Part shown: piece by piece, positions 1 to 64,000 of the stretch
Layout: each line of letters begins with the position of its first letter
How positions within the stretch are numbered: position 1 is the stretch's first letter
Assembly: GCA_002633005.1 (NCBI GenBank)
Contig: NMRA01000451.1
Location: 1 to 64,000 of the forward strand
Origin: Phoronis australis
Lineage: Eukaryota; Animalia; Phoronida
DNA: 64,000 bases
Reading direction: 5' to 3'
The notes under the pieces: generated by a model
Seen by the model: the letters and a program-made list of their open reading frames with translations, nothing else
Databases searched by the model: none
What the model was told of the DNA's origin: nothing
Position numbers and translations under genes: made by a program

Positions 1-155
1 TAAGCAGCTGCGAGGAAAGCGGGTATATCGTTTTTTTTACTTCCTCGAGAGTCCGAAATGCTTAGGAAGTGGCTCATCGTATTGAAGAATGAAGTTTACG
101 CTGTAAATAGCAAGTATGAGGCCGTGAAACATCTCCGTGTCTGTGGTCTGTAGAC
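1..155 (+). pseudogene. Decayed THAP zinc-finger fragment, probably a DNA-transposon remnant truncated by the window edge
   Basis: Translates as F.LPRESEMLRKWLIVLKNEVYAVNSKYEAVKHLRVCGL*, matching the THAP pattern F..P....W......RVCxxHF; a stop replaces the HF. Confidence 0.5.
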
Positions 156-1149
156 GTCGACGGTGCCTGACGAATGCCGGCTTACAAAATAACTCCATAC
201 GTTGCGTTGTCTGAACATATTCACAGTACCTCTCTAGTATTTCTTCATCACTGTATTCCTGTTCGAATTGATTGCCTGTAAAACTTAAAGATCCACCTGC
301 GAAGTCAGGAGTGATGAGCTCTAGCTAGTCCGAAGTCGGGATTGCGAATTGCCATGTTGGCGTTTATTACTGAGCGTTCTGTTTCAAAATGAAATATTCT
401 CACCCTAACCAATACTCATATAAAACTGAAACAAATTCTGTCTCATTACATGCAATTTGTAATACATTTGGAGTGTTCGTGAGTGGAAATGATTTGAGAA
501 GCCAGCAATGAATAAATCACTGTGTTACCGGCTTTACTTTTTGTCGGGACACCGAGGCCGTTTGAGCTTATGCTAATTTATTATTTGCTGAAAGAAACTT
601 TTGTGAAACAACTCGATTTCCATCCCACGGCCAGGTGTTGAGGAAATCTTTATTTACATTTACAATACTTAAATAATGATTGTCAATGTACAACTTCTGC
701 CCTGAAGGTGCTGTGGCCAAAGCAGAACCTGAATTTGCGGCCCCCGGACGAGAAAGTAGATTTGCAGTTTCGTTGCTAATTCACCAACATATTCAAGTGC
801 ACATTACTTTGGTTCACTAGTGTAGTATTTTCTTGACTGGAAGTTTATTAGTTTCCACTGAGCTTTTGCTGGTTTATGTTCGGGATGTCTGATCAGTTTC
901 CGAGCCACTGGCCGCCGGGGATAACGAGTCAATCCGGCCGGCCGCGACCGGCCTGATCGGGCTCCGAGCCACCAATAAATCCGTAAGAGCGAAATAAAAC
1001 AACACGTTTTTATAAGAACTCGATGTATTTTTAAGGGTTTTACATCGAAGTTTGATGATTTATTGGTGTTAAACTATGACTTCAAGCGATAAGTCGACAC
1101 CAGTAACCCGTACAGACTGCGTGTGAAACCGATGACATCATTGGATAAT

Positions 1150-2670
1150 TTCATTACCTCCGTCTGCCGTCAGGTGTCAGGTAACGCAACCGTATGTGTC
1201 GTTGTGGAGTAGAAGTACTCGATCTAAATTGATACAAATTAGGTTGTTTTTTGGGTGGCATGCTCCTTTAAGAAGTGTGTTTATATGATGTTGACAACGG
1301 ACGACGATGATTTTGGGATGGATCTGACTACTCGTATGCCCCCTGTTGGCAATTTTAGTTTTTACGTTTACCTCTGTATCTTCAAAGGTCCTCAACAGAT
1401 TTTCATAAAATTTTGAATAAAGACATCTATTGGTTTGATGACGCTATCCTCCCGTTTTAGGATAGAAGCAAGCTACTTAACACCACTTAGTGGCCATTTT
1501 TCCTCTTTCCGAGTCTTTTTTGGCGTCTACCTCTCTATAAACCAAATCATTCTAAGGATGGTATCGAAAACTGGCGTATATGTTCTCAGTGTGAAGATGA
1601 CGGTTGATGATGACGACTTTGACTACTCTGTCACTTCCTAGTGGTAGTTTTGTTTAATTCTGTGCCCATAGCTGCGGTCCAATGAATAGTGTGCCCCCTA
1701 GTGGTAATTTCATTTCATTCTGTTTTCCTTTGTTTCTCTGAAGTTCCATGACCGATGTCTATGGAAGTTGGTGTTTAGCTTTCTATTAAAGAAGCAATGA
1801 CATGTTCCCGTTTTCGGACGGACTGTATGTTTTTGCACGTACCATCTAGTGGCCATTTTTATGACACAAATAAGCAACCCTAAAAGCACAGCATTTGCGA
1901 TGCATTCGTGGGTGCATTTCAACACTCCGCGTTGCTCTTGTTTACGCTAGTCTCTATGTCTAGCAAGTTCCTTGACTGATTTTCATGAAATTTTGCCATT
2001 AGGTTTCAGTTATGGAGACGACCACACTTTCCCATTTCGTGGCGTATTTCTATGTAATCTGTACAGAAACATTGCCATTGAGATGAGCAAGGCTGACATT
2101 TATTGTTGATTGGCCGATCTTCTATGGTGCCCCCTAATGGCAATTTAAGTTTTCTTTATGTATTCCTCTATATCTTGATGTATTTTCGTACAATATGGTA
2201 CCTTTGTTTCTGTGGAGGATACGAGAACAAACTGCCATTTTCGGTTGGATTTGAAATATTCTGTGCCACTAAAGGTTATTATTTCTGGCAGCAGCCTCTC
2301 TGTCCTTTAAAGTGCTTGGAAGATAGTTATGAAATTTTGCCAATGTGTTCTTATTGAGAGGATCACGATTGACAGGTTTTCTGATGAGTGCAATCACTGT
2401 GGCGTCTAAAAGAGTATTTTGTTTGTTTACCTGTGCCGCAATATCTACAAAATAGTTGTGATGAATCTGGGTGGGGGAAATTTGGTGTATATGTTACATT
2501 ATTGAGGGAAGTACGCCCGGCATAAATTTTAGGATATGTGAGTGCTGTGACGTCCTCTAGTGGTTCCGTAACTCCCAAGAATGTTGATGGATGGGATTTG
2601 GAAAATAGAAAATGACAGCGGCTGTCTTGTTTCAGATGAATTTGATGTGTGTTCCACCACCTAGTGTTTC
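1150..2670 (+). repeat. Old non-autonomous element with internally repeated CCxCTAGTGG units (Helentron/HINE-like)
   Basis: Recurrent ccxctagtgg/cctagtgg motifs (~1485, 1637, 1696, 1842, 2554, 2660); ATTACCTCCG-type 5' end; no ORF. Confidence 0.35.
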
Positions 2671-2899
2671 TTTATTTTATATATTACATATCATTAACAC
2701 CCCTTGAAGCATATTGTCAGGGGTGCAGTCGTGGGCGCTCTGCGTTTCTCCTCGTTTTGTATGATGTTGACAAAAGTTGTAGTGTGATGTAGTCTATGGT
2801 TTCATTTTTACTTTTGATCAATGATCTCGATCTCTGAAACTTAACATTGATCACCAACTTTAACACCCACACTTGTATGATACACATATGAATTATAAT

Positions 2900-3500
2900 C
2901 AACTTACAGGAGGGACACTAAAGTGTACTATCCATAGTTCGATGTCAACCATAACCAAAGGCTACGTTGTATAAATGTCCTATGAAATAGATATTGTTAC
3001 TGATTTGTTTTTTCAGTGTGTTGCAAGTCAGCTTTTCCATGAACACTTAACTTCACCGATGCCTTACTAAAAATAATTTGGCATTTTTGTAGTCTGTCTG
3101 TATTTCGAATTCGTAGCATTTACTGTATCAAAATGTTCGATCAAAATTTAACAAACTCAGTCCAAGTTCCTTGGTCAGTTGTTTATATAGATGATTCAGA
3201 ATTCTTGTGCATCCCTCCCCACACTGCTTCGAACACGAAGATGTCACCGCCTTATCCTGTCGGAATTTACCACTGCAAGCACCCCTCTAATGCCCAGATG
3301 ATTCAATTACATTCCTAGCTCTTCCTAGCCCTATATACTGTAGAATTTTCATGTACATCTCTAATTCATATTGTTTTAGTGATGTTTTAAAATCACAGTT
3401 CGAATCTTCTGGTCCATTCTCACGTGAACCTGCAACGCTTCATCGAATCTACGTTTCAGTCCTTTAGTTTGCAACCATCATCACTAAGAAGCAAGTCCCG
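2900..3500 (-). mobile_element. Possible highly decayed integrase-like remnant
   Basis: Minus-strand fragments HLGIRG and TTDQGTWTEFVKF resemble retroviral-type integrase motifs; many stops. Confidence 0.2.
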
Positions 3501-3560
3501 CTGAAAATTGTAAAAACAACTTGAAAAACGTTCACCGCAAGCACTTCTCAACACAATATG

Positions 3561-3708
3561 CAGTGGTGGATTTAGAGGGGGGCATGCCCCCCCTAAAATT
3601 CCCCCAGTTTACATTTGTCAGATGGGGGGTGCAAATGTCTGACTGGCAAAATCCTGGCTAATACTCTGCCTTGGCGCCCCCTAACTCAAAATCCTGGATC
3701 CGCCCCTG
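3561..3708. mobile_element. MITE of the CAGTGGCGGATC...GGATCCGCCCCTG family
   Basis: Terminal inverted repeats CAGTGGTGGAT / ATCCGCCCCTG; flanks ATATG/GTATG fit a 5-bp TSD with one mismatch; relatives at 45279 and 58199. Confidence 0.75.
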
Positions 3709-3719
3709 GTATGGTTCAT

Positions 3720-4600
3720 AAATACCAAACCGTTAGGTATCCGGGGTTCACATGAAAGCCGCCAGATACAGTGGGCAAACATACAGTTGCTTGAAGACGA
3801 ATCTGGCAACCAATAACTAGAGTTCAAGGAAAGGGAAACGAAAATAAAGGTTCGGCACTGGTAGCGACATTAGACCATTTAATCCAAAACTATTTGCCCA
3901 TCCGTCAGATCCGTCAAGGTGCTCCGTTACTACTTACAAAGCCTACCGATCATGGAGACCACCAAAAAGCCTACCGATCATGAAGACCACCAAAAAGCCT
4001 ACCGATCATGAAGATCACCAAAAAGCCTAACGATAATGAAAACTCCCACCTTTCTCTCTCAGCATCAACCACAGCAGAACCCTCAACTCCGAAATATTGT
4101 ACAAGGATCAATCTCTGGTAAAAAACAATAGCTTTGTTCGTGAAAAAATGGCACAAAGAGCAGGCTTCCATGGTAAGAAAAACCAACTACAGCGTAAGGC
4201 GAACCATGTGCACAAAACTCCTTCATGCAGGCATATCACCTATCACAATCATGCAGCTCAGTAGATACAAAAATAGTAAGTTTGAAAAACTATGTTCAGC
4301 TGCAACGACACAGTAGAGCAAGGTCCAACATTCTGCAAACTAAGACCCCATCAAGTACAAGTGAAAAAATCACGGTCACAGCCAACAACGCCAAACGGTC
4401 AGTGGTCATGACACTAGCACCCGATACTATCGGCGACGGTATTACACGAGCAGCAACAACGACCGTCCCAGCAACATTTGAACCTATCCAGACTACAGAA
4501 TCCATAGAAATGCAACAACGCACCTGAAACAATGCTACAAGATACATATTTGCCGGAGCTGTCATCACCTGTGGCACTTTTGACAACTTAGTGAAAACAG
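3720..4600 (+). mobile_element. Crypton-type tyrosine-recombinase transposon remnant
   Basis: RPFNPKLFAHPSDPSRCSVTTYKAY, then KTNYSVRRTMCTKLLHAGISPITIMQLSRYKNS, matching the YR C-terminal TNHSxRxT...IMxxSGH motif; frameshifted. Confidence 0.7.
3938..4029 (+). repeat. 28-bp tandem repeat, three copies plus a partial, inside the Crypton remnant
   Basis: Unit AAAGCCTACCGATCATG(G/A)AGA(C/T)CACCAA. Confidence 0.9.
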
Positions 4601-4779
4601 ACTACGCGTAGGCTGCGGCGCTCAGGTCAATGACCAAGTTTTAAGAATGAGTGTAGCTACCACATCAGGATTTCACAATGTTATAAGTATTCTTGTTGTT
4701 ACTTGTATGTTGCTCTGACGTCAAGTTTTACTTGTTTTTTTTTTGTTCGCACTCTACAGGTCGCATTTTTCGTCCGAGT

Positions 4780-7500
4780 CGCGCAAAAAATACACACAAC
4801 ATGTGGACCCGGAAGTCCTGGAAACAAGTTGTTTTTCGTCATGATCGAATTCAAAATGGCGGTCACGAAGGGTATTTTGTGTTCAAATTCAGATTCAAAG
4901 AATCGTAAAGACCGCATTTGTTCACATACAGGGCTGAAAATCGGCACGGTTATTGTAATGGACGGTTACTAGTGATGTGTCTGAAATCACTACCTTTCGG
5001 TCAAAGATAAGGAACATATTGGCCATTGCGCATGCGCACTTTGATTTCGGGACGAAAACTTTTATCCTTTAGTGGGCGCATTGATGGATCAGCTGCTTCG
5101 AAATTTTTCGAGTATTACTTTCTTGTAAATAGCAATTATAGAGTGCTGCTCAACCGGAAGTTGTTTTCAAAATGGCGGGTCTGACGCATTTTCATCTATT
5201 ATCAATCGTGCTGGTGTGCCAGTTTGAAGGAGAAGGGGATATGACATGTTTTTTGCATGTTGATTACCTAAGGCATACTCTTTCAAACGAACTCCAACAG
5301 TTTTTTTTCTCAGACTTACCATTTTTGAGTTATCCGACATTGAATTTCAAACAAAAATCAAAATTTAAGTTCTTGAAAATTTTGTGGAATTTTAGGAAGC
5401 TATTTTCTTATATAGAGTTTTGAACGGGCGCTTTCAAAATATCTTTGATTTTTTGCTAAGACGTCTTCAATGGATTCAAGATTGGGGACGTGACTTGTTT
5501 TCGAATTCAGATTTATATGCTCATAGAGGCCACAATTTTTGACGTAGACAATTGAAAATCGGCACAGTTATTGTTGCTGAGGTTCACTATAAATGTACAA
5601 GAAATCGTTTACTTGAAGTTAAAAATAGGGGAAATACTTGCCATTGCGTATGCGCACTTCAATTTTGGGAAATATGTTTTCCCTTCAGAGGGCACATTGT
5701 AAAACCAATTGCTTTGAATTTTTACTCTGCGCGTGTGAGCGCAGAGTACTGTTGTTCCTGGGTTTTCTTCAATTTTATTCTTATTCTTATTGTTATTCTT
5801 ATTACTCTGCGCGTGTAAGCGCAGAGTACTGTTGTTCCTGGGTTTTCTTCAATTTTATTCATATTCTTATTACTCTGCGCGTGTAAGCGCAGAGTACTGT
5901 TGTTCCTGGGTTTTCTTCAATTTATTCTTCTTATTCTTCATATTCTTCTTCCGACCAAATTTGAGGCTTAATAACTCCAAATTGGGTGCAGGTTTGGTCT
6001 TTAAATCCAGCATATTACTTTTGACAGTATATAAATTTTGATTGGTTATATAATCGTATTCCATATTGCACCGGAAGAGGTCGTTTGGTGCAAAGGTCAT
6101 ATAATTTTCAAAATGCTACTTCTCCTTCAGTTTTAAAGCTATCTTTTTCAAATTCGGTGCACAGGTATAAGTGAACATGGAAATTTAAAAAATTACTTCT
6201 CTAAGTAATCGGGTCATCCAATCAGGTGAAATAGGTCAAAGGTCATTAGGTGCAAACTAAAATTTTGAGCTAGACACTTCAAATTGACAGGTCTAATTGA
6301 CACTGGTAAATTAAATCGGAATCCAAAGTTTCAGGTCATTTAGTGCAAACATGGGGTCATTAGGTGCATTTTTCTTCTGAAAATTTGATCTTTTCAATCA
6401 GCAAGTATTCTGATTTGTTAAGCGTTAGACAACTGTGATTCTCAGCGTTAAACACATTTTCCATGGGCTTTGCAATAATTCTCCTAAAGATGCTTAAAAT
6501 GAACCGGATAAGGTCAATTAGTGCAAAGTTCATGTAACGTTCAAAATGTTATATCTCTTACGTTTTTCAAGGAATTCTCTTCAATTTCAGCACACTGGTG
6601 TAAGTCAACATGAAAAATGGAATACCCTACTTTATTTCACAACAGGCCTAACCAATCAGAAAAAATAGGTCAAAGGTCATTGAGTGCAAACTAAAATTTT
6701 GAGCTAGAGACTTCAGAATTACGTATCTGTTTACTAAGTGCGAATGAGTTTCAATTCTAAATTTTCAGGTCATTTGTTGTACTCATGGGGTCATTAGGCG
6801 CATTTTTCTTCTGAAAGTTTGACCACTTCATTCATCTTGTATTCTGAACTGCTTAAAGTAAAACATCTGTGATTATTAGCATTAACCACACTTTTAATCG
6901 AGTTAACAATTACTCCCTCATCGGGGCCCATAATGCACCGGAAGAGGCCAATTGGTGGAAAGGTCATCAAAAAATTAATATGTAATTTCTCCTACAATTT
7001 TAAAGAATTCCTTTTCATATTGGTAAACGGGTTGCTGTCAGTAACTTCCCATAATAATTCCAGTAATACGCACGCGCAGAGTCCGTTATTGTCACGCCGT
7101 GACAATAATCTTTCTAGTTTTAGTTGTTATTGTTTTAACTAGCTATTATAAATTGCTTCTTAACCGGAAGTTTCTTTAAAGATGACGGATCCGGCGCATT
7201 TTCACCCATTTTCAATCGTGCTGGGGTGCCATTTTAAACGGGGAGAGAAAACGAAGAGAATTTTAGCATGTAGAATCTCTGAGGCATACTCCTTCAAATC
7301 TTACGTAACAATTTTTCTTTACACTTACCTATTTTGAGTTATTGCTTTTTCAATTTCAAAGAAAACGCAAAATTTGGAAATTTTCGAAAACTCTACGGAA
7401 TTTTGCTCTGTTAGATAGAGTTTTTAACGGCTTTCAGAAGATATTTTTTATTTTTGCTAGGACGTCTACTTTTCGAATTATTCGAAATTTTCTGATATCG
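4780..7500 (+). repeat. Tandem ~0.6-kb repeat units; the second unit is interrupted by the HINE at 5722-7119
   Basis: 4900-5100 resembles 5500-5720, and 5150-5470 resembles 7160-7490 (shared ACCGGAAGT...TCAATCGTGCTGG...GGCATACTC blocks). Confidence 0.6.
5722..7119 (+). mobile_element. Helentron-associated non-autonomous element (HINE/DINE-1-like)
   Basis: 5' hairpin TACTCTGCGC..GCGCAGAGTA present three times; TTATTC/TTC microsatellite; internal ~430-bp tandem units; 3' subterminal GCGCAGAGT, hairpin TTATTGTCACG-C-CGTGACAATAA (7086-7108), then CTAGTT; T-rich insertion site. Confidence 0.75.
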
Positions 7501-8770
7501 CTGATTCTAATAATGTGGCCTGAGTAATTTCTTGGCCGGACAGTGCATTATTATTGCACAAGACTATGGCCTACTTGTTGCTCATTTCTGATATCTTCAT
7601 CCGTCATATGAATGTTATCATATTGTTCATAATTGCAGCAATTATCACCATACTCATCACTGTCGCCATCATATCCATCGTCGCCTTTCGGTTAATTTTG
7701 CCAAGTGTCGGTTCTCCAACCGCTTTCATTTAATTTTTTTTGAAATATGATAAAGTTTAATGCACAGTAACTGTCGTTTTTACACTTTTTATCAATTTCA
7801 AGTAATAAACCGTTACATTTAATACTGTAAGTTAGCAACATAACACGAAAGTACATGCACAACGGGTTGTCATTTGCCACGTAAACAGTTTGGGTGAAAT
7901 ATTTCAAAAATGCCGAAAGAAAACAGAAGAAACTCACGAATTCGATGTGGATAAACACAAAACGTACCTCTAGTGGCGTGCATGAAATAATATCCCACTC
8001 GTCGGTCTCGGTCGATGCGCGAAATAATGTCTCGTGGTTTATTATTTCATGTATGCCACTCTCGCTACGTTTTGAGTATGTACGTGTACGCTTATGCTAC
8101 TGTACACTGACATTTATCCTATGCGGTTGATAGAGGTGTGATATGGAAGAACTACTGTATTTAATGAGTATTCAATACAGATTTTCCGTATTACGGATGC
8201 CTTCTTTCTCTCCAAAATTTCCTATTTTGCAAACAATACACTACAATCACAGGCAACATGTTCGTTTGTAAGGTATCGCTTCGGTGAAAGCTCCGTGCGC
8301 AATATTTTCACATGACACCACTAGGATATGTGTTTTTAAAACTAAGCAATTGCGTGAAATGAAATATTGTTGACATTTTTTTCTTAATAAACCATGTGGT
8401 TTCACGGTGTGGAGACTTGTTCTACGTGTTTGAGGAGTATGGCGTCGTCGTGAGCAATTTCATGTAGGAATACAACACCAGTCGAACAAAACTGTCTTTG
8501 AAATGTAGAAATCGATCATATATGTAATCAGATACATTTCTTCCCAATAGCTTAACAGTCGTGACAAGCGCTGAAAGCTTCTCACATTAGCGTGACCATG
8601 AATGGCGGCCCACTGCTACTCGGTAGCCGTGGTGCTGTGAACAAAATCTGGAACATCGGTGAAAGTTTGTTACAAAATGATTCATTAAGCCGTTGATTAA
8701 ATACATTTTGTAGTGTAGGTAATATTTTATGAAGATGTGCATAAGCTACAAAAGTTTTAGCAAAAAGTGA

Positions 8771-10214
8771 GTAAGTCGGCTTTGGCGGAAGGCAAAGACA
8801 AGTGGAGACAAGATTCTCAAGGTGATTGCTCAATTTTGGACCTAGAAAAAGTAAGGAGGTTAACAACACGGACAGCCCCTTAATATCATTTTGCAGAGAA
8901 GGTGCAGCCGGGAAGAGGAAAGATGCAGGTGGATTGACTACAGCGAGTGATTGGAAGATGGTTGTGGATGTAGGGCCATTGGCAGTGTTCCCGAGCTATA
9001 TAGTGATGACGACACTCCGGCCTGACTTGGTATTAGGGTCAGATAGTACAAAGACGGTAATCATAGTAGAACTTACAGTACCATTGGAATCCCGAATGGT
9101 AGAGTCCAACGAGAGGAAAAGGCCTACATGTAAGTATGCAGAACTTTTCCACGATTTTAAAGTAGCTGCTTGGAAGTGTTTTTGTATGTCAGTTGAAGTA
9201 GGATGTAGAGGTTTTATCGGGAGCAGCATGTGGAGGTTGATGGAGTTCCTAGGTATCAGCACAGTGTCAACGAAGGATTTGTGTCAGAATATGGTCTGAC
9301 AGTATTTTTAGTTGTAATGTTTGTTATTAGGTTTGATTGGCATGGCCCCTGAGTTAAGTACAGTGATGATGTAATTTGTTTACTACAGTATTGTGTGGAA
9401 CTTTCTAGAAGACTCTAGCATGACACTGATTGATGCAGTCTGAAATATTCTAGAGACTAGTACATGTTTGTAGAATGGTCGGGTACATTCAGGAAAGTTC
9501 TAGAATGTGCTTGAATTGATGAAAAGTTCCAGAACATTTGGTTATAAATACACAAGCACGGGTTTGTGTTAGTCAGATCAAGTCATTTCAAGAGAAGATC
9601 AAGTAATTTCAAGAGAAGATCAAGTCAGTTCATCAGAAGTTCACGAAAGTTAATCAGGAGAACTAGTTGAGTAGCAGTGAAGCGAACCAGCAGTTACAGC
9701 GATAGTCTATAGAGAGCCAGCTATAGTGACAGCAGTTTATTGAATCGACGAGTGTAAGTGTTGATGAACGTGTCTCAGAAGTTCATCACAAGTCAAGGCA
9801 TCGCACCACTGGCTGGAGCACAGAACATACATTACGTCGGACGTTTTGTTTGAGTAGGCTTGTGAACATACGGTCGGGATTAATAAAGGATTAACTCGAA
9901 CCAGTCTTCAGTCAATCGTCGCACCGAAAGCTATTAGCACCGGTCTGTAACAACCTGCGCCCACCCACACACGAGGAAAACGTGACAATTTGGTGCACAC
10001 AGTGTCGGGATCTGCTGAAGAGGTGTTGTCGTGGCTATGGTTACAGCGAGACAACAGGTGGCACTCCAAGTGATAGCCGAAGCCTGATCAACTTCGGGGA
10101 CCTGGCATCCGAGATGATTCTAGATTACGGGTCGAAATTATCGATGAGGATGCATTCTAGCTGATTACAGCACTTGGAGAAGCAGCACACAAAAATAGTG
10201 ATTGAGGTAATTCA
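8771..10214 (+). mobile_element. 3'-terminal copy (RLE + 3' UTR) of the Hero/NeSL-type retroelement, split by a solo LTR
   Basis: Matches 13164-13878; encodes RPDLVLGSDSTKTVIIVELTVP..ERK..KY..VEVGCRGF, a restriction-like endonuclease. Confidence 0.85.
9282..9987 (+). mobile_element. Solo LTR (706 bp)
   Basis: TGTCA...TGACA termini; 5-bp TSD ATTTG (9277-9281 / 9988-9992); TATAAATA ~9543; AATAAA ~9882; absent from the paralogous sequence at ~13655. Confidence 0.9.
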
Positions 10215-13200
10215 ACGTCTGGACAAGCTCCAGTGACATCAAGGAAAAGGCTGGAAGAAAAACTGGAAAGGCATGTGACGACTTGGAGAGACGGTGGTGA
10301 CCTGGAGAGACGTGTGACATTCTGGAGAGACAGTGAATGGTTTGGGTTAGCAACCCATCCAGTTGACATTCATATTGCTACGTACAAGTAACCAAAGAAG
10401 AGAATACCCCCGGAGTTTCTCCGAGAGGGGGATGAAGTACTCAAGTATCAGAATACTACGGAATCAACTCGGCACGTTACAGTAATTACGACATTGATCA
10501 ACGATGACCGAGTATGCAGGGGATGTATGAGGACGTTTAAGAATTTCATGGGGTAAGAATTCATCAGTGAAAGACGAAGTATCTCCAGCGGCAACACTTA
10601 GGTGGTACTACTAGTACACGTCGGGCAGGGACGGCGTTGAAGTATTTACATCTGGTAGGGAGGAGCAGGACTCGGGGATCGTGCTACTTTTTATGTCAAA
10701 GTTGCTAACAGAAACTGGTGAGGACCGGGATCCAGGCAGCATTCCGAGGCAAAGAATTGAAGCACTATCTGAGGTGGCAACGAAGGAGCGGATTACTTGG
10801 CCAAGAGGCAATGACTCGAAGTCCTGGAGTTCTCTATTTGAAGATCTTGATGGCGTTCTAGAGGCAAATTTTAAGGAGACTGCCCACAAGAAACTGATCA
10901 CCATGACTGAGTTGGTCTACACAGTTTGCATAGATCGATTTGGCGTGGCGTCAAAGAGGAAGAGACCAACCGCGCAAGGGCCTAGCAGAAGGCATAGAGA
11001 TCAAGGAGATCCGGGTAGAGCTGAGATACCTTAAAAGGCGATGGCAGAGAGCCGAGGGTCATTAAAGGAGAGGCTTGACCTATTTAAGACTGGAGTTGAG
11101 GTGTAAACTTTTATCTTTGCAAGGTATAGAGCAGCTTAGAAAGAGGAAGCCCGAGAAGATCCGGAAGAGAAAGAAATTTCTTTCCAATCCATAAAGTTCA
11201 CGAAGGAGCTTTTTGGGAGAGAGACAAGTGGGTAGCTCAGATGCTCTAAGGAGGAGCTGGAGAGACATGTGAAGGAGGTTCACAATGACACTCGGTGCGA
11301 GGAACCTTGAGAGATTTTGACTGGATGGATGAAGAGAAATTTCCAAGTGTATCTTTAGAGGTTGGCGATTTTAAGTTCTGTGATGTCAGGAAGGTGGTAC
11401 TGAACGCCAAGTCGGGATCAGCTTCAGGCCCATCCAGGCTACTGTACTTAGTTGATAAGAATTGTCCAAGGTTATTACACCGCTTCGCCTTTGGAAGCTG
11501 TTGAGAGTGATTTGGCGCTCTAAAGAGTTGCCTTGGAGGCGGGGAAAGGCGGAAGGGGTGTACATTCCGAAAGGCAAAGGCTCTGTGAAGGTTGGTCACT
11601 TCCGTCCTATCTGGTTTATTGGATGTGGAGAGGAAAGTCTTTTTCGCTGTGCTGGCAGACAGACTAACGACATTTTGTTGGAGAACAGTTACATCAACCC
11701 CTCGGTGCTGAAGGGAGGCGTTCCCGGCTACTCTGGTTCTTTAGAACACAACTGCGTGATCACGGATTTAATCAAAGATGCAAAGAAATTAAAGAAAGAC
11801 CTGTCTGTGGTATGGCTTGACATGGCCAATGCCTATGGGTCGTTGCCACACAAGATTATAGAGAACGCGACGTGTATGTATCATTTGCCGGAAGGTCTGC
11901 GTTCTGTCATCAGCAAATATTTCACAGGAACAATAATGATATTCTCAGTTAATGGTTTCACAACAGGGTGGCAAACTTTGCAGAAGGGATCATGACAGGG
12001 TGCACAATTTCTATAATTCTGTTTGTGATGGCCATGAATGTTAGGATAAAGCGAGTATCCAAAGAGTGGAGAGGACCTTTATTGCAGAACAAGCGTCCAC
12101 AAAGTTGTCGTGCATATGTGGATTATCTCACTGTTACAACTCAGTCGTCATTTGCGGCAGGCAGGATTCTAAAAGCCTTGGGTGATCTAGCCAGGCTCGC
12201 ATGGCGTTCAAAGTAGCAAAATCAAGGAGTTTAGGGCTGTTTCGAGGGAAGATTAACCTACATTTTGCTTTGAATGTGGTTGAAAATGTGATACCTTCGG
12301 TGTCTGACAAGTCAGTGAAGTATCTGGGGAAAGAGTATGATGGCACATTGAAGGATTGACACCATGTAAAAGCGGCGCTGAAAAGTTTACAGGAAAATTA
12401 TCAGGATAGTGAATTACCTGGTCGCCTTAAGGTGTGATGTTACCAGTTTGGCCTATTCCCAAATGCCATGTGGCCTTTGGCAGTGTACGATCTACCTACA
12501 TGTATTACACCAGCAGAGAGGATGGAGCGCTTGGTCAGCCGCTGGTTGCGCAAGTGGTTAGGCATCCCCCAAGATTCACCAAGTTGGGCCTGTACATGAG
12601 GTCTTCAGCAGTAAACCTAACTACACGATCTATTGTGGAAGAGTTTAAAGTCGTTAAGTGTAGGCTTTTCCTGACTCTGTGGGACTCGCAGATAAAAATA
12701 TCAGTGGTGTTAAGATTGACGTTTTTGCAGGAAGAAAGTGGAGTTCAGAGGAGGAAGTGGAGAGCAGAGAGCAGGATTCACCATAAATATTTGGTGGGGG
12801 CAGTTTCTAGAGGACGTGAAGGCCTTGGCTTGAAAACGTTTAAGAGGTGGAAGACAACTAGAGGGAACGATCGTTGTTCTATGGTGTTAGACGACGTACG
12901 TCACCAGGAAGAGGAGAAGCACTTTTCTCATGCTGTGGGTTTGAGAAAGCAGGGCGCATGGACAGCATGGGAAGGAGTTCACAGTAAGCTCATTACAGCG
13001 AACGACCTGACTTCGTGTGACCAGTGTAGATTAAGGTTTTTCTGCGTTCTGTGTATGACCTACTTCCTATTCCGACAAACCTGAAGTTATGGGGAAGGAG
13101 TGAAGACGATTCTTGCGGCAGTTGTGGGGAGCGCTGCACTTTACAGCACGTTTTGTCATTTTGTAAGTCGGCTTTGGCGGAAGGCAAGTACAAGTGGAGA

Positions 13201-13878
13201 CATGGTAAGATTCTCAAGATGATTTCTCATAATTTGGACCTAGAAAGAAGTAAGGCGTTTAGCAACACCGACAGCCCGCTAATATCATTTTGCAGAGAAG
13301 GTGCAGTTGGGAAGAGGAAAGATGCAGATGGACTACATCGAGTGATTGGAAGATGGTTGTGAATGTAGGTCCAGTGGCAATATTCCCGAGCCATATTGTG
13401 ATGACTACTTGGTATTATGGTCAGATGGTACAAATACGGTCATCATAGTAGAACTTACAGAACCATGGAAATCCCGAATACTAGAGTCCAACGAGAGGAA
13501 ATGGTTTAAGTATGCAGCAATTTTCCATGATTGTTCAGTAGCTGGTTGGAAGTGTTTTTGTATGCCAGTTGAGGTAGGATGTAGAGGTTTCATCGAGAGC
13601 AGCATGTGGAGGTTGATGAATTTTCTAGGTATCAGTACAGTGTCGAGAAAGAATTTGATGCAGACAGTGATGAGATCTGCTGAAGTGGCGTGGCCGTGGC
13701 TATAATTACAGCGAGACAACAGGTGGCACTCCAAATGATGTCCGAAGCCTCATTAACATGGGGGACCCGGCATCCGAGATGATTCTAAATTAGGGGTCAA
13801 AATTATCGATGAGGTTGCATTCTAGCTGATGACAACACTTGGAGACGCAGCAAACAACAACAGTGATTCACGTAATTT
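10215..13878 (+). mobile_element. Near-full-length decayed non-LTR retrotransposon, R2-group Hero/NeSL-like (Zn finger - RT - CCHC - RLE)
   Basis: N-terminal CRGCMRTFKN..IHQ finger; RT motifs WLDMANAYGSLPH, GIMTGCTIS, AYVDY, VKYLGK; CGSCGERCTLQHVLSFC knuckle; RLE VIIVELTEPW..ERK..KY..VEVGCRGF; many frameshifts. Confidence 0.88.
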
Positions 13879-16170
13879 TTTAGCTTTATTAGGAAAGATA
13901 CGGAAAGTATAAATTAGTCAGTCGGACAAACAACTGTACGGATTCGCCTGAGCCAATTGTACGGACTCGTCATGAGTAGACTTCTGAAAACTGTACGAAC
14001 ACGTCAGTCACCTTGTTAAGACTTACTAAATTTTTAACCGAAATAGATCGTTTAATTTTATAATTACCAATAGTTGTCGAGCAGTATAGTCGGATAGGTG
14101 AAAAAATGGATGTATTAGCAAATGGTGTTATGAAGTGAGAATACAAATACTAGGCTCGTGCTAGCCGCTCGCCAGCTCGCCATTGGCGAATTCTGAGCAG
14201 CACTGGAGATGGTAGGGATAAGTTCATTCGCGATTTTGGCGAATGCTTTTGCAACTTCACCATAAAAATTATTTCGGGGAAACCTACTCGCGTGTCGACT
14301 CCCATTCAGCTGGAATGAAGTCCCGCAACAAACGACGTTCTTACTTCAATTCCCCTTGAAATTACTCTTTTACCGCAACAAAATGTTTAAAAGTGTAGGG
14401 GCATCATCGCTCCTGGTAATAGCGATATCTCACTTCATATCGAGATCTCGCGTACATGTAGGTTCTGCCGCTTGTCGTCCACAAGTGACAATGTCAAAAC
14501 GACAAATAGAAGACTATCTCGGGAGCAAAGACGACCCAATCTCAGAATTGAGTACGTTTGGAGTCTACTCGAAATGGGACATTAATTACGCTTTTTTGAG
14601 TACGACTCCAGTGAGCATGATTTTGAGTATGAAATCTCGAGTATGAGTATGAGTCTGAGTACGGAGATTGGAGACCGGGCTCCATTCTCTAAGTAAATTG
14701 TTGCACTCGTAGCGTGCTTTAAGCCGGTCCGACGGGTAATTTGTCAATTTTATTTTATAATTCTTAATATTTTATACCTAAAATTGATAAGAACCAAGCG
14801 CAATGACCATTTTTAAGAAGCGTCTGAGCGTGCATCAGACACATTGTCTGGGTGTCCTGCACAGATATTACTCAATGAAGTCATGAATAACGTCACAAAC
14901 GGGAGCAAATTGTAATTTAGAAGTAGATTTCATCTCCAACTGTGACGAAAATACTGAAAAGAGAAGATATGAACCAAAAGCCTGTAGCTGTTGTAAAATG
15001 CAAATTATTCATAAATATATTGCGTGCACGTATAAGAGTCACGCGATCTGCCATCAGCATTGATAAAATATGACAAACTACACAAAACAAGCGGAACAAT
15101 CTGTGTAAACCCGCTTCTTTAAAGAATCCTCAAAAATCAGCGGGCGCATAGGACAAATATTCGCCGGAGTTCAAGTACTTTTCCATATCACGAATCTTGA
15201 TATCATTACGGCGTTTTACAGTTGCTCCCAACTTTTTCGATTCCATACTTCAACAACAAGTTGGGAAAATGACCCCTGTAGACGACTGATTAACTCGATT
15301 CTGGTATTTGTGGTTGGCGGGCCAGCTCTCTTTTGGTCGATCATTGCTCTAATCTCTAATAGCATATTTGAACATAAACCAATAGCATTTGTGAAATCAT
15401 CGTCAAATGGTGATAGTTTTTGAATCGCCGAAGTCGTCCCACTACAACTGAAGTTACGACAATCTATTCTTTCCGAACGTACCAATTCGCTCTAGGTTTG
15501 ACTGTGTTCACTCGTGGTCTGTAATAAGCCTGGTAGTTAACCCATTTATGCCCAGCGTCCCATTTATGGGACACTACAAAAATGGCCTGTCTGTTGTCAT
15601 ACCAGACAAAAGATTGTGCTTGGTAGTTAGTTAAGAAGCTAGATGTTATCACACTCCCACCACCTCTCTACGTCTGCTAAAGTAACTGAACGGGAAAACG
15701 CCGTCATGTAGAAACTAATTGTACAATAACGTACGTTGTATAACAAATATGTATACAACATGTATGTTTTCTTATTAAAAGGATTGCTATTGTGGAGAAA
15801 TTTGCCATCGAATCAGTTTAGAAGCATTTCTTTATACCATAGAAGTAGAGGAACTGGAATACCAATCCGGGATTCTGAGGCAGCTCTCCTAGATAACCAC
15901 GACAACCCGACATCTGACAACTTGCCCCTGAAGGCCCACGCTGTCCAAGTATGGAAGGCCAAGCTACTCGTATGTACTGTACATGTACGGCTATCACCAG
16001 GGATCGGTGTCAGAGTAGAATAACCAGCTTGCCGAGTAATTCTGGCAAGATATCGCCAGGTTTGCTTACACAGTAAACAACCTCCAACCCTGTTCTATAC
16101 CTTGCTTCTATTATTTCAAAACAGACTTGACATGATTTGGTTAATACGGTTTTTGTTCACCTGCGCAATG

Positions 16171-16319
16171 CTAGGAAGAAGATGCTGCGGAACCAGATTT
16201 TTTGGCGCAACGGGCGACCACGCACAAGACAATAAGCACACCAACTCCGGCAATCACATAAATGGCGTAAGTCTTCACGAAAGTGCTATTTAAAGGTTCA
16301 CCAATAGTGTCCGTCGAAT
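16171..16319 (-). CDS. Terminal exon of the microexon gene: juxtamembrane segment, TM helix, short cytoplasmic tail
   Basis: Acceptor tctcttccag; phase 1 reads DSTDTIGEPLNSTFVKTYAIYVIAGVGVLIVLCVVARCAKKSGSAASSS*, a hydrophobic stretch followed by a basic stop-transfer (RCAKK). Confidence 0.85.
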
Positions 16320-16576
16320 CTGGAAGAGACATTTGTATTGAAAAAGCACTCCCAAAACACGTGATACTAAGCATCAGCCAGACTGAGCTCGTCAACAGCG
16401 AAGAGCGTGGGGTAAATGGCGGATTTAGGGCATGGTATGAGTAGGGGTATCGGCGAATTTTGAGTGAACTAGACAGTCTGAAAAAAGTCCGTATAGTTGT
16501 TGTGAAATAAGTTAGAATAATAGCAATGTTTTGCATATCATCTTATTATTTACGAAAATTGTCCACTAGAAGCAAA

Positions 16577-16602
<26 letters not shown>
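16577..16602. repeat. (GT)13 microsatellite
   Basis: Read directly. Confidence 0.95.
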
Positions 16603-16607
<5 letters not shown>

Positions 16608-17252
16608 CACAAGTGAGTCTAAGAGACATTTTCTGAGAGATCACATTGATGCATGTTAAGAGATCACTCTACTTAGTATGCAACTGAGTTTGTTCATCAC
16701 AAGAGAAGATCAGCCAGATTTTTTCTTGCTGTATGCCCATGGTTGAGCGGACAGAAGCAACTTTTAATTGAAGCAACAATTAATGTTTTGTAGAAATACT
16801 CCGTGGACTAGATTATGAAGGTTTTCCATAAAAATTAATAATACCCTTATCTAGAAAAAGCAGCCCACTGAAAACAATGAATAGTGAGAATTCGGGTAGG
16901 ATGAAGTTGACAGGTTGTATTGTCGTGTAATGGTGTGTTTGGGTATAGATGTTTTGTAAAAAAAGCAAATATGGCCTCTGATGGGAAGACAACATTCTCG
17001 CTATGCACTGTGTCCAGCCGTGTCGGGTGTCTAATTGATTTTTGACGATTTTAGAAAGAGCAGATCAGAAACAGTGCCCAAAACAGTGAACTTCCGATTT
17101 ACTGCACCTCGACAACCTCACACCGTTGCTTCCGATTCGCTATTTGTGTTACTTTTTTGATAAAATGTCTTTTAAGGGCGTAAAAAAGTACCAGACCAAG
17201 TCAAATGTGTTGAATGTGCATGTTGTGTGAGCTCCAAAACTTAGTCACTCAC

Positions 17253-17273
17253 CTTCTTCGCCTGAATCGCCAT
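17253..17273 (-). CDS. 21-nt microexon, DGDSGEE
   Basis: ttttcctgcgtttgcag|ATGGCGATTCAGGCGAAGAAG|gtgagt; phase 1-1. Confidence 0.8.
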
Positions 17274-17354
17274 CTGCAAACGCAGGAAAAGCATATCAAA
17301 TATATATACAGAATATAATCATTCGTAAGAAAACCATTATTGACAATTCGTAAC

Positions 17355-17363
17355 CTTTTCCTC
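17355..17363 (-). CDS. Candidate 9-nt microexon, GGK
   Basis: ctccttttcaacatgtttctag|GAGGAAAAG|gttacg; frame-preserving but weak donor. Confidence 0.35.
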
Positions 17364-17623
17364 CTAGAAACATGTTGAAAAGGAGATTGGTACATGTACA
17401 CTGTATGAGTGATTATTTAGGTAAGTTTCTATAACCGTGACAGTTTGCATTTTCGATTTTGGGGTCAAACTAAGAAGATAAAATTTTCACTGAAAAAGGT
17501 TGATGTGAACATTGTTTCATTCCAGGTCCCCTGTTTTTTCGAGTTATCTCAATCTGTTTCATTTCGTCACGAGGCCATATCACGTGTCTTAAATGTCAGT
17601 CAATGTGCACGAAAGTTGCTTAC

Positions 17624-17644
17624 CTCCGGCTTGCTGTCCTGAAC
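17624..17644 (-). CDS. 21-nt repeat microexon, GSGQQAG
   Basis: ttgttttgtag|GTTCAGGACAGCAAGCCGGAG|gtaagc. Confidence 0.85.
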
Positions 17645-18631
17645 CTACAAAACAACGGAGTGTGAATTCAGAGTAACCTTATTGACATTCATGTACATCA
17701 TTTTTGCTCACGGAGGCAGCGATTTAGTTTAATTCCGCAGAAGATGGCTCCGTTAATTTTGACCAGAGCAACATCTGGGCCCAGGTGCATAAACGTTATA
17801 CGTCGTATAGCAACAGTGACATCGCATTATCACGCGTCACGTTATTGTTGTACAATGCACCTGACATCAAGCAACAGTTAAATTATCCAGCGGATAACTT
17901 TGAAGTTTTATGCAACCCATCCCTGCAGAACACACCTAACCTCAAGTCATCAAATAGTTTAAATGTTAAATGTCAACAGTGCCACTTTTTCAAGATCAAG
18001 CAAAAAAGAAACAGACAAAAAGAACCAGAAGCAAAAACGCAAGCAAACCAATGTACCCTCAAATGGTTGTATGTTGATTTGCAGTGAATTTAGGTTCCAA
18101 GACTAGGTGTTTCACACTCAATGACTAAGATCATTTGTCGATTGAATTTTGCATGCTTCAAAAGAAGCCATTTGGCTTATACGTTATGCCAGGCACGCAG
18201 AACCATGGACGTTTGAATGTGGAATTTTGGACAGGTATGAGGAACACTCCCTAAACCCATGTTAAATCAAACCAGTATTCATTGTTGCCGGGAAAAGGAG
18301 TCAAAATAAAGGTAGGCTTGAACTACATGTAACAGACTTAAAGCAGGTCTATGTGGGCAATTGTCGACATCCCAAACGTGTCTGCTCATTCCCAGCCGAT
18401 TCCAACTCTAATATATGAAGTACACTCTGATTTGCAATATCTCCAATTCGCAAAGCGCATTCTGCCAAATTAGCAAACTCAGACAATGATTGTGCTGCAT
18501 TCCAAGTCATAAGTGCCTTTGAGCTGTTTCAAGCCTTTCTTCATATCATGAAGAGTCAGAGTTGCATTGATCAAATGCATCTCCAACTGCTCTTGATTGT
18601 TTGTCCAATTAAAATAGTTTCACTTATTTAC

Positions 18632-18652
18632 CTCCGGCTACCGGCCCTGAAC
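18632..18652 (-). CDS. 21-nt repeat microexon, GSGPVAG
   Basis: cttttgtag|GTTCAGGGCCGGTAGCCGGAG|gtaaat. Confidence 0.85.
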
Positions 18653-19368
18653 CTACAAAAGTAGACTGTGTGAATTTAAGAGCGACATAAGTGACACATA
18701 CATTAAAAACGCTTGAAAGTCGGTTTAAGACCATTTCCATATAAGGTAGCGTGCAATTTTTTAGTTAGAGTTTCCGAATCAACAGAGTGAAGCAAATGTC
18801 CAAGAGCCAACATAACTGTGGCAACAAAATAAGTAAGTCATTTAAATACCTTCTCGGTTGACGTCATCAGAGGAAAGTGGCAATAAAAAACTTGAGACCA
18901 GATTATGTGACAAATGCGGAATAAATGAAATTTGAGAAGAAACATAATGTAATTAAGCCATCACTTTCGGAAACGCAATTGGAGGCGCTGCCAAATTAGT
19001 AGTTCCAGGTAAAGATTGTTTCATTCCAAGTCCAATGTCTTTTCTAGTTTCACCAAGAACAAGACAGACTCGAAAATTCTGAGAAAAAGCTCCGTGTGGC
19101 AAGCCTACAGGTTTATACCATTGGCGACAGAGGTACAACTTGTGTTTATTCTGTTGTATACTTGGATGTTGCAGTGCCGGTCGTACAGTACCTCCCACCT
19201 GCAAAGTGCATTCTGCTAAATTGGCAAACTCAGACAATGATTGCTACTTTCTAAGTAAGGAGCCCCTTTCAGTTGTTTCAAGCCACTCTTTATCACGACG
19301 AGGAAGCGTTGCATTTCTCGAATATATCTGCAACTGCATGTTCAGATTCAAATTGTCAGTGTACTTAC

Positions 19369-19389
19369 CCCCGACTCCCGGCCCTGAAC
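19369..19389 (-). CDS. 21-nt repeat microexon, GSGPGVG
   Basis: tttttgtag|GTTCAGGGCCGGGAGTCGGGG|gtaagt. Confidence 0.85.
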
Positions 19390-19688
19390 CTACAAAAATA
19401 GAGTAAACGAATTAACAATACCTACACGGTTGATGTCGTCAGAGGAAAGTGACAATAAAAAACCTGCGACCACATCATGTGATACATGCATAATACACGA
19501 CATCTGAGAACAAACATCATGTAATTAAGTCGTCACTTTCGGAAACGCAATAGGAGGCGCTACCAAATTAGTAGTCTGGGGTAAAGATCGTTTCATTCCC
19601 AGTATCTTCGAGTTGTCTTAATGTATTCCATTTCACCACGAGTCCATGTTGTGTGTCTTAAATTTCAGTCCAAGTCCACGATGCTTAC

Positions 19689-19709
19689 CTCCGGCTCCCG
19701 GTCTTGAAC
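19689..19709 (-). CDS. 21-nt repeat microexon, GSRPGAG
   Basis: ttttttatag|GTTCAAGACCGGGAGCCGGAG|gtaagc. Confidence 0.85.
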
Positions 19710-20659
19710 CTATAAAAAATGGAGTGTGAATTCAGGGTACCCTTATTGTCATAGACCAATTGTCTGAAGGAGGCGGAGATTTAAGGTTAGTTCCGCAGAA
19801 ATTAGTTCCCTCAGTTTTGTACAAAGCAACATCTGCTGTGGGGCAAAACGTGGGAATGGAACGCAATTACAGATTAAGTAGCAAAGTCATCAAATAATTC
19901 AAATATTAACTGACAAAGAGAACCTGAAGCAAAGAAGCAAACAAACCAATACACCCTCAGATGTTTTTAAGTTGATTGGTAGTGAATTTAGACATTGATA
20001 CTTGATGTTTGACACTCGATGACTCAGCTCATTTGCCAATTGAACTCTGCACGCTGCAAAACTTCAGTACTACAAAAGAAGGTATTTTGCCTATATCCGA
20101 AACGTTCAATCGGTACACTAGCCGATGTGCCTATATTTGGAGGTTTTTGGTTTTTAATTAGTGGAATCTTGGATAGGTAAACGGAGCACTCCCTAAAGCC
20201 ATGTCACATCAAACTTTTACTCATTATGGCATCGAAAACGAGTAATAAACTAGGATTGGACTAAATGTTACATAACCGAAGCAGTTCTCCGAGGACTATG
20301 GTCGGTATCCGAAACGTATCTGTTCGTTTTTACACGACTTCAAATCGTTTCACCAAGGACAAGACAATTTAGAGAATGAGCTTCGTGTGACAGGCCTATA
20401 CCAGGTTTATACCTTGACCTCTTGTATTCTGTACACTCCGATTTGCAGTGCCGGTCGTGCATTATCTCTTACGTGCAAAGCACATTAAAACAAACTTGGA
20501 CAATGAATGATATATTCCAGTTCAGAAGTCCTTTTGAGCTGTTTGAAGCCACTCGTTTCATATTATGACGAGTCAGTGTTGACAGTCTCGATTGTCTCTC
20601 CAACTTCACGTTGTTTTGCTCTTGATTTTTGTTCAATTAACAATGTATCAGTTGCTTAC

Positions 20660-20680
20660 CTCCGGCTCTCGGCCCTGAAC
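20660..20680 (-). CDS. 21-nt repeat microexon, GSGPRAG
   Basis: ttcttttgcag|GTTCAGGGCCGAGAGCCGGAG|gtaagc. Confidence 0.85.
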
Positions 20681-21592
20681 CTGCAAAAGAAGGGAATATG
20701 AAGTCAGGACGATATAAGTGTCAACTCAAACGGTTTACAAGGCGGTTTAAGAATAATTCCATAGGACTTGCAACCTTTTCGTACGTACAAACTACTTCCC
20801 GGCAACAAACACTATAAAACCATTTACACATATTCGGAAAGTGACAATAAAAAACGCAAATACATTACAGTATGTGTTACACATAAAATAAACGACATTC
20901 GATACCAATCATAGTTAAATCGCAACTTTTAGGAACCTTTCAACAACCTACAAAACAAATAGAGTGACATTCAGAATGCACTTGCTTTCAAATGTCCAAG
21001 CGCTAACGTAAGCATGGCAACAAACATAATTAAATCACTTGCATAATCGGTTGACGTTATCAAAAGAAGATGGCAATAAAAGTTTGCGTATGCTATACGT
21101 GATACATGCAGATTAAACGGCATCTGACAGCAAACGCAATTAAATCCCATGTGGCAGAGGCTAGAATAAGCTTGCAATTTTGAGATGGTTAGCAGGCAGT
21201 CGAATTTCCCCATGGCTCATAACCATATAAGCACCATAAAGTTTGGGCACTAGAATTTAGCCGAGCGCAGCCTCCCAACTTCATTGTTTTAAATCCAAAC
21301 GAAATCTGCATGCAGCTCTCTCAGCCCTCCGAAGCCTTATCTTTCATTGAGCCTGTTAAATTGTCCTTGTGAGCGGTGAATTGGCGACAGGATTGCCAAA
21401 ACAAACTCAAAAGCCTGAATTCAAAGAGGTTAAATGGTGAACATGGCGGATTTCAGTTGTGCTTTAACTTGTACGCCTGTCGAAGACTAAAGTTTCGAGT
21501 TTCATCAACCCCTATCTGAAAGCCAGGAATTGTACCCCAAATTTGAATGATTGGGGTTTCTAAAATTAACCATAACGCTTAATCGTCGTGAG

Positions 21593-21634
21593 AGACCGTC
21601 CCGAGTTGGTATGTGGTGCAACTCGGGACGGTCT
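21593..21634. repeat. Perfect 16-bp-stem hairpin, probably a mini-MITE core
   Basis: AGACCGTCCCGAGTTG - 10 nt - CAACTCGGGACGGTCT. Confidence 0.8.
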
Positions 21635-23280
21635 GGGGTCTACAGAAAACCATAGTTCAACTGTGAGTCTACACCACTGTGATAAACGAGAGTAGTTTTA
21701 CTTGCTGCGTCAGCTGATGGTATGCTTATCTCTTTTATGACACACAATGTGCGACTGGGCAAAGCGTTTTCAAAATAATGTGGATAAATCAGTGGAGTGT
21801 GAAACCCCTGAGGTCCCTGTCAAGTCCCCACGGCAATTTTACGTTATGTTACCACTTTGTTGTGTTATTGTTTCTTATGAATTTAATTGAAAGAACAGGC
21901 ATATCCTGTATTTGATCTTGACACGATTACATGTACGTGCTACTCTATTTGGAACAATCGGCTTTTGCCGGAAATTCCCGATGTCTGACCGCACATTTAG
22001 TCGCGGGAAATAGCGTATCGGCAACTGCCGGATTTCAAATTTAGGCCTCTGTTAGTATCCCGCCACCGTGGTTCTTCGGTTATAAACAACGTTGTGTATC
22101 TGTCCTATCCCTTACAGTAAATGCCAAAAAAACATGCAGTTTTCAGCAACTGCATTTGTTGGTTTTCTGAAAATGCCACGGGTCAGCCAGTTTGCGGAAC
22201 GCGTTGTTAGTAAGATGCCATGTCGCTCCAGACATTTATTTTTCGCATACACATTTTTAGTGTTACACCAATACAGCACAGTAGTTGAAATCAGGGTTAA
22301 TTCAACAGTATTTAGCAATGCAAAGAGTTGCTGAGATGTCGGAAATATACTCTTACTAAGGGCGCGCACATTTACTGCACGCCACCAAAACAGACTCACA
22401 CGCACTCTTACCACGAAAAAATAAGGCAGCGTTAATAAGTCATCAGAGGACGTTGCCCAGTCACTTGCATTGGACATTGTCTCTGAAAGATTACCACTTT
22501 TGGTCGGAGTCGTGGTTCCTTGGTAAAAGTGTGCATTAGAATACGAAGATGTTCTTTAACCCCGCTTTAACGTTCAATGCAAATGCATTTACACGTTTGG
22601 ATATGGCAACAGTTCACAAACTCCTGTAAACCATTACCCCTGAAACAAAAAATACTTCTTCCATCTTCGTGGAACCTCCAGACTTTTAGCTTGAATCTTC
22701 AACTAACATATCTTACGATACTGTGATAGTTCAGGCGGTTTGGGTATGTATTACAGTAATGGCTAAATTGCCACACGTAAAAGATGTTGTTACAATTTTT
22801 GCCAGCATTCATGATCCTAATTGGCAAAGTGTTGACATTTTGGGCCTGCACACCACACCACGGTCCGGCACTTGTCGAACATAGAAGAGCTGCAGGATTA
22901 CGTCAACTTACACTGACCACAGTGCAACCTACAATCCAGAGCCATATCATAGCTTGGGATCGATTTTTGCCGGTGATATGGGGAAGAAACGTTGTATACT
23001 CGAGAGCCTGTCCATCAGAAGAGCGAGTGGTACGGTCAAGAGCCGTGACGTGAGTCAGTGCTAACTCTTTCTAAAAATTATGTCATCATGATATGTGTCC
23101 CAAGTCGGTGACTTCATAAAATGACTGCAAAACCACCTAATCATCATTTTGCGAAAAAACACAAACACTGAGTGTCGAAAATGCCTTACATTAAACATTA
23201 TAAGGAGTGCCACTACGTTTATGTTACGGGGAAACCAAAAAGACTGACAGCCTGATCTAATTCCAACGTTCAAGCCTGAG

Positions 23281-26005
23281 GTGAGGCGACGTTCACTTCA
23301 AGACAATAGAAACTTATCGTGTAAGTTAGCATCTTATACATTCACTATTCGCGTTGGACCTGTCCACACTCCCAAACAGGCTGGGATTTTTGCACGCGTT
23401 GCTACAGAGATGAAAAACTACAACATTCGTTTGCTGACACTAACCGAGCTGAGGTTGAACACAGTTGGCCAAATTGAAAAACAGAAAGTAGAGACCTTTC
23501 TTTACTCATGTAAAGAAAATGAGGTTAACCCTTGGAGCATGGCTTTGGACTTTTTCTCAATCAAAACTCCACCAACAGACTATTTGAGTGGAACCCAGTC
23601 TCCGACACAATGGTCACATCAAGATTCGCATCCCGTTACCGGCGGGTAATAGTTACACAATATACGCACCCACCAACACTGGGTGATAACAGGTGATGGG
23701 TTGTCATGACCCGGGTATCGTGAGTGAAAATGGCGACTTCTTCACTTACTTGCGTCTACAACAACCTGGTCAGATATAAGTAGCAAAACTTTCCCTCACA
23801 AGAGAGGTCATAAATTAAACCTGTGCCCTGGTGGAAAGAAAAGAACCATATCAATCACTTTCCCATCCGTAGACATTAGATAAGAGCAATGGAAGATGTC
23901 CGTAGTGTGCAAGGTGCCGATATCGACTCAGACCACTATCTAGTTGTTGCTGCATTGCATGGAAATGTGTCCTCTCATAAAATTAGTGGAAATGGCAGTA
24001 TCTATTTTGTCATAAACAAATTACGAAATGACGACACCAAAACGGAATTTGCACTTCGCAACAGGTTCGCTCAATTACAGCCGATTTCACTACAAAAGAC
24101 TTGTGGACCAACATCAAACACACGTGCATTAGTACATGAAGAAATTCTGGATAAAAGCTCGATAAAGAACAAGAAACCACAGATTACTGATTTCACTTGG
24201 AAAATATAAAGAAACGAAAAGTCCTGCTGTCAACTGAGTCAAGACCTGTCTCTAGCCAACGCACAGAACTCTAAATATAGATGTACAAGAACTGAAACAT
24301 GGTAATATGCGCTTAGAGCTGACTGGAAGCCGCTGCCAAGGGAGACATAATGACATTGTACGCCACCATCAACCAATCGAGTGGCCAATGCTCTATACCC
24401 TTCAAACAACTTCAGGACAAGGTTGGTCTGCTAATCACCAATATTGAAGAGCAACTGGTATTCCAGTGAACTCATTTCAACACCATACTAAAATGGAAAT
24501 GTCCCTTAAATCTTCCAGCATTGCCTGAACCGAGGGAAATCCTCGACATGTGTCATCAAGAACAGGAATATCGGGGAAGCATCCGGCATCGACAATATCT
24601 CAAATGAAGAGGGAAGCGAGTTCTCAGTCAATGCCCTACACACATTGCTCAACGAGATCTAGGAAAAATATGAGACCCCACAAGACTGGACCAAAGGGCT
24701 CTTGGTTGAACTGCCGAACGCAGGCGACCTATTCCAACCTAAAAACTGTCGTAGAAACACTTTTCTGACCACACCAAGCAAAATGCGCATCCAGGTAATG
24801 CTTAACGGAATGAAGGAACCTCTCGACCTTAAACCGATTAGATACCAACAAAAACAGATTTTCCAACAGAACGATCCTTTACTGACCAGATTGATACCCT
24901 GAGGAGGACTGTTGGACAGTCCATCCAATTGAGTTCATCACTCCACCTCAACTTTCTTAATGTCAAGAAACCTTTCGACAGTTTTCGACAGAGAAATGAC
25001 CGGAAAATCCTATATTATGGTGTCCCTAACCAGTTTCTGGATGGAATTATAAAACGCCACGATGAGTTCACATGTCCGGTTATTCACAATGTGGACTCAC
25101 TCAGCCATTCCAGGTTGCAACAGGTGTACGACATGGATGTTTACTGTCACCTTTGTCTTCTTGATTGCTTTTAATTGGGTGACACGCACCGCATTCTCCG
25201 CCCCACCAATTGGTATACAATGGGCATTCACCAGCCGTCTTGGCGATTTAGGGTATACAAATAACCTCTTCTCTTCCTTTTAGCTCAGCGACAGCACGAA
25301 ATTTAACTTAAGACTTGCGTGCTCTCGTTTGGAGCCAAACATCAACGTCGAGAAAACTAAGAAGATGAGCATTTACGAATGGACAAAATGACAGCATCTG
25401 AGTGGATGGGAAAGAGCTAGAAGATGCCCAGTCTTCCACCAATTTGTGTAGACAGCATTATGGGTGCAACGCAGGAAGACGTCAAGGCTCGCATGAAGCA
25501 GAAACGTCAACGACATGCCATGCCGAAACGTCAGCGACATGCCATGCCGAAACCTGTCTGGAAGTCCTCTCCCTGACACCTCAAGATCTTGAACTCAAAT
25601 TTCAAGCCCGTCCTGATTCACGGCTTAACGGCATGATGACTCGATAATCACCAATGTTCAAGTCTTAACAAACAGATGACTGAGTCACTAGTGTGACAAA
25701 ATAGTAAATTAAACCATGTAGAATAAAGCCAGATATGAAGTCACAAAAATCCAGATAAAGAGAAGGAGTGGAGGTGGATTGGTCACACGATACAAAAACC
25801 CAATACAAATTACCACCTAGCTTGCCTTAACTGGGACCCCCAGTGGAAACGTGTAATATTGGAGACGAGCTGTGAATCTGAACTCCTTTCAATTGACAGG
25901 TTTTGAAACGAGATCCGAACAAAGGCTACCAACTAGACTAGATGGAAAGCAATCATGGAGGCCGTATGCACCTGAAGGTGTTTAGAGGCATCAGTCAGGT
26001 AAGTC
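23281..26005 (+). mobile_element. Decayed RTE-clade LINE (APE + RT), antisense within an intron
   Basis: APE fragments EMKNYNIRLLTLTELR and DVRSVQGADIDSDHYLVVA; RT fragments LNFLNVKKPFDS and GIQWAFTSRLGDLGY; RTE-like ending WRWIGHT...WKAIMEAVC with a TCAGTCAGGTAAGTCA tail. Confidence 0.8.
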
Positions 26006-26128
26006 ACTATGTATCGGGAACAGAAAAGAAGGAAATATAAACAGTAACTGATGCATTGTAAGATGTGTAGTTGATCTCGGTGTTCTTGAATACCCTTTGC
26101 CCAATTCACACATGTCTAATTGTTTTAC

Positions 26129-26149
26129 CTCCCGTTCCCGGTCTTGCAC
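26129..26149 (-). CDS. 21-nt repeat microexon, GARPGTG
   Basis: ccgttttgtag|GTGCAAGACCGGGAACGGGAG|gtaaaa. Confidence 0.82.
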
Positions 26150-29100
26150 CTACAAAACGGGTAGTACGAATTTAAGGAAACACAGGTTACATCAGATATG
26201 CGTTCAAGTGGATGACTTTACTCAAGAAAAAGAAAATAACAGCAAGTGATAACTAGCAAATGGAAAAAGCACAACCTTCACGCACTCTAAACGAACAAGT
26301 TATTTTCCAAATTATACATGTGTGAGTAAATATTTACAGAAGGCCTGCCAAAAGGTAAAAATTAGAGCTTTTTCAAAACTGATAATCACCATCGTGTAAG
26401 TTTGATATAACGATACGATAAATGAAAAAAATTCCAAAAATAGACTTGCTGTGGTCCAACAAAGACTGAAATATAAAGTACCGTCATAAAGGTAGTACCA
26501 AAATACATGCTTGAATTATTAGTCTTTACTAAATCTGTGCTTTGTATAGTTATATTACTTAAAAAAGCTTGAGATTTGGACCACAGCGCAAGTACAAGTG
26601 AACAATCAGAATGAAACAAAATGATCTAAAAGTTCAAGACACGCAACTACTATCTCTTACTATCTTCAGCTTTGTGTAAACTTTTCAATGCACATTGTAA
26701 CATTTATAAGTTTTAACTTTTAGGAAGGAGTATTAGCCTAAATGACAACGCTGTTCTGAACAAACATCACTTAATCTGTGCTCTACATCAGTTTATGAAA
26801 TCGTTTATATGAAAAGTAATTTTAGTTGCCTGTACTGTATGCGATCTATTGAATTTCTCTGGGGAGAGCTCATTGTACTAGGTAACTTAATTGCCTTCAC
26901 CAAAGATCAGTTTGTAACCAATTCTCTGATTTATATCTTTGTTCCATAACTTCCCAAGACAAAAACCTGTTTTGAGTGTCTGACATATCGTTTACATTAA
27001 CTATGACGGCCTTGTAGGTCCCATTGAAACACGCAAATTTGCCATTAATCAAAATATTTCTATTTAATCAAGCAAAGTCTGCTCAAAATGCGCAATTAAT
27101 CAATGTTGACTATTTCAGTGATAGTTGCGTTAGAGAGAATTAGCAGCGGCGTGTCCCTGCCAAATGAAAGTCTACCTATTAACAGAACCTAACTACATCC
27201 GGTCATTCGGCAACCTACCAGACTCTACATTTGAAAACAAATGCCTCTGAACTCTGCCGTCTTTCACCTTATTCTCTCCAAAATTAGTAACTTTCTCAAA
27301 ATACCATGACAAAGGCTCAGAGACTATTAGATCAGTGGTCTTTTGTTTTCTGTATATCTGGACAGTTTAAAAATCATCAACTAAAACATTAATTTTGTTT
27401 ACAGTAACGCCTGTTGAAAGTGGTTGCAAGTTGCAAGCAAAATGTTTCAGATCTTAGAGAAAAAATGAACAACCCCACGACTTATCTGTAAGTATGAAGT
27501 CACTAAAATGATTTGAGGTACATGTAGCATGCTAATTTTTATTAATATGAGTGTGTATTGACTTAATTACATTTGGTGTTCAAAACATTAAATTAACCTT
27601 GTTGGTGGTATTAAAAATGTTTAGTGTCAGCTATGATCAAATTTAAATTTAAATTTATTCAGATTTTGACAAAATAATGTTTCAGTAATACATGATTTGC
27701 ATGCTGTCATTTTAAAATCATTCCTATCTAAAATGATTTTAAATTTTCCATCGACACAAAATAACTCAAATAGCAGTATCAAATATTCATTTCAATTTGC
27801 TTTAAAATTCTAAGAATTTGCAATTTATCATTGCAGATTGATCTGAGGTGACATAAGCAAGTTGCTCATGCACAAAAGGTCTTGGATAAGCCTGTGGCCA
27901 CATTACGGGATTGTTATATCAAATAGCCAATCAGGAGCTTCTGGGGGTTTCTTCTGTACCTGATTATGTTGCTAAGAACTCCCTGCAACAAACGTGGTAC
28001 CAGCCAAGAGTGTGAGGTCTCAATCAGCTAGCACAGAGGAGGCTACCATGATTGTAAACAGTTAGTAGTCCATCAGTCCTAGCCTCGCTTTGGATTTTCC
28101 CTTAATATTCATGAGGCAATATTAAGAAAGGTCTGTTGTCAACACGCTGCAGAAAACAATTGGAATTGGAGCAAGTCGGCTGGAAAAATAAAAATTGCTT
28201 TTAAGCAGTTTTTATTTTTTATTAAAATAGCCGTCGACCACAAATCTTTAGACGAATGATCCACTTTTCGAAAAACGGGATATCGGTGTGGACATTCCGT
28301 TGCTAGCACACTTTTTGCTTTCTTTCAGGAACGTCCGGGAAATACGTGAGCCCCTCCCCCTATTCTGGTCACCGATAATTAAAGTGCATTATGATATAAA
28401 GGAAAATTTGCTCTCACTCCCGGGAGGACGATGCACTGATTAACAATTGCAGAAAATCTACTTTTATGATCCCCATTTCTGTTCCGTGACTAACGAGAAA
28501 AAACGAGAAACGAATTTGGCCTTTGTGCTCATATTGGTGCTATCACAATATCCCTTATGTTGATAGATTTATATTTGTTGTTGGTTGAAAACACCAATGT
28601 CTTTAGAAATCACTTCGGGGTATACTGATGTTGTACGACTCAGCGAAATCGAAAGTGACGCATAGCATCGCCAGTGACTTGCCCTAGTAACGAACACAGA
28701 ATCGTTTCCCGTACTAGTCCGATCGATATAACGTGAGCAAAAAATACCAATTCGTTTCTCGTTTTTAGCCATTTAAAAAGACAAAGTGTACCTGTACGGA
28801 AATGTAGAAGCGTAGACAAATGTTCAAATTTGCTAAACTTTGGATAATCGTACATGTATCTCAGGAATGACTGATGGAATCCTCAACTAACTTACATATA
28901 CAGTGTACTATGTTTATGCACTATTCTCAAAATATCTTATAGGAATTTGTTCCTTAAATGTTGCACTTGTGCATGACGGATTCCATGACCTTGTTCGAAA
29001 AAAAAATAATTTTGATAAATCAATAACCTGAAATGATAATTTAAAAAAGTATCAACATTTTGAGATTTTGTATCAAGTGAAATTAGGCAATGCTATTACC

Positions 29101-29737
29101 ACTGTTATTTTCCTAACTAGGCAATGTGACCAAACTACTAGGAAATTTGTAGGAAGTTACAATCAAATTTGTTGTCTTTTCTCGCAAACATAGACATCAC
29201 ATTTGATTTAGGCCAGAACAGAAGCACGAACTTTAAAATTACCGCGTAAGTAAGTAAGAACATATCTATCCAACGCTTCGTTTATTACTCTAAACCATTG
29301 TCAAGGAAACAGTTCACAGGCTCAAAACAGGCGACACAGGTAGAGAAGAGAATGTACAGATACACGGCAAAATGCATAGTAAGGGGGAGAGACCAGAAAT
29401 CAAAACAGTTGGAGCTCAACTGAACCCATGTTTCTATTGAGGTAACGCTCAGCATGGTTCAACTTAGGATGCACAATTTCAATGAAACGGCATCTTTAAT
29501 TCAGTAAAATTACCTCTCACTTGTAACTTATCGATCTCCAGTTAAAATGAGGGTAATATGTCGTCGGTACCCTTTGACCTGGACATTGTAATCAGTAACC
29601 AGTGATAATCTATTTTAGCAGACTTATTTTATATATTTACTATATTTCTATTTTGTTTAAATTTTCAATTGGTTTTGAGTAAAAACATTTTTAGCGAGAA
29701 TAACTCGACTTCGGACGCAGAAAGTAGAATGTAGATA

Positions 29738-29792
29738 TATGTATGATGTATGTATGTATGTATGTATGTATATGTATATGTATATGTATATG
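29738..29792. repeat. (TATG)n/(TATATG)n microsatellite
   Basis: Read directly. Confidence 0.9.
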
Positions 29793-31452
29793 CATAGATT
29801 ACAGACAACAGGTTCGCAACTATCTGCTGCAGTTTCCGGTTAGTTTACTTTGACAGGAAATTCTCGCATCTACTTTACTGTCCAGATCAACGAAAAAAAT
29901 AGTAGATTCGGCATTGAAACGCTGTTCAAAGTCTTCCAATAGTAGAACTGTTGGTATCGTGAGTACTTTTGGCAATGCTACTGGTAATTAATTAAAAAAT
30001 TCAAACTTCGGTGCCTAGTGATTATGTCATCTGCTTGCACAATACTAAACAGCATAATTATCGGAGAGTATGTGATTCATGGTTCACATGGGCCTACTGA
30101 GAAAACTACGAAAGCATATTTGTGCACAAATTCTAAGGAGTACATGTGAATGCAAAGGATACTTATATAACGTTTTCTTTTAGAAGATTATTAATTTTGC
30201 TCGGATTAAAAAATGCGCCTCTGTATTGATTTCACTGGTTTAACCTTTGTATGTTTGCAATTCAACATTCTCAAGTGAGCAGTTCTTTTCTTGGAAGTGT
30301 TAAGTGGCCCCTAAAATGGCCGTTGGCTGTACTGTGCATCAGCTTTAGGTACTGTATGGCGTGAAATGGTTCTTAGAAGAACCGTTGAATAACAAGAGAA
30401 CAAATCACACAGTATACCGTGCTCATTCAGGTACTGAAGGTCCTCTTCATTTTAGTTTTCATCAGGGAAGGTTGGATGAAAACAGAGAAGATGACAATAT
30501 CAATGACAGTTGTAACACCTCAAATAGATATTACCGCTCCCCAACGTTATCACGAATCCAGTTCTTATCCCTGGATCCACAAGTAATCCTGAACCGTAAG
30601 GGAAAAAGACATACAACAAAAGGAATCAAATTTCGAAAATCATCGCTTGCGTACGATTCCGTGTTGCTGTCGCCAGGCTGATGTTCCTCCCCAACATCCA
30701 CGTCGGAAATCGACGTTGCGAGTGATGGAAACTTTGTTTCTAACTTTGATCCCATTTTGTAAGAAAGGGGTGTACTGATTTTGTCTAATGTTGATAGAGC
30801 ATAACTTTTGGTTTTTACAATGCATTAATCGTGTTGAATGCATTTATATTAAGTGGCCTCATTGAGCCTAACAGAAAATAATTAATTGTAACACAATAAA
30901 GTTTTGATAATACAATAGAACTGGACTCCCTAAGAATCAGGCTTGTTTTTCGAAATTTTGCGCCGTTGGTGATCTGATTGGTTCATGCACTTATGGTGGG
31001 AAATGATAGACCGAGTATTGTGCACGTGTGCACTGTAGCAACACTTAGTATCTTATTCTTAATTGGCCAATATGTTGATACAGTAAATTTCCTTATTTAT
31101 GCCCATCCTGGTTTGACCGCAACTTGAGCCTGTTAGGGTTCTACCATATTGGGGTCGGCATAGGGACTTCATTTCACCGACCATTTCAAATTGTGTAGGT
31201 GAAGTAAATAAACAAAGTGGATGATTATCATCACACGAATTTCATCATTAGTATCTCTTGCCGGGAGCTCAAATTTTCTTAGACCAGGGATTGTCACATT
31301 TGTAAGGTAGAAGTGTTTCGTTGGACTTTCTGGTCAGTGGCGTTATTTATACCGGACCAAAAGTAAAAACAGCCCCTTGTTTAAATTAGGAGCTGCATAA
31401 AAAATAATTGCAGGCGGTATGACACATGTTGTACATAGTTTAGTATGTAGAA

Positions 31453-31653
31453 CCGGCAGCGGATAAAGGGGTCCCGTTTTTTGTTTTATTTTTTTTTAAT
31501 CCACCGACAGATTTTCTGAACAGAAGGTCCACACCATATCCCCAACACCCGCAACTTTCAGGCCGCCTGTGCAAATACAATCGCGCTTTGCCCAATTCCG
31601 CGAGGCAACATGTTGCCCCCCCCTCTTCTTATGACATCTTAGATCCGCCACTG
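31453..31653. mobile_element. Degenerate CAGTGGCGGATC-family MITE
   Basis: Right end AGATCCGCCACTG intact; left end decayed. Confidence 0.5.
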
Positions 31654-31699
31654 TTATACCAGACGTGCGAGCGCATGTGGGTCCATTGCACTGATCAGT

Positions 31700-31865
31700 T
31701 GAAGCCATTTTTTATGCTTTATTATTGACATAGAGCTAAGCCGAGCTGAGAATCTTGAAACCTGATTCACGGGTTTAGCAGTTTGACCCAGTGGTATTCT
31801 AATCCACGACCTTGAGCAAAGAAAGCAGGCACCTATCACAATAGGCCACCCTGCCTCATCCAGGA
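31700..31865 (-). mobile_element. tRNA-derived SINE head (degenerate)
   Basis: Minus strand GGTGGCCTATTGTGATAG...GGTCGTGGATTAGAATACC resembles Pol III A and B boxes; similar relic at ~61400-61450. Confidence 0.4.
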
Positions 31866-32049
31866 GCTGCATAGGCTATAGGGTGTAATTTGTGTAGACG
31901 TTTCTCTGCGTTGCGAGTTATTGTAAAAATGGGTCAGTCTGTAGCCAACAACGGTAAATTCATAAAAGACTGCGTGCAGTGCAACTGAAGTTCATAAACA
32001 CTAGACTTCCAAAGGCTTGATCTGATTTGACATTTCACATGATATTTCA

Positions 32050-32795
32050 GAAGGACATTACTTAGTATCATTCTTGCCGAGAATGTCGTGAGAGGGCGGC
32101 TAGTTAACAGTGAAGTTCTCGAGCTGGTCTATGAAAATTATAGTGAGGGAGATGCTGTGATGTACACTGAAGGATCGGTTAAAAGAGGAAAAAGATCTGG
32201 ATGGGGCTATGTAGTCAAGGTGGATGGCAAAATAGTTGCAGAAAATGATGAGGCATACGAGAGCACGACATCTAGTATGAGGATGGAGGAGGTTGGTGCT
32301 TAAAAGGCACTTTCGTGGCTACAGGAAAGCACTTACATGTATACCTGCGCAGTTATTGTGACAGACTCTCAGAGCATGCTGAGAAAAATCGAAAAGGGAT
32401 ATCTCAAACCCGAGTGGCTGCTGTATTTACAAAACAGTGGACTGGGAAAGCTTACTTGGATATTCTCACCTGGGCATGCCGGGGTCGCCGGAAATGAGAA
32501 AGTTGACAAGTTAGAGGGAAATGCACCAATACAAGGCGCCCTCAGATTTGGAGAGAGTGAGATTCTTGGAGCGCTTAGAGACGTGGAGCCACATGAGAAT
32601 AGGGATGCATTTGACAGGATGCAGCTGTTTGGATATCAGAGAGGCTGTGGTGTTGGTAGCCGTTTGCATGGCCGGGCAAGACGACTCTGTAATCAGCAGT
32701 TCGGGCTGGAGTGGTTAGTCTGACTTGATGACGTGGAAAGCCGAGCATCTAGGGGTCTGCCGACGCTGATTCTGCACTCAAATAATACCCAAGTA
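32050..32795 (+). mobile_element. 5'-truncated LINE fragment encoding RNase H (I-group, Ingi/Nimb-like)
   Basis: YTEGS..SGWG..SSMRME, IVTDSQS, WIFSPGHAGVAGNEKVD; frameshifted; related to 58352-60052. Confidence 0.8.
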
Positions 32796-33449
32796 ATGCA
32801 CGGGTACCCTTTTGTTTTATTAGGAGTGGGATTGGTTCATTATGTACCCTAAAGGTTTAATGGCGGAAATTTAAAAATCATGCGTCCGCTTACAAAAAAT
32901 TAACATTGAAGAATAAAAAAAACTTCACACCCCTCTGGTGTTCTAGTCCCATGTTTGCAAATAAGTTGGTTGTTTTTTCATAGACTGCAATGGACTTGGC
33001 TAAGATGGTCTAGATATTTTGTGTGGCATACATTCGACATGAAGTGAGTGTGTATCCTGCTGTTGAATTGCGAGATAGATTTTGAGTAGGTCATTTGGTT
33101 ATTTCTGGGCTATTAATGTGATCTTTATTGATGTTAAAGGTTTTACCAGCATTCAATTTATTTGTACACGAATATATTAATCGACTATGTCGGTGATCCA
33201 AATCCCGACGAAATGTGCGCATTTTGCTGAGATAGTAACGGCCTGATTAGATCCAGCGAAGATGACTAATTTGGTTAATTTGCACACTAGACAGTACAGA
33301 GTGCTGTAAACAAAATCATATTTAACTAATCAGAATTTGAGAAAGTCCTTCCTGGTACACGTGGTAGATCCAGATTGTACGATCAACGCGGGGGTAACAA
33401 TGTGGGTAACCCATAGCTGACGGACAAAACGTACTAAATGTCTGCTTAC

Positions 33450-33464
33450 CTGGTCGTACCGGAG
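33450..33464 (-). CDS. 15-nt microexon, APVRP
   Basis: tctacttcttacag|CTCCGGTACGACCAG|gtaagc. Confidence 0.8.
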
Positions 33465-33876
33465 CTGTAAGAAGTAGAATCAGCAATCAAATTTCGGGAA
33501 TACAAGAAAAGGTTCACAGTATGATTAACATATTCACGTCTGACTTCAAGCAAAATCACAAAGTTTTAATCAATATACAAAACACGCGTTGTATGTAAAT
33601 CCCATTTGGACAGGATAACAAGATCGACCTTTAGCGTACGAGCGAACAAAAAACTCGACCGAACAACACACTAATGAGAACTAAAACAAACATAGACAAC
33701 ATTACTGTTTTTTGCTCCTCTCAGAATGATCATGTTTAAACGGATATATTAGTCTCCAATGGCTTGAGGTATTAAATAAAAGAATCTCAGTTTGTTGCTT
33801 TCATTGATCACACCCTGACTTAACCTGACAAGGTATTTGTAAGGAATGTTTGATTTACTACACATTTCGGGCTTAC

Positions 33877-33912
33877 CTTTCGTGGTTTTGGTCGTGGTCG
33901 TGGTTGTTGGAA
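33877..33912 (-). CDS. 36-nt Thr-rich microexon, VPTTTTTTKTTK
   Basis: cttgttttttccgtag|TTCCAACAACCACGACCACGACCAAAACCACGAAAG|gtaagc. Confidence 0.85.
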
Positions 33913-34961
33913 CTACGGAAAAAACAAGAATCACATTCTACATACACTGTTACCATGCAGCGAAACATTTTGAAGGGGTGGCATGCTCTTGAAGAAAATC
34001 AATGTTTTGATCCTCATATATAATCCATAACTAATTTGATTAATGAAAAAACGAATTCGACCTTTACCCTCTTAAAATTGGTATCGTAATGTCCCTTATC
34101 TTAATAGGCTAATGTTCCCCCTATACATGTAGTCCGAGAGCCAAAGATCATTTTCTTCTTAACCTGGATTTGCTGGAAAAGTTTTCATTATTTGGGGGTG
34201 TGGCAGTTGGTAACCCTCAAGCGTTTTTAAAATATGCAAATCAACGTCCCCGTTATGCAAATTGTTTGCTTATAAATTCCTTACTAAGCAGTGCATTTTT
34301 GTTTTCACCCATGTTTTTATTGTCAGCAAATTTTAGTGTAGGCTTTGAGGAGATACGTTGTGAATTTGCATAGTTTATGCAAATTGAGGCCGCCATTATT
34401 AAAAATTTTACTTGTTCAATAAGCTATGGTACCAGGAACCACTGGTGATTTGTCATATTTGTGCTTCTATGATCAATTATTTTAAAGAAATCTATTTGCA
34501 AGTTTTTTCATGATATATTTGCATACATAATGGTTATTAAGGTCACCATTTTTTCGAAATTATTTGTTTGCCTTTAACCTCCTTACCAAGAACTGCAGAG
34601 AGCTATTTAATGTTTTCGCCTATACCTCCATCATCAGGAAATCTAATAAAGCTTGTTTGCCGCCATTATTCAAAGTATAATTTGACTTATAGCTGAAGTA
34701 CCAGGCACCATAGACAAACTATACTTTTACATCTGCACCCGTGTTTCTGTTGTAAATGAACTTCATGAAATCCGTTTGCAAACTGTTGCATGATAAATTT
34801 GCATATCTTTCACAAATAAATGGCACCATAATTATACTGTTTCTGCTCATAACTTGTTTACGGGTATTCATGCAGATTATGTTAGTGTCATATCTCAGGT
34901 TTTCATGGTCATCATGAATTTGAATACTTCGGTCTCGGTCGACACGCGTAATAATGTCTCG

Positions 34962-37900
34962 TAGTCTAGTTGCCAGCCCAATAGCTCCCATAGTGAACCC
35001 TGCAATGTTGATTACTATAAAGTTTTTTTGTTGAAGAATATTAAGTATGATCAAGAGAAAAACATTAGCTTGGTTGCACTTAGTGCAACTTTGAGCATTT
35101 TTTGCAATTCAAGATGGCGGATTCTGCCATTTTGAATTTCGACCAACTTTGTTTTTTTCAACTTGATGACTAACAGGGTCATGTAATACATTGTTTATAC
35201 CATTTTCTGTGATGGGAGTCCATTTCAGGTGTTATTTTAGTAATACGGGGTAATCTTCAGAGGTCAAAGGTCAAAACTGCCTAGCAGCCTTCTGACATTT
35301 AGTTTTTATCTTCAAAATGCTCACTATTACATACATGTACTATAGTGGGTCAAACAGTTTGACACAAGTTTCATGAGGGTTGTATGGCATGGAAATGCAC
35401 ATACGCTCAGCAGTTCAATGCTCTAGTATGGTTACTGCCCATTACTCCAAAAATAGCTCTACTCCGAAGAAACCTACGTCTCCTCATATATGAACGCATT
35501 TGTTTCATTTGATAAAAAATATATGCACGCACCCAGTCTAAAATATGGGAGCTCAAATTTTTGGCAATGTGGACCTTTTACAAACTAAAAACATGGGAGT
35601 CAAAAACGGGATGTCACGTTCAGGGACATGAATTGTGTATTCGCGCCTTTTCAGTGGACTTTTGTCTCGTTTTCTCGGACTTTTTGTATTTTTGAAGCGG
35701 ACGTTTTTGCCCACGCATGTAATATGATACATTTTCTTTCGATCAAGTGAACTTCAAAAAAGATAGGATACAAGAGTTGTTAACTACCTGTACAAAGACA
35801 GTAATAATGGCAGAAATGAGTCATTGGACTTCATTGTCCAAATTTATTTTTGTGTCGGTATTTTGTTAGTTAGTAACAAAATAATAAGCCATGCGTGTAA
35901 TTTTGAGAAAATTTAGGAAGATCGAGTAAAAAAAGTTGCAGTAACGGTGATTTTTCGGAGTAGAGGAGCTTAGGAGTAGCTGTTTTTTCGGAGTGGTGGC
36001 ATGGGCCATCGGAGTATTAACCGGCTACACTCCAGTGTAGTCAACGGAAAGTCTAGAACCGATGCTCTGTAGGTTTACAATCTCTTTACAGCCATGTTGT
36101 AACTCCATGTCTACTCAAATGGGGCCAAGTCTTATGAAGAACTGTTGGTTTACCTAAAGATGGTCCTTCAACAAAGAGACCTGTTTCTTCGTAGCGGGTC
36201 ACCATAATTATGTACGGCAACTGCACTTGTGTAGCAGTCTTCAAAATAAACTAAACGACGTGGAAATTATTTTGGCCTAAAATACAATAGCGCCTCCATG
36301 CACGTTGTCTTAATTTTAACAATTTGCACGTTATTCCATTCATAAATAAACAATAAGTGACTAATCACAATAACGTCAACCTAAACTATGATAAAACTTT
36401 GACAAAATCGCGATAAGCATTCGATTAAGGTGCCAAACATTTCTGACAAGAACTTCATACCAAGTTTAGCAGCTTGACAGAGTTCTTTCGAGGTTTATTT
36501 TGAAGTTTGCTGTGTGTGGAATTAACGCCTGTCCAATAAAGTCTAAAAGCTCCACTCGAAGCTGCACACGTGGATGACAAGATTGCAGTACCTGTTGACC
36601 TATTATAATAACAGGCATACTGTATATCAAAGGAGTAAAAGGTTCTGGGGTTATAAGAAACCTTTTAATGAGAGCCGAGCAATTAAGTGGAGATCATAAG
36701 TCATGTGGAATGAAGGTGGTGAGGAGCAAACGTCACGTAGTGGAGGACAGGAAAAGACTAAGAACGAGAACGGAGTAGTGGACCTGAACGAGGATGACTA
36801 GAGAAAGGTTGCAGAGGAGTTAGAGAAGCGCAGACACCCGCTTACTGACCAGCTGTCATACCTCCATAACTTCTGCAATCACCGAGTAGATTCCAGAACG
36901 AACTGGCCATTGGGCATGAGCAGAGCAGTCAAGATTTTAAATTTTGGTAAGCAGTGAATGTCACAAAGCAATTAAGACAAAGTCAAAATGCTGGAGATGC
37001 TGAAGAAACGTGTACTGTCAAGGGAAGAACATGGCGTTGAAACTTTGTTCAGTTGCCTATTAGTCGTAAGACAGCAATGTAGCACTTAGCTGATATCTTT
37101 CAGTATAAACTTATTGAGTCCACTCCCTATAGCCCAGATCGGCAAATACAGCAGTGTGAGGAAGGGTGATAATGCCATTTTGGTCAAACATCTTCGATCG
37201 CATTATGTCACAAGTAATTCTGCTCCGAAGGTGGTGTTGGTTGGAGATTTAGGTAAGTCCCGGCACTCTACTAGCCTCCTACCCTCTTGCTTGTGAAACA
37301 ATTATTCGCTTTCCGGAAAAATACGACCACGAAGATCTCTACACAAAGGACCATGAGACGATAACATGAGGAAAAGTTGAGGAATTTATGCTAACCCCGT
37401 TTTAAAACATCCCTTTTGCCGCTAAACTATTCTATATAACGCTATGTTAAACAACCTTCTATTTGTATGAAGATATTCGCTTCTATACAACATCGAGTGG
37501 GTCAACAAGAGCCACTGTGTAAGTATACATTGTGAAGCAGATCTTGTATAGGTAAATGTTGAAAGTGATGGAAGAAGGCACCCACACCATCAGAATCACT
37601 TGTGACAACACTGACGTCTCCGATCTCTTGATTTATGGGACGTCTAATATGCCAGTAGACGCCAAGACTCGAATGGACAAGTCGAATGGTAGTTTTTCGG
37701 ACAAGTGCCGCCAACATGAGAGGTCACAAGGCGTAAGGGTATTGGACAGAGAAAAGTTCTTGGTTTGAACGAGCTGTCAGAGACGCCAATAACCCCTCTC
37801 TGAGTTGACACGGAGGAGTCAAATTGAACTTATCGCAGTCACTGACTCTTGGTCCATTACCTTGAAGCTGTTCTCCATGAACACAGACGCATGGGGTGGT

Positions 37901-38701
37901 GAAATTTTCTGGAGAACCAGTTAGTCATCAATCCTCAGTAGACGAAGACAGGTGGCTCCGCAAAGTCGGGAACTTTATTTTATTTTATAGTAAGTTCCAC
38001 AAGTCATAGTTTATGAGTTTTCCCTGGATTACCAACAGCGCCCATCCTAGTTTACGGATATGGAACCTGTACGGGTTACGCGTAATCTATACTCATACTC
38101 CTGTTCAGTATGAGAAGGCAGTGTGGCTTAGTGTCCTTCCTCTACGCAAGAATGTGTTTTCGAGTCACACGGGCCACCTTTATGGTCGCCTGAGACAAGT
38201 CTCTAGATACTGAGCCCTGTATCAACTAAATAAAGTATAAAGATGGTCCAAGGTGATCAGTGCGAAGGGCCTTTCTGAGCGGCATGCCTAGGTCTGGTAC
38301 AACAACATTTTAAACTAGTTATTGAGATGCTGGGAGGATATCTTATTCCAGTATTTAACTATCCCTTATTCTTTATATAAGGGAATCACAGAAATGACAA
38401 TTCCCGCATTGTCCATAAATTTAACATTCGTTGCGCAAAAGAGATGATTTTCCTTGTTTCAGTTCTACTTGACCTTCAACCTCTGATTGACCTGGACTTT
38501 GACCTTGCATCCATAAAATATTATCAGAATGGACTCTCCGTCCCAAAAAACATTGTAAACCATAAATTGCAGGATCCTACACGGTATCATGTTCAGATTG
38601 TGAAAATTAGGCGAAATTCAAGATAATAAATTAAATAAATTTCCAAAAGAAAACTTTACAGTATACAACATTGCAGGGTCAACATTTTGGCAACTAGACT
38701 A
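34962..38701 (+). mobile_element. Academ-type DNA transposon, internally decayed
   Basis: TIR TAGTCTAGTTGCCA / TGGCAACTAGACTA; 3-bp TSD TCG; residual LSPLP..SSVRKG and CEAD..TIRITCDNTDVSDLLIY motifs; empty-site paralog at ~8002-8085. Confidence 0.8.
35421..36034. mobile_element. Inverted-repeat element nested in the Academ
   Basis: Left TACTCC..CTCTACTCCGAAG motifs mirror right TTCGGAGTAGAG..GGAGTA motifs. Confidence 0.45.
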
Positions 38702-39538
38702 TCGTGGGATATTAGTTCATGTACGTCAATCTCAGTACGTTTTATGTATGGAAACGGGCGTAAGTACAAAGTTTAATGTTTTTAAGCAAAATGTACTTGA
38801 ACGTTTAAAGCCTGGAATCCAGTCTGATTTTACATATTTTAACTAAATACTCGAAGCGTTTTTATTAAAAAACAAATAGAACTTTGTTGACATCAAACCT
38901 TGTTTGGAGGATTTCAATCAGGCCTCGTTCTAGCGCCAGCAAATTTTTAATTGGCGTCGAAGTTTAGTGATAAAAGGAGGATTCAAGTTGTAAGAACTCG
39001 TTCAATGCGTCATAGATAGGACGTGATTTTTCTTGGTGGGTGGCCTTTCCCTGCAGTTGTCGTGTACCTTGCTTAAGGCGTGGTTAACCCTTGCCAATTT
39101 AGGAGTCGTCGGACGGAGTCTTCTAATGGTGCTTCAAGCCTTTGAGGGTTTTTGAGGGCTACACAGCATTATTTTTTCAGAGAACTAAGTGGGAAAGTCG
39201 TTTTAATGTATGTTAAGAGATAAAACCGGGTTTGGTGACAGTTTTTGTGTACGTAATCCACATACGTGATGATAGCAGTGGGCGGTAAGCTGTAGAACAT
39301 TTCGTGAGCACTTTCACATGGCAAACTATTAAAAGGGATGCAGTTTCTTTAAAAAAGTACGATGTTGATGGAGAATAAACTGTCGCATGCGTTGAGCAGT
39401 AGCTATATAGCGCTCTAAACAATGTCATAATGATTCTGCATGTATGTCCACCTTTGACGTAGAGGAAGGACACTAAGCCACACTGCCTTTTATGTGAACC
39501 TTTGGCTGACGGACAAAAAGTATCGAATACCTGCTTAC

Positions 39539-39553
39539 CTCGGATAGTCGGAC
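39539..39553 (-). CDS. 15-nt microexon, GPTIR
   Basis: ctctgtttcttgtag|GTCCGACTATCCGAG|gtaagc; flanks homologous to the 33450 exon. Confidence 0.8.
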
Positions 39554-40479
39554 CTACAAGAAACAGAGGTAACCATCAAATTGCAGGAAGACAATAAAGT
39601 GTTCACAGTAGCATATTAAAAAACTGCCCTCGACGACGTGGATAGAGCAATTGCATACACAAACCTACACAAGTGTGATACAGTCCAAATGCCTTATTTT
39701 CGGCTAACGCCATAGTCAGTAAGAGAGCATTGGCGTCAATAAATGTATCTTGAACAACCTAATAATACATCAGTGTTTTTCATATATCAGCCCGTTGGTA
39801 TCAACAAGAGTTACAATTCTTCACAAATGACGTGACCTATAGGTCAAGTCTGGGCAGCATGCTGTGACTGAATACTCGTACAAGGAAAACACGCATTTCC
39901 AAATGCAGGTGGGTATTTTCACCTTTAGGCAGTGGGCTGAAGCTCATAGCAATATATTGTGAGTACTTGGTGGGGCAGCCTGAATTTTTGTATGACAAGG
40001 TAATACACTTATAATTCAACTTCAAACCAGGTAATACTATGTGTTTTTGTAATCTTTGTGTTGAAGTCCAACTGTGATTACCAGTTGTTTTTCACTTGCT
40101 CAACCCCTAGGCTTCCCAGGCCTTAGACATCACCCTTCTGCCATGTCCCTAGCATAGATGGTGGCCATGTCACAGGCCCTCCATATGCCGGAAGCTTACG
40201 TAGAAGGCTGCAAGTGTAACTACATTGAAGTGCCCGGCGTCCCTGTCATAATCTGAAGGGGATGCCCCTGCCCACTTTGTCAACCGTAGATTGCCAAAAT
40301 TGTAAACCCATCGTCTACAGTTTGAGGATATGATTTCAATCACTGCACTGATACATTAGCTGACTTGTTTTCAGCTGCATCAACTAATCTAATTGTCAAA
40401 CGTTCAAATTTTGTAGGCGAAAGAACAGAATGCATGTAAATTTGTTAGGATGATAGTAAATCAATTCCAAATAAGCCTG

Positions 40480-41150
40480 TCTGAAAAAATTGCATACCAA
40501 AACACCGGTCGTTAAATGCTGAATTAGTGTTAACGGTTCGGATTTTTTCAGACGGACTTGCATCGCAAGCAGCAGCTTAGTCTGATAACCTGAATGTGCA
40601 AATGAAATTCAAGTTTAACGACCTTGTGGCTTTAAAAGTGAAGTACCACAGATCATGCTACGAAAATAGAAAGACAAATGGATCGTGAAGAGTGAAGAAT
40701 CCTTAGTTGTCCGTTGCCTTAATTTCAAAAGTAAAGCAAGAGTTTGAAGCAATGCTTCAGAAATGTGGTCTGCATGATGTTATTTGGACAGGCGTTCTTA
40801 AGAAACGACTGCTGAAACTACCCACAGTTGCAGTTTGTGCCTAATATGTTAACGTGGATGGACTTACGTTTGGACTACCGAGTCGACTTTAAGTTCTCCC
40901 ACACACACCTTTACCTAGAAGAACTTGCACTGGTGCAACATATCCCAATTTTAAATGGAGCAGAAGTTATCGCTTTGGTGCGTGAAAACGAACAGCTAAT
41001 GCAAATGATCTATTGCACGCTCCGCCACTTGCGAAGTGTCGACAAACAAGCAATAAGTTTTACCCGGTTATGTGTTGTTTGTCGGGTAAAATGGCGGCTT
41101 GGAAACGAAGATGTGTCAAAAATGCTGCATTCTAATTGATCAGTCACGTC
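40480..41150 (+). mobile_element. Academ-like transposase N-terminal remnant
   Basis: NDLVALKVKYHRSCYEN fits the DLVAxExKYHxxCY motif. Confidence 0.5.
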
Positions 41151-41479
41151 ATCACTCAAAATCCTGGCATTAGGTCAATTACGGGGTGCCAAATAAGACC
41201 AGCGTTTATGTAACAGCAGCTAATCGTACTTTTGCTTAACCTAAGGTTTGCGTCCTCGCACGAGAAGTGGTGCAAGTTACCCTGGAACAAGTTATCTTAC
41301 CTCAATGGAGCAGGTTACACTTGTTTAACTAACGTCAAAACAGCCTCCAAACCTAGCAAGAACTCGTTCCAAGAGTGTCTTGTTCTGAAGTAAGTCTGTG
41401 TGTAGAGCACTTTGAAATTTTCTGGGTTAAGTTAATAAGAGTTTTACAGTATCCAAGCTTCAATTTAAGGTGTACTTAC

Positions 41480-41491
41480 CTGAGTATCTTG
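41480..41491 (-). CDS. 12-nt microexon, (T/A)RYS
   Basis: ccttttcttctttttcag|CAAGATACTCAG|gtaagt; strong sites; phase 1-1. Confidence 0.8.
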
Positions 41492-42583
41492 CTGAAAAAG
41501 AAGAAAAGGTAAATTATTGTGGATTACTACTACATATTGTGATAAATTTGATTTCGTGAACATCATCAAATTGCTCATATTTTACATACTGGTCAGTAAA
41601 ACTTGCCGCATAGGTGCATGCATACTTACTGAAAACCTAAAATTAAGTTAACAGCTTTGCTGAAACTTTTGTAATCTTGGCGTCTTATCTACAAAATTAC
41701 AGGGTTTGTGGTTTCATTGCTCAAGATAATATGTACTTTGATAGGTTTGATTTGTGTTCAGTTTATGCGCAGTATGTTTCTGCAGTGCGATCGTAATAAC
41801 GTAAGCGGCACAACATTTGCTATTCAATACAAGTGTGACAGTAAATATGACACTTTCAAAGCACAGACTTCAATCCTGTTGAGGTTGGTTAACTGAATAA
41901 TGGTTCTCTAGCTCTATTCAGACCTTAAGTAAAGGACGACAGGGTAGCAAATTAACATCTTTTAAATTCTTAATCAGCTACCGTAACACGTAACAGAACC
42001 GAATTCTGGCTTATGTTTCATGAAAATTGATTCATTACTTAGTCAGAAATTTTGTATGCAACCTCCGTATCCGCAGGGTTTTTCTAATGTGAACAAGTAA
42101 ATCATGCTATAACTTTGTTGGCGATAGCGTTAACTTCCGAAACTGATGAGAAATATCAAATTATCTTCGACGCCTTGTTAATACCAGATTAAGTTGCTGG
42201 GAACAAGTCGAAAAGTGGCATTTCACGAAACAAACATCTAGGCCAGGACTTTATGTTGTACTCGAAATCGAACTCGAAATTATTTTCAAGTTGTTTGGTT
42301 CTACTTCTTTGCAAAAAAGTAGCAATTGTGCTCCCCTCCAGTATACAACAAATTGTGCTAAATAGTGTCAAGTCCAACTTGTAGCGGTCATGCAGGGCTC
42401 CTCAAGTGCAAACTAATCTTGTACTGTCATCCACATAAGCCATAGTGTATTCGAGTACACACTAACGGTCACACTTATCTCGAATTCTCAGAAATGTAGA
42501 ACAGAAAAAATCAAAAAATAAGTCCGAGTACGAGATTGAGTACAAATATTAGACTCCGGGCTCTGAATTAATATCCTCCGTAC

Positions 42584-43000
42584 TTCTAAGAGGGACACCC
42601 TTGCAAGTATGTCCCTTGTCTTTTTTAAATTTGCACGTTACCTGTTCAAGTAGCATTTGGTGCTGTCAATTGGGTCAATGATACCATACTTGTGCATATA
42701 AAGCGCATTGATGGTAGTTGTAAAATTTTTATGAGAGTCGAAATCGAAAGTAATGGTTTCCGTGGCTTCCAAAAATATTATCCGGATTATCCGCCGCAGC
42801 AAACAAGTCGCTGCCAAGTATTCGGCCAGTCTCTAACTTTTTCGCTTCGATTGGCTGAGGTTAGGCGTAATGGATAAAGGCCATTTAAAAAGGGTCCGTA
42901 TTAATTTTTCTATAGTGCACCAGTTCCGGGGTGAAACTGAAAACAAATAACTTGAGCATGGAATTCGTTGTCGTCGGTTTTTGGATTACCTTCTCTACGT
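42584..43000 (-). pseudogene. Decayed duplicate of the 3' half of the VWA-like exon/ORF at 62975-63390
   Basis: Collinear with 62975-63390, and the flanking intron also aligns (42455-42583 vs 62845-62974); at least two 1-nt deletions and a GAA>TAA stop; donor AGAA|GTACGG retained. Confidence 0.88.
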
Positions 43001-44899
43001 CGCATGATTGGAGTGCAAATCTGAGTTTACTCATTTAATAGAATTGCTTTATTTCCGAGTTGAGTATAGAATATAGATATTAGGCTAAGGGCTCTAACAT
43101 AAGCCTGAATTTTCGTAAATTATAACACCCTTTATGTCGCTTTCAGCTTGGAATGATTCTGACTCAGCTGAAAATTCTGCCTACTGGTAAATCAAAGTTG
43201 TTTTAAGCGTAAAAGTGTGACAAATTTACTTAAAATACATTCTTAAATATTTTGATTGCTCCTGGTAAAATGAGTCACGTTGTAGTATTTAAACCCTTCT
43301 TCGTCATTTGTACTTTCAGAATGAGTGGTTTGGAAGCCCCCTATAAACACGTTTTGGGTGGATTCCCAGATTGTTGATAGAAGGAGACCGCCAGAAAAAA
43401 CCTTGTTGTATTGTTCCATTTCACCTCCTTAATATCTCATGTAGTGACATTTCGCATTCGTTCAACTCTCATCTCACAAGTTTAACCGGACAAAGGTGTC
43501 CCTGTTTCGTTTAAAGTTTTGAAATGCCCCTTGTTAGGACATGTTCAGATTGTATTCAGGGATTCATACAGGATTTCGAAAGTAGGATGTCCAAAACGGG
43601 GTTCCCAATATTTTAGGATGTCCGTGATTCCGACAACAGAATACCCCCACCACCGTGCACCAGCACCTCCCCCACAGTGATTTTTTTACAAAAAATACCT
43701 AGATCAAGACGTTTACATCTGAGTTTTCAAAGTAACCCTCTCTAGCGACTTTTTTACTAAAAAAATGCGTGGACTTAGACTTTTGCGTCTAAATTTATGA
43801 ATACATCCAAGCAGCTTACCAGACAAATGTTAAAGATATTTTAAACGATGAATGCATTTCGCAGATGACGTGTGGTTTATATTTTGGCAGTAGATGTCAG
43901 TATACTGTTCCATATCAAAACAGGAACAATTTCATTGAAATGCATGAAACAGTGCTTAGTTTTAATTACTTATATTAGGTTAGTGTAAACCCTACTTCAA
44001 TCATGTCAGTGAGTTTTTTTAATCTAACTTTTCAGATGTCCAGTTGAGCTAAGAACAGTTGTAAGGTAACTAATTCTTACAATGTTTACAAATGTAGTAT
44101 GACTGCAGTCTAACTCCAGGTTGAAGTTATGTGTATCATTTCGGTGTGGCGAACAACCAGTATAGAGGCATCAGTATGAATTTTAAACTGAATGTCTTCT
44201 TAAAAATGTAACTATTCTCATCTTGCAGGTAATCAGAGCTGTTGTTCGCTCATGTACTTATCTTCTTTGTCACCTGCATCCTCACAATCTGCATCAAAGG
44301 GTTGTGTCTGGTCTATGCTCTATTGCAATTTAAAGTAGACAATAATCCTGACTTCTGTCACCAAAATTAACTTTTCATTTAGACTACGTATCATTAGTAT
44401 GAAATTAATCTCGATTTATTCCTCGATAAAAATAGGTGTGAATTTCGGGCTTGAAAATGTCTAGAAATTTTTTACTGCTAGAGAGAGTTTCTTCATGTTG
44501 ACTTGTCACAGCATACCATTTCATTCATCTGAGATTGTCCCAACCATAATGAACTGCCACTTCCTTGCAAGACCAAAATTATCTCATCTGAATAGCGAAA
44601 AAGCCGAGATCAATTCTATACTGATAAGTGGTTAAAACCAAAAGTTAAGTTGCGTGGATAGAACAGGGTTTATAGCCATAGTAACTGTTCTGTGAAATAT
44701 GCCACTTTATCTCTCTCAGTGTTGGTTTCTTATTGCTTACTTATAGACGATGATAGTATGAACATTGTTTAAGCTTGATAAAACAGTTGTGATAGCTTCA
44801 TATTCATGCAACGGCTGCTGAGAAGCCCTTGGGACATAACCATATTGCCAGGGGCTAAATTTCCAGTCTTAGAACTCTAGGATCCATGTAAACCATAAA

Positions 44900-46068
44900 C
44901 AGCCGATTTCATAAAGGTGGTTTAAAGTTAAACCAGGTTTAAACTGGACTTAGACCAGGTTTAACGATAACCTGCATTTCATAAAGGTGGTTGAACTTTT
45001 AGACCAGTGGTCTTGTAAAACCTGGTTTAACTCCAGTTTAGACCTGGTCTAAGTCAGTTTTCATTTCACCAACGAGGTCTATATTCTTTAGACCTCTAGT
45101 AAGATCTTAAACCATGTTTATTTAACCTTAGACTTGGTCAGACCCAGGTTTAGCTGTTAAATATGCATGGTATAGGTGCAACTGAACGATGCCGCGGTGT
45201 GCAATTGCGACGCAGTTTTAGAGCGAAAATGGACTATTTTCATTATTCAGGTTTACTACGACACGAGATCAAACGTAGCAGGGGCGGATCCAGGATTTTT
45301 TTAAAGGAGATGGGGACGGTCAAGCACTTTTTGAAAGGGGGCACCAAGTCAACAATTTGAAAATTATAGATTTGATATCATTAAAATCAAAGGAAGAAGG
45401 GGGCTCCAGACCCCTTGACCCCCCTGGATCCGCCTATGCGTAGACCAGTACGTGCTGGAGTGTGTCCTGCGGATTCCTCAGAATACGACTGGTCGAGCAG
45501 GTCTCATCGTCGCAGGCCCTACGGATTTGACTTAAGACAGCATCCTCTGATACTTCTGACTGAGTTCCACCTCCACTGTTCTCCTATTCAATGTTGCCGG
45601 GAAGGGGTCTTGCCCCTCCTTTGGCCGCGAAAAATAAAAACTAAAATGACACGGAAATAAATTTGGGCATTTATCATGTTACATCTAATCATGAGCATGT
45701 TCTTTAATGTGTGTGTGTTGAGCACACAAATTACATTTTTCCTCATGAGAAAAGCTTTTACACCTTTGTCGTAAATGTCTGCACTGATTCTACTGGTGTA
45801 TGCCATTCTATACCCACGTGATCAAGGTTTCATTGAAGCACTTCAATAGTTTCTTTGTTGGGTTTACCAAGCTCGACACAGTTGGGTGCCTTTAATACTT
45901 TAAACCTGGTTCTACTGAACCAGCCCCCTGGTGTAGCAAAACCAGGCTTTCAGACTCTTAAACCATGTTAGTGAAATGCAAGTTAGGTCTAAAATTAGAC
46001 CAGGTTTAGGAAGACCATGTTTAAGTCTTCAACCTGGTTTTGTTAAAACACCTTTATGAAATCGGCTG
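44900..46068. mobile_element. Non-autonomous TIR element (PIF/Harbinger-like), copy 1
   Basis: TIR CAGCCGATTTCATAAAGGTG / CACCTTTATGAAATCGGCTG; flanks AAA/AAA; subterminal AAACCAGGTTT palindromic repeats. Confidence 0.85.
45279..45438. mobile_element. MITE nested in the Harbinger-like element
   Basis: CAGGGGCGGATCC...GGATCCGCCTATG with 5-bp TSD CGTAG. Confidence 0.85.
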
Positions 46069-47011
46069 AAAGTGTTCTCCAGTGGCCATCAAAAGTTATG
46101 ATGCTATGAAGATTTAAACTCCGAGTCAAATGACAATATTTGCATTAATTCTTGCATCATTTTTCTAACTTGCAACCTCTCACACTTGTTTATACTCCAT
46201 TCAGTCGATGACATGGGTACGGTTATTATTACTTGTACCCAATGGTGGTTCTTTGCCCTGTATCTTTGGTTTTCGTGTTTCAGTGCTCAATTATATTGTA
46301 ACATTCCACAATCTTTTACACTTATAAGTTACACTGGTACTTAAGTGAGAAATCCAAGAAGTATGCAGTCAGTGATTAAGAAAGTTCTGTACCCCACTGC
46401 CCCTACCTTCCATAATTAGCAGATGCTTGTGAGAAGAACAAGGCGCGCACAAACTTTACACATGACTTCCAGAGGTCAACCAGTCCATTGCCTTGAAGTC
46501 AATGGTCTTGCAATGGCAACAAATGCTAATTTATCTATCTAAAGAAACTATCACTGCTTCAGTGAACAATTTACTCTAGCTTTACGTTGGCAAAGTTGCT
46601 TGACGTGGATATAGACTGCGGTCAATTCAAAAAGACATGTCAATATTTTTCATCATCTTCGTTTATTGTACAATATATAGCTCTGACAGTTTACTTTTAT
46701 ATACGTGAATCAACAATACTTGGTCACTTTTTGCCTACATACGACTCCAAAATTGTGATACAGTACCTGGTTTGTAATTGGAGTCTTCATGGAACTTGGT
46801 TAAGGTTGAATCTATCAGCCTGCACCGTCTGCTTTTGTTGATCCACGTGGTGTTATTTGACTACGTCATTAAAATAAAAGTGATTAGAAGTGAATTTGAG
46901 GCAGGCTAAACTTTGGCACTGGAAATCCATTCTGTTTGTTAATGTGATTATACCATTGCTGTTAAAGCTGCTATAAACCTGCCTTCCTTCAAATAAAGTC
47001 TTCATTTTGAC

Positions 47012-48577
47012 GGCACTTGCTTAATTTTGGTTCGTTCTGAATTATGTCTTTGAATTTAATTTATTAATTTGCGAATTTTCCTGGTTTGAAACCAAGATGT
47101 GTTTGGATTGGTTCAAAAAAGACTCTGGCGAATAACTTTGTGTCCCTGAAAATCTGTTATGGACTAACAAGCCTTTCATGTTTTTGGGAATTAACTTCTC
47201 CACTGATTATAATACAATGCCAGGTATTTTCTTGTGGCAGGCTTTTGGAAATTAAGAAAAATTCTGGGCTCTTTGTCAAGAAGAATTCTTACTGTTTTAG
47301 ATAAAATAACCGTGGTTAACACAATTTTGTTGCCCAAGATTGTTCATTTGCTTCAATCCCTCCCTAGCTCCTTCATTGACATGATTCAAGAATTAGAGCA
47401 AGTTTTTTACTTCATTTGGAATGGAAAGAATGACAGAGTTAGCCGAAACATAATTGTACAAAATCAGGATCATAGTGGTTTAAAAACGGTTCGTGTTAGT
47501 TTTTTATTAAGTCTTTGAAAATATCCTGGTTTAGTAAACTATTCACCTCAAATACCATACATGTACGTTACCTTGAAGAGGCAGTTTTGGGTTGTAAAGT
47601 TGATAACTATTTTAAAATGGGAGACGCTATCCTTAAAATAGATTAAGAAACCTACAATCTGTTGTGGAATGAAGTTTTAAGCGATATAGTGCTCATGCTT
47701 CAAATTTGTGACAAAAAATGAAAATATTAATGTCTCTCCCCTGTGGTATGATTCAAAGATTGAAGTCGGTAGACAATTTATTTTCTACAAGAGCTGGTGT
47801 GAAAAGGGTGTCTATCATGTGTGTGATTTGTTTAATGCTGAAGGTTTTTTTATGTCATACGAAAAAGTGTGTAACAGTTACAACTTTCAACCTCCAATAC
47901 TTGAATTCTATGGATTAAGAGGTGCATCCTTTGCAGCGTACAGGCGTCTTACGAATAGACAAGACAATACCTTTGTACCAAATTTTCCAAGTTATATTTA
48001 TAAAATTTTGCAGAATAAGTCACAAGCAGTAAATATTTATGACACCTTATTACAGTCACTTCAGACAGTTTGTAAATATAAAAAAGTGATCATCTGAGAC
48101 AGATATAAACGGGTTTATTAATAATGTAAATTTTAGTGACCCTGATTAATGGTGGAGAAAAGTAAATAAACTCCCCTTCAATTGTACAAAGGATACAACA
48201 TTGCGATAGTTTGAATACCGCTTAATTCACAGAATATTGCCAGCCAATAAAATTGAAATAGAAACAAGTGATTTATGCTCTTTCTGTGGTGAACACAGTG
48301 AAACTTTTCTCCATCTGTTTTGGGAATGTCGCATTGTCACCAGTTTCTGTTGATCATGCTAGCAAAAAATAAAAAAATTTTATCCAAAAGTTTGTTGAAA
48401 AAATGTCAATTTCCAAATGTTCATAAACTTTATTAAATTACATCCTGAAGAAAATACGGTACTTGTTGACTAGTGATTTAATCTTATTCTTTGTAAATGA
48501 TGTCTACCGTATTGTATTATGTGACATGTAATTATCATGGTAGAGCAAAATAAAAAAAAATAAAATAAGATAAAAAC
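47012..48577 (+). mobile_element. 5'-truncated L1/Tx1-clade LINE
   Basis: LSRRILTVLDKITVVNTILLPKIVH..FIWNGK; CSFCGEHSETFLHLFWEC knuckle; A-rich tail; 13-bp TSD TCTTCATTTTGAC (46999-47011 / 48578-48590). Confidence 0.88.
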
Positions 48578-49722
48578 TCTTCATTTTGACCACATGTTGT
48601 CTCGGCCCATTCGTTAGTCAAATTACAAGTGATTCCTGGAATTAGAAAAAACGACAGTTCGTTATAGCTCAAGCCTCAGCTTATCAAGTTGGCTTGAAAC
48701 GCCATATCATTTTTTCTAGATGATTTTGTTCCCAGCCAAGAAACCCATCCTCACGCAGGTAAAGAAATTTACTGAAGGGAGATTTGAGGCAAAGAATGGT
48801 TTAAATCGAAAGTTTGTTTACTATTTATGAAATGTGGGTTTTGATGCATTACATTTAAATCCTCATCCGATTTACAATATGAAACTAAGAAATGGTTTTG
48901 GGCCTAAATTTTGTTTATTGGTGCCATAAAGTAATCACATTTATCTGAGTACTAAGTTGTAGGCAAAACGAATATATGCATTAGACACATAAAAAGTTGA
49001 CCGCAAGCAAAAGCAGATAAAGCGGTACGATTTGTAACATAACCGTTGTATGGCGAAAATATGTTGGGGAAGTCGCCTTTTGTCGTAGTCAGTACATTTG
49101 TCGAATGCCAGCACATCATTACAGTAGACTTTTTCCAATTCCTCATTTATAAAGAAGACACCAAAAGTCCTGAAACAAAAATAAAATAATACTTTCTTCT
49201 CAGCCACAAAAGAAAAAGCTTCCATTGCCTAATGTACTTCAATAGCTGAATACCTCATAGAATGCACAGTTGGAAATCCATTGTCATGCGTATTTGGTAT
49301 TTGCACTTAAATTTCAAACACTAAAAACTGTCAAATAATGAATTTGTTTTATTGTGTTTTGTTTTGTTTTGTTTTGTTTTGTTTGCCTAATCCCGGGCTT
49401 TATTATGAACCTGCCAATAATCTTCAGAGAGGCTTTAATAAATATTCATGTCAAAGGCATACAGTCAGGGCCGTAACAACGTTTCCACTTAACAATTACC
49501 AAGAAAATGTTTAATACTATAAGCACTAATACATATTAGAAGACTGGGTATAATTTGTACACATTTTCTCAATAAGTAACAATATGAGTATATTTTCAGA
49601 TAATTTATTTATTTTCTAAATTGGGTTTTAAATATTGGTCTGAAACATGTATGTGGATTGTAAGATCAAATATCTGCCTTAAGTTACTTTTATGAAAAAT
49701 ACCCTGGGGCACTAGTACTTAA

Positions 49723-52700
49723 GCATCAGTCCACGGATCCACCGACCACTGTACAGCCAACAAGCGGCAAGGTGGGGGGTCAGCCATTCAGATCCATGTT
49801 TAGTCTGATAAATCACATTAGGGATGAGAGAAAATGGGTGAAGTATGACACCACAAAGTTTGGTGGTTTAGGAGATACAAGGGAAGTGTTCTGGGGGGCA
49901 AAATGAGGCAATTTCTTGGTGTGGAATGAGTCATTTTTTACCAAATTTTCTACTCCAGTTTCTGCTTCAAACAAAATCGTTTCTGAACAATTTTGATATC
50001 ACATGATAGGTTAATGACCAATGTCAATAAAAACGGCACCGACACAGCAATATCGGTTACCATGGTAACACTGGAACTGTTTCCGTGGAGGTACATTTCC
50101 GTCTTGTGAAAAACCAGCAGTAAGGTGTACCCTTATAGCGAAGCTGCCCCCGCGAAAAAACTAAAAATAATAACATAGACATGTAGAAGACTCCATGCCA
50201 TTGAAATAAGTACAATAAAAACTTTGTCAGCCCTTCAGGCAGGCTTGGTAATAGTTGTCTGAATTTCACTATTTTCTGACTGCGTATGTGTATTTGTCAT
50301 GTTAAACCAGTCACTAGTTGTGCGCTCTTTCTACGCATTAATATGCCGTGGTATAATACAACAATTAAAAAAATTGGTTTGCTTAAATGTTTTCAATGAG
50401 TTTTAAGGACACTAGCATTTTCCAATAAAATATGAAATTATACTAAATTTGTTCATCCAATTCGTCTAAATACCAAACTAGCTTACAATGCGTTAGTTGA
50501 ATTATGGCTGACCTAAAGTGCGAGTTTGCGAATTTATATATTTATCTGGCACTGCCAGTCGCATCGAATGTGGTATTTCTACAAATTGCGAAGAGAAACA
50601 ACTTTGGAAACTCTTGGGAAATGCGCAAGGTATAGAGCGAGACATTTGAGCACCTTATAAGAGTACGTGGAGCTGATGTGGAGGTGGAACGTGTCCTCCT
50701 GAGAAGTAGTCTTTCTCATTGTCTGCCTCGGAGGCAGGTGTGCAAGAGCTACATAATCTACCGTATTAGATTCACTTAACCGAATCATCGATACAACACT
50801 CGAGATATATTGGCGTTGCCAAAGACACTTAGAACATCCACTGCACACCAGAGGAGAAATCTGATAGAGGTCTGAAAAATGACCAAAGACGTTAAGTCAA
50901 GGTTCAACGCCCTGCTTCGTGTGAGCTCAGGTAGGAATCACTAAACTCCAGGGTCTGACCCTGAGGAATATTTTTAGAAGCACGTCATTCATGCAAAAAT
51001 GCTTTTATTGACACACCGTGATTGCTTATAACTTGGGCCTTATTGCTTAATCATATCTTATTCAAATGTGTTGATGTTTATGCAACTACTTGTATACATT
51101 GGCATAGAAAATAGGTAGTCATCATAACTTTTCATAACAACCACCAAATGTGTAACATGAACTCCTTTTAGAGACTAGGAAGTATTTTTGTGTCCAATGA
51201 TTTTCTGCGATTATGGAGTTAATTAAACATGCTAAACCCGTCAAAGTTATTAGTGCCTTCACTTTAGCTTGGTATTCATATTTTCTGGGCCGAAATAGCC
51301 ACATTAAATTCAATATGTTTAATTTATCATTAATACAATTTTAGAAATCAGGAAAGGCTTATGCTGAAGTAGTGGCTTCAGCTGAAGTTGGAGACTTGCC
51401 GATTATTAGTAAAGGTTGGGTATGGAAAAGTTCACAACCAGCAAGAAGGTACCCTTCTGGACAACTAAGTGAGGGGGCTAGAGAGAGGCCGAAAAGTCTA
51501 CTCCCAGAAGATATGTCAAAGAGAATTTGTAGCTTGAGGAACGAGTTGGGGAAAAAGTATTTGCCAAAGATTACTGGCTTATACCACAACAGGTCCAAAG
51601 TAATTTGTTGAGGCCACTTTCAGCAAATGTAGGGAAACTGGGACAGAGGAAGTGGAGTATGCATTGAAAGAGGCAATCTTCGATTGTCAAGGATGTAGCA
51701 TTGTAAAAATTCAAAGGGAGGAAACAGTACAGTGGCTGGACCTGTAAATACTCTGGCTGATCTGCTAAATCCAGTGGGGGCATTATTGTGTGAGCACAGC
51801 TACATGTATGTAGGGAAGTAGGCTTGTGTGTTGTCGCAAGCTTGGCTTGCACCAGAACTGCTTGTGTGAACAGCACAAATCTAAAATTTACCTAGTCTAA
51901 GACTGAATTTTTGTCCAGGCACGGATCATGATCCTGGGCCACATGGTAATGGTACATTGTTCATTTTGTTTAGCCACTGGATGTTTCGATCTGACAGGAT
52001 TTCTCAGTGTCGCCATCACATTTAGATGATTTCTGACCACTGTACTATTCCTTTTCCTAGAAGATGCGTAATTGATCTGAATTTATGTTTCCGCATTTTG
52101 TTTACCATTATAGATTTTTGTTTGTAAATGGGTATATATAACTGAAATTTTTAGACCCTGTTGCAGGCTGGTTTTGTTAACTTATCTTTCTGCCTGGGTT
52201 GTAAAGCCATATTCTGTCCAGGAGGTAATACGTTTTGATTTAGACCATTTACCTCTATAAACTTTGCTCAGTTTGTTCCTTATCCAGATGGGAAGTGATT
52301 TCTGGAATTTTAGCGAATTGACAGTTTGCTATTCCTTGAGACCATGCTGTGTGTATAAAATCGCACACTATTAGTCTGGTCTCTAGCAATTGCATATTGC
52401 CAGATCTTTCAAAGTTCTGAAATTGCCTGGAAGCAATACCTATTTTGTGTTGGTAAAATGTCTAAAACAAAAGTTGTTTTATGTGATTTTAGGCGATTAT
52501 ATGTCCATTTCAAATGATTTTTTGTTGGAGTACTGAAAAGTATTGGCACATTAGCTCTGGTGGCTCCTTGTTTTTTTGGCGAATTGACCATTGTATGATT
52601 CCCATGGGTAATTTTGTTACTGGTCTAGTATGTATGTACAACTGTAATCGTAGGGCAATTGTAATGCAAACCGTGTTGCAAAAGTATTTTTTCACGACCA

Positions 52701-54633
52701 TTTCATTGTAAAATGCTGCCTAATTGGAACCGACAAGCCAATTTTTCATTTTGTGGTGGTTAGTTTTGACAAGAAAATTGATGTGGTAAATACAGCTACC
52801 TCAAGTTTGTGAAGAAGAGATTTCCAGTGTTGTCAGCAATATTGCAAAATCACTTTTTCGCAGTTAGTCTACATCACCTTAAATGTAATTCCCTGACTTT
52901 ATGAGCTTTGTGTGGTTGACTCTGTCCTGTAGCAATTAGAGTGTTGAAAAGATCTAGACGGTAATTTTTTATTAGAGTCATAACATTTGCACTTTTGACT
53001 GTACAGTTATCTTTGCATTATATTACGAAAACATACTTTGTAGTACACAAGTCTCTGGTTCGTATTATATTTTTTTCACCAGGAATATTTTCAACTTAGA
53101 TGAGTTGTCTGTGAGGTAGGCAATTTTCAAATAAGATAATGAATAAAATTGTCAAACATTGTTTTATTTTTACATGTGTGATCTTCCAATAAGTGATTAC
53201 TTTTAAAAAACCTGTGCAGAATTTGATTTTACTCTTCATTTGAAGGATAATAAATCCATGAACCTGCATTGTCTAGAAATTTTACTCAAACTACATATTA
53301 GAGAGTTGGGGATTGGAATCTTAATACAACAGAGTCTACACCCGTACCATGAGCACTACAACACAATACACGGATATAAAAATTTGGTGTTTATGTTCCA
53401 CGGAAGGATTCGTGTGCACGGTAATAGTTACTAAGGTGCGTGGTCATTGTTTGTGGATACTTTAGGATTCCTTTTCTGCGGTCATCCACGGGAAACCTGG
53501 TCGCATAGAGAACAATAGATTAGCATCTTCATTGTTCCCGTTGTTATAATAAAGATACAATGACGAGCACTTATCGGCAACGGTCGGATGTACGCAAGGT
53601 TCTACGTGTATATCCATGCGACCTGTGTTGTTACATCCAACAATGACACAACAAAGGAAAACAATGATAGGACCGCTGGCCAAAAAATATGCGATGAGTT
53701 GCCATGGACAGTGGTGGAGTTTGACTTGTCATTCGAATGTTTTTAGAGAACTGCAAACCCGGTATTTTGTCAGGAAAATTTCTGCGGTCTTTTGTTTTAA
53801 GTCGTGGGAAAAATTGCGGTCATGTAACCAAACTTATCATTCATTTGATATTACAATGCATTACATGAACATTTGATCAACAGAAAATCTGACTTGAGTA
53901 TGTTTGAAGAAATACCCATGAGGAAATTGCAAAGTAAAATAACTGTAAATCAAAATAACCTACATTTGTCGAGTTCATGTCTAACCCTGTTCACTGTGGA
54001 GGACATAATCGGCATTTTACAAAATGGAGCCATGTATGGTATTTAGGGGTACTATAGCCCTAAGTGATCAGTAGTAAAACGTTCAAAGCATTCAGGAGGA
54101 ACTAACTTGTTGCAAAATATCGAAAAACATGAAGGGCAATCGGATTTTACGGTGCTCACGCATCGATTTCAGATATATGAAAAATTTCTTTTTTAATACA
54201 TTTGAGGTGCACAAAATATATAACTAATAAACTGGCTGACAAAGTTTTTATTTCATGAAATAAAAGTCACATGTTTTGTCAACATTTTGGCATAACAGTG
54301 GGGCAGATTTGGTACAGCAGTGTACTGAACACAACCTCAAAATGGCATAACGGGGGGGCAGTGTATTAAAACTACTAAATGAGGGTGGTAAATCGGAATT
54401 GCGTTTCAAGACATCTGTGTAACAATGTACAGGCACCACTAAACAATGCCAAGTAAATAATAAATCGATAGCTTTCATTCAAGGAAAAATATGAACTATA
54501 GAAAAACGCAATATTTTGATTAAATATTTTACCGCTGTTTATAGATACCATAGGTCTACCTATGTGCCAAATTTCGTGAAAATCGGCTCACCCCACCTTG
54601 CCGCTCATGGCTGGTGCTCTTGTGGACTAGTAC
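49723..54633. mobile_element. Kolobok-like TTAA-flanked element with decayed cargo
   Basis: TTAA at 49719-49722 and 54634-54637; imperfect inverted ends sharing AGTCCAC..CAGCCA..GCGGCAAGGTGGGG..AGCC. Confidence 0.55.
51100..52900 (-). mobile_element. Highly decayed LINE (APE-region) fragment
   Basis: Minus-strand HKTTFVLDILPTQ resembles the APE TLDLILTN motif; many stops. Confidence 0.3.
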
Positions 54634-56185
54634 TTAAATTCGTCGTCACAATTACCGTACTGCCCCTCTAACTCTATAGTTACCACCACTTTCGAGGGGA
54701 ACCTAAAGCGACGAAACAGGGACCCCTGTTTCATACAATGTCCTAAGTCTACCTTATTAAGGTCAGTGCCGGGAATCCCCGGTTGCTACAAATTTTGATT
54801 CATCCCCTCACGGATGAGATGTGAACCATATTTTGTCCAGAGCCCCAAGCAATAGCTTATTTAGCTAAATGGATAATAAGGACTACATACAGTACTAATC
54901 GTGAATAAATGACAGTATACCAACAACCCTGTCGCTATTCCCAAACAGCACACTCATCCTAGTACCGTTACACCAGTTAGCTTTTTTGTAATTCCCAAAG
55001 CCTTTTGACTGTTCAATTGACACACAACAACAATGACCAGGTTGGTCACAATTCAGTTTTTATTGCTAACTGCTACAGAGTCAATACTAAGCACCATTAT
55101 GAAGTGAAACAACGTTCTGACACAGACTACACAGATGTGGATCTAGGGCGCTGCAGGAAGTAGCCAGAGCTTTGGAAGGAAAACGATAAAAGGTTATTCC
55201 AAATGTCATGCCAGCAATGTTTTCTTTCATAGAGCCACATGTGTGCATAGTGAGAGTGCTTAACTGGATTTCCAAAACTGTCTTTATAAGAAATAGTCAC
55301 GGGCATGAGTAAAATACAGGTGGCAGGTCGCTTCTTATACATCTTTTTACTGTAGTGGATACTTCTCAGCATCTCCCGTAGGTACACCATGGTGACAATC
55401 ACAGCTGATGATAGCCACCACCACCTACATGTAGTGAGCACACCAAGTTGAATACAATGACCTCATTCTCAGATATACTTATGTGAGGCTGGAAAAAACA
55501 AACCTCACTATTTTTGAGTTCAACATGAAAGGGATTGTTGTTTTCAACAACATTCTTATTGGTGTCAGTGATACTTAATGTACTTTATCAAAGGTTTTCA
55601 ATTATGTCACCTATTAAACTTGTGAGATTCCTGGTGAAAGAAAACAACAAGAAGGGACTTGATAACACAAACGTTTTGTAGAAACCGCTTCTGTTGCTTG
55701 AGGAAACGACAGTGCTTCTTGTCTTGAATTCAAAACATACCTGCATGTGAAGAGATCGAACAGTGACTGTCACCCAAACCCATTCCTCTGCACATGGCTC
55801 AGAGTTGTAATCATGTTGCAACTGTTGCTGGACTCGTGTTGCCTGTTGCTGATGCAACGGTGATGCGCACTACGATGATCCATTAAAAAACATGACAATC
55901 ATACAAAATGCCAGTCTGAGCAGTACATGGATAACATTGATTTATACTTTCCATAGGATATACATTGATGCAAAAGTGTGAGTGTGCCTCAAATTGAAAC
56001 TTCACTGTTATAACTGTTTCTAGGCCCATTCAGCCGATTTCATAAAGGCGGTTTAAAGTTAAACCTGGTTTAAACTAGACTTAGACCAGGTTTAAAGATA
56101 ATCTGCATTTCATGAAGGTGGTTTAACTTTTAGACCAGTGGTCTAGTAAAACCTGGTTTTACTCCAGTTTAGACCTGGTCTAAGT

Positions 56186-57961
56186 AACTGTGATATATAT
56201 TTATTGAAGGATACACAGAGCATACAAAGAAATAATAACAAACCCAGAAACCGCGAAGCATTATATCTGGGTTGTAAACAATTCATCAATGAAACTTATA
56301 TACATAGAGGTATATACACTTAAGTAGTATCTAAAATAAGTATTCCCATACTTAGACATGCTATTACAGATACATAAAAACAAAAATATGTACAGATTCA
56401 TGTAGGGAAATCGGATGCAACAATATTGATAAACGGTACAAAAAAATTTGCTAACGTTGCTTAGGAGGAATTCGTTGAGAACGAAGTCAAGGTTAGGACT
56501 ACCATTCAGTAATAATGTAACTCTAGTAGGGATATTATTACAAGAATTGAGAGCGTTAACAATTGATTGGTTATCATTGAGTGCACGAAAGAGTGAGTCT
56601 CTCAGGCATTCGATGAGGTGACATTTGAAGAAAAAATGAGGATAAGATTGAAGGTCACCACATCTACAGTTTGGAGAGACATTACTAAAGTTGTGCCTGA
56701 ACTTGTCAGAGTTGAGGAAAAGGCCACATCTTGATCTGTACAATGCTATTTCGTTATCGCAGGTAAGGGAAAATTGAGTCAAGGGAGTTGAGTTATCAAA
56801 ATTATGAAAAACAGTTCTAAAATTATTTTTTATACTCGTAAAAGAGTTGCTTTCCTTAACAGAAACTGGAAGTGAATTCCAGTTGTTGATGCACATCATG
56901 ACTGTAGACCTTCTGAATGCCTGACTGAACGACGGAGGAATTGCATATGGGGTGGAGGATCTCAAATCACTACGATGGCCTTGTCTAGTATATTGTTGAC
57001 ATTGTTTATTACCTTGAAAGTGAATGTGGTCATGTGAAGATTGCGTCGAGTAGACAGTTTGGGCCACTTGAGACTATTCAAAACCTTAACACTATTGGAT
57101 CCCCTGTAAGCTCCGGTTATGAGTAAGGCGGCTTGATACTGTAACTTCTCCAAATGTTGGAGTGCACCCGTATTGGCAGACAGATATATAATATCACAAT
57201 AATCAATGTGTGGAAGTACAAAGGATTTGAACAAAACTTCTAAATGTGTAAATTCAGATGACGAGAGACAAGCTTAAGTGGGTTAATTAGTTCCTGAGTT
57301 TTTTGTACGAGCTCCCGAACATGAGGGGTGAATGAGAGTTTTTCATCTAACAGTATACCCAGATGTCTGTGCGACTGTTTTCTAGGAATGATTTCATCAT
57401 TAAGTTTAAGGTCATAAGACGGGTCAACAAGGAAGAGAGCATTAATAGATTTGAAGAAGGTGAGGTCAACACTTTTTTCTGGTTTAAAATTCATTCTCCA
57501 TTCTTGTGACCAATAGCTTAGTTTATTTAAGTAGCGTTGAAGCTGCAAAGAACATTCAGGGCTGCTCCCTACGAAGGGGTAAAAAAGCGCCGTGTCATCT
57601 GCATAAAGGTTTGTGCTACATGACAGGTAAGGTTATTAATATAAACCAAGAAGTGAAGAGGGCCCGATACGCTACCCTGGGGTACACCTGCGTTTACAAA
57701 TCCAGGAGGGGATAAAGTTGAAAGTACGCCGTCGAAACGAACACTGTATGTTCTTTCGGAGAGATATGAGGTGATCATGTTTAAAAGATTACCAGTAATG
57801 CCATAGGATCGAAGTTTGTGAAGTACATGTAGAAGGTCGTGAGGGACACAGTCGAAAGCAGAAGCTATATCTAGAAAAATGGACCTGACACTCTCGCCCT
57901 GTGAAAATGTAAATGAATCTCATGTACTATTTCAACAAGTTGTGCCACGGTGCTGTTCTAA
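56186..57961 (-). mobile_element. 5'-truncated CR1/L2-group LINE
   Basis: GVPQGSVSGPLHFLVYINNL, HRHLGILLDEKLSF, FVLPHIDYCDIIY, CRCG..HFFFKC; AATAAA near the 3' end; 8-bp TSD GTCTAAGT (56178-56185 / 57962-57969). Confidence 0.9.
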
Positions 57962-58198
57962 GTCTAAGTCAGTTTTCATTTCACCAACGAGGTCTATATT
58001 CTTTAGACCTGTATTAAGATCTTAAACCATGTTTAACTATAGGCTTGGTCAGACCCAGGTTTAACTGTTAAATATGTCAGACTTGCATGGTATAGGTTCA
58101 ACAGTATGATGCCGCGGAGAGCATTTGCAACGCAGTTTTAGAGCTAAAAAGGAATATTTTCAATATTCAGTTTTACTATGACACAAGATCAAATGTAG

Positions 58199-58351
58199 CA
58201 GTGGCGGATCCAGGATGTTTTAAAGGGCGGGCGGTAAGGACTTTTTGAAAGGGGGGGCCAAGTCAACAACTTGAAAATTATAGATTTGGTATCACTAAAA
58301 TCAACGGAAAAGGGGGGCTCCGGACCCCTTGACCCCCTGGATCTGCTTATG
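58199..58351. mobile_element. Nested MITE, equivalent to 45279-45438
   Basis: CAGTGGCGGATCC...GGATCTGCTTATG at the same position in the host element. Confidence 0.85.
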
Positions 58352-60052
58352 TCCCCAGTGCTGTTCAATATCTACACCTTCCCACTCGCCAGACTGAACT
58401 GCGCTGACTGCCGACTTAGCACCTTTGTAGACGACATGCTGCTGTCATCGCAAGGACAAACACATCTTGAGATTCTCCACAAAGCACAGTCTTCATTGAT
58501 GAAAATCTGCGAGTTTTGTGCTACCAGCGGAATGAGCTGCAATGGAGACAAATGTGAAGCTCTCTTCTGTACTCTGGACAATCGCCTCAGTGTTGATGAT
58601 TTCCCTTGCCCTACATACGATGGGAAGTTGATTACAACATCTGACCACATGCGTCACTTGGGTGTAGAACTTGACCGCAGGCTTAACTTCACAACTCAAG
58701 TTAACAGTATGATCAGCCGTGCCAACAGAGGAATCAATGCCCTTAGGGCTGCGGCTGGTCGGAAGGCGGAGGAAAGGCACCTCGTCATGCTTGATAAAGC
58801 CCTGGTCACTTCGGTCTTCGACTACGCTCTCCCCATGATCAACATCAGTAAAAATCAAATCAACAGACTTGAGAGGCTCCAGAACATTGGTCTTCGCGTC
58901 ATCACTGGATGCACAAGATCTACGTCAGTCACAGCATTAGGTTACCTTGTCGGTATTCCCAGCATTGCAGACAGACAATCCCTTCTACAAGGTATTACTG
59001 TAGCCAAGGCTGTTCAAAGCCCCTTCCATCCATTACACAGTCAAGTGAAGACTGCACTTGACAGGTGCGTGAACCCCGTCCCTGCAACAGAAACTTATGG
59101 ACTTCGTCCTAGACCTTTTCGCAATGCCTCCCACCAAAGACTTAGCAGGTGCTCGTGGACTGTCGCTGCTGTTAATGCAACCATGGGTCTCATCGGTGAA
59201 CACATGATCGCGCAAGATGCTGCTTGGCTGCCAGTACAAGAACTTGGTGAGGAACAAAATGTCATCATTGCTTTCAACAGAGAAGCTCGGGAATGGCCTC
59301 CTGGAGTAGCCCAAGTATTGTGCCGTCAGCAATGGCGTGATCTTGGCGGTATTAATGCCATCATTGTAGCAACTGATGGATCCTTCGATGGTGAAACTAA
59401 TCGTGCGGGATGGGGTTATCAAATACGCTGTGCTAACAACGTCATTGCGGAAGGTAGTGGTTGCCACCATGTATACACAAGCAGTACGCGGATGGAGTTT
59501 GAGGCTATACAACGTGCCCTAACCAAGCTGTCACTCCTAGACCTGGAGAATCACACCATTATCTTTGCCACCGATTTCATGGCTGTGTTGATGAAAGTTC
59601 AATCTGGAAACCTCCCAGCCAACTGGGGTGTCTTCCGATCACGCCACCCTCATCATGTAGTGATCTGGTCTTTCGTACCTGGCCACGCCGGTGTCTTGAT
59701 TAATGAGCGTGCAGATTACCTCGCTGGCTCATGCACCACCAACCAACCCCTTTACTTATATTCGGCTGACGTTAAGCTGCTGGCCCACAAACGCAACCTC
59801 GATCAGACTGCATCCCAACTGGCTGAGTTCAATGATGGCAGCCGCCTGCTCGAAGCCGGTATTACTTATGGCCATGCTGCGAAGAGTCACAAGAAGAGCC
59901 GTGCCCGAGTGCTGTCTAATCAAATGCTTACAGGCAAGGTCAGCTCTGGAGTTCTGCGCCTTCTGCTGTCACGGGGATGGTCTGGGGATGGGATTAATGC
60001 ACCAGCATATCCCCAATGATCCTGTCCGTGACAGGTATTACAGGTATTACAG
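58352..60052 (+). mobile_element. Young 5'-truncated LINE with RT C-half and RNase H (I-group, Ingi/Nimb-like)
   Basis: Open frame to 60019: SPVLFNIY, FVDD, RHLGV, TDGS..GWG, ME.EAI, TD, VPGHAGVLINERAD; (ACAGGTATT)n tail; 7-bp TSD GCTTATG (58345-58351 / 60053-60059). Confidence 0.92.
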
Positions 60053-62187
60053 GCTTATGCGTAGACCAGTACTTGCTGGGGTGTGTCCTGTGGATTTCTC
60101 AGAATACGACTGGTCGAGCAGGGTGTCATCGTCGTAAGCGCTACGGATTTGACTAAAGACAGCCTCGTCTGATTGTTATGACTGAGTTCCACCTCCACTG
60201 TTCTCCGATATAATGTTGCCAGGAAGGGGTCTTGCCCCCCCCCCCTTTGGCCGCGGACTTAAATAAACACTAAAATGACAAGGAAATAAATTTGGGCATG
60301 TAACATGTTACATCTAATCGGGAGCATGTTGTTTAATGTGTGTGAGTTGGGCACATAAATTACAGTTTTCCGTATGAGAAAAGCGTTTAGATGTTTTTCG
60401 TAAACGTCTGCACTGATTCTACTAGTGTATGCCATGGTATACCCACGTGATCAAGGTTTCAATGAAGCACTTCAAGAGTTTCTTTGTTGGGGTGCCTTCG
60501 ATACTTTAAACTTGGTTTTACTGAACCAGCTCCCTGGTCTAGCAAAACCAGGCTTTCAGACTCTTAAACCATGTTGGTGAAATGCAAGTCAGGTCAAAAT
60601 TTAGACCAGGTTTAGAAAGGCCCGGTTTAAGTCTAAAACCTGGTTTTGTTAAACCGCCTAGATGAAATCGGCTGTTTCAGTTTAGTTCAGGTGTTAACTT
60701 GTCAAAAAATGGTGCTGGAAGTCTGATAACAGCCGACATTCAAGGCGGACAGATGTTTTTCGAAGCACTCGTGAGGCCTTCTGTCCCGTAAACTGATTGA
60801 TTTTGTTTTTGATAAAATGAGTCTGGAAGGGCCAAGTCGCATACTCAAATTCCGAGAAGAGGTGCATAAGATAGAAGCAAGCACTTTCATCAACCTTCCC
60901 GTCCTCAGACCCATATTTACCCAATCAAGAACATACCACCGATAGTACATAACCAATTAAAAATACTGAGTCACCTGAGATGTAAACTACTCAACCTTTA
61001 TTAATGCTCCTACCGATCTGCCTTTGGCTGCACCCCTTTGCCTTTGAGGAGGTCCCATTCATGGTATATTATCATGTGACAATGCTATGACCACTCTCAG
61101 GGTCCAGCAATTTAAGAACCAGATTTCTCCACTAAATAACAGGCAGCCCGATTCTAACGTATGGTTTCGTTTGGTCTGAATTTTCTCCCAACAAGCTTCG
61201 GTCTACCAACACTACCCAAGTTTGCTAGCATATAAACCTGAGGTTGTCATCGTTCATCCACTGGTTTGTGTTCAAGTGGACTAGCTAGCTGACTAGTAGA
61301 GTATAGGATCCCTTATGATAAACGATGCTTTTCTTAATAATATGGCAATGAAAATCCACGAATAACTTTGCAATTAAATTCTGAAAATTGCCAGCAGGTA
61401 GAAATCCAATCCACGACCATCGAGTGACAAGCAGGGTATATCTAATCACAGTAACAATACACTCAATTTTAGTAACAACATTGACAGACCTAAGCTACAC
61501 TACAGATTTTATTCGACCCGAGCACAAGAATTGCTATCAAATTTAGTACGTAATTTCCCCCGGGTAATGGTTTCATCTAATTCTAAGCGTAATAGTTAGA
61601 CTGTTAAGCTCATCAAAATGTTCAAGAAACGAATAAGTTACCTAGTTAAGGCAAACTTCTCTTCTTGAAGCACTAACGGAAAAAGCTGACTATTTGTCTC
61701 CAGTTTCCAAACGATAAAACAGCACAGCATTATGGGTAACTTTGCTTTGGTTTGTTTTCATCGCGCAGAAAATAAAAAATAAAATTAAAGTGTCTGCAAG
61801 CAGTAGATCGACCTCATACTTATGAAAAGCTCTAAATAATCATCAGAGAGTATGTTTCAATGGTTTCTGTGCAGATTCATTGCGCTTTTAAAAGGTATCA
61901 TATGACTAAGTTACTGAGAAAAATCCAAACCGTCGCATTTCAAAAAAAAACACCTGGGTCAGATGTGGAAGGTTAACACACAGTGATACCTAGCCAGCCA
62001 GCTAGCTGTATGAAGACTGTCGTCAAAATACAGCTAGGTACCACTGTGTGGTTTTCTTCCCTAGACCCCGAAATTGCACACAGACAGGGTAATTCTGCTC
62101 GTCACCTCGCCGTGAAACTTGTAACAACATGTAAAGCTAAAAACCGGACGGGGTGCATGCAAAATCTGGGAATCAACCGACACTCAC

Positions 62188-62620
62188 CTTGCCCGTTACA
62201 GCCGTTTAAGTGAAAAACAATGCAATAAACAATGCGTAACTCTCCACCTTTTCTAACAATGAAAAGTATGTCGTCGTTTTGAAAACAGTGCGCTCGTGTC
62301 ACGCGCACGCGCCATTTCCTGAATTGTTGAGACATATTTCAGGAGATGATGATAGCTTGGCAGCAGCAAAATTTCTTCTGAAATTCGGTTTTTCGGTATC
62401 ATAATTCTGAAAACTTATAATGAAGTGAAACCAGTTCCCAATAATTTGTTGTGACGTGTACGCAACGTCGTAAAAGAACAACAGTTGAGTGAAGAATGGG
62501 CGAAAAAAGAAACTGGCCAATAGGTGACGCAATATTTCATGGTGCCGAAAACCGTTGCTAAAGGTCGCTCCACAACTTTAGCAGTGGAATAACGGTAGAA
62601 CGCCATTTTTTTCAACACCG
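62188..62620 (-). promoter_or_regulatory. Candidate promoter and first exon
   Basis: CCAAT (62517), TGACGCAA CRE-like (62525), CGCGCACGCGC NRF1-like (62302), CGCCATTTT YY1-like (62601), strong donor AAG|GTGAGT at 62188. Confidence 0.35.
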
Positions 62621-62957
62621 TTGAATAATTTAGTTTACTCAAGGAAGACTGTAGTTTTTAGTGACACTTATTTTGTGCCAGATTTTATTTTACCACTTTT
62701 TTAACCAGATCGGTGCAAAGCTGTATACTAAATACATGTATACAGCTTCGCAATGATGTGGGTAAACAAGTATCAAGGCTAGTGGTACCTAGCTGTTACG
62801 ATAGCTTTCATACAGCTTGCTGTTTAACCGGATTCATCAACATAAGCACACTAACAATGACACTTATCTTGAATTCGCACAAACGTAGTACACCAAATAT
62901 TAAAAAATGAGTCCAAGCTCGAGTTTGAGTACAAAGATGAGATCATGGGTTCTTGAG

Positions 62958-63740
62958 TTAGTATCGTGCCTTACTTCTAAGAGGAACACCCTTGCAAGTA
63001 TGTTCCTTGTCTTTCTTTAACTCTGCCTTTTGCGTGTACAAGTAGCATTTGGTGTTATCAATTTGGGCGTTGATACCATATTTGTGCATACAAAGCGCAT
63101 TGATGGTCGTCGCAAACTTTTCCGTGAGAACCGGGATCGTAAGAAACGGTTTCCGTGGCTTCATAAAACTCAGTGGCTCATTTTCTGCTACAATAGTCAA
63201 GTCGCTGCCAAGTAATCGGGAAACCTCTATACTTTCCTTTTTGAGTGGATGTGGGAAAGTGAAATCGACAAATGCCAGTTCAAAAGGGTTCGTACTAATC
63301 TTTCTATAGTTCACCTCATCTCGATCGAAATAGAAAACAAATAAATTGAGCAAGAATTTCGCTCTTGTCGATCTTTGTGTTATCTTCTCCAATTCATTGC
63401 GACATTTTGTGAATTGTGCTGACGAAGATATATCATCCCTATGAAATGGTTCATGTAAGAGTTTATCCAGTGTTTCTGACATGGAGTATGACTCTATTGG
63501 CGCGATTGGTTCCAAGTCGTAACCACATCCATAAATTCCAAATTTAACGTCTCCCTTGTAGTTTAGAGATTCGATGACTTTTCTTATAAACAGCGCAATG
63601 TGGAAGTGCCATTTCTTAAATCGTACAGCGCCTCTTGCTGTATCGACAACTATGAAGACATCTGCGCCTAAGCATATTGGTTGAGGTAAAGCATGTGCCG
63701 AAAGATGCAAAAGCACGATGACTATCGTTTCAGTATACAT
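62958..63740 (-). CDS. Signal peptide + divergent von Willebrand factor A domain protein (260 aa unspliced, or a 766-nt phase-1 first coding exon at 62975-63740)
   Basis: Hydrophobic N-terminus IVIVLLHLSAHA; C..ADVFIVVDT..F..FIRKVIESL..VKFGIY VWA pattern; closing TINALC; donor AGAA|GTAAGG five codons before the stop. Confidence 0.78.
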   Translation of the reverse strand: MYTETIVIVLLHLSAHALPQPICLGADVFIVVDTARGAVRFKKWHFHIALFIRKVIESLNYKGDVKFGIYGCGYDLEPIAPIESYSMSETLDKLLHEPFHRDDISSSAQFTKCRNELEKITQRSTRAKFLLNLFVFYFDRDEVNYRKISTNPFELAFVDFTFPHPLKKESIEVSRLLGSDLTIVAENEPLSFMKPRKPFLTIPVLTEKFATTINALCMHKYGINAQIDNTKCYLYTQKAELKKDKEHTCKGVPLRSKARY

Positions 63741-63922
63741 TGTTCATGAACATAACAAAACATGTTGTCAACACATCTCCTATCCATGAAGCAGAAACCG
63801 TATTCATGATGACACGTCGCGTAAATCAAGCGAAGAAACGCGGATCGAAAAGAAGAAATGTGATTTGTGGAACACAAGCAGACCAATTTCCGAATGACTC
63901 AAAACCATAGAACAAACATAAG

Positions 63923-64000
63923 CAGCCGATTTCATCAAGGTGGTTTAAAGTTAAATCTGGCTTAAATTGGACTTAGACCAGGTTTAAAGATAATCTGCAT
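63923..64000. mobile_element. Left end of a third Harbinger-like copy
   Basis: CAGCCGATTTCATCAAGGTGGTTTAAAGTTAAA, matching 44900 and 56031. Confidence 0.85.

Follow-up and report, generated by a model that had tools for sequence, protein, structure and literature searches.

An eleven-microexon stalk and a likely VWA-type head in a 48-kb Phoronis australis gene expressed as two divergent versions

In the stretch of Phoronis australis DNA analysed here (64,000 nucleotides, hereafter the window), we found a 48-kb gene of 13 coding exons, in which a first exon leads into a chain of symmetric microexons that ends at a last exon. The spliced gene is predicted to encode a 379-aa type I membrane protein, and its first exon is expressed as two versions, which are about 9% apart in the head and occur at about 1:1. 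After analyzing the sequence, RNA and modelling data together, we consider that the gene probably encodes a polymorphic protein whose stalk varies between haplotypes and whose predicted role is recognition or adhesion. The exons are as follows.

62975..63776, minus strand: first exon, placed by ORF, RNA depth and loose ends; ATG at 63740
41480..41491, minus strand: microexon 1, 12 nt; exon scan and first-exon loose ends
39539..39553, minus strand: microexon 2, 15 nt; exon scan and first-exon loose ends
33877..33912, minus strand: microexon 3, 36 nt; exon scan and RNA loose ends
33450..33464, minus strand: microexon 4, 15 nt; exon scan and RNA
26129..26149, minus strand: microexon 5, 21 nt; exon scan; donor GTAAAA, weaker
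20660..20680, minus strand: microexon 6, 21-nt Gly/Pro unit; flank type A; joint 19707>20658
19689..19709, minus strand: microexon 7, 21 nt; flank type B; joints 19387>19687 and 19707>20658
19369..19389, minus strand: microexon 8, 21 nt; flank type A; joints 18650>19367 and 19387>19687
18632..18652, minus strand: microexon 9, 21 nt; flank type A; joint 18650>19367
17624..17644, minus strand: microexon 10, 21 nt; flank type B; joints 17273>17624 and 16319>17624
17253..17273, minus strand: microexon 11, 21 nt, acidic Ser-Gly unit; RNA joints
16171..16319, minus strand: last coding exon, with an N-glycan sequon at N341, a TM helix predicted at about aa 348-366, then some 13 aa of tail and the stop

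Eleven symmetric microexons had been predicted at these places, and our exon scan, which looked for short exons with a pyrimidine tract plus AG and a GTRA-type donor, returned all of them together with the last exon. Under strict criteria, chosen after the exons had been seen, the scan gave 12 symmetric candidates on the minus strand versus 3 on the plus strand, the latter being at chance level (100 shuffles gave 1.0 +/- 1.0, maximum 5). No further near-copies of the microexons were found within the 64-kb window. UGC motifs, a mark of the neural microexon programme, precede only 2 of the 11 acceptors. Every microexon is a multiple of three nucleotides long and lies in phase 1-1; therefore, the gain, loss or skipping of a unit keeps the frame, and 2048 of 2048 subsets left it free of stops. 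Translation reproduced the predicted choice of phase as well: phase 1 joins the exons without a stop, phase 0 runs into a stop at aa 59 of 124, within the 18632 exon, and phase 2 does so at aa 82.

The original prediction included the microexons and the last exon but missed the first exon, whose coding part (63740-62975) lies 21.5 kb upstream of the microexon chain and beyond the range it had given. This exon has a short 5′ UTR, with RNA ends piling up at 63761 and 63772, and a phase-1 donor at 62974. Its layout comprises a predicted signal peptide, a likely VWA-type domain (about aa 23-217) and a small Cys loop. By hydropathy only, the N-terminus is hydrophobic (19-aa mean up to 1.74), as is the TM stretch in the last exon (2.67 over 19 aa). 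The microexons make up 225 of the 1140 nt of coding sequence (20%), and the two ordinary exons make up 80%. Within the stalk, the Thr run of microexon 3 is predicted to be O-glycosylated, and the glycosaminoglycan-attachment motif makes microexon 11 a candidate glycosaminoglycan site.

RNA was taken from four stranded raw-read runs of the same species label (X1, X2, X3 and X4), with GT-AG joints. The RNA reads showed 10 of the 11 microexons spliced. The proposal of one spliced gene whose microexons form the stalk of a predicted single-pass protein held. The gene is expressed in X1 and X2 and next to not at all in X3: first-exon depth was about 150, about 110 and 0 in these runs, and the depth of the last-exon bin was 32.5 in X1, 20.4 in X2 and 0 in X3 and X4. 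Loose ends at 62975 (72 reads in X1 and 48 in X2) lead from the first exon through microexons 1 and 2 to the start of microexon 3, at an agreement of only 0.92 and 0.84. The X2 consensus differs from the window by one letter in microexon 1, and the end of microexon 3 was read, with variant letters, in a loose end at 20683. Further along, we found joints 19707>20658 (microexons 6-7; 30 and 32 reads), 19387>19687 (microexons 7-8; 26 and 28 reads) and 18650>19367 (microexons 8-9; 24 and 28 reads). Microexon 11 was included by joint 17273>17624 (20, 24 and 2 reads) and bypassed by joint 16319>17624 (20 and 23 reads). Microexon 4 was joined straight to microexon 6 in 56 X1 reads, and microexon 5 (26149-26129), which they bypass and which lies outside the region used for read mapping, was absent from the RNA joints and loose ends listed; the joints listed also held none between microexons 9 and 10 or between microexon 11 and the last exon.

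Two further features record duplication at the locus.

17529..20763, minus strand: duplicated exon-intron cassettes bearing microexons 6-10; intron blocks 66-83% identical
42458..43001, minus strand: decayed copy of the first-exon 3′ half and donor flank; 76% identity, with stops, frameshifts and a changed donor

Flank scores among microexons 6, 8 and 9 and between microexons 7 and 10 were 82-130 versus a shuffled maximum of 28-32, with some A-type pairs lower (37-56). Microexon 2 is a duplicate of microexon 4 with shared flanks (family D7, 72% over 114 nt). As judged from sequence comparison, the stalk is thus shown to have grown by tandem duplication of exon-plus-intron cassettes.

The two versions of the first exon differ at 74 sites listed in X1, with a share of 47-61% in both runs, and an in-frame 3-nt deletion is the only indel between the heads among the differences listed. 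Among 36 listed coding sites (of about 70), 29 are nonsynonymous and 7 synonymous, and there is no stop or Cys change; 24 of the 30 changed codons at listed sites are nonsynonymous. The resulting pN/pS of 1.14, which compares two versions only, differs from ratios of 0.1-0.3 (p 2e-11 to 4e-4) but not from 1 (p=0.47). Post hoc, pN/pS reached 2.6 over codons 71-255 (p=0.15), and synonymous-change codons numbered 4 of 7 in codons 1-70 versus 2 of 23 later (p=0.016). X1 and X2 share both versions and may derive from a single animal, with only two haplotypes seen.

The two expressed versions are likely alleles. For scale, lancelet alleles are described with a mean dS of 0.070-0.075 and dN/dS of 0.067-0.089 (PMC4284660). 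We doubt that the second version comes from a recently arisen paralogue at another place in the genome, belonging to a small family in which each gene has a fixed stalk. A head divergence of 9% is high for alleles, and the decayed first-exon copy at 43 kb indicates that the locus duplicates. However, only two classes were seen, at about 1:1 in both runs and both absent from X3; the second version and the 43-kb copy are distinct; and synonymous divergence scaled to all sites would be about 0.08, an allele-size value in highly heterozygous invertebrates. Gene conversion from this pseudo-exon into the second version was also considered and rejected: of 20 second-version sites, 12 agree with the pseudo-exon, 7 with the window and 1 with neither, an outgroup relation explains this pattern, and the loose-end letters at about 63223-63234 are unlike the pseudo-exon.

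The stalk also varies, at about the same 1:1 ratio as the first-exon versions. Microexon 11 was in or out at about 1:1 in both samples (20:20 and 23:24), the Gly-rich classes 17646>20658 and 19707>20658 stood at 32:30 in X1 and 26:32 in X2, and the ratios did not differ between samples (Fisher p 1.0 and 0.47). The predicted variability of the stalk therefore held, since more than one stalk form occurs in RNA and a single invariant isoform is refuted. In the reads, the two versions differ in the Gly-rich units used. Class 17646>20658 (32 and 26 reads) holds a microexon 8-like exon that starts with CT on the plus strand, where the window has CC, and that occurs in two further letter variants; the 18650>19367 reads match the window letter (both=3). 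Because this class carries letters absent from the window haplotype, it is tied to the second version and not to skipping from the window gene. Head and stalk variants are unphased in short reads, and the pairing of version and stalk rests on read letters and ratios. A second stalk class with non-window letters, together with divergent heads at 1:1, makes it likely that stalk variation is partly allelic and derives from tandem exon-intron duplication.

The original prediction had proposed that any subset of microexons can be skipped, in which case MEG-like combinatorial skipping would let each gene copy make many stalk forms and would be the main source of variety. All subsets do remain in frame. 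Moreover, 20 and 23 reads bypass microexon 11 although its splice sites in the window are sound, the 56 X1 reads that bypass microexon 5 exceed what a single version would be likely to yield, the first-exon loose ends agree at only 0.92 and 0.84, and rarer skips could exist beyond the joints and loose ends listed. However, the forms listed are few, they stand near 1:1 in both samples with no sample difference, the short Gly-rich class has non-window letters, and the splice sites are strong. Therefore, skipping as the main source of variety seems improbable to us.

We consider the head likely to be a VWA-type domain with a broken metal site, judging from a structural model. The top 5 of 48,161 chains in the fold ranking were VWA domains, with Z of 5.4-5.6 and alignments covering 149-157 of the 203 residues, and 15 of the top 19 rows are VWA domains by title or by known identity; the VWA rows have Z of 4.9-5.6 (under 8) and rmsd of 3.7-5.1 and come from a single-sequence model of pLDDT 39. 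A first head model (240 aa, pLDDT 36) was discarded, its fold matches being meaningless. Foldseek with the head model gave no match at E<=0.001, Pfam gave none for the head at E<=1, and phmmer against the PDB gave no VWA chain at E<=10, with 4 weak unrelated matches. Relatives of the head were found neither among 488 near-length candidates (E<=1e-3) nor among 1218 longer candidates (E<=10), and of 192 pattern matches in metagenome contigs, 0 were confirmed. An intact MIDAS motif reads DxSxS and is not needed by every VWA domain; here, D33 closes the first strand, and the residues after it are T, A, R and G.

Relaxed selection on a lineage-specific gene that is young or decaying, with amino-acid differences and exon gain and loss due to drift and the stalk as an inert spacer, would also fit a pN/pS not significantly above 1, the lack of a homologue in the searches run, the broken metal site and the pseudo-exon nearby. 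It is an unlikely account, however, given that the frame is open in both versions across the listed differences, that the sole indel is 3 nt and no Cys is changed, that codons 1-70 changed mostly synonymously (post hoc), and that splice sites have stayed strong in thirteen exons spread across 48 kb, with good expression.

We therefore return to a polymorphic recognition or adhesion protein and suggest a putative mechanism. At the cell surface, a likely VWA-type head would be held out on a Thr-rich and then Gly/Pro-rich stalk for recognition or adhesion. No known signalling motif would fit in so short a tail, which suggests a ligand or adhesion molecule rather than a protein that signals on its own. 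The sets of Gly-rich units would differ between versions, likely via unequal crossing-over, and microexons 5 and 11 would likely be skipped in part of the transcripts, on top of the allelic differences. Thus, the binding face, the reach (47-75 microexon-encoded residues) and the glycan load would vary between individuals. More tentatively, and with little expectation that all of it holds, we speculate that this is a new locus for the recognition of self/non-self, gametes or pathogens, where each allele pairs a diversified VWA head with a matched microexon "bar code" stalk of its own and one 21-nt exon toggles a glycosaminoglycan site. It would be a MEG-like diversifier acting on the surface receptor of a host that is not a parasitic flatworm.

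Optional stalk exons carrying glycan sites are known from CD44 and CD46. Schistosome MEGs, as described, share with this gene a symmetric microexon run between long introns, length variants and, as hydropathy would predict here, a signal peptide and a secreted or anchored product, and SmVAL6 likewise joins an ordinary domain to seven small exons; some mature MEGs have dN/dS near 1.1 (PMC4350168, PMC4015677, 10.1101/2023.06.21.545858). However, their coding regions are described as mostly microexons (PMC4350168), up to 75% (PMC4015677). As microexons form 20% of its coding sequence, the present gene is not a schistosome-type MEG; the earlier MEG-like label fits the symmetric run loosely, but not the 80% of coding sequence in two ordinary exons, the predicted globular head or the placing of microexons in the stalk of a TM protein. 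MEGs are also described as flatworm-restricted and varied by skipping, whereas variation here is tied at least partly to gene version. In SmPoMuc of Schistosoma mansoni, as reported, a short repeat exon is similarly duplicated with its flanking intron, copy number varies by unequal crossing-over along with splicing, glycosylation is predicted to change, and pseudogene copies lie nearby (PMC2576457). SmPoMuc proteins are described as secreted products of a multigene family, their 9-aa repeats being homogenised (>93%) (PMC2576457), whereas here one gene with a predicted membrane anchor has older, diverged 7-aa units and a likely VWA head.

Chicken BG genes, as described, resemble this gene: their products are polymorphic and single-pass, and they combine a single binding domain with numerous 21-nt exons that expand and contract in number between alleles, but in BG these exons give cytoplasmic heptad coils that follow an Ig-V domain (PMC4046983). 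Here, the 21-nt exons lie before the predicted TM helix and would form an extracellular Gly/Pro stalk, which is not a BG or butyrophilin-like build. Sponge aggregation factors are described as highly polymorphic recognition proteins with VWA domains in single exons flanked by phase-1 introns (PMC5400394), and Hydractinia Alr and Botryllus fester as highly polymorphic surface recognition proteins; unlike these, the present protein has no Calx-beta, Wreath or Ig domains and no sequence match to them. The fold ranking includes collagen VI and VII A-domains, integrin I-domains, anthrax-receptor-type domains and TRAP/MIC2 adhesins, the last of which have a layout of VWA head, low-complexity stalk, TM and short tail like the one predicted here. 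In contrast to VWA/I-domain proteins, this one has no Pfam or PDB sequence match, a broken MIDAS and a stalk split into 11 exons (12-36 nt). Our literature searches, in which subscription papers were sparsely covered, found no gene combining a VWA head with a microexon stalk.

RNA confirms the gene, and our searches turned up no relative. One locus would bring together three routes by which surface diversity is known to arise: a divergent binding domain, the gain and loss of copies of the microexon cassettes and, probably, a degree of skipping. Invertebrate loci for allorecognition, gamete recognition and immunity have proved to encode highly polymorphic orphan membrane proteins, which makes this gene a concrete candidate. 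The locus also offers a natural test of the splicing and evolution of 12-36-nt exon chains between haplotypes.

Gene finders would split such a gene into a stand-alone ORF and lost fragments. We dismissed the idea that the 260-aa ORF is a secreted gene by itself, as depth drops from about 145 to about 8 beyond the donor. A minor alternative exon was also seen.

41630..41688, minus strand: minor alternative exon; 4 X1 reads join the first exon to acceptor 41688, and the 3′ boundary is inferred

This exon contains an in-frame stop on translation and would give either a head without stalk or anchor or a target for decay.

Overall, RNA confirms a real orphan gene on the minus strand of this Phoronis australis contig. 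All 11 predicted microexons lie at their expected positions, each with a pyrimidine tract plus AG and a GTRA donor, each divisible by three in length and each ending in G. As predicted, phase 1 is open when they are joined to the last exon, while phase 0 meets an early stop, and phase 2 does too. Frame tolerance, also part of the original prediction, extended to all 2048 of the 2048 microexon subsets computed. A strict microexon scan, whose criteria were set post hoc once the microexons were known, returned 12 candidates on the minus strand and 3 on the plus strand, against 1.0 ± 1.0 (maximum 5) in 100 shuffled sequences.

The RNA data comprised three raw-read runs (X1, X2 and X3) and one contig set with the same species label; about 18-19% of each run was read. 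An intact 260-codon frame at 63740-62961 (minus), with a hydrophobic stretch at its start and a phase-1 donor at 62974, carried 799, 634 and 0 stranded reads in X1, X2 and X3. Read depth falls at 62975, and 72 (X1) and 48 (X2) reads continue into microexons 1, 2 and the start of 3; therefore, this frame is the first exon, separated from microexon 1 by an intron of 21,483 nt. The predicted product (63740-62975, the 11 microexons and 16319-16171) has 1140 nt and 379 residues: a head that ends at residue 255, a stretch of 75 residues from the microexons (20% of the coding sequence), a TM helix near 348-366 and a short tail. In region 14600-21200, GT-AG joints were observed for 6>7 (30 and 32 reads in X1 and X2), 7>8 (26 and 28) and 8>9 (24 and 28); microexon 10 joined both microexon 11 (20 and 24, plus 2 in X3) and the last exon (20 and 23). 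Joints 9>10 and 11>last exon were absent from the best 15 of 36 joints in this region. Among the rows listed, 10 of 11 microexons were spliced in RNA and microexon 5 was not seen; 56 X1 reads joined microexon 6 directly to microexons 4 and 3. X3 contained reads from the region's repeats but almost none from the gene, which suggests restricted expression. A donor-like site lies at 16161, 10 nt past the stop codon, and read depth drops sharply below 16147; there may be an additional non-coding 3′ exon.

The head is expressed in two divergent versions. Of the 799 X1 reads on the first exon, 402 were at least 99% identical to the window; a second class differed at numerous positions, where its share was 47-61% in both X1 and X2. 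We considered 40 of 74 listed sites; after two intronic sites, one in the UTR and one fixed (63676) were set aside, 36 remained, of which 29 were nonsynonymous and 7 synonymous (pN/pS 1.14, far from 0.1-0.3 and, with 36 sites, not significantly different from 1). Relaxed selection, a less likely reading, could account for such a ratio; set against it, none of the 36 differences introduces a stop or alters a Cys, and the sole indel among the sites considered is 3 nt. Differences concentrate at residues 78-108 and 167-189. The two versions are likely alleles; the second might instead be a paralogue, a reading to be weighed against its near-equal share in both runs. Variant letters also occur in microexons 1, 2 and 3, in the consensus of loose read ends. 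At base 63676 (codon 22), every read differs from the window (105/105 in X1, 113/113 in X2), reflecting an assembly error or a private variant.

Several stalk forms were observed, in ratios that did not differ between X1 and X2. The original prediction attributed stalk variety to skipping as in the schistosome micro-exon genes (MEGs); the RNA forms refute a single invariant isoform, but free use of any subset goes beyond the forms observed. A second stalk class, marked by joint 17646>20658 (32 and 26 reads), contains 6-like, 8-like and 10-like exons but neither 7 nor 9. The exon in the middle opens with a letter pair absent from the window's microexon 8 and occurs in two more variants (19:12 and 12:13), while the 8>9 reads match the window. 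From these aligned letters, the second class likely derives from the second version, whose set of Gly-rich units is probably arranged differently. Skipping may nevertheless contribute: microexon 11 is included and excluded about equally often (20:20 and 24:23), and the reads that bypass microexon 5 outnumber what a single version would be expected to supply. Therefore, true skipping is probable for part of the transcripts, with microexons 5 and 11 unphased by short reads.

Pairwise identity among six of the 21-nt microexons is 14-19 of 21, and intron flanks group microexons 6, 8 and 9, microexons 7 and 10, and microexons 2 and 4. Judging by this grouping, the array expanded as exon-plus-intron cassettes were duplicated in tandem. 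The available parts of the sources establish such cassettes as substrates for unequal crossing-over in SmPoMuc exon 2 (PMC2576457) and describe BG cytoplasmic exons whose number expands and contracts between alleles (PMC4046983). In intron 3, a perfect 32-nt inverted repeat (38115-38146 and 39458-39489, 1.3 kb apart), likely a terminal-inverted-repeat transposon, begins where similarity between the flanks of microexons 2 and 4 ends. The first exon also has a copy:

43001-42458, minus strand, inside intron 1: decayed duplicate of its 3′ half, 76% identity, with stops and frameshifts

This duplicate suggests that head exons arise and decay over time, and there may be further copies past position 64000, where the window ends. 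In four X1 reads the first exon is spliced to an exon with a stop at 41688-41630 (minus), just upstream of microexon 1; the product would be a head in soluble form, or the transcript a target for decay. Four X2 reads join the first exon to sequence that by eye is ~84% like ~55880-55741 (minus) and is probably a cryptic exon belonging to the other version.

No sequence relatives of the head were found among near-length and longer candidates, metagenome contigs, Pfam or PDB sequences. By eye the head fits a VWA pattern, bounded by cysteines 23 and 217. Residues 21-223, modelled from the single sequence (pLDDT 39), show alternating strands and helices, and the model's best five matches among 48,161 chains were collagen VI, collagen VII and integrin A/I domains (Z 5.4-5.6, rmsd 4.1-4.6, 149-157 residues). 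With Z values in this middling range and no significant Foldseek match for the model, we consider a VWA domain only likely; the MIDAS motif is broken.

The protein would have type I topology. The Thr run of microexon 3 may carry O-glycans, and microexons 6 and 8-11 contain putative Ser-Gly sites. Because the acidic site of microexon 11 comes closest to a glycosaminoglycan motif, its 1:1 use could switch a glycan chain on or off. The reach of the head would change with 47-75 microexon-encoded residues, and the layout and amino-acid divergence suggest a role in recognition or adhesion. As far as the available parts of the sources describe them, MEGs, SmPoMucs and BG genes work in partly similar ways (PMC4350168, PMC4015677, PMC2576457, PMC4046983). 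The label "MEG-like" holds only in part for the workings and not for membership, since a microexon share of 20% of the coding sequence is too low by those accounts (PMC4350168, PMC4015677). At the level of search listings, the literature yielded no gene of comparable build.

The window also contains the following elements:

58238-60019, plus strand: retroelement remnant, an open frame of 593 codons that matches reverse transcriptase and RNase H (relatives 42-54% identical)
56261-57919, minus strand: retroelement remnant, judged by ORF translation
8771-13877, 23248-25647 and 32043-32723: retroelement remnants, judged by ORF translation
44891-46068, 56031-56185, 57962-58351 and 60053-60674: a single repeat in several copies, 85-94% identical

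The repeat copy at 58-60.7 kb is split by the retroelement there.

Follow-up and report, generated by a model that had tools for sequence, protein, structure and literature searches.

A 64-kb stretch of Phoronis australis DNA, referred to here as the window, carries six similar 21-nt segments bounded by splice signals, which raises the question of whether they are exons of a single gene and how they were multiplied. We consider it probable that five of the six are spliced serially into one minus-strand mRNA, and that several old tandem duplications of exon plus intron extended the stalk, predicted to be flexible, of a single-pass protein at the cell surface.

Six copies and the gene that contains them

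A pattern combining splice sites and exon sequence was matched by exactly six minus-strand and zero plus-strand copies in the window, and allowing four substitutions yielded no further ones there. As the initial annotation had stated, all six are 21 nt long, keep their splice signals, here AG and GT, and read G-[SA]-[GR]-x-x-x-G. Each is in phase 1 at both ends. Identity between copies ranges from 14 to 19 of 21 nucleotides across the 15 pairs. They are designated R0 (26129–26149), R1 (20660–20680), R2 (19689–19709), R3 (19369–19389), R4 (18632–18652), and R5 (17624–17644), all on the minus strand.

RNA evidence was taken from the raw-read runs X5, X6, and X7, whose samples differ from the DNA sample. 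Joints of 20–38 reads in each of two runs, almost all on one strand, connect R1 to R5 in series and in order. The joint at 33877–33912 and those from R1 to R2, R2 to R3, R3 to R4, and R5 to position 17273 carry, in this sequence, 38, 30, 26, 24, and 20 reads in X5 and 24, 32, 28, 28, and 24 in X6, with 2 further reads at the last; such near-level counts are expected for one main isoform. The three copy-to-copy joints (24–32 reads per run) indicate that the copies are not mutually exclusive. R4 is entered from R3, while its joint to R5 and the joint from 17253 to the last exon are inferred, neither being among the best 15 of the 113 joints listed. The copies are thus real exons, as had been proposed, but only five of the six are used in the reads seen: the exon at 33450–33464 is joined directly to 20680, bypassing R0, which occurs in none of the best 15 of 113 joints listed, has a bin depth of at most 0.4, and carries a donor (GTAAAA) weaker than those of the other copies.

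The 21-nt exons belong to a previously unrecorded 47.6-kb, 12-exon gene on the minus strand, expressed in two of the three RNA samples. It consists of a 766-nt first exon, ten microexons of 12–36 nt, and a transmembrane exon, which together make 1119 nt with a 372-codon open frame and no internal stops. Every intron is in phase 1, all ten microexons are symmetric (phase 1-1, multiples of three), and hydropathy peaks lie at both the N- and C-terminal ends of the translation. RNA reads support the spliced chain from exon 1 to the acidic exon. Exon 1 (62975–63772) comprises a short 5′ UTR, an ATG at 63740, a predicted signal peptide (hydropathy peak 1.74 at residue 6), an orphan head, and a phase-1 donor at 62975. 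Its RNA depth is 79–177 in X5, 78–127 in X6, and 0 in X7; RNA ends lie at 63761 and 63772, and loose-ended reads at the donor (72 and 48) tie it to the chain. Phase-1 microexons of 12 nt (41480–41491) and 15 nt (39539–39553) follow; loose-end letters from X5 match 30/30 over the former and the next two exons. The next of these is a threonine-rich, 36-nt phase-1 microexon (33877–33912), which has loose ends in addition to its RNA joint, and after it comes a 15-nt phase-1 microexon (33450–33464), which 37 and 23 reads show as the letters separating 20683 from 33877. Beyond R1–R5 lies an acidic 21-nt phase-1 exon with an Asp-Ser-Gly-Glu site (17253–17273), joined by RNA reads to R5. The last coding exon (16171–16319) has a phase-1 acceptor and an open frame, and encodes a predicted transmembrane helix (hydropathy up to 2.67), followed by a tail some 13 residues long before the stop at 16171; its same-strand RNA depth is 13.3 in X5, 7.9 in X6, and 0 in X7.

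Two candidates near the start of the gene were rejected. The segment 62188–62252, considered as a signal-peptide exon, lies within a high-copy repeat (61990–62730; DNA depth 11,000–43,000), and the open reading frame at 62958–63743, considered as a separate one-exon gene, is spliced out of by reads at 62975.

Since ten consecutive symmetric microexons let any skip stay in frame, the gene might instead work as a variant generator in the manner of Schistosoma MEGs, combinatorial skipping producing a pool of stalk variants. R0 is bypassed, exon 1 exists in a second version differing at 31 of 312 positions (about 10%), and a skip of R2–R4 is one reading of a joint row from 17646 to 20658 (20 and 20 reads). 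We consider this quite unlikely: the near-level joint counts in X5 and X6 fit one main isoform, and a clean skip joint is absent among the best 15 of 113 joints listed. In the 17646–20658 row the pieces are not contiguous, and we take it to reflect middle exons that were left unplaced. As in MEGs (PMC4350168, bioRxiv 10.1101/2023.06.21.545858), there are ten very short symmetric exons, a predicted signal peptide, long TE-rich introns, and fast-evolving sequence. Unlike in MEGs, microexons contribute only 204 of 1119 coding nucleotides, a large head exon and a membrane anchor are present, and a pool of skipped isoforms is not seen among the best 15 of 113 joints listed, the R0 bypass being the clear case. 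The gene is not a schistosome MEG, because microexons make up only 18% of its coding sequence.

It is extremely improbable that the copies are an assembly artefact or belong to a dispersed repeat that happens to carry pseudo splice sites. The window is repeat-rich, and a high-copy insertion lies near 17841–17883 in the intron 17645–18631, but the ordered splicing of the copies in RNA largely refutes such a reading. In addition, DNA depth across 17920–21239 is at single-copy level (3.0–7.6, versus 184–1137 in repeat bins), hits of the array outside 17400–21300 fall only at R0 within the window, and divergence among the copies far exceeds that between haplotypes. The depth agrees with the earlier view that the array is not a dispersed repeat, though older copies below 88% identity could escape this measure. 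Between R0 and the array, on the plus strand, lies a decayed LINE-like remnant (23200–26010), in whose read-through translation we recognise what we take to be reverse-transcriptase-like motifs; a Pfam search of it returned no match.

Duplication history and selection

The introns were copied along with the exons. The proposed alignment of 17645–18631 with 19710–20659 was recovered as two blocks, with 79% identity over 141 columns and 76% over 613, scoring 124 and 379 against a best shuffled score of 37. A 32-nt block reported to recur at about 18857, 19429, and 21050, with a partial copy near 20836, was likewise found there (32/32, 29/32, 27/32, and 16/17, respectively); at up to nine mismatches only the first three positions match in the window, and five shuffles gave none. 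Paralogous alignment covers 3044 of 3537 intron bases (86%) in 17505–21146, forming a mosaic in which 17505–18953 corresponds to 19581–21145 as a two-exon block. Identity to the sister intron around the five copies is 72–84%. In the flank matrix, R5 pairs with R2 (z = 27 and 26–31) and R4 with R1 (z = 16–21 and 13–16) on both flanks, which marks the duplication of a two-exon block, and the donor flank of R3 groups with R1 and R4. The suggestion that whole exon-plus-intron cassettes were duplicated therefore holds for the introns, but the unit was not always a single exon.

The intron homology of R0 is short, at about 160 columns around the exon. A probable relic of a seventh copy lies at 20925–20975 on the minus strand, with its acceptor flank kept and an in-frame stop in the exon equivalent; its alignment is weak past about 30 nt (z ≤ 3). 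Flank homology of the acidic exon at 17253–17273 to R0–R5 never rose above shuffles and is not detectable, and Tandem Repeats Finder did not detect the array. Elsewhere in the gene, a second cassette paralogy connects 39539–39553 with 33450–33464 (flanks 77% over 117 columns; score 104 versus 37 for shuffles), and intron 1 contains a decayed, incomplete duplicate of exon 1 together with the flank downstream of it (42458–42995, minus strand; 76% over 538 columns with five gaps of 1 nt, and stop codons in each of the three frames).

The initial annotation had further inferred that unequal crossing-over expands or contracts the array, with one exon per repeat and under selection, and that exon number may therefore vary between alleles. 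On this view the array would be in flux today, and R0 may be missing from some alleles rather than skipped. The mosaic introns, the probable relic, and the unused copy do record gain and loss, and an allele without R0 is conceivable given that RNA and DNA came from different samples. However, the copies are 16–28% diverged with about one gap per 36 columns, compared with roughly 3–7% (14/504 to 55/778 positions) for apparent second-haplotype contigs, short pieces from one DNA sample that do not span the array; this divergence and the many indels suggest that the events are old and that the array is no longer changing. One such contig (19404–19796) contains R2 with both flanks in unchanged order, the same chain appears with similar counts in two RNA samples, and no go-back joint in the array stands among the best 15 of 113 listed. 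Current flux is thus unlikely. The array looks old, its duplications seeming to predate present allelic variation, with unequal crossing-over the likely mechanism of cassette duplication.

Our preferred explanation, old serial duplication, would proceed as follows. Several tandem duplications would have copied exon-plus-intron cassettes; a copied two-exon block (R5–R4 with R2–R1) and an extra single cassette (R3) are both evident. Each copy being a multiple of three with phase 1 at both ends, a duplication would import working splice sites and keep the frame to the membrane anchor. Selection would purge frameshifts and splice losses, or the copy would drop out, as R0 and the relic may have done, while spacer residues would drift almost freely.

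Better conservation of exons than of neighbouring introns had also been expected. Exons match at 36 of 42 positions and adjacent introns at 690 of 913, a difference that is not significant (one-sided p = 0.09) and comes close to what had been set beforehand as contrary evidence, namely exons no better conserved than their flanks. Among R1–R5, pN is 0.18 and pS 0.16, from tiny counts and non-independent pairs. Together these values suggest that length, frame, and splice sites are preserved, not residues. The codons for Gly-1 and Gly-7 are retained in all copies, but both fall within the splice-site consensus. The neutral chance of five copies keeping AG, GT, and length is about 0.01, a rough figure that makes no correction for the choice of copies.

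The predicted head and stalk

Most likely, the protein presents an adhesive or recognition head at some distance from the membrane, on a threonine-rich and then glycine-rich spacer; the role of the head is a guess. The head is an orphan domain, possibly VWA-like on a single lead. This lead comes from Atlas, where the best hits fall in VWA clusters (0.86, 140 shared features), while a search of unnamed Atlas clusters gave only low-overlap bacterial rows. No homologue of the head was found among 488 candidates or among 1.84 billion representatives, nor of the last exon among 70 candidates at E up to 10. PDB sequences yielded only weak, unrelated rows, and Pfam and NCBIfam profiles, including VWA (PF00092), no match. 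Single-sequence fold models of the head are of low confidence (pLDDT 38 and 35), and fold searches gave nothing clear (best E 0.07 and best Z 5.0), a silence that carries no information on a Rossmann-like VWA fold. The VWA MIDAS consensus is D-x-S-x-S after strand 1; here the first predicted strand leads into an Asp without the two serines behind it. A literature search made without the organism name, and therefore weak, found no description of this gene or of one pairing a VWA domain with a microexon stalk.

Glycosaminoglycans attach to Ser-Gly near acidic residues, and each copy may accordingly be a selected module adding a Gly-Ser-Gly site beside the acidic exon, so that duplication would raise chain number on a syndecan-like proteoglycan stalk. 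Gly-Ser-Gly occurs in four of the five used copies, Asp-Ser-Gly-Glu lies in the acidic exon next to them, and R0, which is bypassed, contains no serine. However, R2 is used despite having lost Ser-Gly, pN is close to pS, acidic residues are absent from the copies themselves, the skipped copy is a single case, and the last exon gave no Pfam syndecan match; we regard such a module as doubtful. Type I topology and a short tail resemble syndecan (PMC2115498). At the level of motifs, the last six microexons, with five Ser-Gly sites between them, the hydrophobic helix, and the short tail would suit a syndecan-type proteoglycan, but the last exon matched no Pfam family, the conserved syndecan transmembrane and cytoplasmic domain included.

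Very unlikely, in our estimate, is a combination of these ideas: a recognition receptor, orphan and specific to the sample, whose VWA-like head varies strongly and whose stalk serves as a modular rack of one-exon glycosaminoglycan sites. Its reach or glycan load would then be adjusted between alleles through exon number and skipping, a MEG-like means of diversification in a membrane protein outside schistosomes.

Related systems and meaning

Tandem exon duplication is described in 7–17% of metazoan genes, generally with mutually exclusive splicing as in Dscam (PMC3342872). The duplications favoured here resemble those in producing adjacent homologous exons by internal duplication with the flanking intron copied, but the present exons are 21-nt microexons included together, with intron homology still visible. 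Tetrahymena LRR genes contain arrays of 90-bp, phase-2 exons for which unequal crossing-over was proposed (PMC6564038). They share with this locus multiplied exon/intron units of uniform length and single phase (here 21 nt, phase 1, six copies), whereas here one gene is concerned, with a low-complexity spacer instead of a folded repeat and the same chain in two RNA samples. A probable working analogue is the type I protein CADM1, in whose stalk a threonine-rich exon followed by short exon(s), exons 8 and 9, determines membrane distance (PMC5385562); those exons are alternative and not tandem duplicates, and the likeness lies in layout. Type I adhesins with a VWA head and a repeat stalk, such as Plasmodium TRAP (PMC9319867), offer a similar predicted plan of head, low-complexity stalk, and transmembrane helix with divergent head sequence, but no TSP domain is seen here, TRAP is a single exon, and VWA is only a lead for the present head.

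Exon duplication at this locus is a neat but ordinary mode of gene growth. A gene missed by sequence searches is uncovered, and its introns still show, with support from RNA, how exons were gained and lost: one block and one single cassette were duplicated, one copy fell silent, and another probably survives as a relic. In the spacer, frame and splice sites survive, not residues. The orphan head exists in two versions that differ by 10% and is expressed in two of three samples, as would fit a protein for recognition or adhesion. Should exon number turn out to be allelic, the evolution of stalk length or of the number of glycan sites could be tested directly at this locus.

Six exon copies and their introns

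Within the window, which has ~40% GC, GT-AG introns and reverse-transcriptase remnants, six 21-nt exon copies lie on the minus strand, in transcript order R0 (26129-26149), R1 (20660-20680), R2 (19689-19709), R3 (19369-19389), R4 (18632-18652) and R5 (17624-17644). The initial annotation had proposed six look-alike exons, and an acceptor–exon–donor pattern search of the 64 kb returned only these copies, with no more when four substitutions were tolerated; all six are 21 nt long and in phase 1-1. The proposed paralogy of their introns was likewise confirmed: intron-versus-intron alignments around the copies showed 72-84% identity, clear blocks scoring 54-379 against shuffled maxima of 24-41, and two extra rows scoring just 46 were set aside. 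A 32-nt block recurs at 18857 (32/32), 19429 (29/32) and 21050 (27/32), with a partial copy at 20836 (16/17), and was not matched in five shuffles. Across 17505-21146, 3044 of 3537 intron bases have a paralogue.

Dispersed repeats could produce a similar pattern; the intron blocks of the array are local. Contig depth in the DNA read run X1, with reads counted from 88% identity upward, was 3.0-7.6 across 17920-21239 versus 184-1137 in repeat bins, and within the window the blocks had matches beyond 17400-21300 solely at R0. One true dispersed repeat (~17841-17883) occupies the part of the R4-R5 intron that has no partner in the R1-R2 intron.

Other repeats occur in the window. A very high-copy repeat (61990-62730; DNA depth 11,000-43,000, both strands transcribed) starts 240 nt into intron 1, which also holds a 593-codon stop-to-stop frame with RVT_1 and RNase H matches (58238-60019), judged by sequence to be a fairly intact non-LTR element fragment. 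An insertion-interrupted, self-complementary repeat family (44891-46149, 56031-56187, 60053-60677 and 63914-64000) is nested in intron 1. At 8771-13877 lies a decayed reverse-transcriptase element with strong G skew, whose duplicated 3' part has copies 84-86% identical.

Duplication history and conservation

To reconstruct the duplications, 110-nt flanks of the copies were compared and z-scored. Both flanks group R5 with R2 (z 27 and 26-31); they likewise group R4 with R1 (z 16-21 and 13-16), so that 17505-18953 and 19581-21145 represent a duplicated two-exon block. R3 resembles R1 and R4 on the donor flank and no copy on the acceptor flank, and is therefore a further single cassette. The earlier interpretation thus holds in that cassettes were copied with their introns, but one duplicated unit is a two-exon block. 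R0, whose flanks are weakly linked to other copies (z at most 5), is older or eroded; it is displaced 5.4 kb from the array, partly by what we take, from its motifs, to be a LINE-like remnant, which had no Pfam matches. Near 20945, an acceptor flank is kept next to a 21-nt stretch interrupted by an in-frame stop, alignment being weak beyond ~30 nt, and this site is probably a seventh copy. Copying extends across the gene: the cassettes of the two 15-nt exons share 77% identity over 117 columns, and a decayed copy of part of exon 1 lies within intron 1. Among eight listed X1 contigs, those with differences include 14/504, 24/399 and 55/778, which look like a second haplotype; this 3-7% is far below the 16-28% between copies, indicating that the duplications are old. 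Recombination declines between such diverged copies.

Better conservation of exons than introns had been expected and did not reach significance: in two independent duplicate pairs, 36/42 exon versus 690/913 intron positions were identical (one-sided p=0.09), and four pairs taken singly gave p 0.08-0.49. Pooled over R1-R5, pN was 0.18 and pS 0.16, from small, non-independent counts. What is preserved is length, AG, GT and frame, as would be predicted for a spacer that precedes a membrane anchor; the neutral chance of this in five copies is ~0.011, a rough value uncorrected for how the copies were chosen.

Splicing and predicted protein

Splicing was assessed in ~18-19% of each of three RNA read runs (X5, X6 and X7), from 15 listed of 113 joints. 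Reads in X5, X6 and X7, respectively, supported R1-R2 (30, 32, 0), R2-R3 (26, 28, 0), R3-R4 (24, 28, 0) and R5 to the acidic exon 17253-17273 (20, 24, 2). The joint from 33877 to R1 (38, 24, 0), whose intervening letters are the 15-nt exon 33450-33464, bypasses R0. Nearly all joint reads were first-mate plus, which fits minus-strand RNA. R4-R5 was absent among the 15 listed joints. A row from 17646 to 20658 (20 + 20 reads) was returned as "between: not known", without shared letters; a true exon skip is possible, but the pieces do not abut, and the row is therefore read as three unplaced middle exons. In a second read mapping, 72 (X5) and 48 (X6) reads exit the long ORF at donor 62975. Beyond it, the consensus of the X5 reads matches 30/30 letters of 41480-41491, 39539-39553 and the start of 33877-33912, and that of X6, read by eye, differs at 2/30. 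R1-R5 are exons of a larger gene.

Exon 1, encoding the head, is highly expressed in both X5 and X6, X7 showing no expression of it, and last-exon (16171-16319) depth is 13.3, 7.9 and 0; from phase, strand and this matching expression pattern, we infer the joint between the acidic and last exons. Five X5 molecules begin at 16126, 45 nt beyond the stop codon, possibly marking a very short 3' UTR. Within intron 1, at 42458-42995, the 3' half of exon 1 recurs as a decayed copy (76% identity) whose donor-equivalent is altered.

The twelve joined exons span 1119 nt, with all introns in phase 1, no internal stops, and hydropathy peaks that are weak at the N-terminus and strong at the C-terminus. These exons would encode a type I membrane protein of 372 residues, comprising a signal peptide, a ~235-residue head, a 68-residue stretch encoded by ten microexons (first Thr-rich, next Gly-rich and finally acidic), a membrane helix and a short tail. 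At 63676 the window base, contradicted by every mapped read and contig (105/105, 111/111; DNA likewise), could be either erroneous or a rare allele, and at 63704 a 3-nt in-frame deletion affects the signal-peptide region in 21/87 and 30/99 reads. The exon-1 frame continues beyond its donor to a stop at 62958; a few same-strand reads enter this intron (62870-62974; depth 6 and 2), and read-through possibly yields a minor secreted form without the stalk.

Head, stalk and proposed mechanism

Sequence and profile searches, Pfam, NCBIfam and PDB sequences among them, found no homologue of the head. In the Atlas, it lay nearest VWA clusters (0.86; 140/256 features), the ten best named matches all belonging to one family, which offers a VWA-like domain as a lead only; structure models were low-confidence and fold searches gave no clear match. 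The Atlas leads, taken with the GT-AG introns and reverse-transcriptase remnants of the window, suggest an animal origin. Over 62974-63285, DNA read run X2 yielded two contigs of equal span and depth (7.8 and 8.9). One matches the window exactly; the other differs at 31/312 positions and represents either an allele or a paralogue. If they are alleles, this coding stretch diverges no less than the introns near it.

PMC3342872 places tandem exon duplication in 7-17% of metazoan genes, and PMC6564038 describes uniform single-phase exon/intron arrays in Tetrahymena, proposed to have grown by unequal crossing-over. Symmetric microexons are common to the Phoronis gene and Schistosoma micro-exon genes (MEGs), as described in PMC4350168 and bioRxiv 10.1101/2023.06.21.545858; the main MEG feature is not shared, as microexons supply just 18% of coding bases. 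A literature search without a species term returned no description of this gene.

A bolder reading of the sequence is that each copy would add a Gly-Ser-Gly glycosaminoglycan site. The Gly-Ser-Gly motif, a site type for glycosaminoglycan attachment, is present in 4/5 used copies and absent from R0; R2, however, is used despite lacking it. An allelically variable rack of glycan sites on an orphan recognition receptor is improbable. In the spacer reading, which is the most likely, symmetric phase-1 microexons can be duplicated along with their introns with the frame intact, so that copies would accumulate in a length-tolerant stalk, while those losing splice strength would fall silent. In CADM1, according to PMC5385562, a five-residue change in a comparable stalk switches shedding; the Phoronis stalk likely sets the distance from head to membrane.

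What the first reader, a model, noticed from the sequence alone, without database searches (positions are those of the whole stretch)
41480..63740. VWA-like head exon, present as one intact and one dead copy, upstream of the microexon stalk
Seen in sequence: the 766-nt signal+VWA segment ends in a phase-1 donor (AGA A|GTAAGG), exactly compatible with the first microexon (...PLR-TRYS...). A frameshifted duplicate with the same donor position lies ~1.1 kb upstream of that microexon. Inference: the full product may be VWA - mucin/Gly stalk - TM, an adhesion or recognition receptor layout. The tandem head exons resemble clusters where variable first exons splice to a shared constant region (as in clustered protocadherins and UGT1). 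More head exons may lie beyond the window. The link needs a ~21-kb intron and is unproven.
Basis: partly seen in the sequence, partly recalled or inferred. Interest (0 to 1): 0.7.

Follow-up and report, generated by a model that had tools for sequence, protein, structure and literature searches.

The report
Orphan VWA-like receptor with microexon stalk
RNA reads show that one large first exon is spliced across 21.5 kb to a chain of tiny exons, likely making a fast-changing cell-surface adhesion protein with no known relatives, while the second copy of that exon is a broken, half-length relic, so the window shows no protocadherin-like choice of heads.

Summary
In two of three raw RNA runs the minus-strand head exon (ATG 63740, donor 62975) is covered about 85-155 deep, and 72 and 48 reads run from its donor into microexons 41491, 39553 and 33912. 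Ten 3n, phase-1 microexons and a last exon give a 372-aa frame: likely signal peptide, VWA-like head, Thr/Pro then Gly/Ser stalk, one membrane helix, 13-aa tail; exons 5-12 rest on sequence only. VWA is likely but unproven: no Pfam hit; Atlas 0.85-0.88; the 12 best structural matches are VWA folds but Z is at most 4.2; the MIDAS motif is lost. No relatives were found in 1.84 billion representatives. The second copy (42584-42995) holds only codons 118-255, has 3 frameshifts, 3-4 stops, a weakened donor and no 5' half, so it cannot be an alternative first exon. dN/dS between the copies is about 1.1, a hint of fast evolution. More heads upstream are not excluded: only 260 bases are visible there. 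Verdict: real, uncharacterised receptor gene with an unusual exon layout; Pcdh/UGT1 reading not supported inside the window.

The parts
62975..63772 (-). Exon 1: short 5' leader, ATG 63740, likely signal peptide (aa 1-17), VWA-like domain (about aa 23-217), small two-Cys segment; ends in phase 1
   Evidence: Depth 86-155 in X1 and 55-127 in X2 over 63005-63741, first mate on + only, 0 in X3; molecule ends at 63761 and 63772; near 0 above 63809; ORF
41492..62974 (-). Intron 1, 21,483 nt, holding the dead head copy and retroelement remains
   Evidence: Junction reads; RT and RNase H matches at 57243-60016
42584..42995 (-). Dead, 5'-truncated duplicate of head codons 118-255; 3 one-base gaps, 4 stops in the head's frame (one beside a gap), donor GTACGG; homology runs on into the intron to 42458
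41480..41491 (-). Microexon 1, 12 nt (TRYS)
   Evidence: in junction reads; strongest splice sites of the scan
39539..39553 (-). Microexon 2, 15 nt (GPTIR)
   Evidence: in junction reads
33877..33912 (-). Microexon 3, 36 nt, Thr run (likely O-glycosylated)
   Evidence: first 3 bases in the junction-read consensus
33450..33464 (-). Microexon 4, 15 nt (APVRP), likely duplicate of microexon 2
   Evidence: sequence only; flanks 33408-33521 match 39497-39610 at 73%
20660..20680 (-). Microexon 5, 21 nt, Gly/Ser unit 1
   Evidence: sequence only
19689..19709 (-). Microexon 6, 21 nt, Gly/Ser unit 2
   Evidence: sequence only
19369..19389 (-). Microexon 7, 21 nt, Gly/Ser unit 3
   Evidence: sequence only
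18632..18652 (-). Microexon 8, 21 nt, Gly/Ser unit 4, weaker donor GTAAAT
   Evidence: sequence only; found by eye through likeness to its neighbours, missed by the scan
17624..17644 (-). Microexon 9, 21 nt, Gly/Ser unit 5
   Evidence: sequence only
17253..17273 (-). Microexon 10, 21 nt, acidic Ser-Gly site (DSGEE), possible glycosaminoglycan attachment site
   Evidence: sequence only
16171..16319 (-). Last coding exon: N-glycan sequon, predicted membrane helix (aa 341-359, about 16269-16213), basic stop-transfer residues, 13-aa tail, TAG
   Evidence: sequence only; hydropathy peak 2.67 over 19 aa, best elsewhere in aa 31-300 is 1.11

Best explanation
This is one 12-exon gene whose single working first exon is spliced over 21.5 kb to the first three microexons, and which is predicted to continue through seven more to a membrane anchor, giving a likely 372-aa single-pass adhesion or recognition protein with a VWA-like head, while the second head copy is a dead relic. 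Likely working: the head binds an outside protein partner without a metal ion (MIDAS motif lost); a sugar-coated Thr/Pro rod and a flexible Gly/Ser linker hold it off the membrane; the 13-aa tail has no evident signalling motif, so it would act as a tether or co-receptor. All ten stalk exons are 3n and phase 1-1, so stalk length can change by exon duplication (shown for five 21-nt units) or by skipping (untested) without breaking the frame. The head was once tandemly duplicated with its donor and intron flank; the far copy works, the near copy decayed.
For: Shown: strand-specific expression and junction to microexons 1-3; open 372-aa frame with GT-AG at all 11 introns; microexon excess over shuffles; five 21-nt exons 15-19 of 21 identical with homologous flanks; relic truncated and broken. 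Inferred: VWA fold from Atlas (all listed hits VWA, 0.85 and 0.88), strand/helix order of a weak model, the 12 top rows of 48,161 chains all VWA-type folds (fold labels partly recalled), and Cys23/Cys217 flanking the domain as in VWF A domains (recalled). Fast evolution: no relative at E 0.001 in 1.84 billion representatives or among 470 and 1,218 candidates; dN 0.28, dS 0.26 between head and relic, ratio 1.07, bootstrap 0.63-2.07.
Against: Exons 5-12 and the membrane anchor are not joined to the head by any read seen here. VWA evidence is weak piece by piece: no Pfam match, no PDB sequence match to a VWA, models at pLDDT 42.7 and 40.5, Foldseek nothing at E 0.001, best Z 4.2 with rmsd 3.7 over 103 residues, Atlas scores under its 0.9 line with 120-142 shared features. 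No ligand, tissue or function is known. Only 260 bases upstream of the ATG are visible. dN/dS rests on 131 codons of one pair, one of them a pseudogene.
Confidence: 0.6

Rival explanations
1. Variable-first-exon cluster, as in Pcdh, UGT1 or chelicerate sDscam: further intact heads lie upstream of the window, each with a promoter, and splice to the same stalk and anchor; the 42.6-kb copy is one relic among several heads.
For: Signal plus whole domain in one large phase-1 first exon, as described for UGT1 (PMC1885805 passage); a tandem duplication of it did happen; UGT1 clusters hold relics (same paper); the two copies are 20 kb apart, so a third would fall outside the window; this head is silent in X3, which another head could explain.
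Confidence: 0.17
2. Polymorphic self/non-self or gamete recognition receptor, as in Hydractinia Alr2, with the relic serving as a donor of sequence to the head.
For: Orphan status and dN/dS near 1; the four read differences visible in coding exons all change the protein: I22R in 105 of 105 and 111 of 111 reads, a 3-nt deletion at 63704 in 21 of 87 and 30 of 99 reads, and two changes in microexons 1 and 2 in the X2 consensus; Alr2 exons are shuffled with adjacent pseudogenes (PMC8282982 passage). X3 could carry an allele under 90% alike.
Against: No conversion tract between head and relic: best windows 38 of 40, 55 of 60, 86 of 100, p 0.07-0.19. Only 40 of 415 difference rows were shown, so no pN/pS can be given. 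X1 and X2 both match the window's head closely. The short tail offers no evident signalling motif.
Confidence: 0.13
3. The main product is secreted or ends elsewhere: the head and first microexons splice to another last exon, and the Gly/Ser exons and membrane exon belong to a minor form or another gene.
For: Read evidence stops three bases into microexon 3; a 12.8-kb intron separates microexons 4 and 5.
Against: All downstream exons share strand, phase 1-1 and strong sites and give one open frame ending in a textbook type I anchor; no other start exon or coding exon was found between them.
Confidence: 0.1

Closest known systems
Clustered variable-first-exon genes (protocadherin alpha/gamma, UGT1; PMC1885805, passages read)
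   Same: Signal peptide plus whole recognition domain in one large first exon, spliced to small shared downstream exons with the membrane anchor; a relic copy sits in the array.
   Different: Only one intact head is seen; those clusters have several near-equal-length exons, each with a promoter. Here the anchor and stalk come from microexons and the head is VWA-like.
CD46 / membrane cofactor protein (PMC2118878, abstract read)
   Same: Type I layout: head domains, Ser/Thr/Pro-rich O-glycosylated stalk from small exons, membrane helix, basic anchor, short tail. Closest match in design.
   Different: Head is VWA-like, not four SCR modules; ten stalk exons of 12-36 nt; skipping of stalk exons is established for CD46 and untested here; no sequence likeness.
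Schistosome micro-exon genes, MEGs (bioRxiv 10.1101/2023.06.21.545858, passages read)
   Same: Run of ten very short 3n exons between long introns; fast evolution; lineage-restricted.
   Different: MEGs are secreted, made mainly of microexons and specific to Schistosomatidae; here microexons give 204 of 1,119 coding bases, between a folded head and a predicted membrane anchor.
VWA-stalk-TM receptors: apicomplexan TRAP, ANTXR1/2 (architectures recalled; both appear only as weak rows, Z 3.2 and 3.0)
   Same: N-terminal VWA fold held off the membrane by a stalk and one helix.
   Different: No TSR or Ig-like domain, MIDAS lost, no acidic Trp-bearing or long tail, no detectable sequence likeness.
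Hydractinia Alr2 (PMC8282982, passages read)
   Same: Fast-changing single-pass invertebrate protein with a neighbouring pseudogene copy of ectodomain sequence.
   Different: Ig-like domains there; extreme polymorphism and gene conversion are shown there and not shown here.

Membership tests
Variable-first-exon cluster (Pcdh/UGT1 type) | Signal plus recognition domain in one large first exon spliced to downstream constant exons | tested here: met
   766-nt coding exon, junction reads, molecule ends 21-32 nt above the ATG
Variable-first-exon cluster (Pcdh/UGT1 type) | Two or more intact variable exons of similar length, each with its own start (within the window) | tested here: not met
   One intact head; the other lacks codons 1-117 and is broken
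Variable-first-exon cluster (Pcdh/UGT1 type) | Further intact heads upstream of the window | not testable with these tools
   No genome is held; 260 bases above the ATG are visible
Variable-first-exon cluster (Pcdh/UGT1 type) | More than one head spliced to the same constant exons in RNA | not tested
   Reads were laid only on 62000-64000; none on the relic or the stalk
VWA domain superfamily | Match to a Pfam VWA profile | tested here: not met
   0 families for the whole exon and for the domain alone
VWA domain superfamily | Rossmann-like VWA fold | tested here: inconclusive
   Atlas 0.85/0.88, all listed hits VWA; 12 top VIA rows VWA-type, Z 3.6-4.2, rmsd 3.6-5.2, 98-115 residues aligned; models at pLDDT about 41-43; Foldseek nothing at E 0.001
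VWA domain superfamily | Metal-binding MIDAS, D-x-S-x-S after the first strand (motif recalled; not present in all VWA domains) | tested here: not met
   Residues 33-37 read D-T-A-R-G
Schistosome MEG | Ten or more very short exons, mostly multiples of 3 | tested here: met
   10 exons of 12-36 nt, all 3n; 3 of 10 seen in reads, 7 of 10 from sequence
Schistosome MEG | Secreted protein made mainly of microexons | tested here: not met
   204 of 1,119 coding bases; predicted membrane helix
Schistosome MEG | Isoforms by skipping of central exons | not tested
   The 30-letter junction consensus shows exons 2-4 in order, agreement 0.92 and 0.84; it cannot show minor skipping or anything further down
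CD46-like receptor with spliced STP stalk | SCR/CCP head modules | tested here: not met
   No Pfam family; alpha/beta head
Membrane proteoglycan | Ser-Gly near a cluster of acidic residues (PMC8418075 passage) | tested here: met
   Ser320-Gly in D-G-D-S-G-E-E-D; the stricter nematode motif E/D-G/A-S-G is not matched
Membrane proteoglycan | Glycosaminoglycan chain actually attached | not testable with these tools
   Needs glycoproteomics; the same paper warns that motifs alone are ambiguous

The most novel reading that the evidence does not exclude
An invertebrate recognition receptor diversified on two axes at once: a tandem array of fast-evolving VWA heads, each an alternative first exon (further intact heads upstream of the window), and a MEG-like stalk whose ten in-frame microexons are skipped in combination to set reach and glycan load. 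That would be an independent invention of the protocadherin layout with a VWA domain, joined to microexon-tuned spacing.
Probability: 0.12. Interest if true: 0.8.

Novelty: new variant of a known kind. Interest (0 to 1): 0.45.

Why it matters
It is an expressed gene that annotation by homology would miss or split: no detectable relatives, a 21.5-kb first intron and ten exons of 12-36 nt. It shows a MEG-like microexon run building the stalk of a likely membrane receptor in an animal genome, and it records the first step of variable-exon clusters (tandem duplication of a signal-plus-domain first exon) ending in loss rather than in choice. If more heads are found upstream, it becomes a candidate self/non-self or gamete recognition locus.

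Tried and rejected
Stand-alone VWA gene ending at TAA 62958: rejected, 72 and 48 reads splice at 62975 and depth falls from 151.6/86.3 (63005-63071) to 6.3/2.1 (62871-62937) in X1/X2. Relic as an assembly artefact: rejected, its stops are substitutions and it is 24% diverged. Relic as first exon: rejected, no 5' half by blastn, local DNA alignment or six-frame protein alignment against shuffles, and no signal-like ORF on the minus strand of 42996-48000. Relic as in-frame internal exon: only a 36-nt piece behind a purine-only acceptor. Junction reads coming from the relic: unlikely, it is about 84% alike over the last 100 exon bases, under the 90% line, and coverage runs on over the 5' half that it lacks. 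Gene conversion: no significant tract; one 100-nt window of low identity, p 0.01, one of six tests. A second membrane exon in the window: none. Homology searches blank; earlier findings blank. No RNA holder was listed by the index; X4 contigs did not cover the head; neither is used as evidence. Foldseek on two weak models gave nothing at E 0.001. Literature searches (listings only) gave no paper on such a gene; the library lacks most subscription papers.
Full report
Observation. The finding lies on the minus strand. The head ORF starts at ATG 63740 and reaches a phase-1 donor after 766 nt, at 62975. The first microexon, 41491-41480, continues the frame. A duplicate of the head lies at 42584-42995, 1,093 nt from that microexon. 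No genome is held for this window, so nothing beyond 64000 could be read.

The long intron is real. Four runs with the same species label were listed and laid on 62000-64000, about 18-19 in 100 of each raw run being read. X1 and X2 cover 63005-63741 at 86-155 and 55-127 reads deep, with the first mate almost only on +, which in usual stranded libraries means RNA of the minus strand; X3 and the X4 contigs give 0. At 62975, 72 reads of X1 and 48 of X2 leave the stretch, and their 30-letter consensus is microexon 41491-41480, microexon 39553-39539 and three bases of 33912 (window pieces printed). Molecule ends at 63761 and 63772 in X2 and near-zero depth above 63809 make the head the likely first exon; a rarer upstream exon is not excluded, because 317 smaller loose-end rows were not shown.

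Gene model. A splice-site scan with an approximate, hand-set matrix found nine of the ten microexons; the tenth, 18652-18632, was found by likeness to its neighbours. As a control, the scan inside the gene gave 10 sense candidates, all multiples of 3 (nine of the model and one at 32378 with an in-frame stop), against 1 antisense and a mean of 1.07 in 30 shuffles. Twelve exons give an open frame of 372 aa with GT-AG at all 11 introns (299 to 21,483 nt): a hydrophobic N-terminus, the head, a 68-aa stalk (19 Gly, 10 Thr, 8 Pro, 7 Ser), a membrane helix at aa 341-359 followed by basic residues, and a 13-aa tail. Five 21-nt Gly/Ser exons are 15-19 of 21 identical and share intron flanks, so the stalk grew by tandem exon duplication. 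Ser320-Gly sits among acidic residues, the usual setting of a glycosaminoglycan site (PMC8418075, passages), but misses the stricter nematode motif.

Is the head a VWA domain? Probably. Against: no Pfam family, no VWA among 4 weak PDB sequence matches, single-sequence models at pLDDT 42.7 and 40.5, Foldseek nothing at E 0.001. Such Z values alone mean little; the uniform ranking is the signal. Cys23 and Cys217 bracket the domain as in VWF A domains (recalled). The metal-binding motif is lost: D-T-A-R-G at 33-37. No relative was found among 470 and 1,218 word-sharing candidates or 1.84 billion representatives at E 0.001.

The second copy. It covers codons 118-255 and 126 intron bases, 312 of 412 and 98 of 126 identical, with three one-base gaps, four stops in the head's frame (one beside a gap and so uncertain) and donor GTACGG. 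Its 5' half is not in the window by three searches against shuffles. It cannot start a protein. Differences fall evenly on codon positions (37, 31, 30 of 135); dN 0.28, dS 0.26, intron distance 0.26; ratio 1.07, bootstrap 0.63-2.07, 1 in 100 resamples under 0.6. With one dead and one well-conserved branch a ratio near 0.55 would be expected (my reasoning), so the living head seems weakly constrained or diversifying; this rests on 131 codons of one pair. No conversion tract was found. Whether the relic is transcribed, or intact in other individuals, was not tested.

How it likely works. A cell-surface tether or co-receptor: a metal-free VWA-like head binds an outside partner, a glycosylated Thr/Pro rod and a Gly/Ser linker set its reach, one helix anchors it, and the short tail is unlikely to signal alone. 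Shown: expression, strand, the head-to-microexon joins, duplication history, death of the near copy. Inferred: full chain, fold, glycosylation, function. Expression in two of three raw runs suggests tissue or stage limits, or a very different allele in X3.

Comparison. In design it works like CD46, a type I protein with a Ser/Thr/Pro stalk from small spliced exons (PMC2118878, abstract), and like VWA-stalk-TM receptors (recalled), but it is a member of neither. It shares the run of 3n microexons with schistosome MEGs (bioRxiv 10.1101/2023.06.21.545858, passages) but not their secreted, all-microexon build. It shares the large first exon and a relic with UGT1/Pcdh clusters (PMC1885805, passages) but lacks a second working head in the 47.6 kb seen. 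Alr2 (PMC8282982, passages) is a model for the polymorphic reading; the four read differences visible in coding exons all change the protein, but only 40 of 415 difference rows were shown. Five searches (listings only) found no paper on this gene type; some searches served to find the comparison papers. No supplements were read.

Verdict. Observation confirmed and strengthened; the variable-head reading is unsupported inside the window and open beyond it. New variant of a known kind; interest 0.45; boldest open reading 0.12 likely, 0.8 if true.

Noticed in passing
window 63753-63730, minus strand: A 7-codon upstream ORF (ATG at 63753 and 63747) overlaps the main ATG out of frame and lies inside the short leader implied by molecule ends at 63761/63772; it could damp translation.
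   Followed up: no
window 63704, 63676, 41480-41491, 39539-39553: Read differences: in-frame 3-nt deletion in the signal peptide (21 of 87 reads X1, 30 of 99 X2), I22R in all reads of both runs, and two amino-acid-changing differences in microexons 1 and 2 in the X2 consensus.
   Followed up: partly
window 32378-32337, minus strand: 42-nt segment with strong splice sites and an in-frame stop inside intron 5, antisense to an RNase H remnant; a possible poison exon.
   Followed up: no
window 20674 and 19383, minus strand: Weak second acceptors 6 nt inside two Gly/Ser microexons would give in-frame 15-nt forms lacking the Ser.
   Followed up: no
window 28447-28566: 69% copy of the intron stretch upstream of the Thr exon (33989-34107), with no matching exon after it; possibly a decayed stalk duplication.
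   Followed up: partly
window 58238-60019 (+), 57243-57919 (-): Retroelement remains in intron 1: a 593-codon open frame with RT and RNase H matches, inserted beside a broken RT on the other strand.
   Followed up: partly
window 62000-62740 and 63914-64000: Dispersed repeats beside the head exon draw reads on both strands from all runs; the 63914-64000 repeat recurs at 44891 and 56031.
   Followed up: no
window 8582-13877: Broken, partly duplicated retroelement-like frames downstream of the gene (weak RT match at 11459-11992; 84-86% internal duplications).
   Followed up: no
window 14754, 14056, 13890, minus strand: Nearest polyadenylation-type hexamers lie 1.4-2.3 kb below the stop codon, so the 3' UTR may be long.
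   Followed up: no
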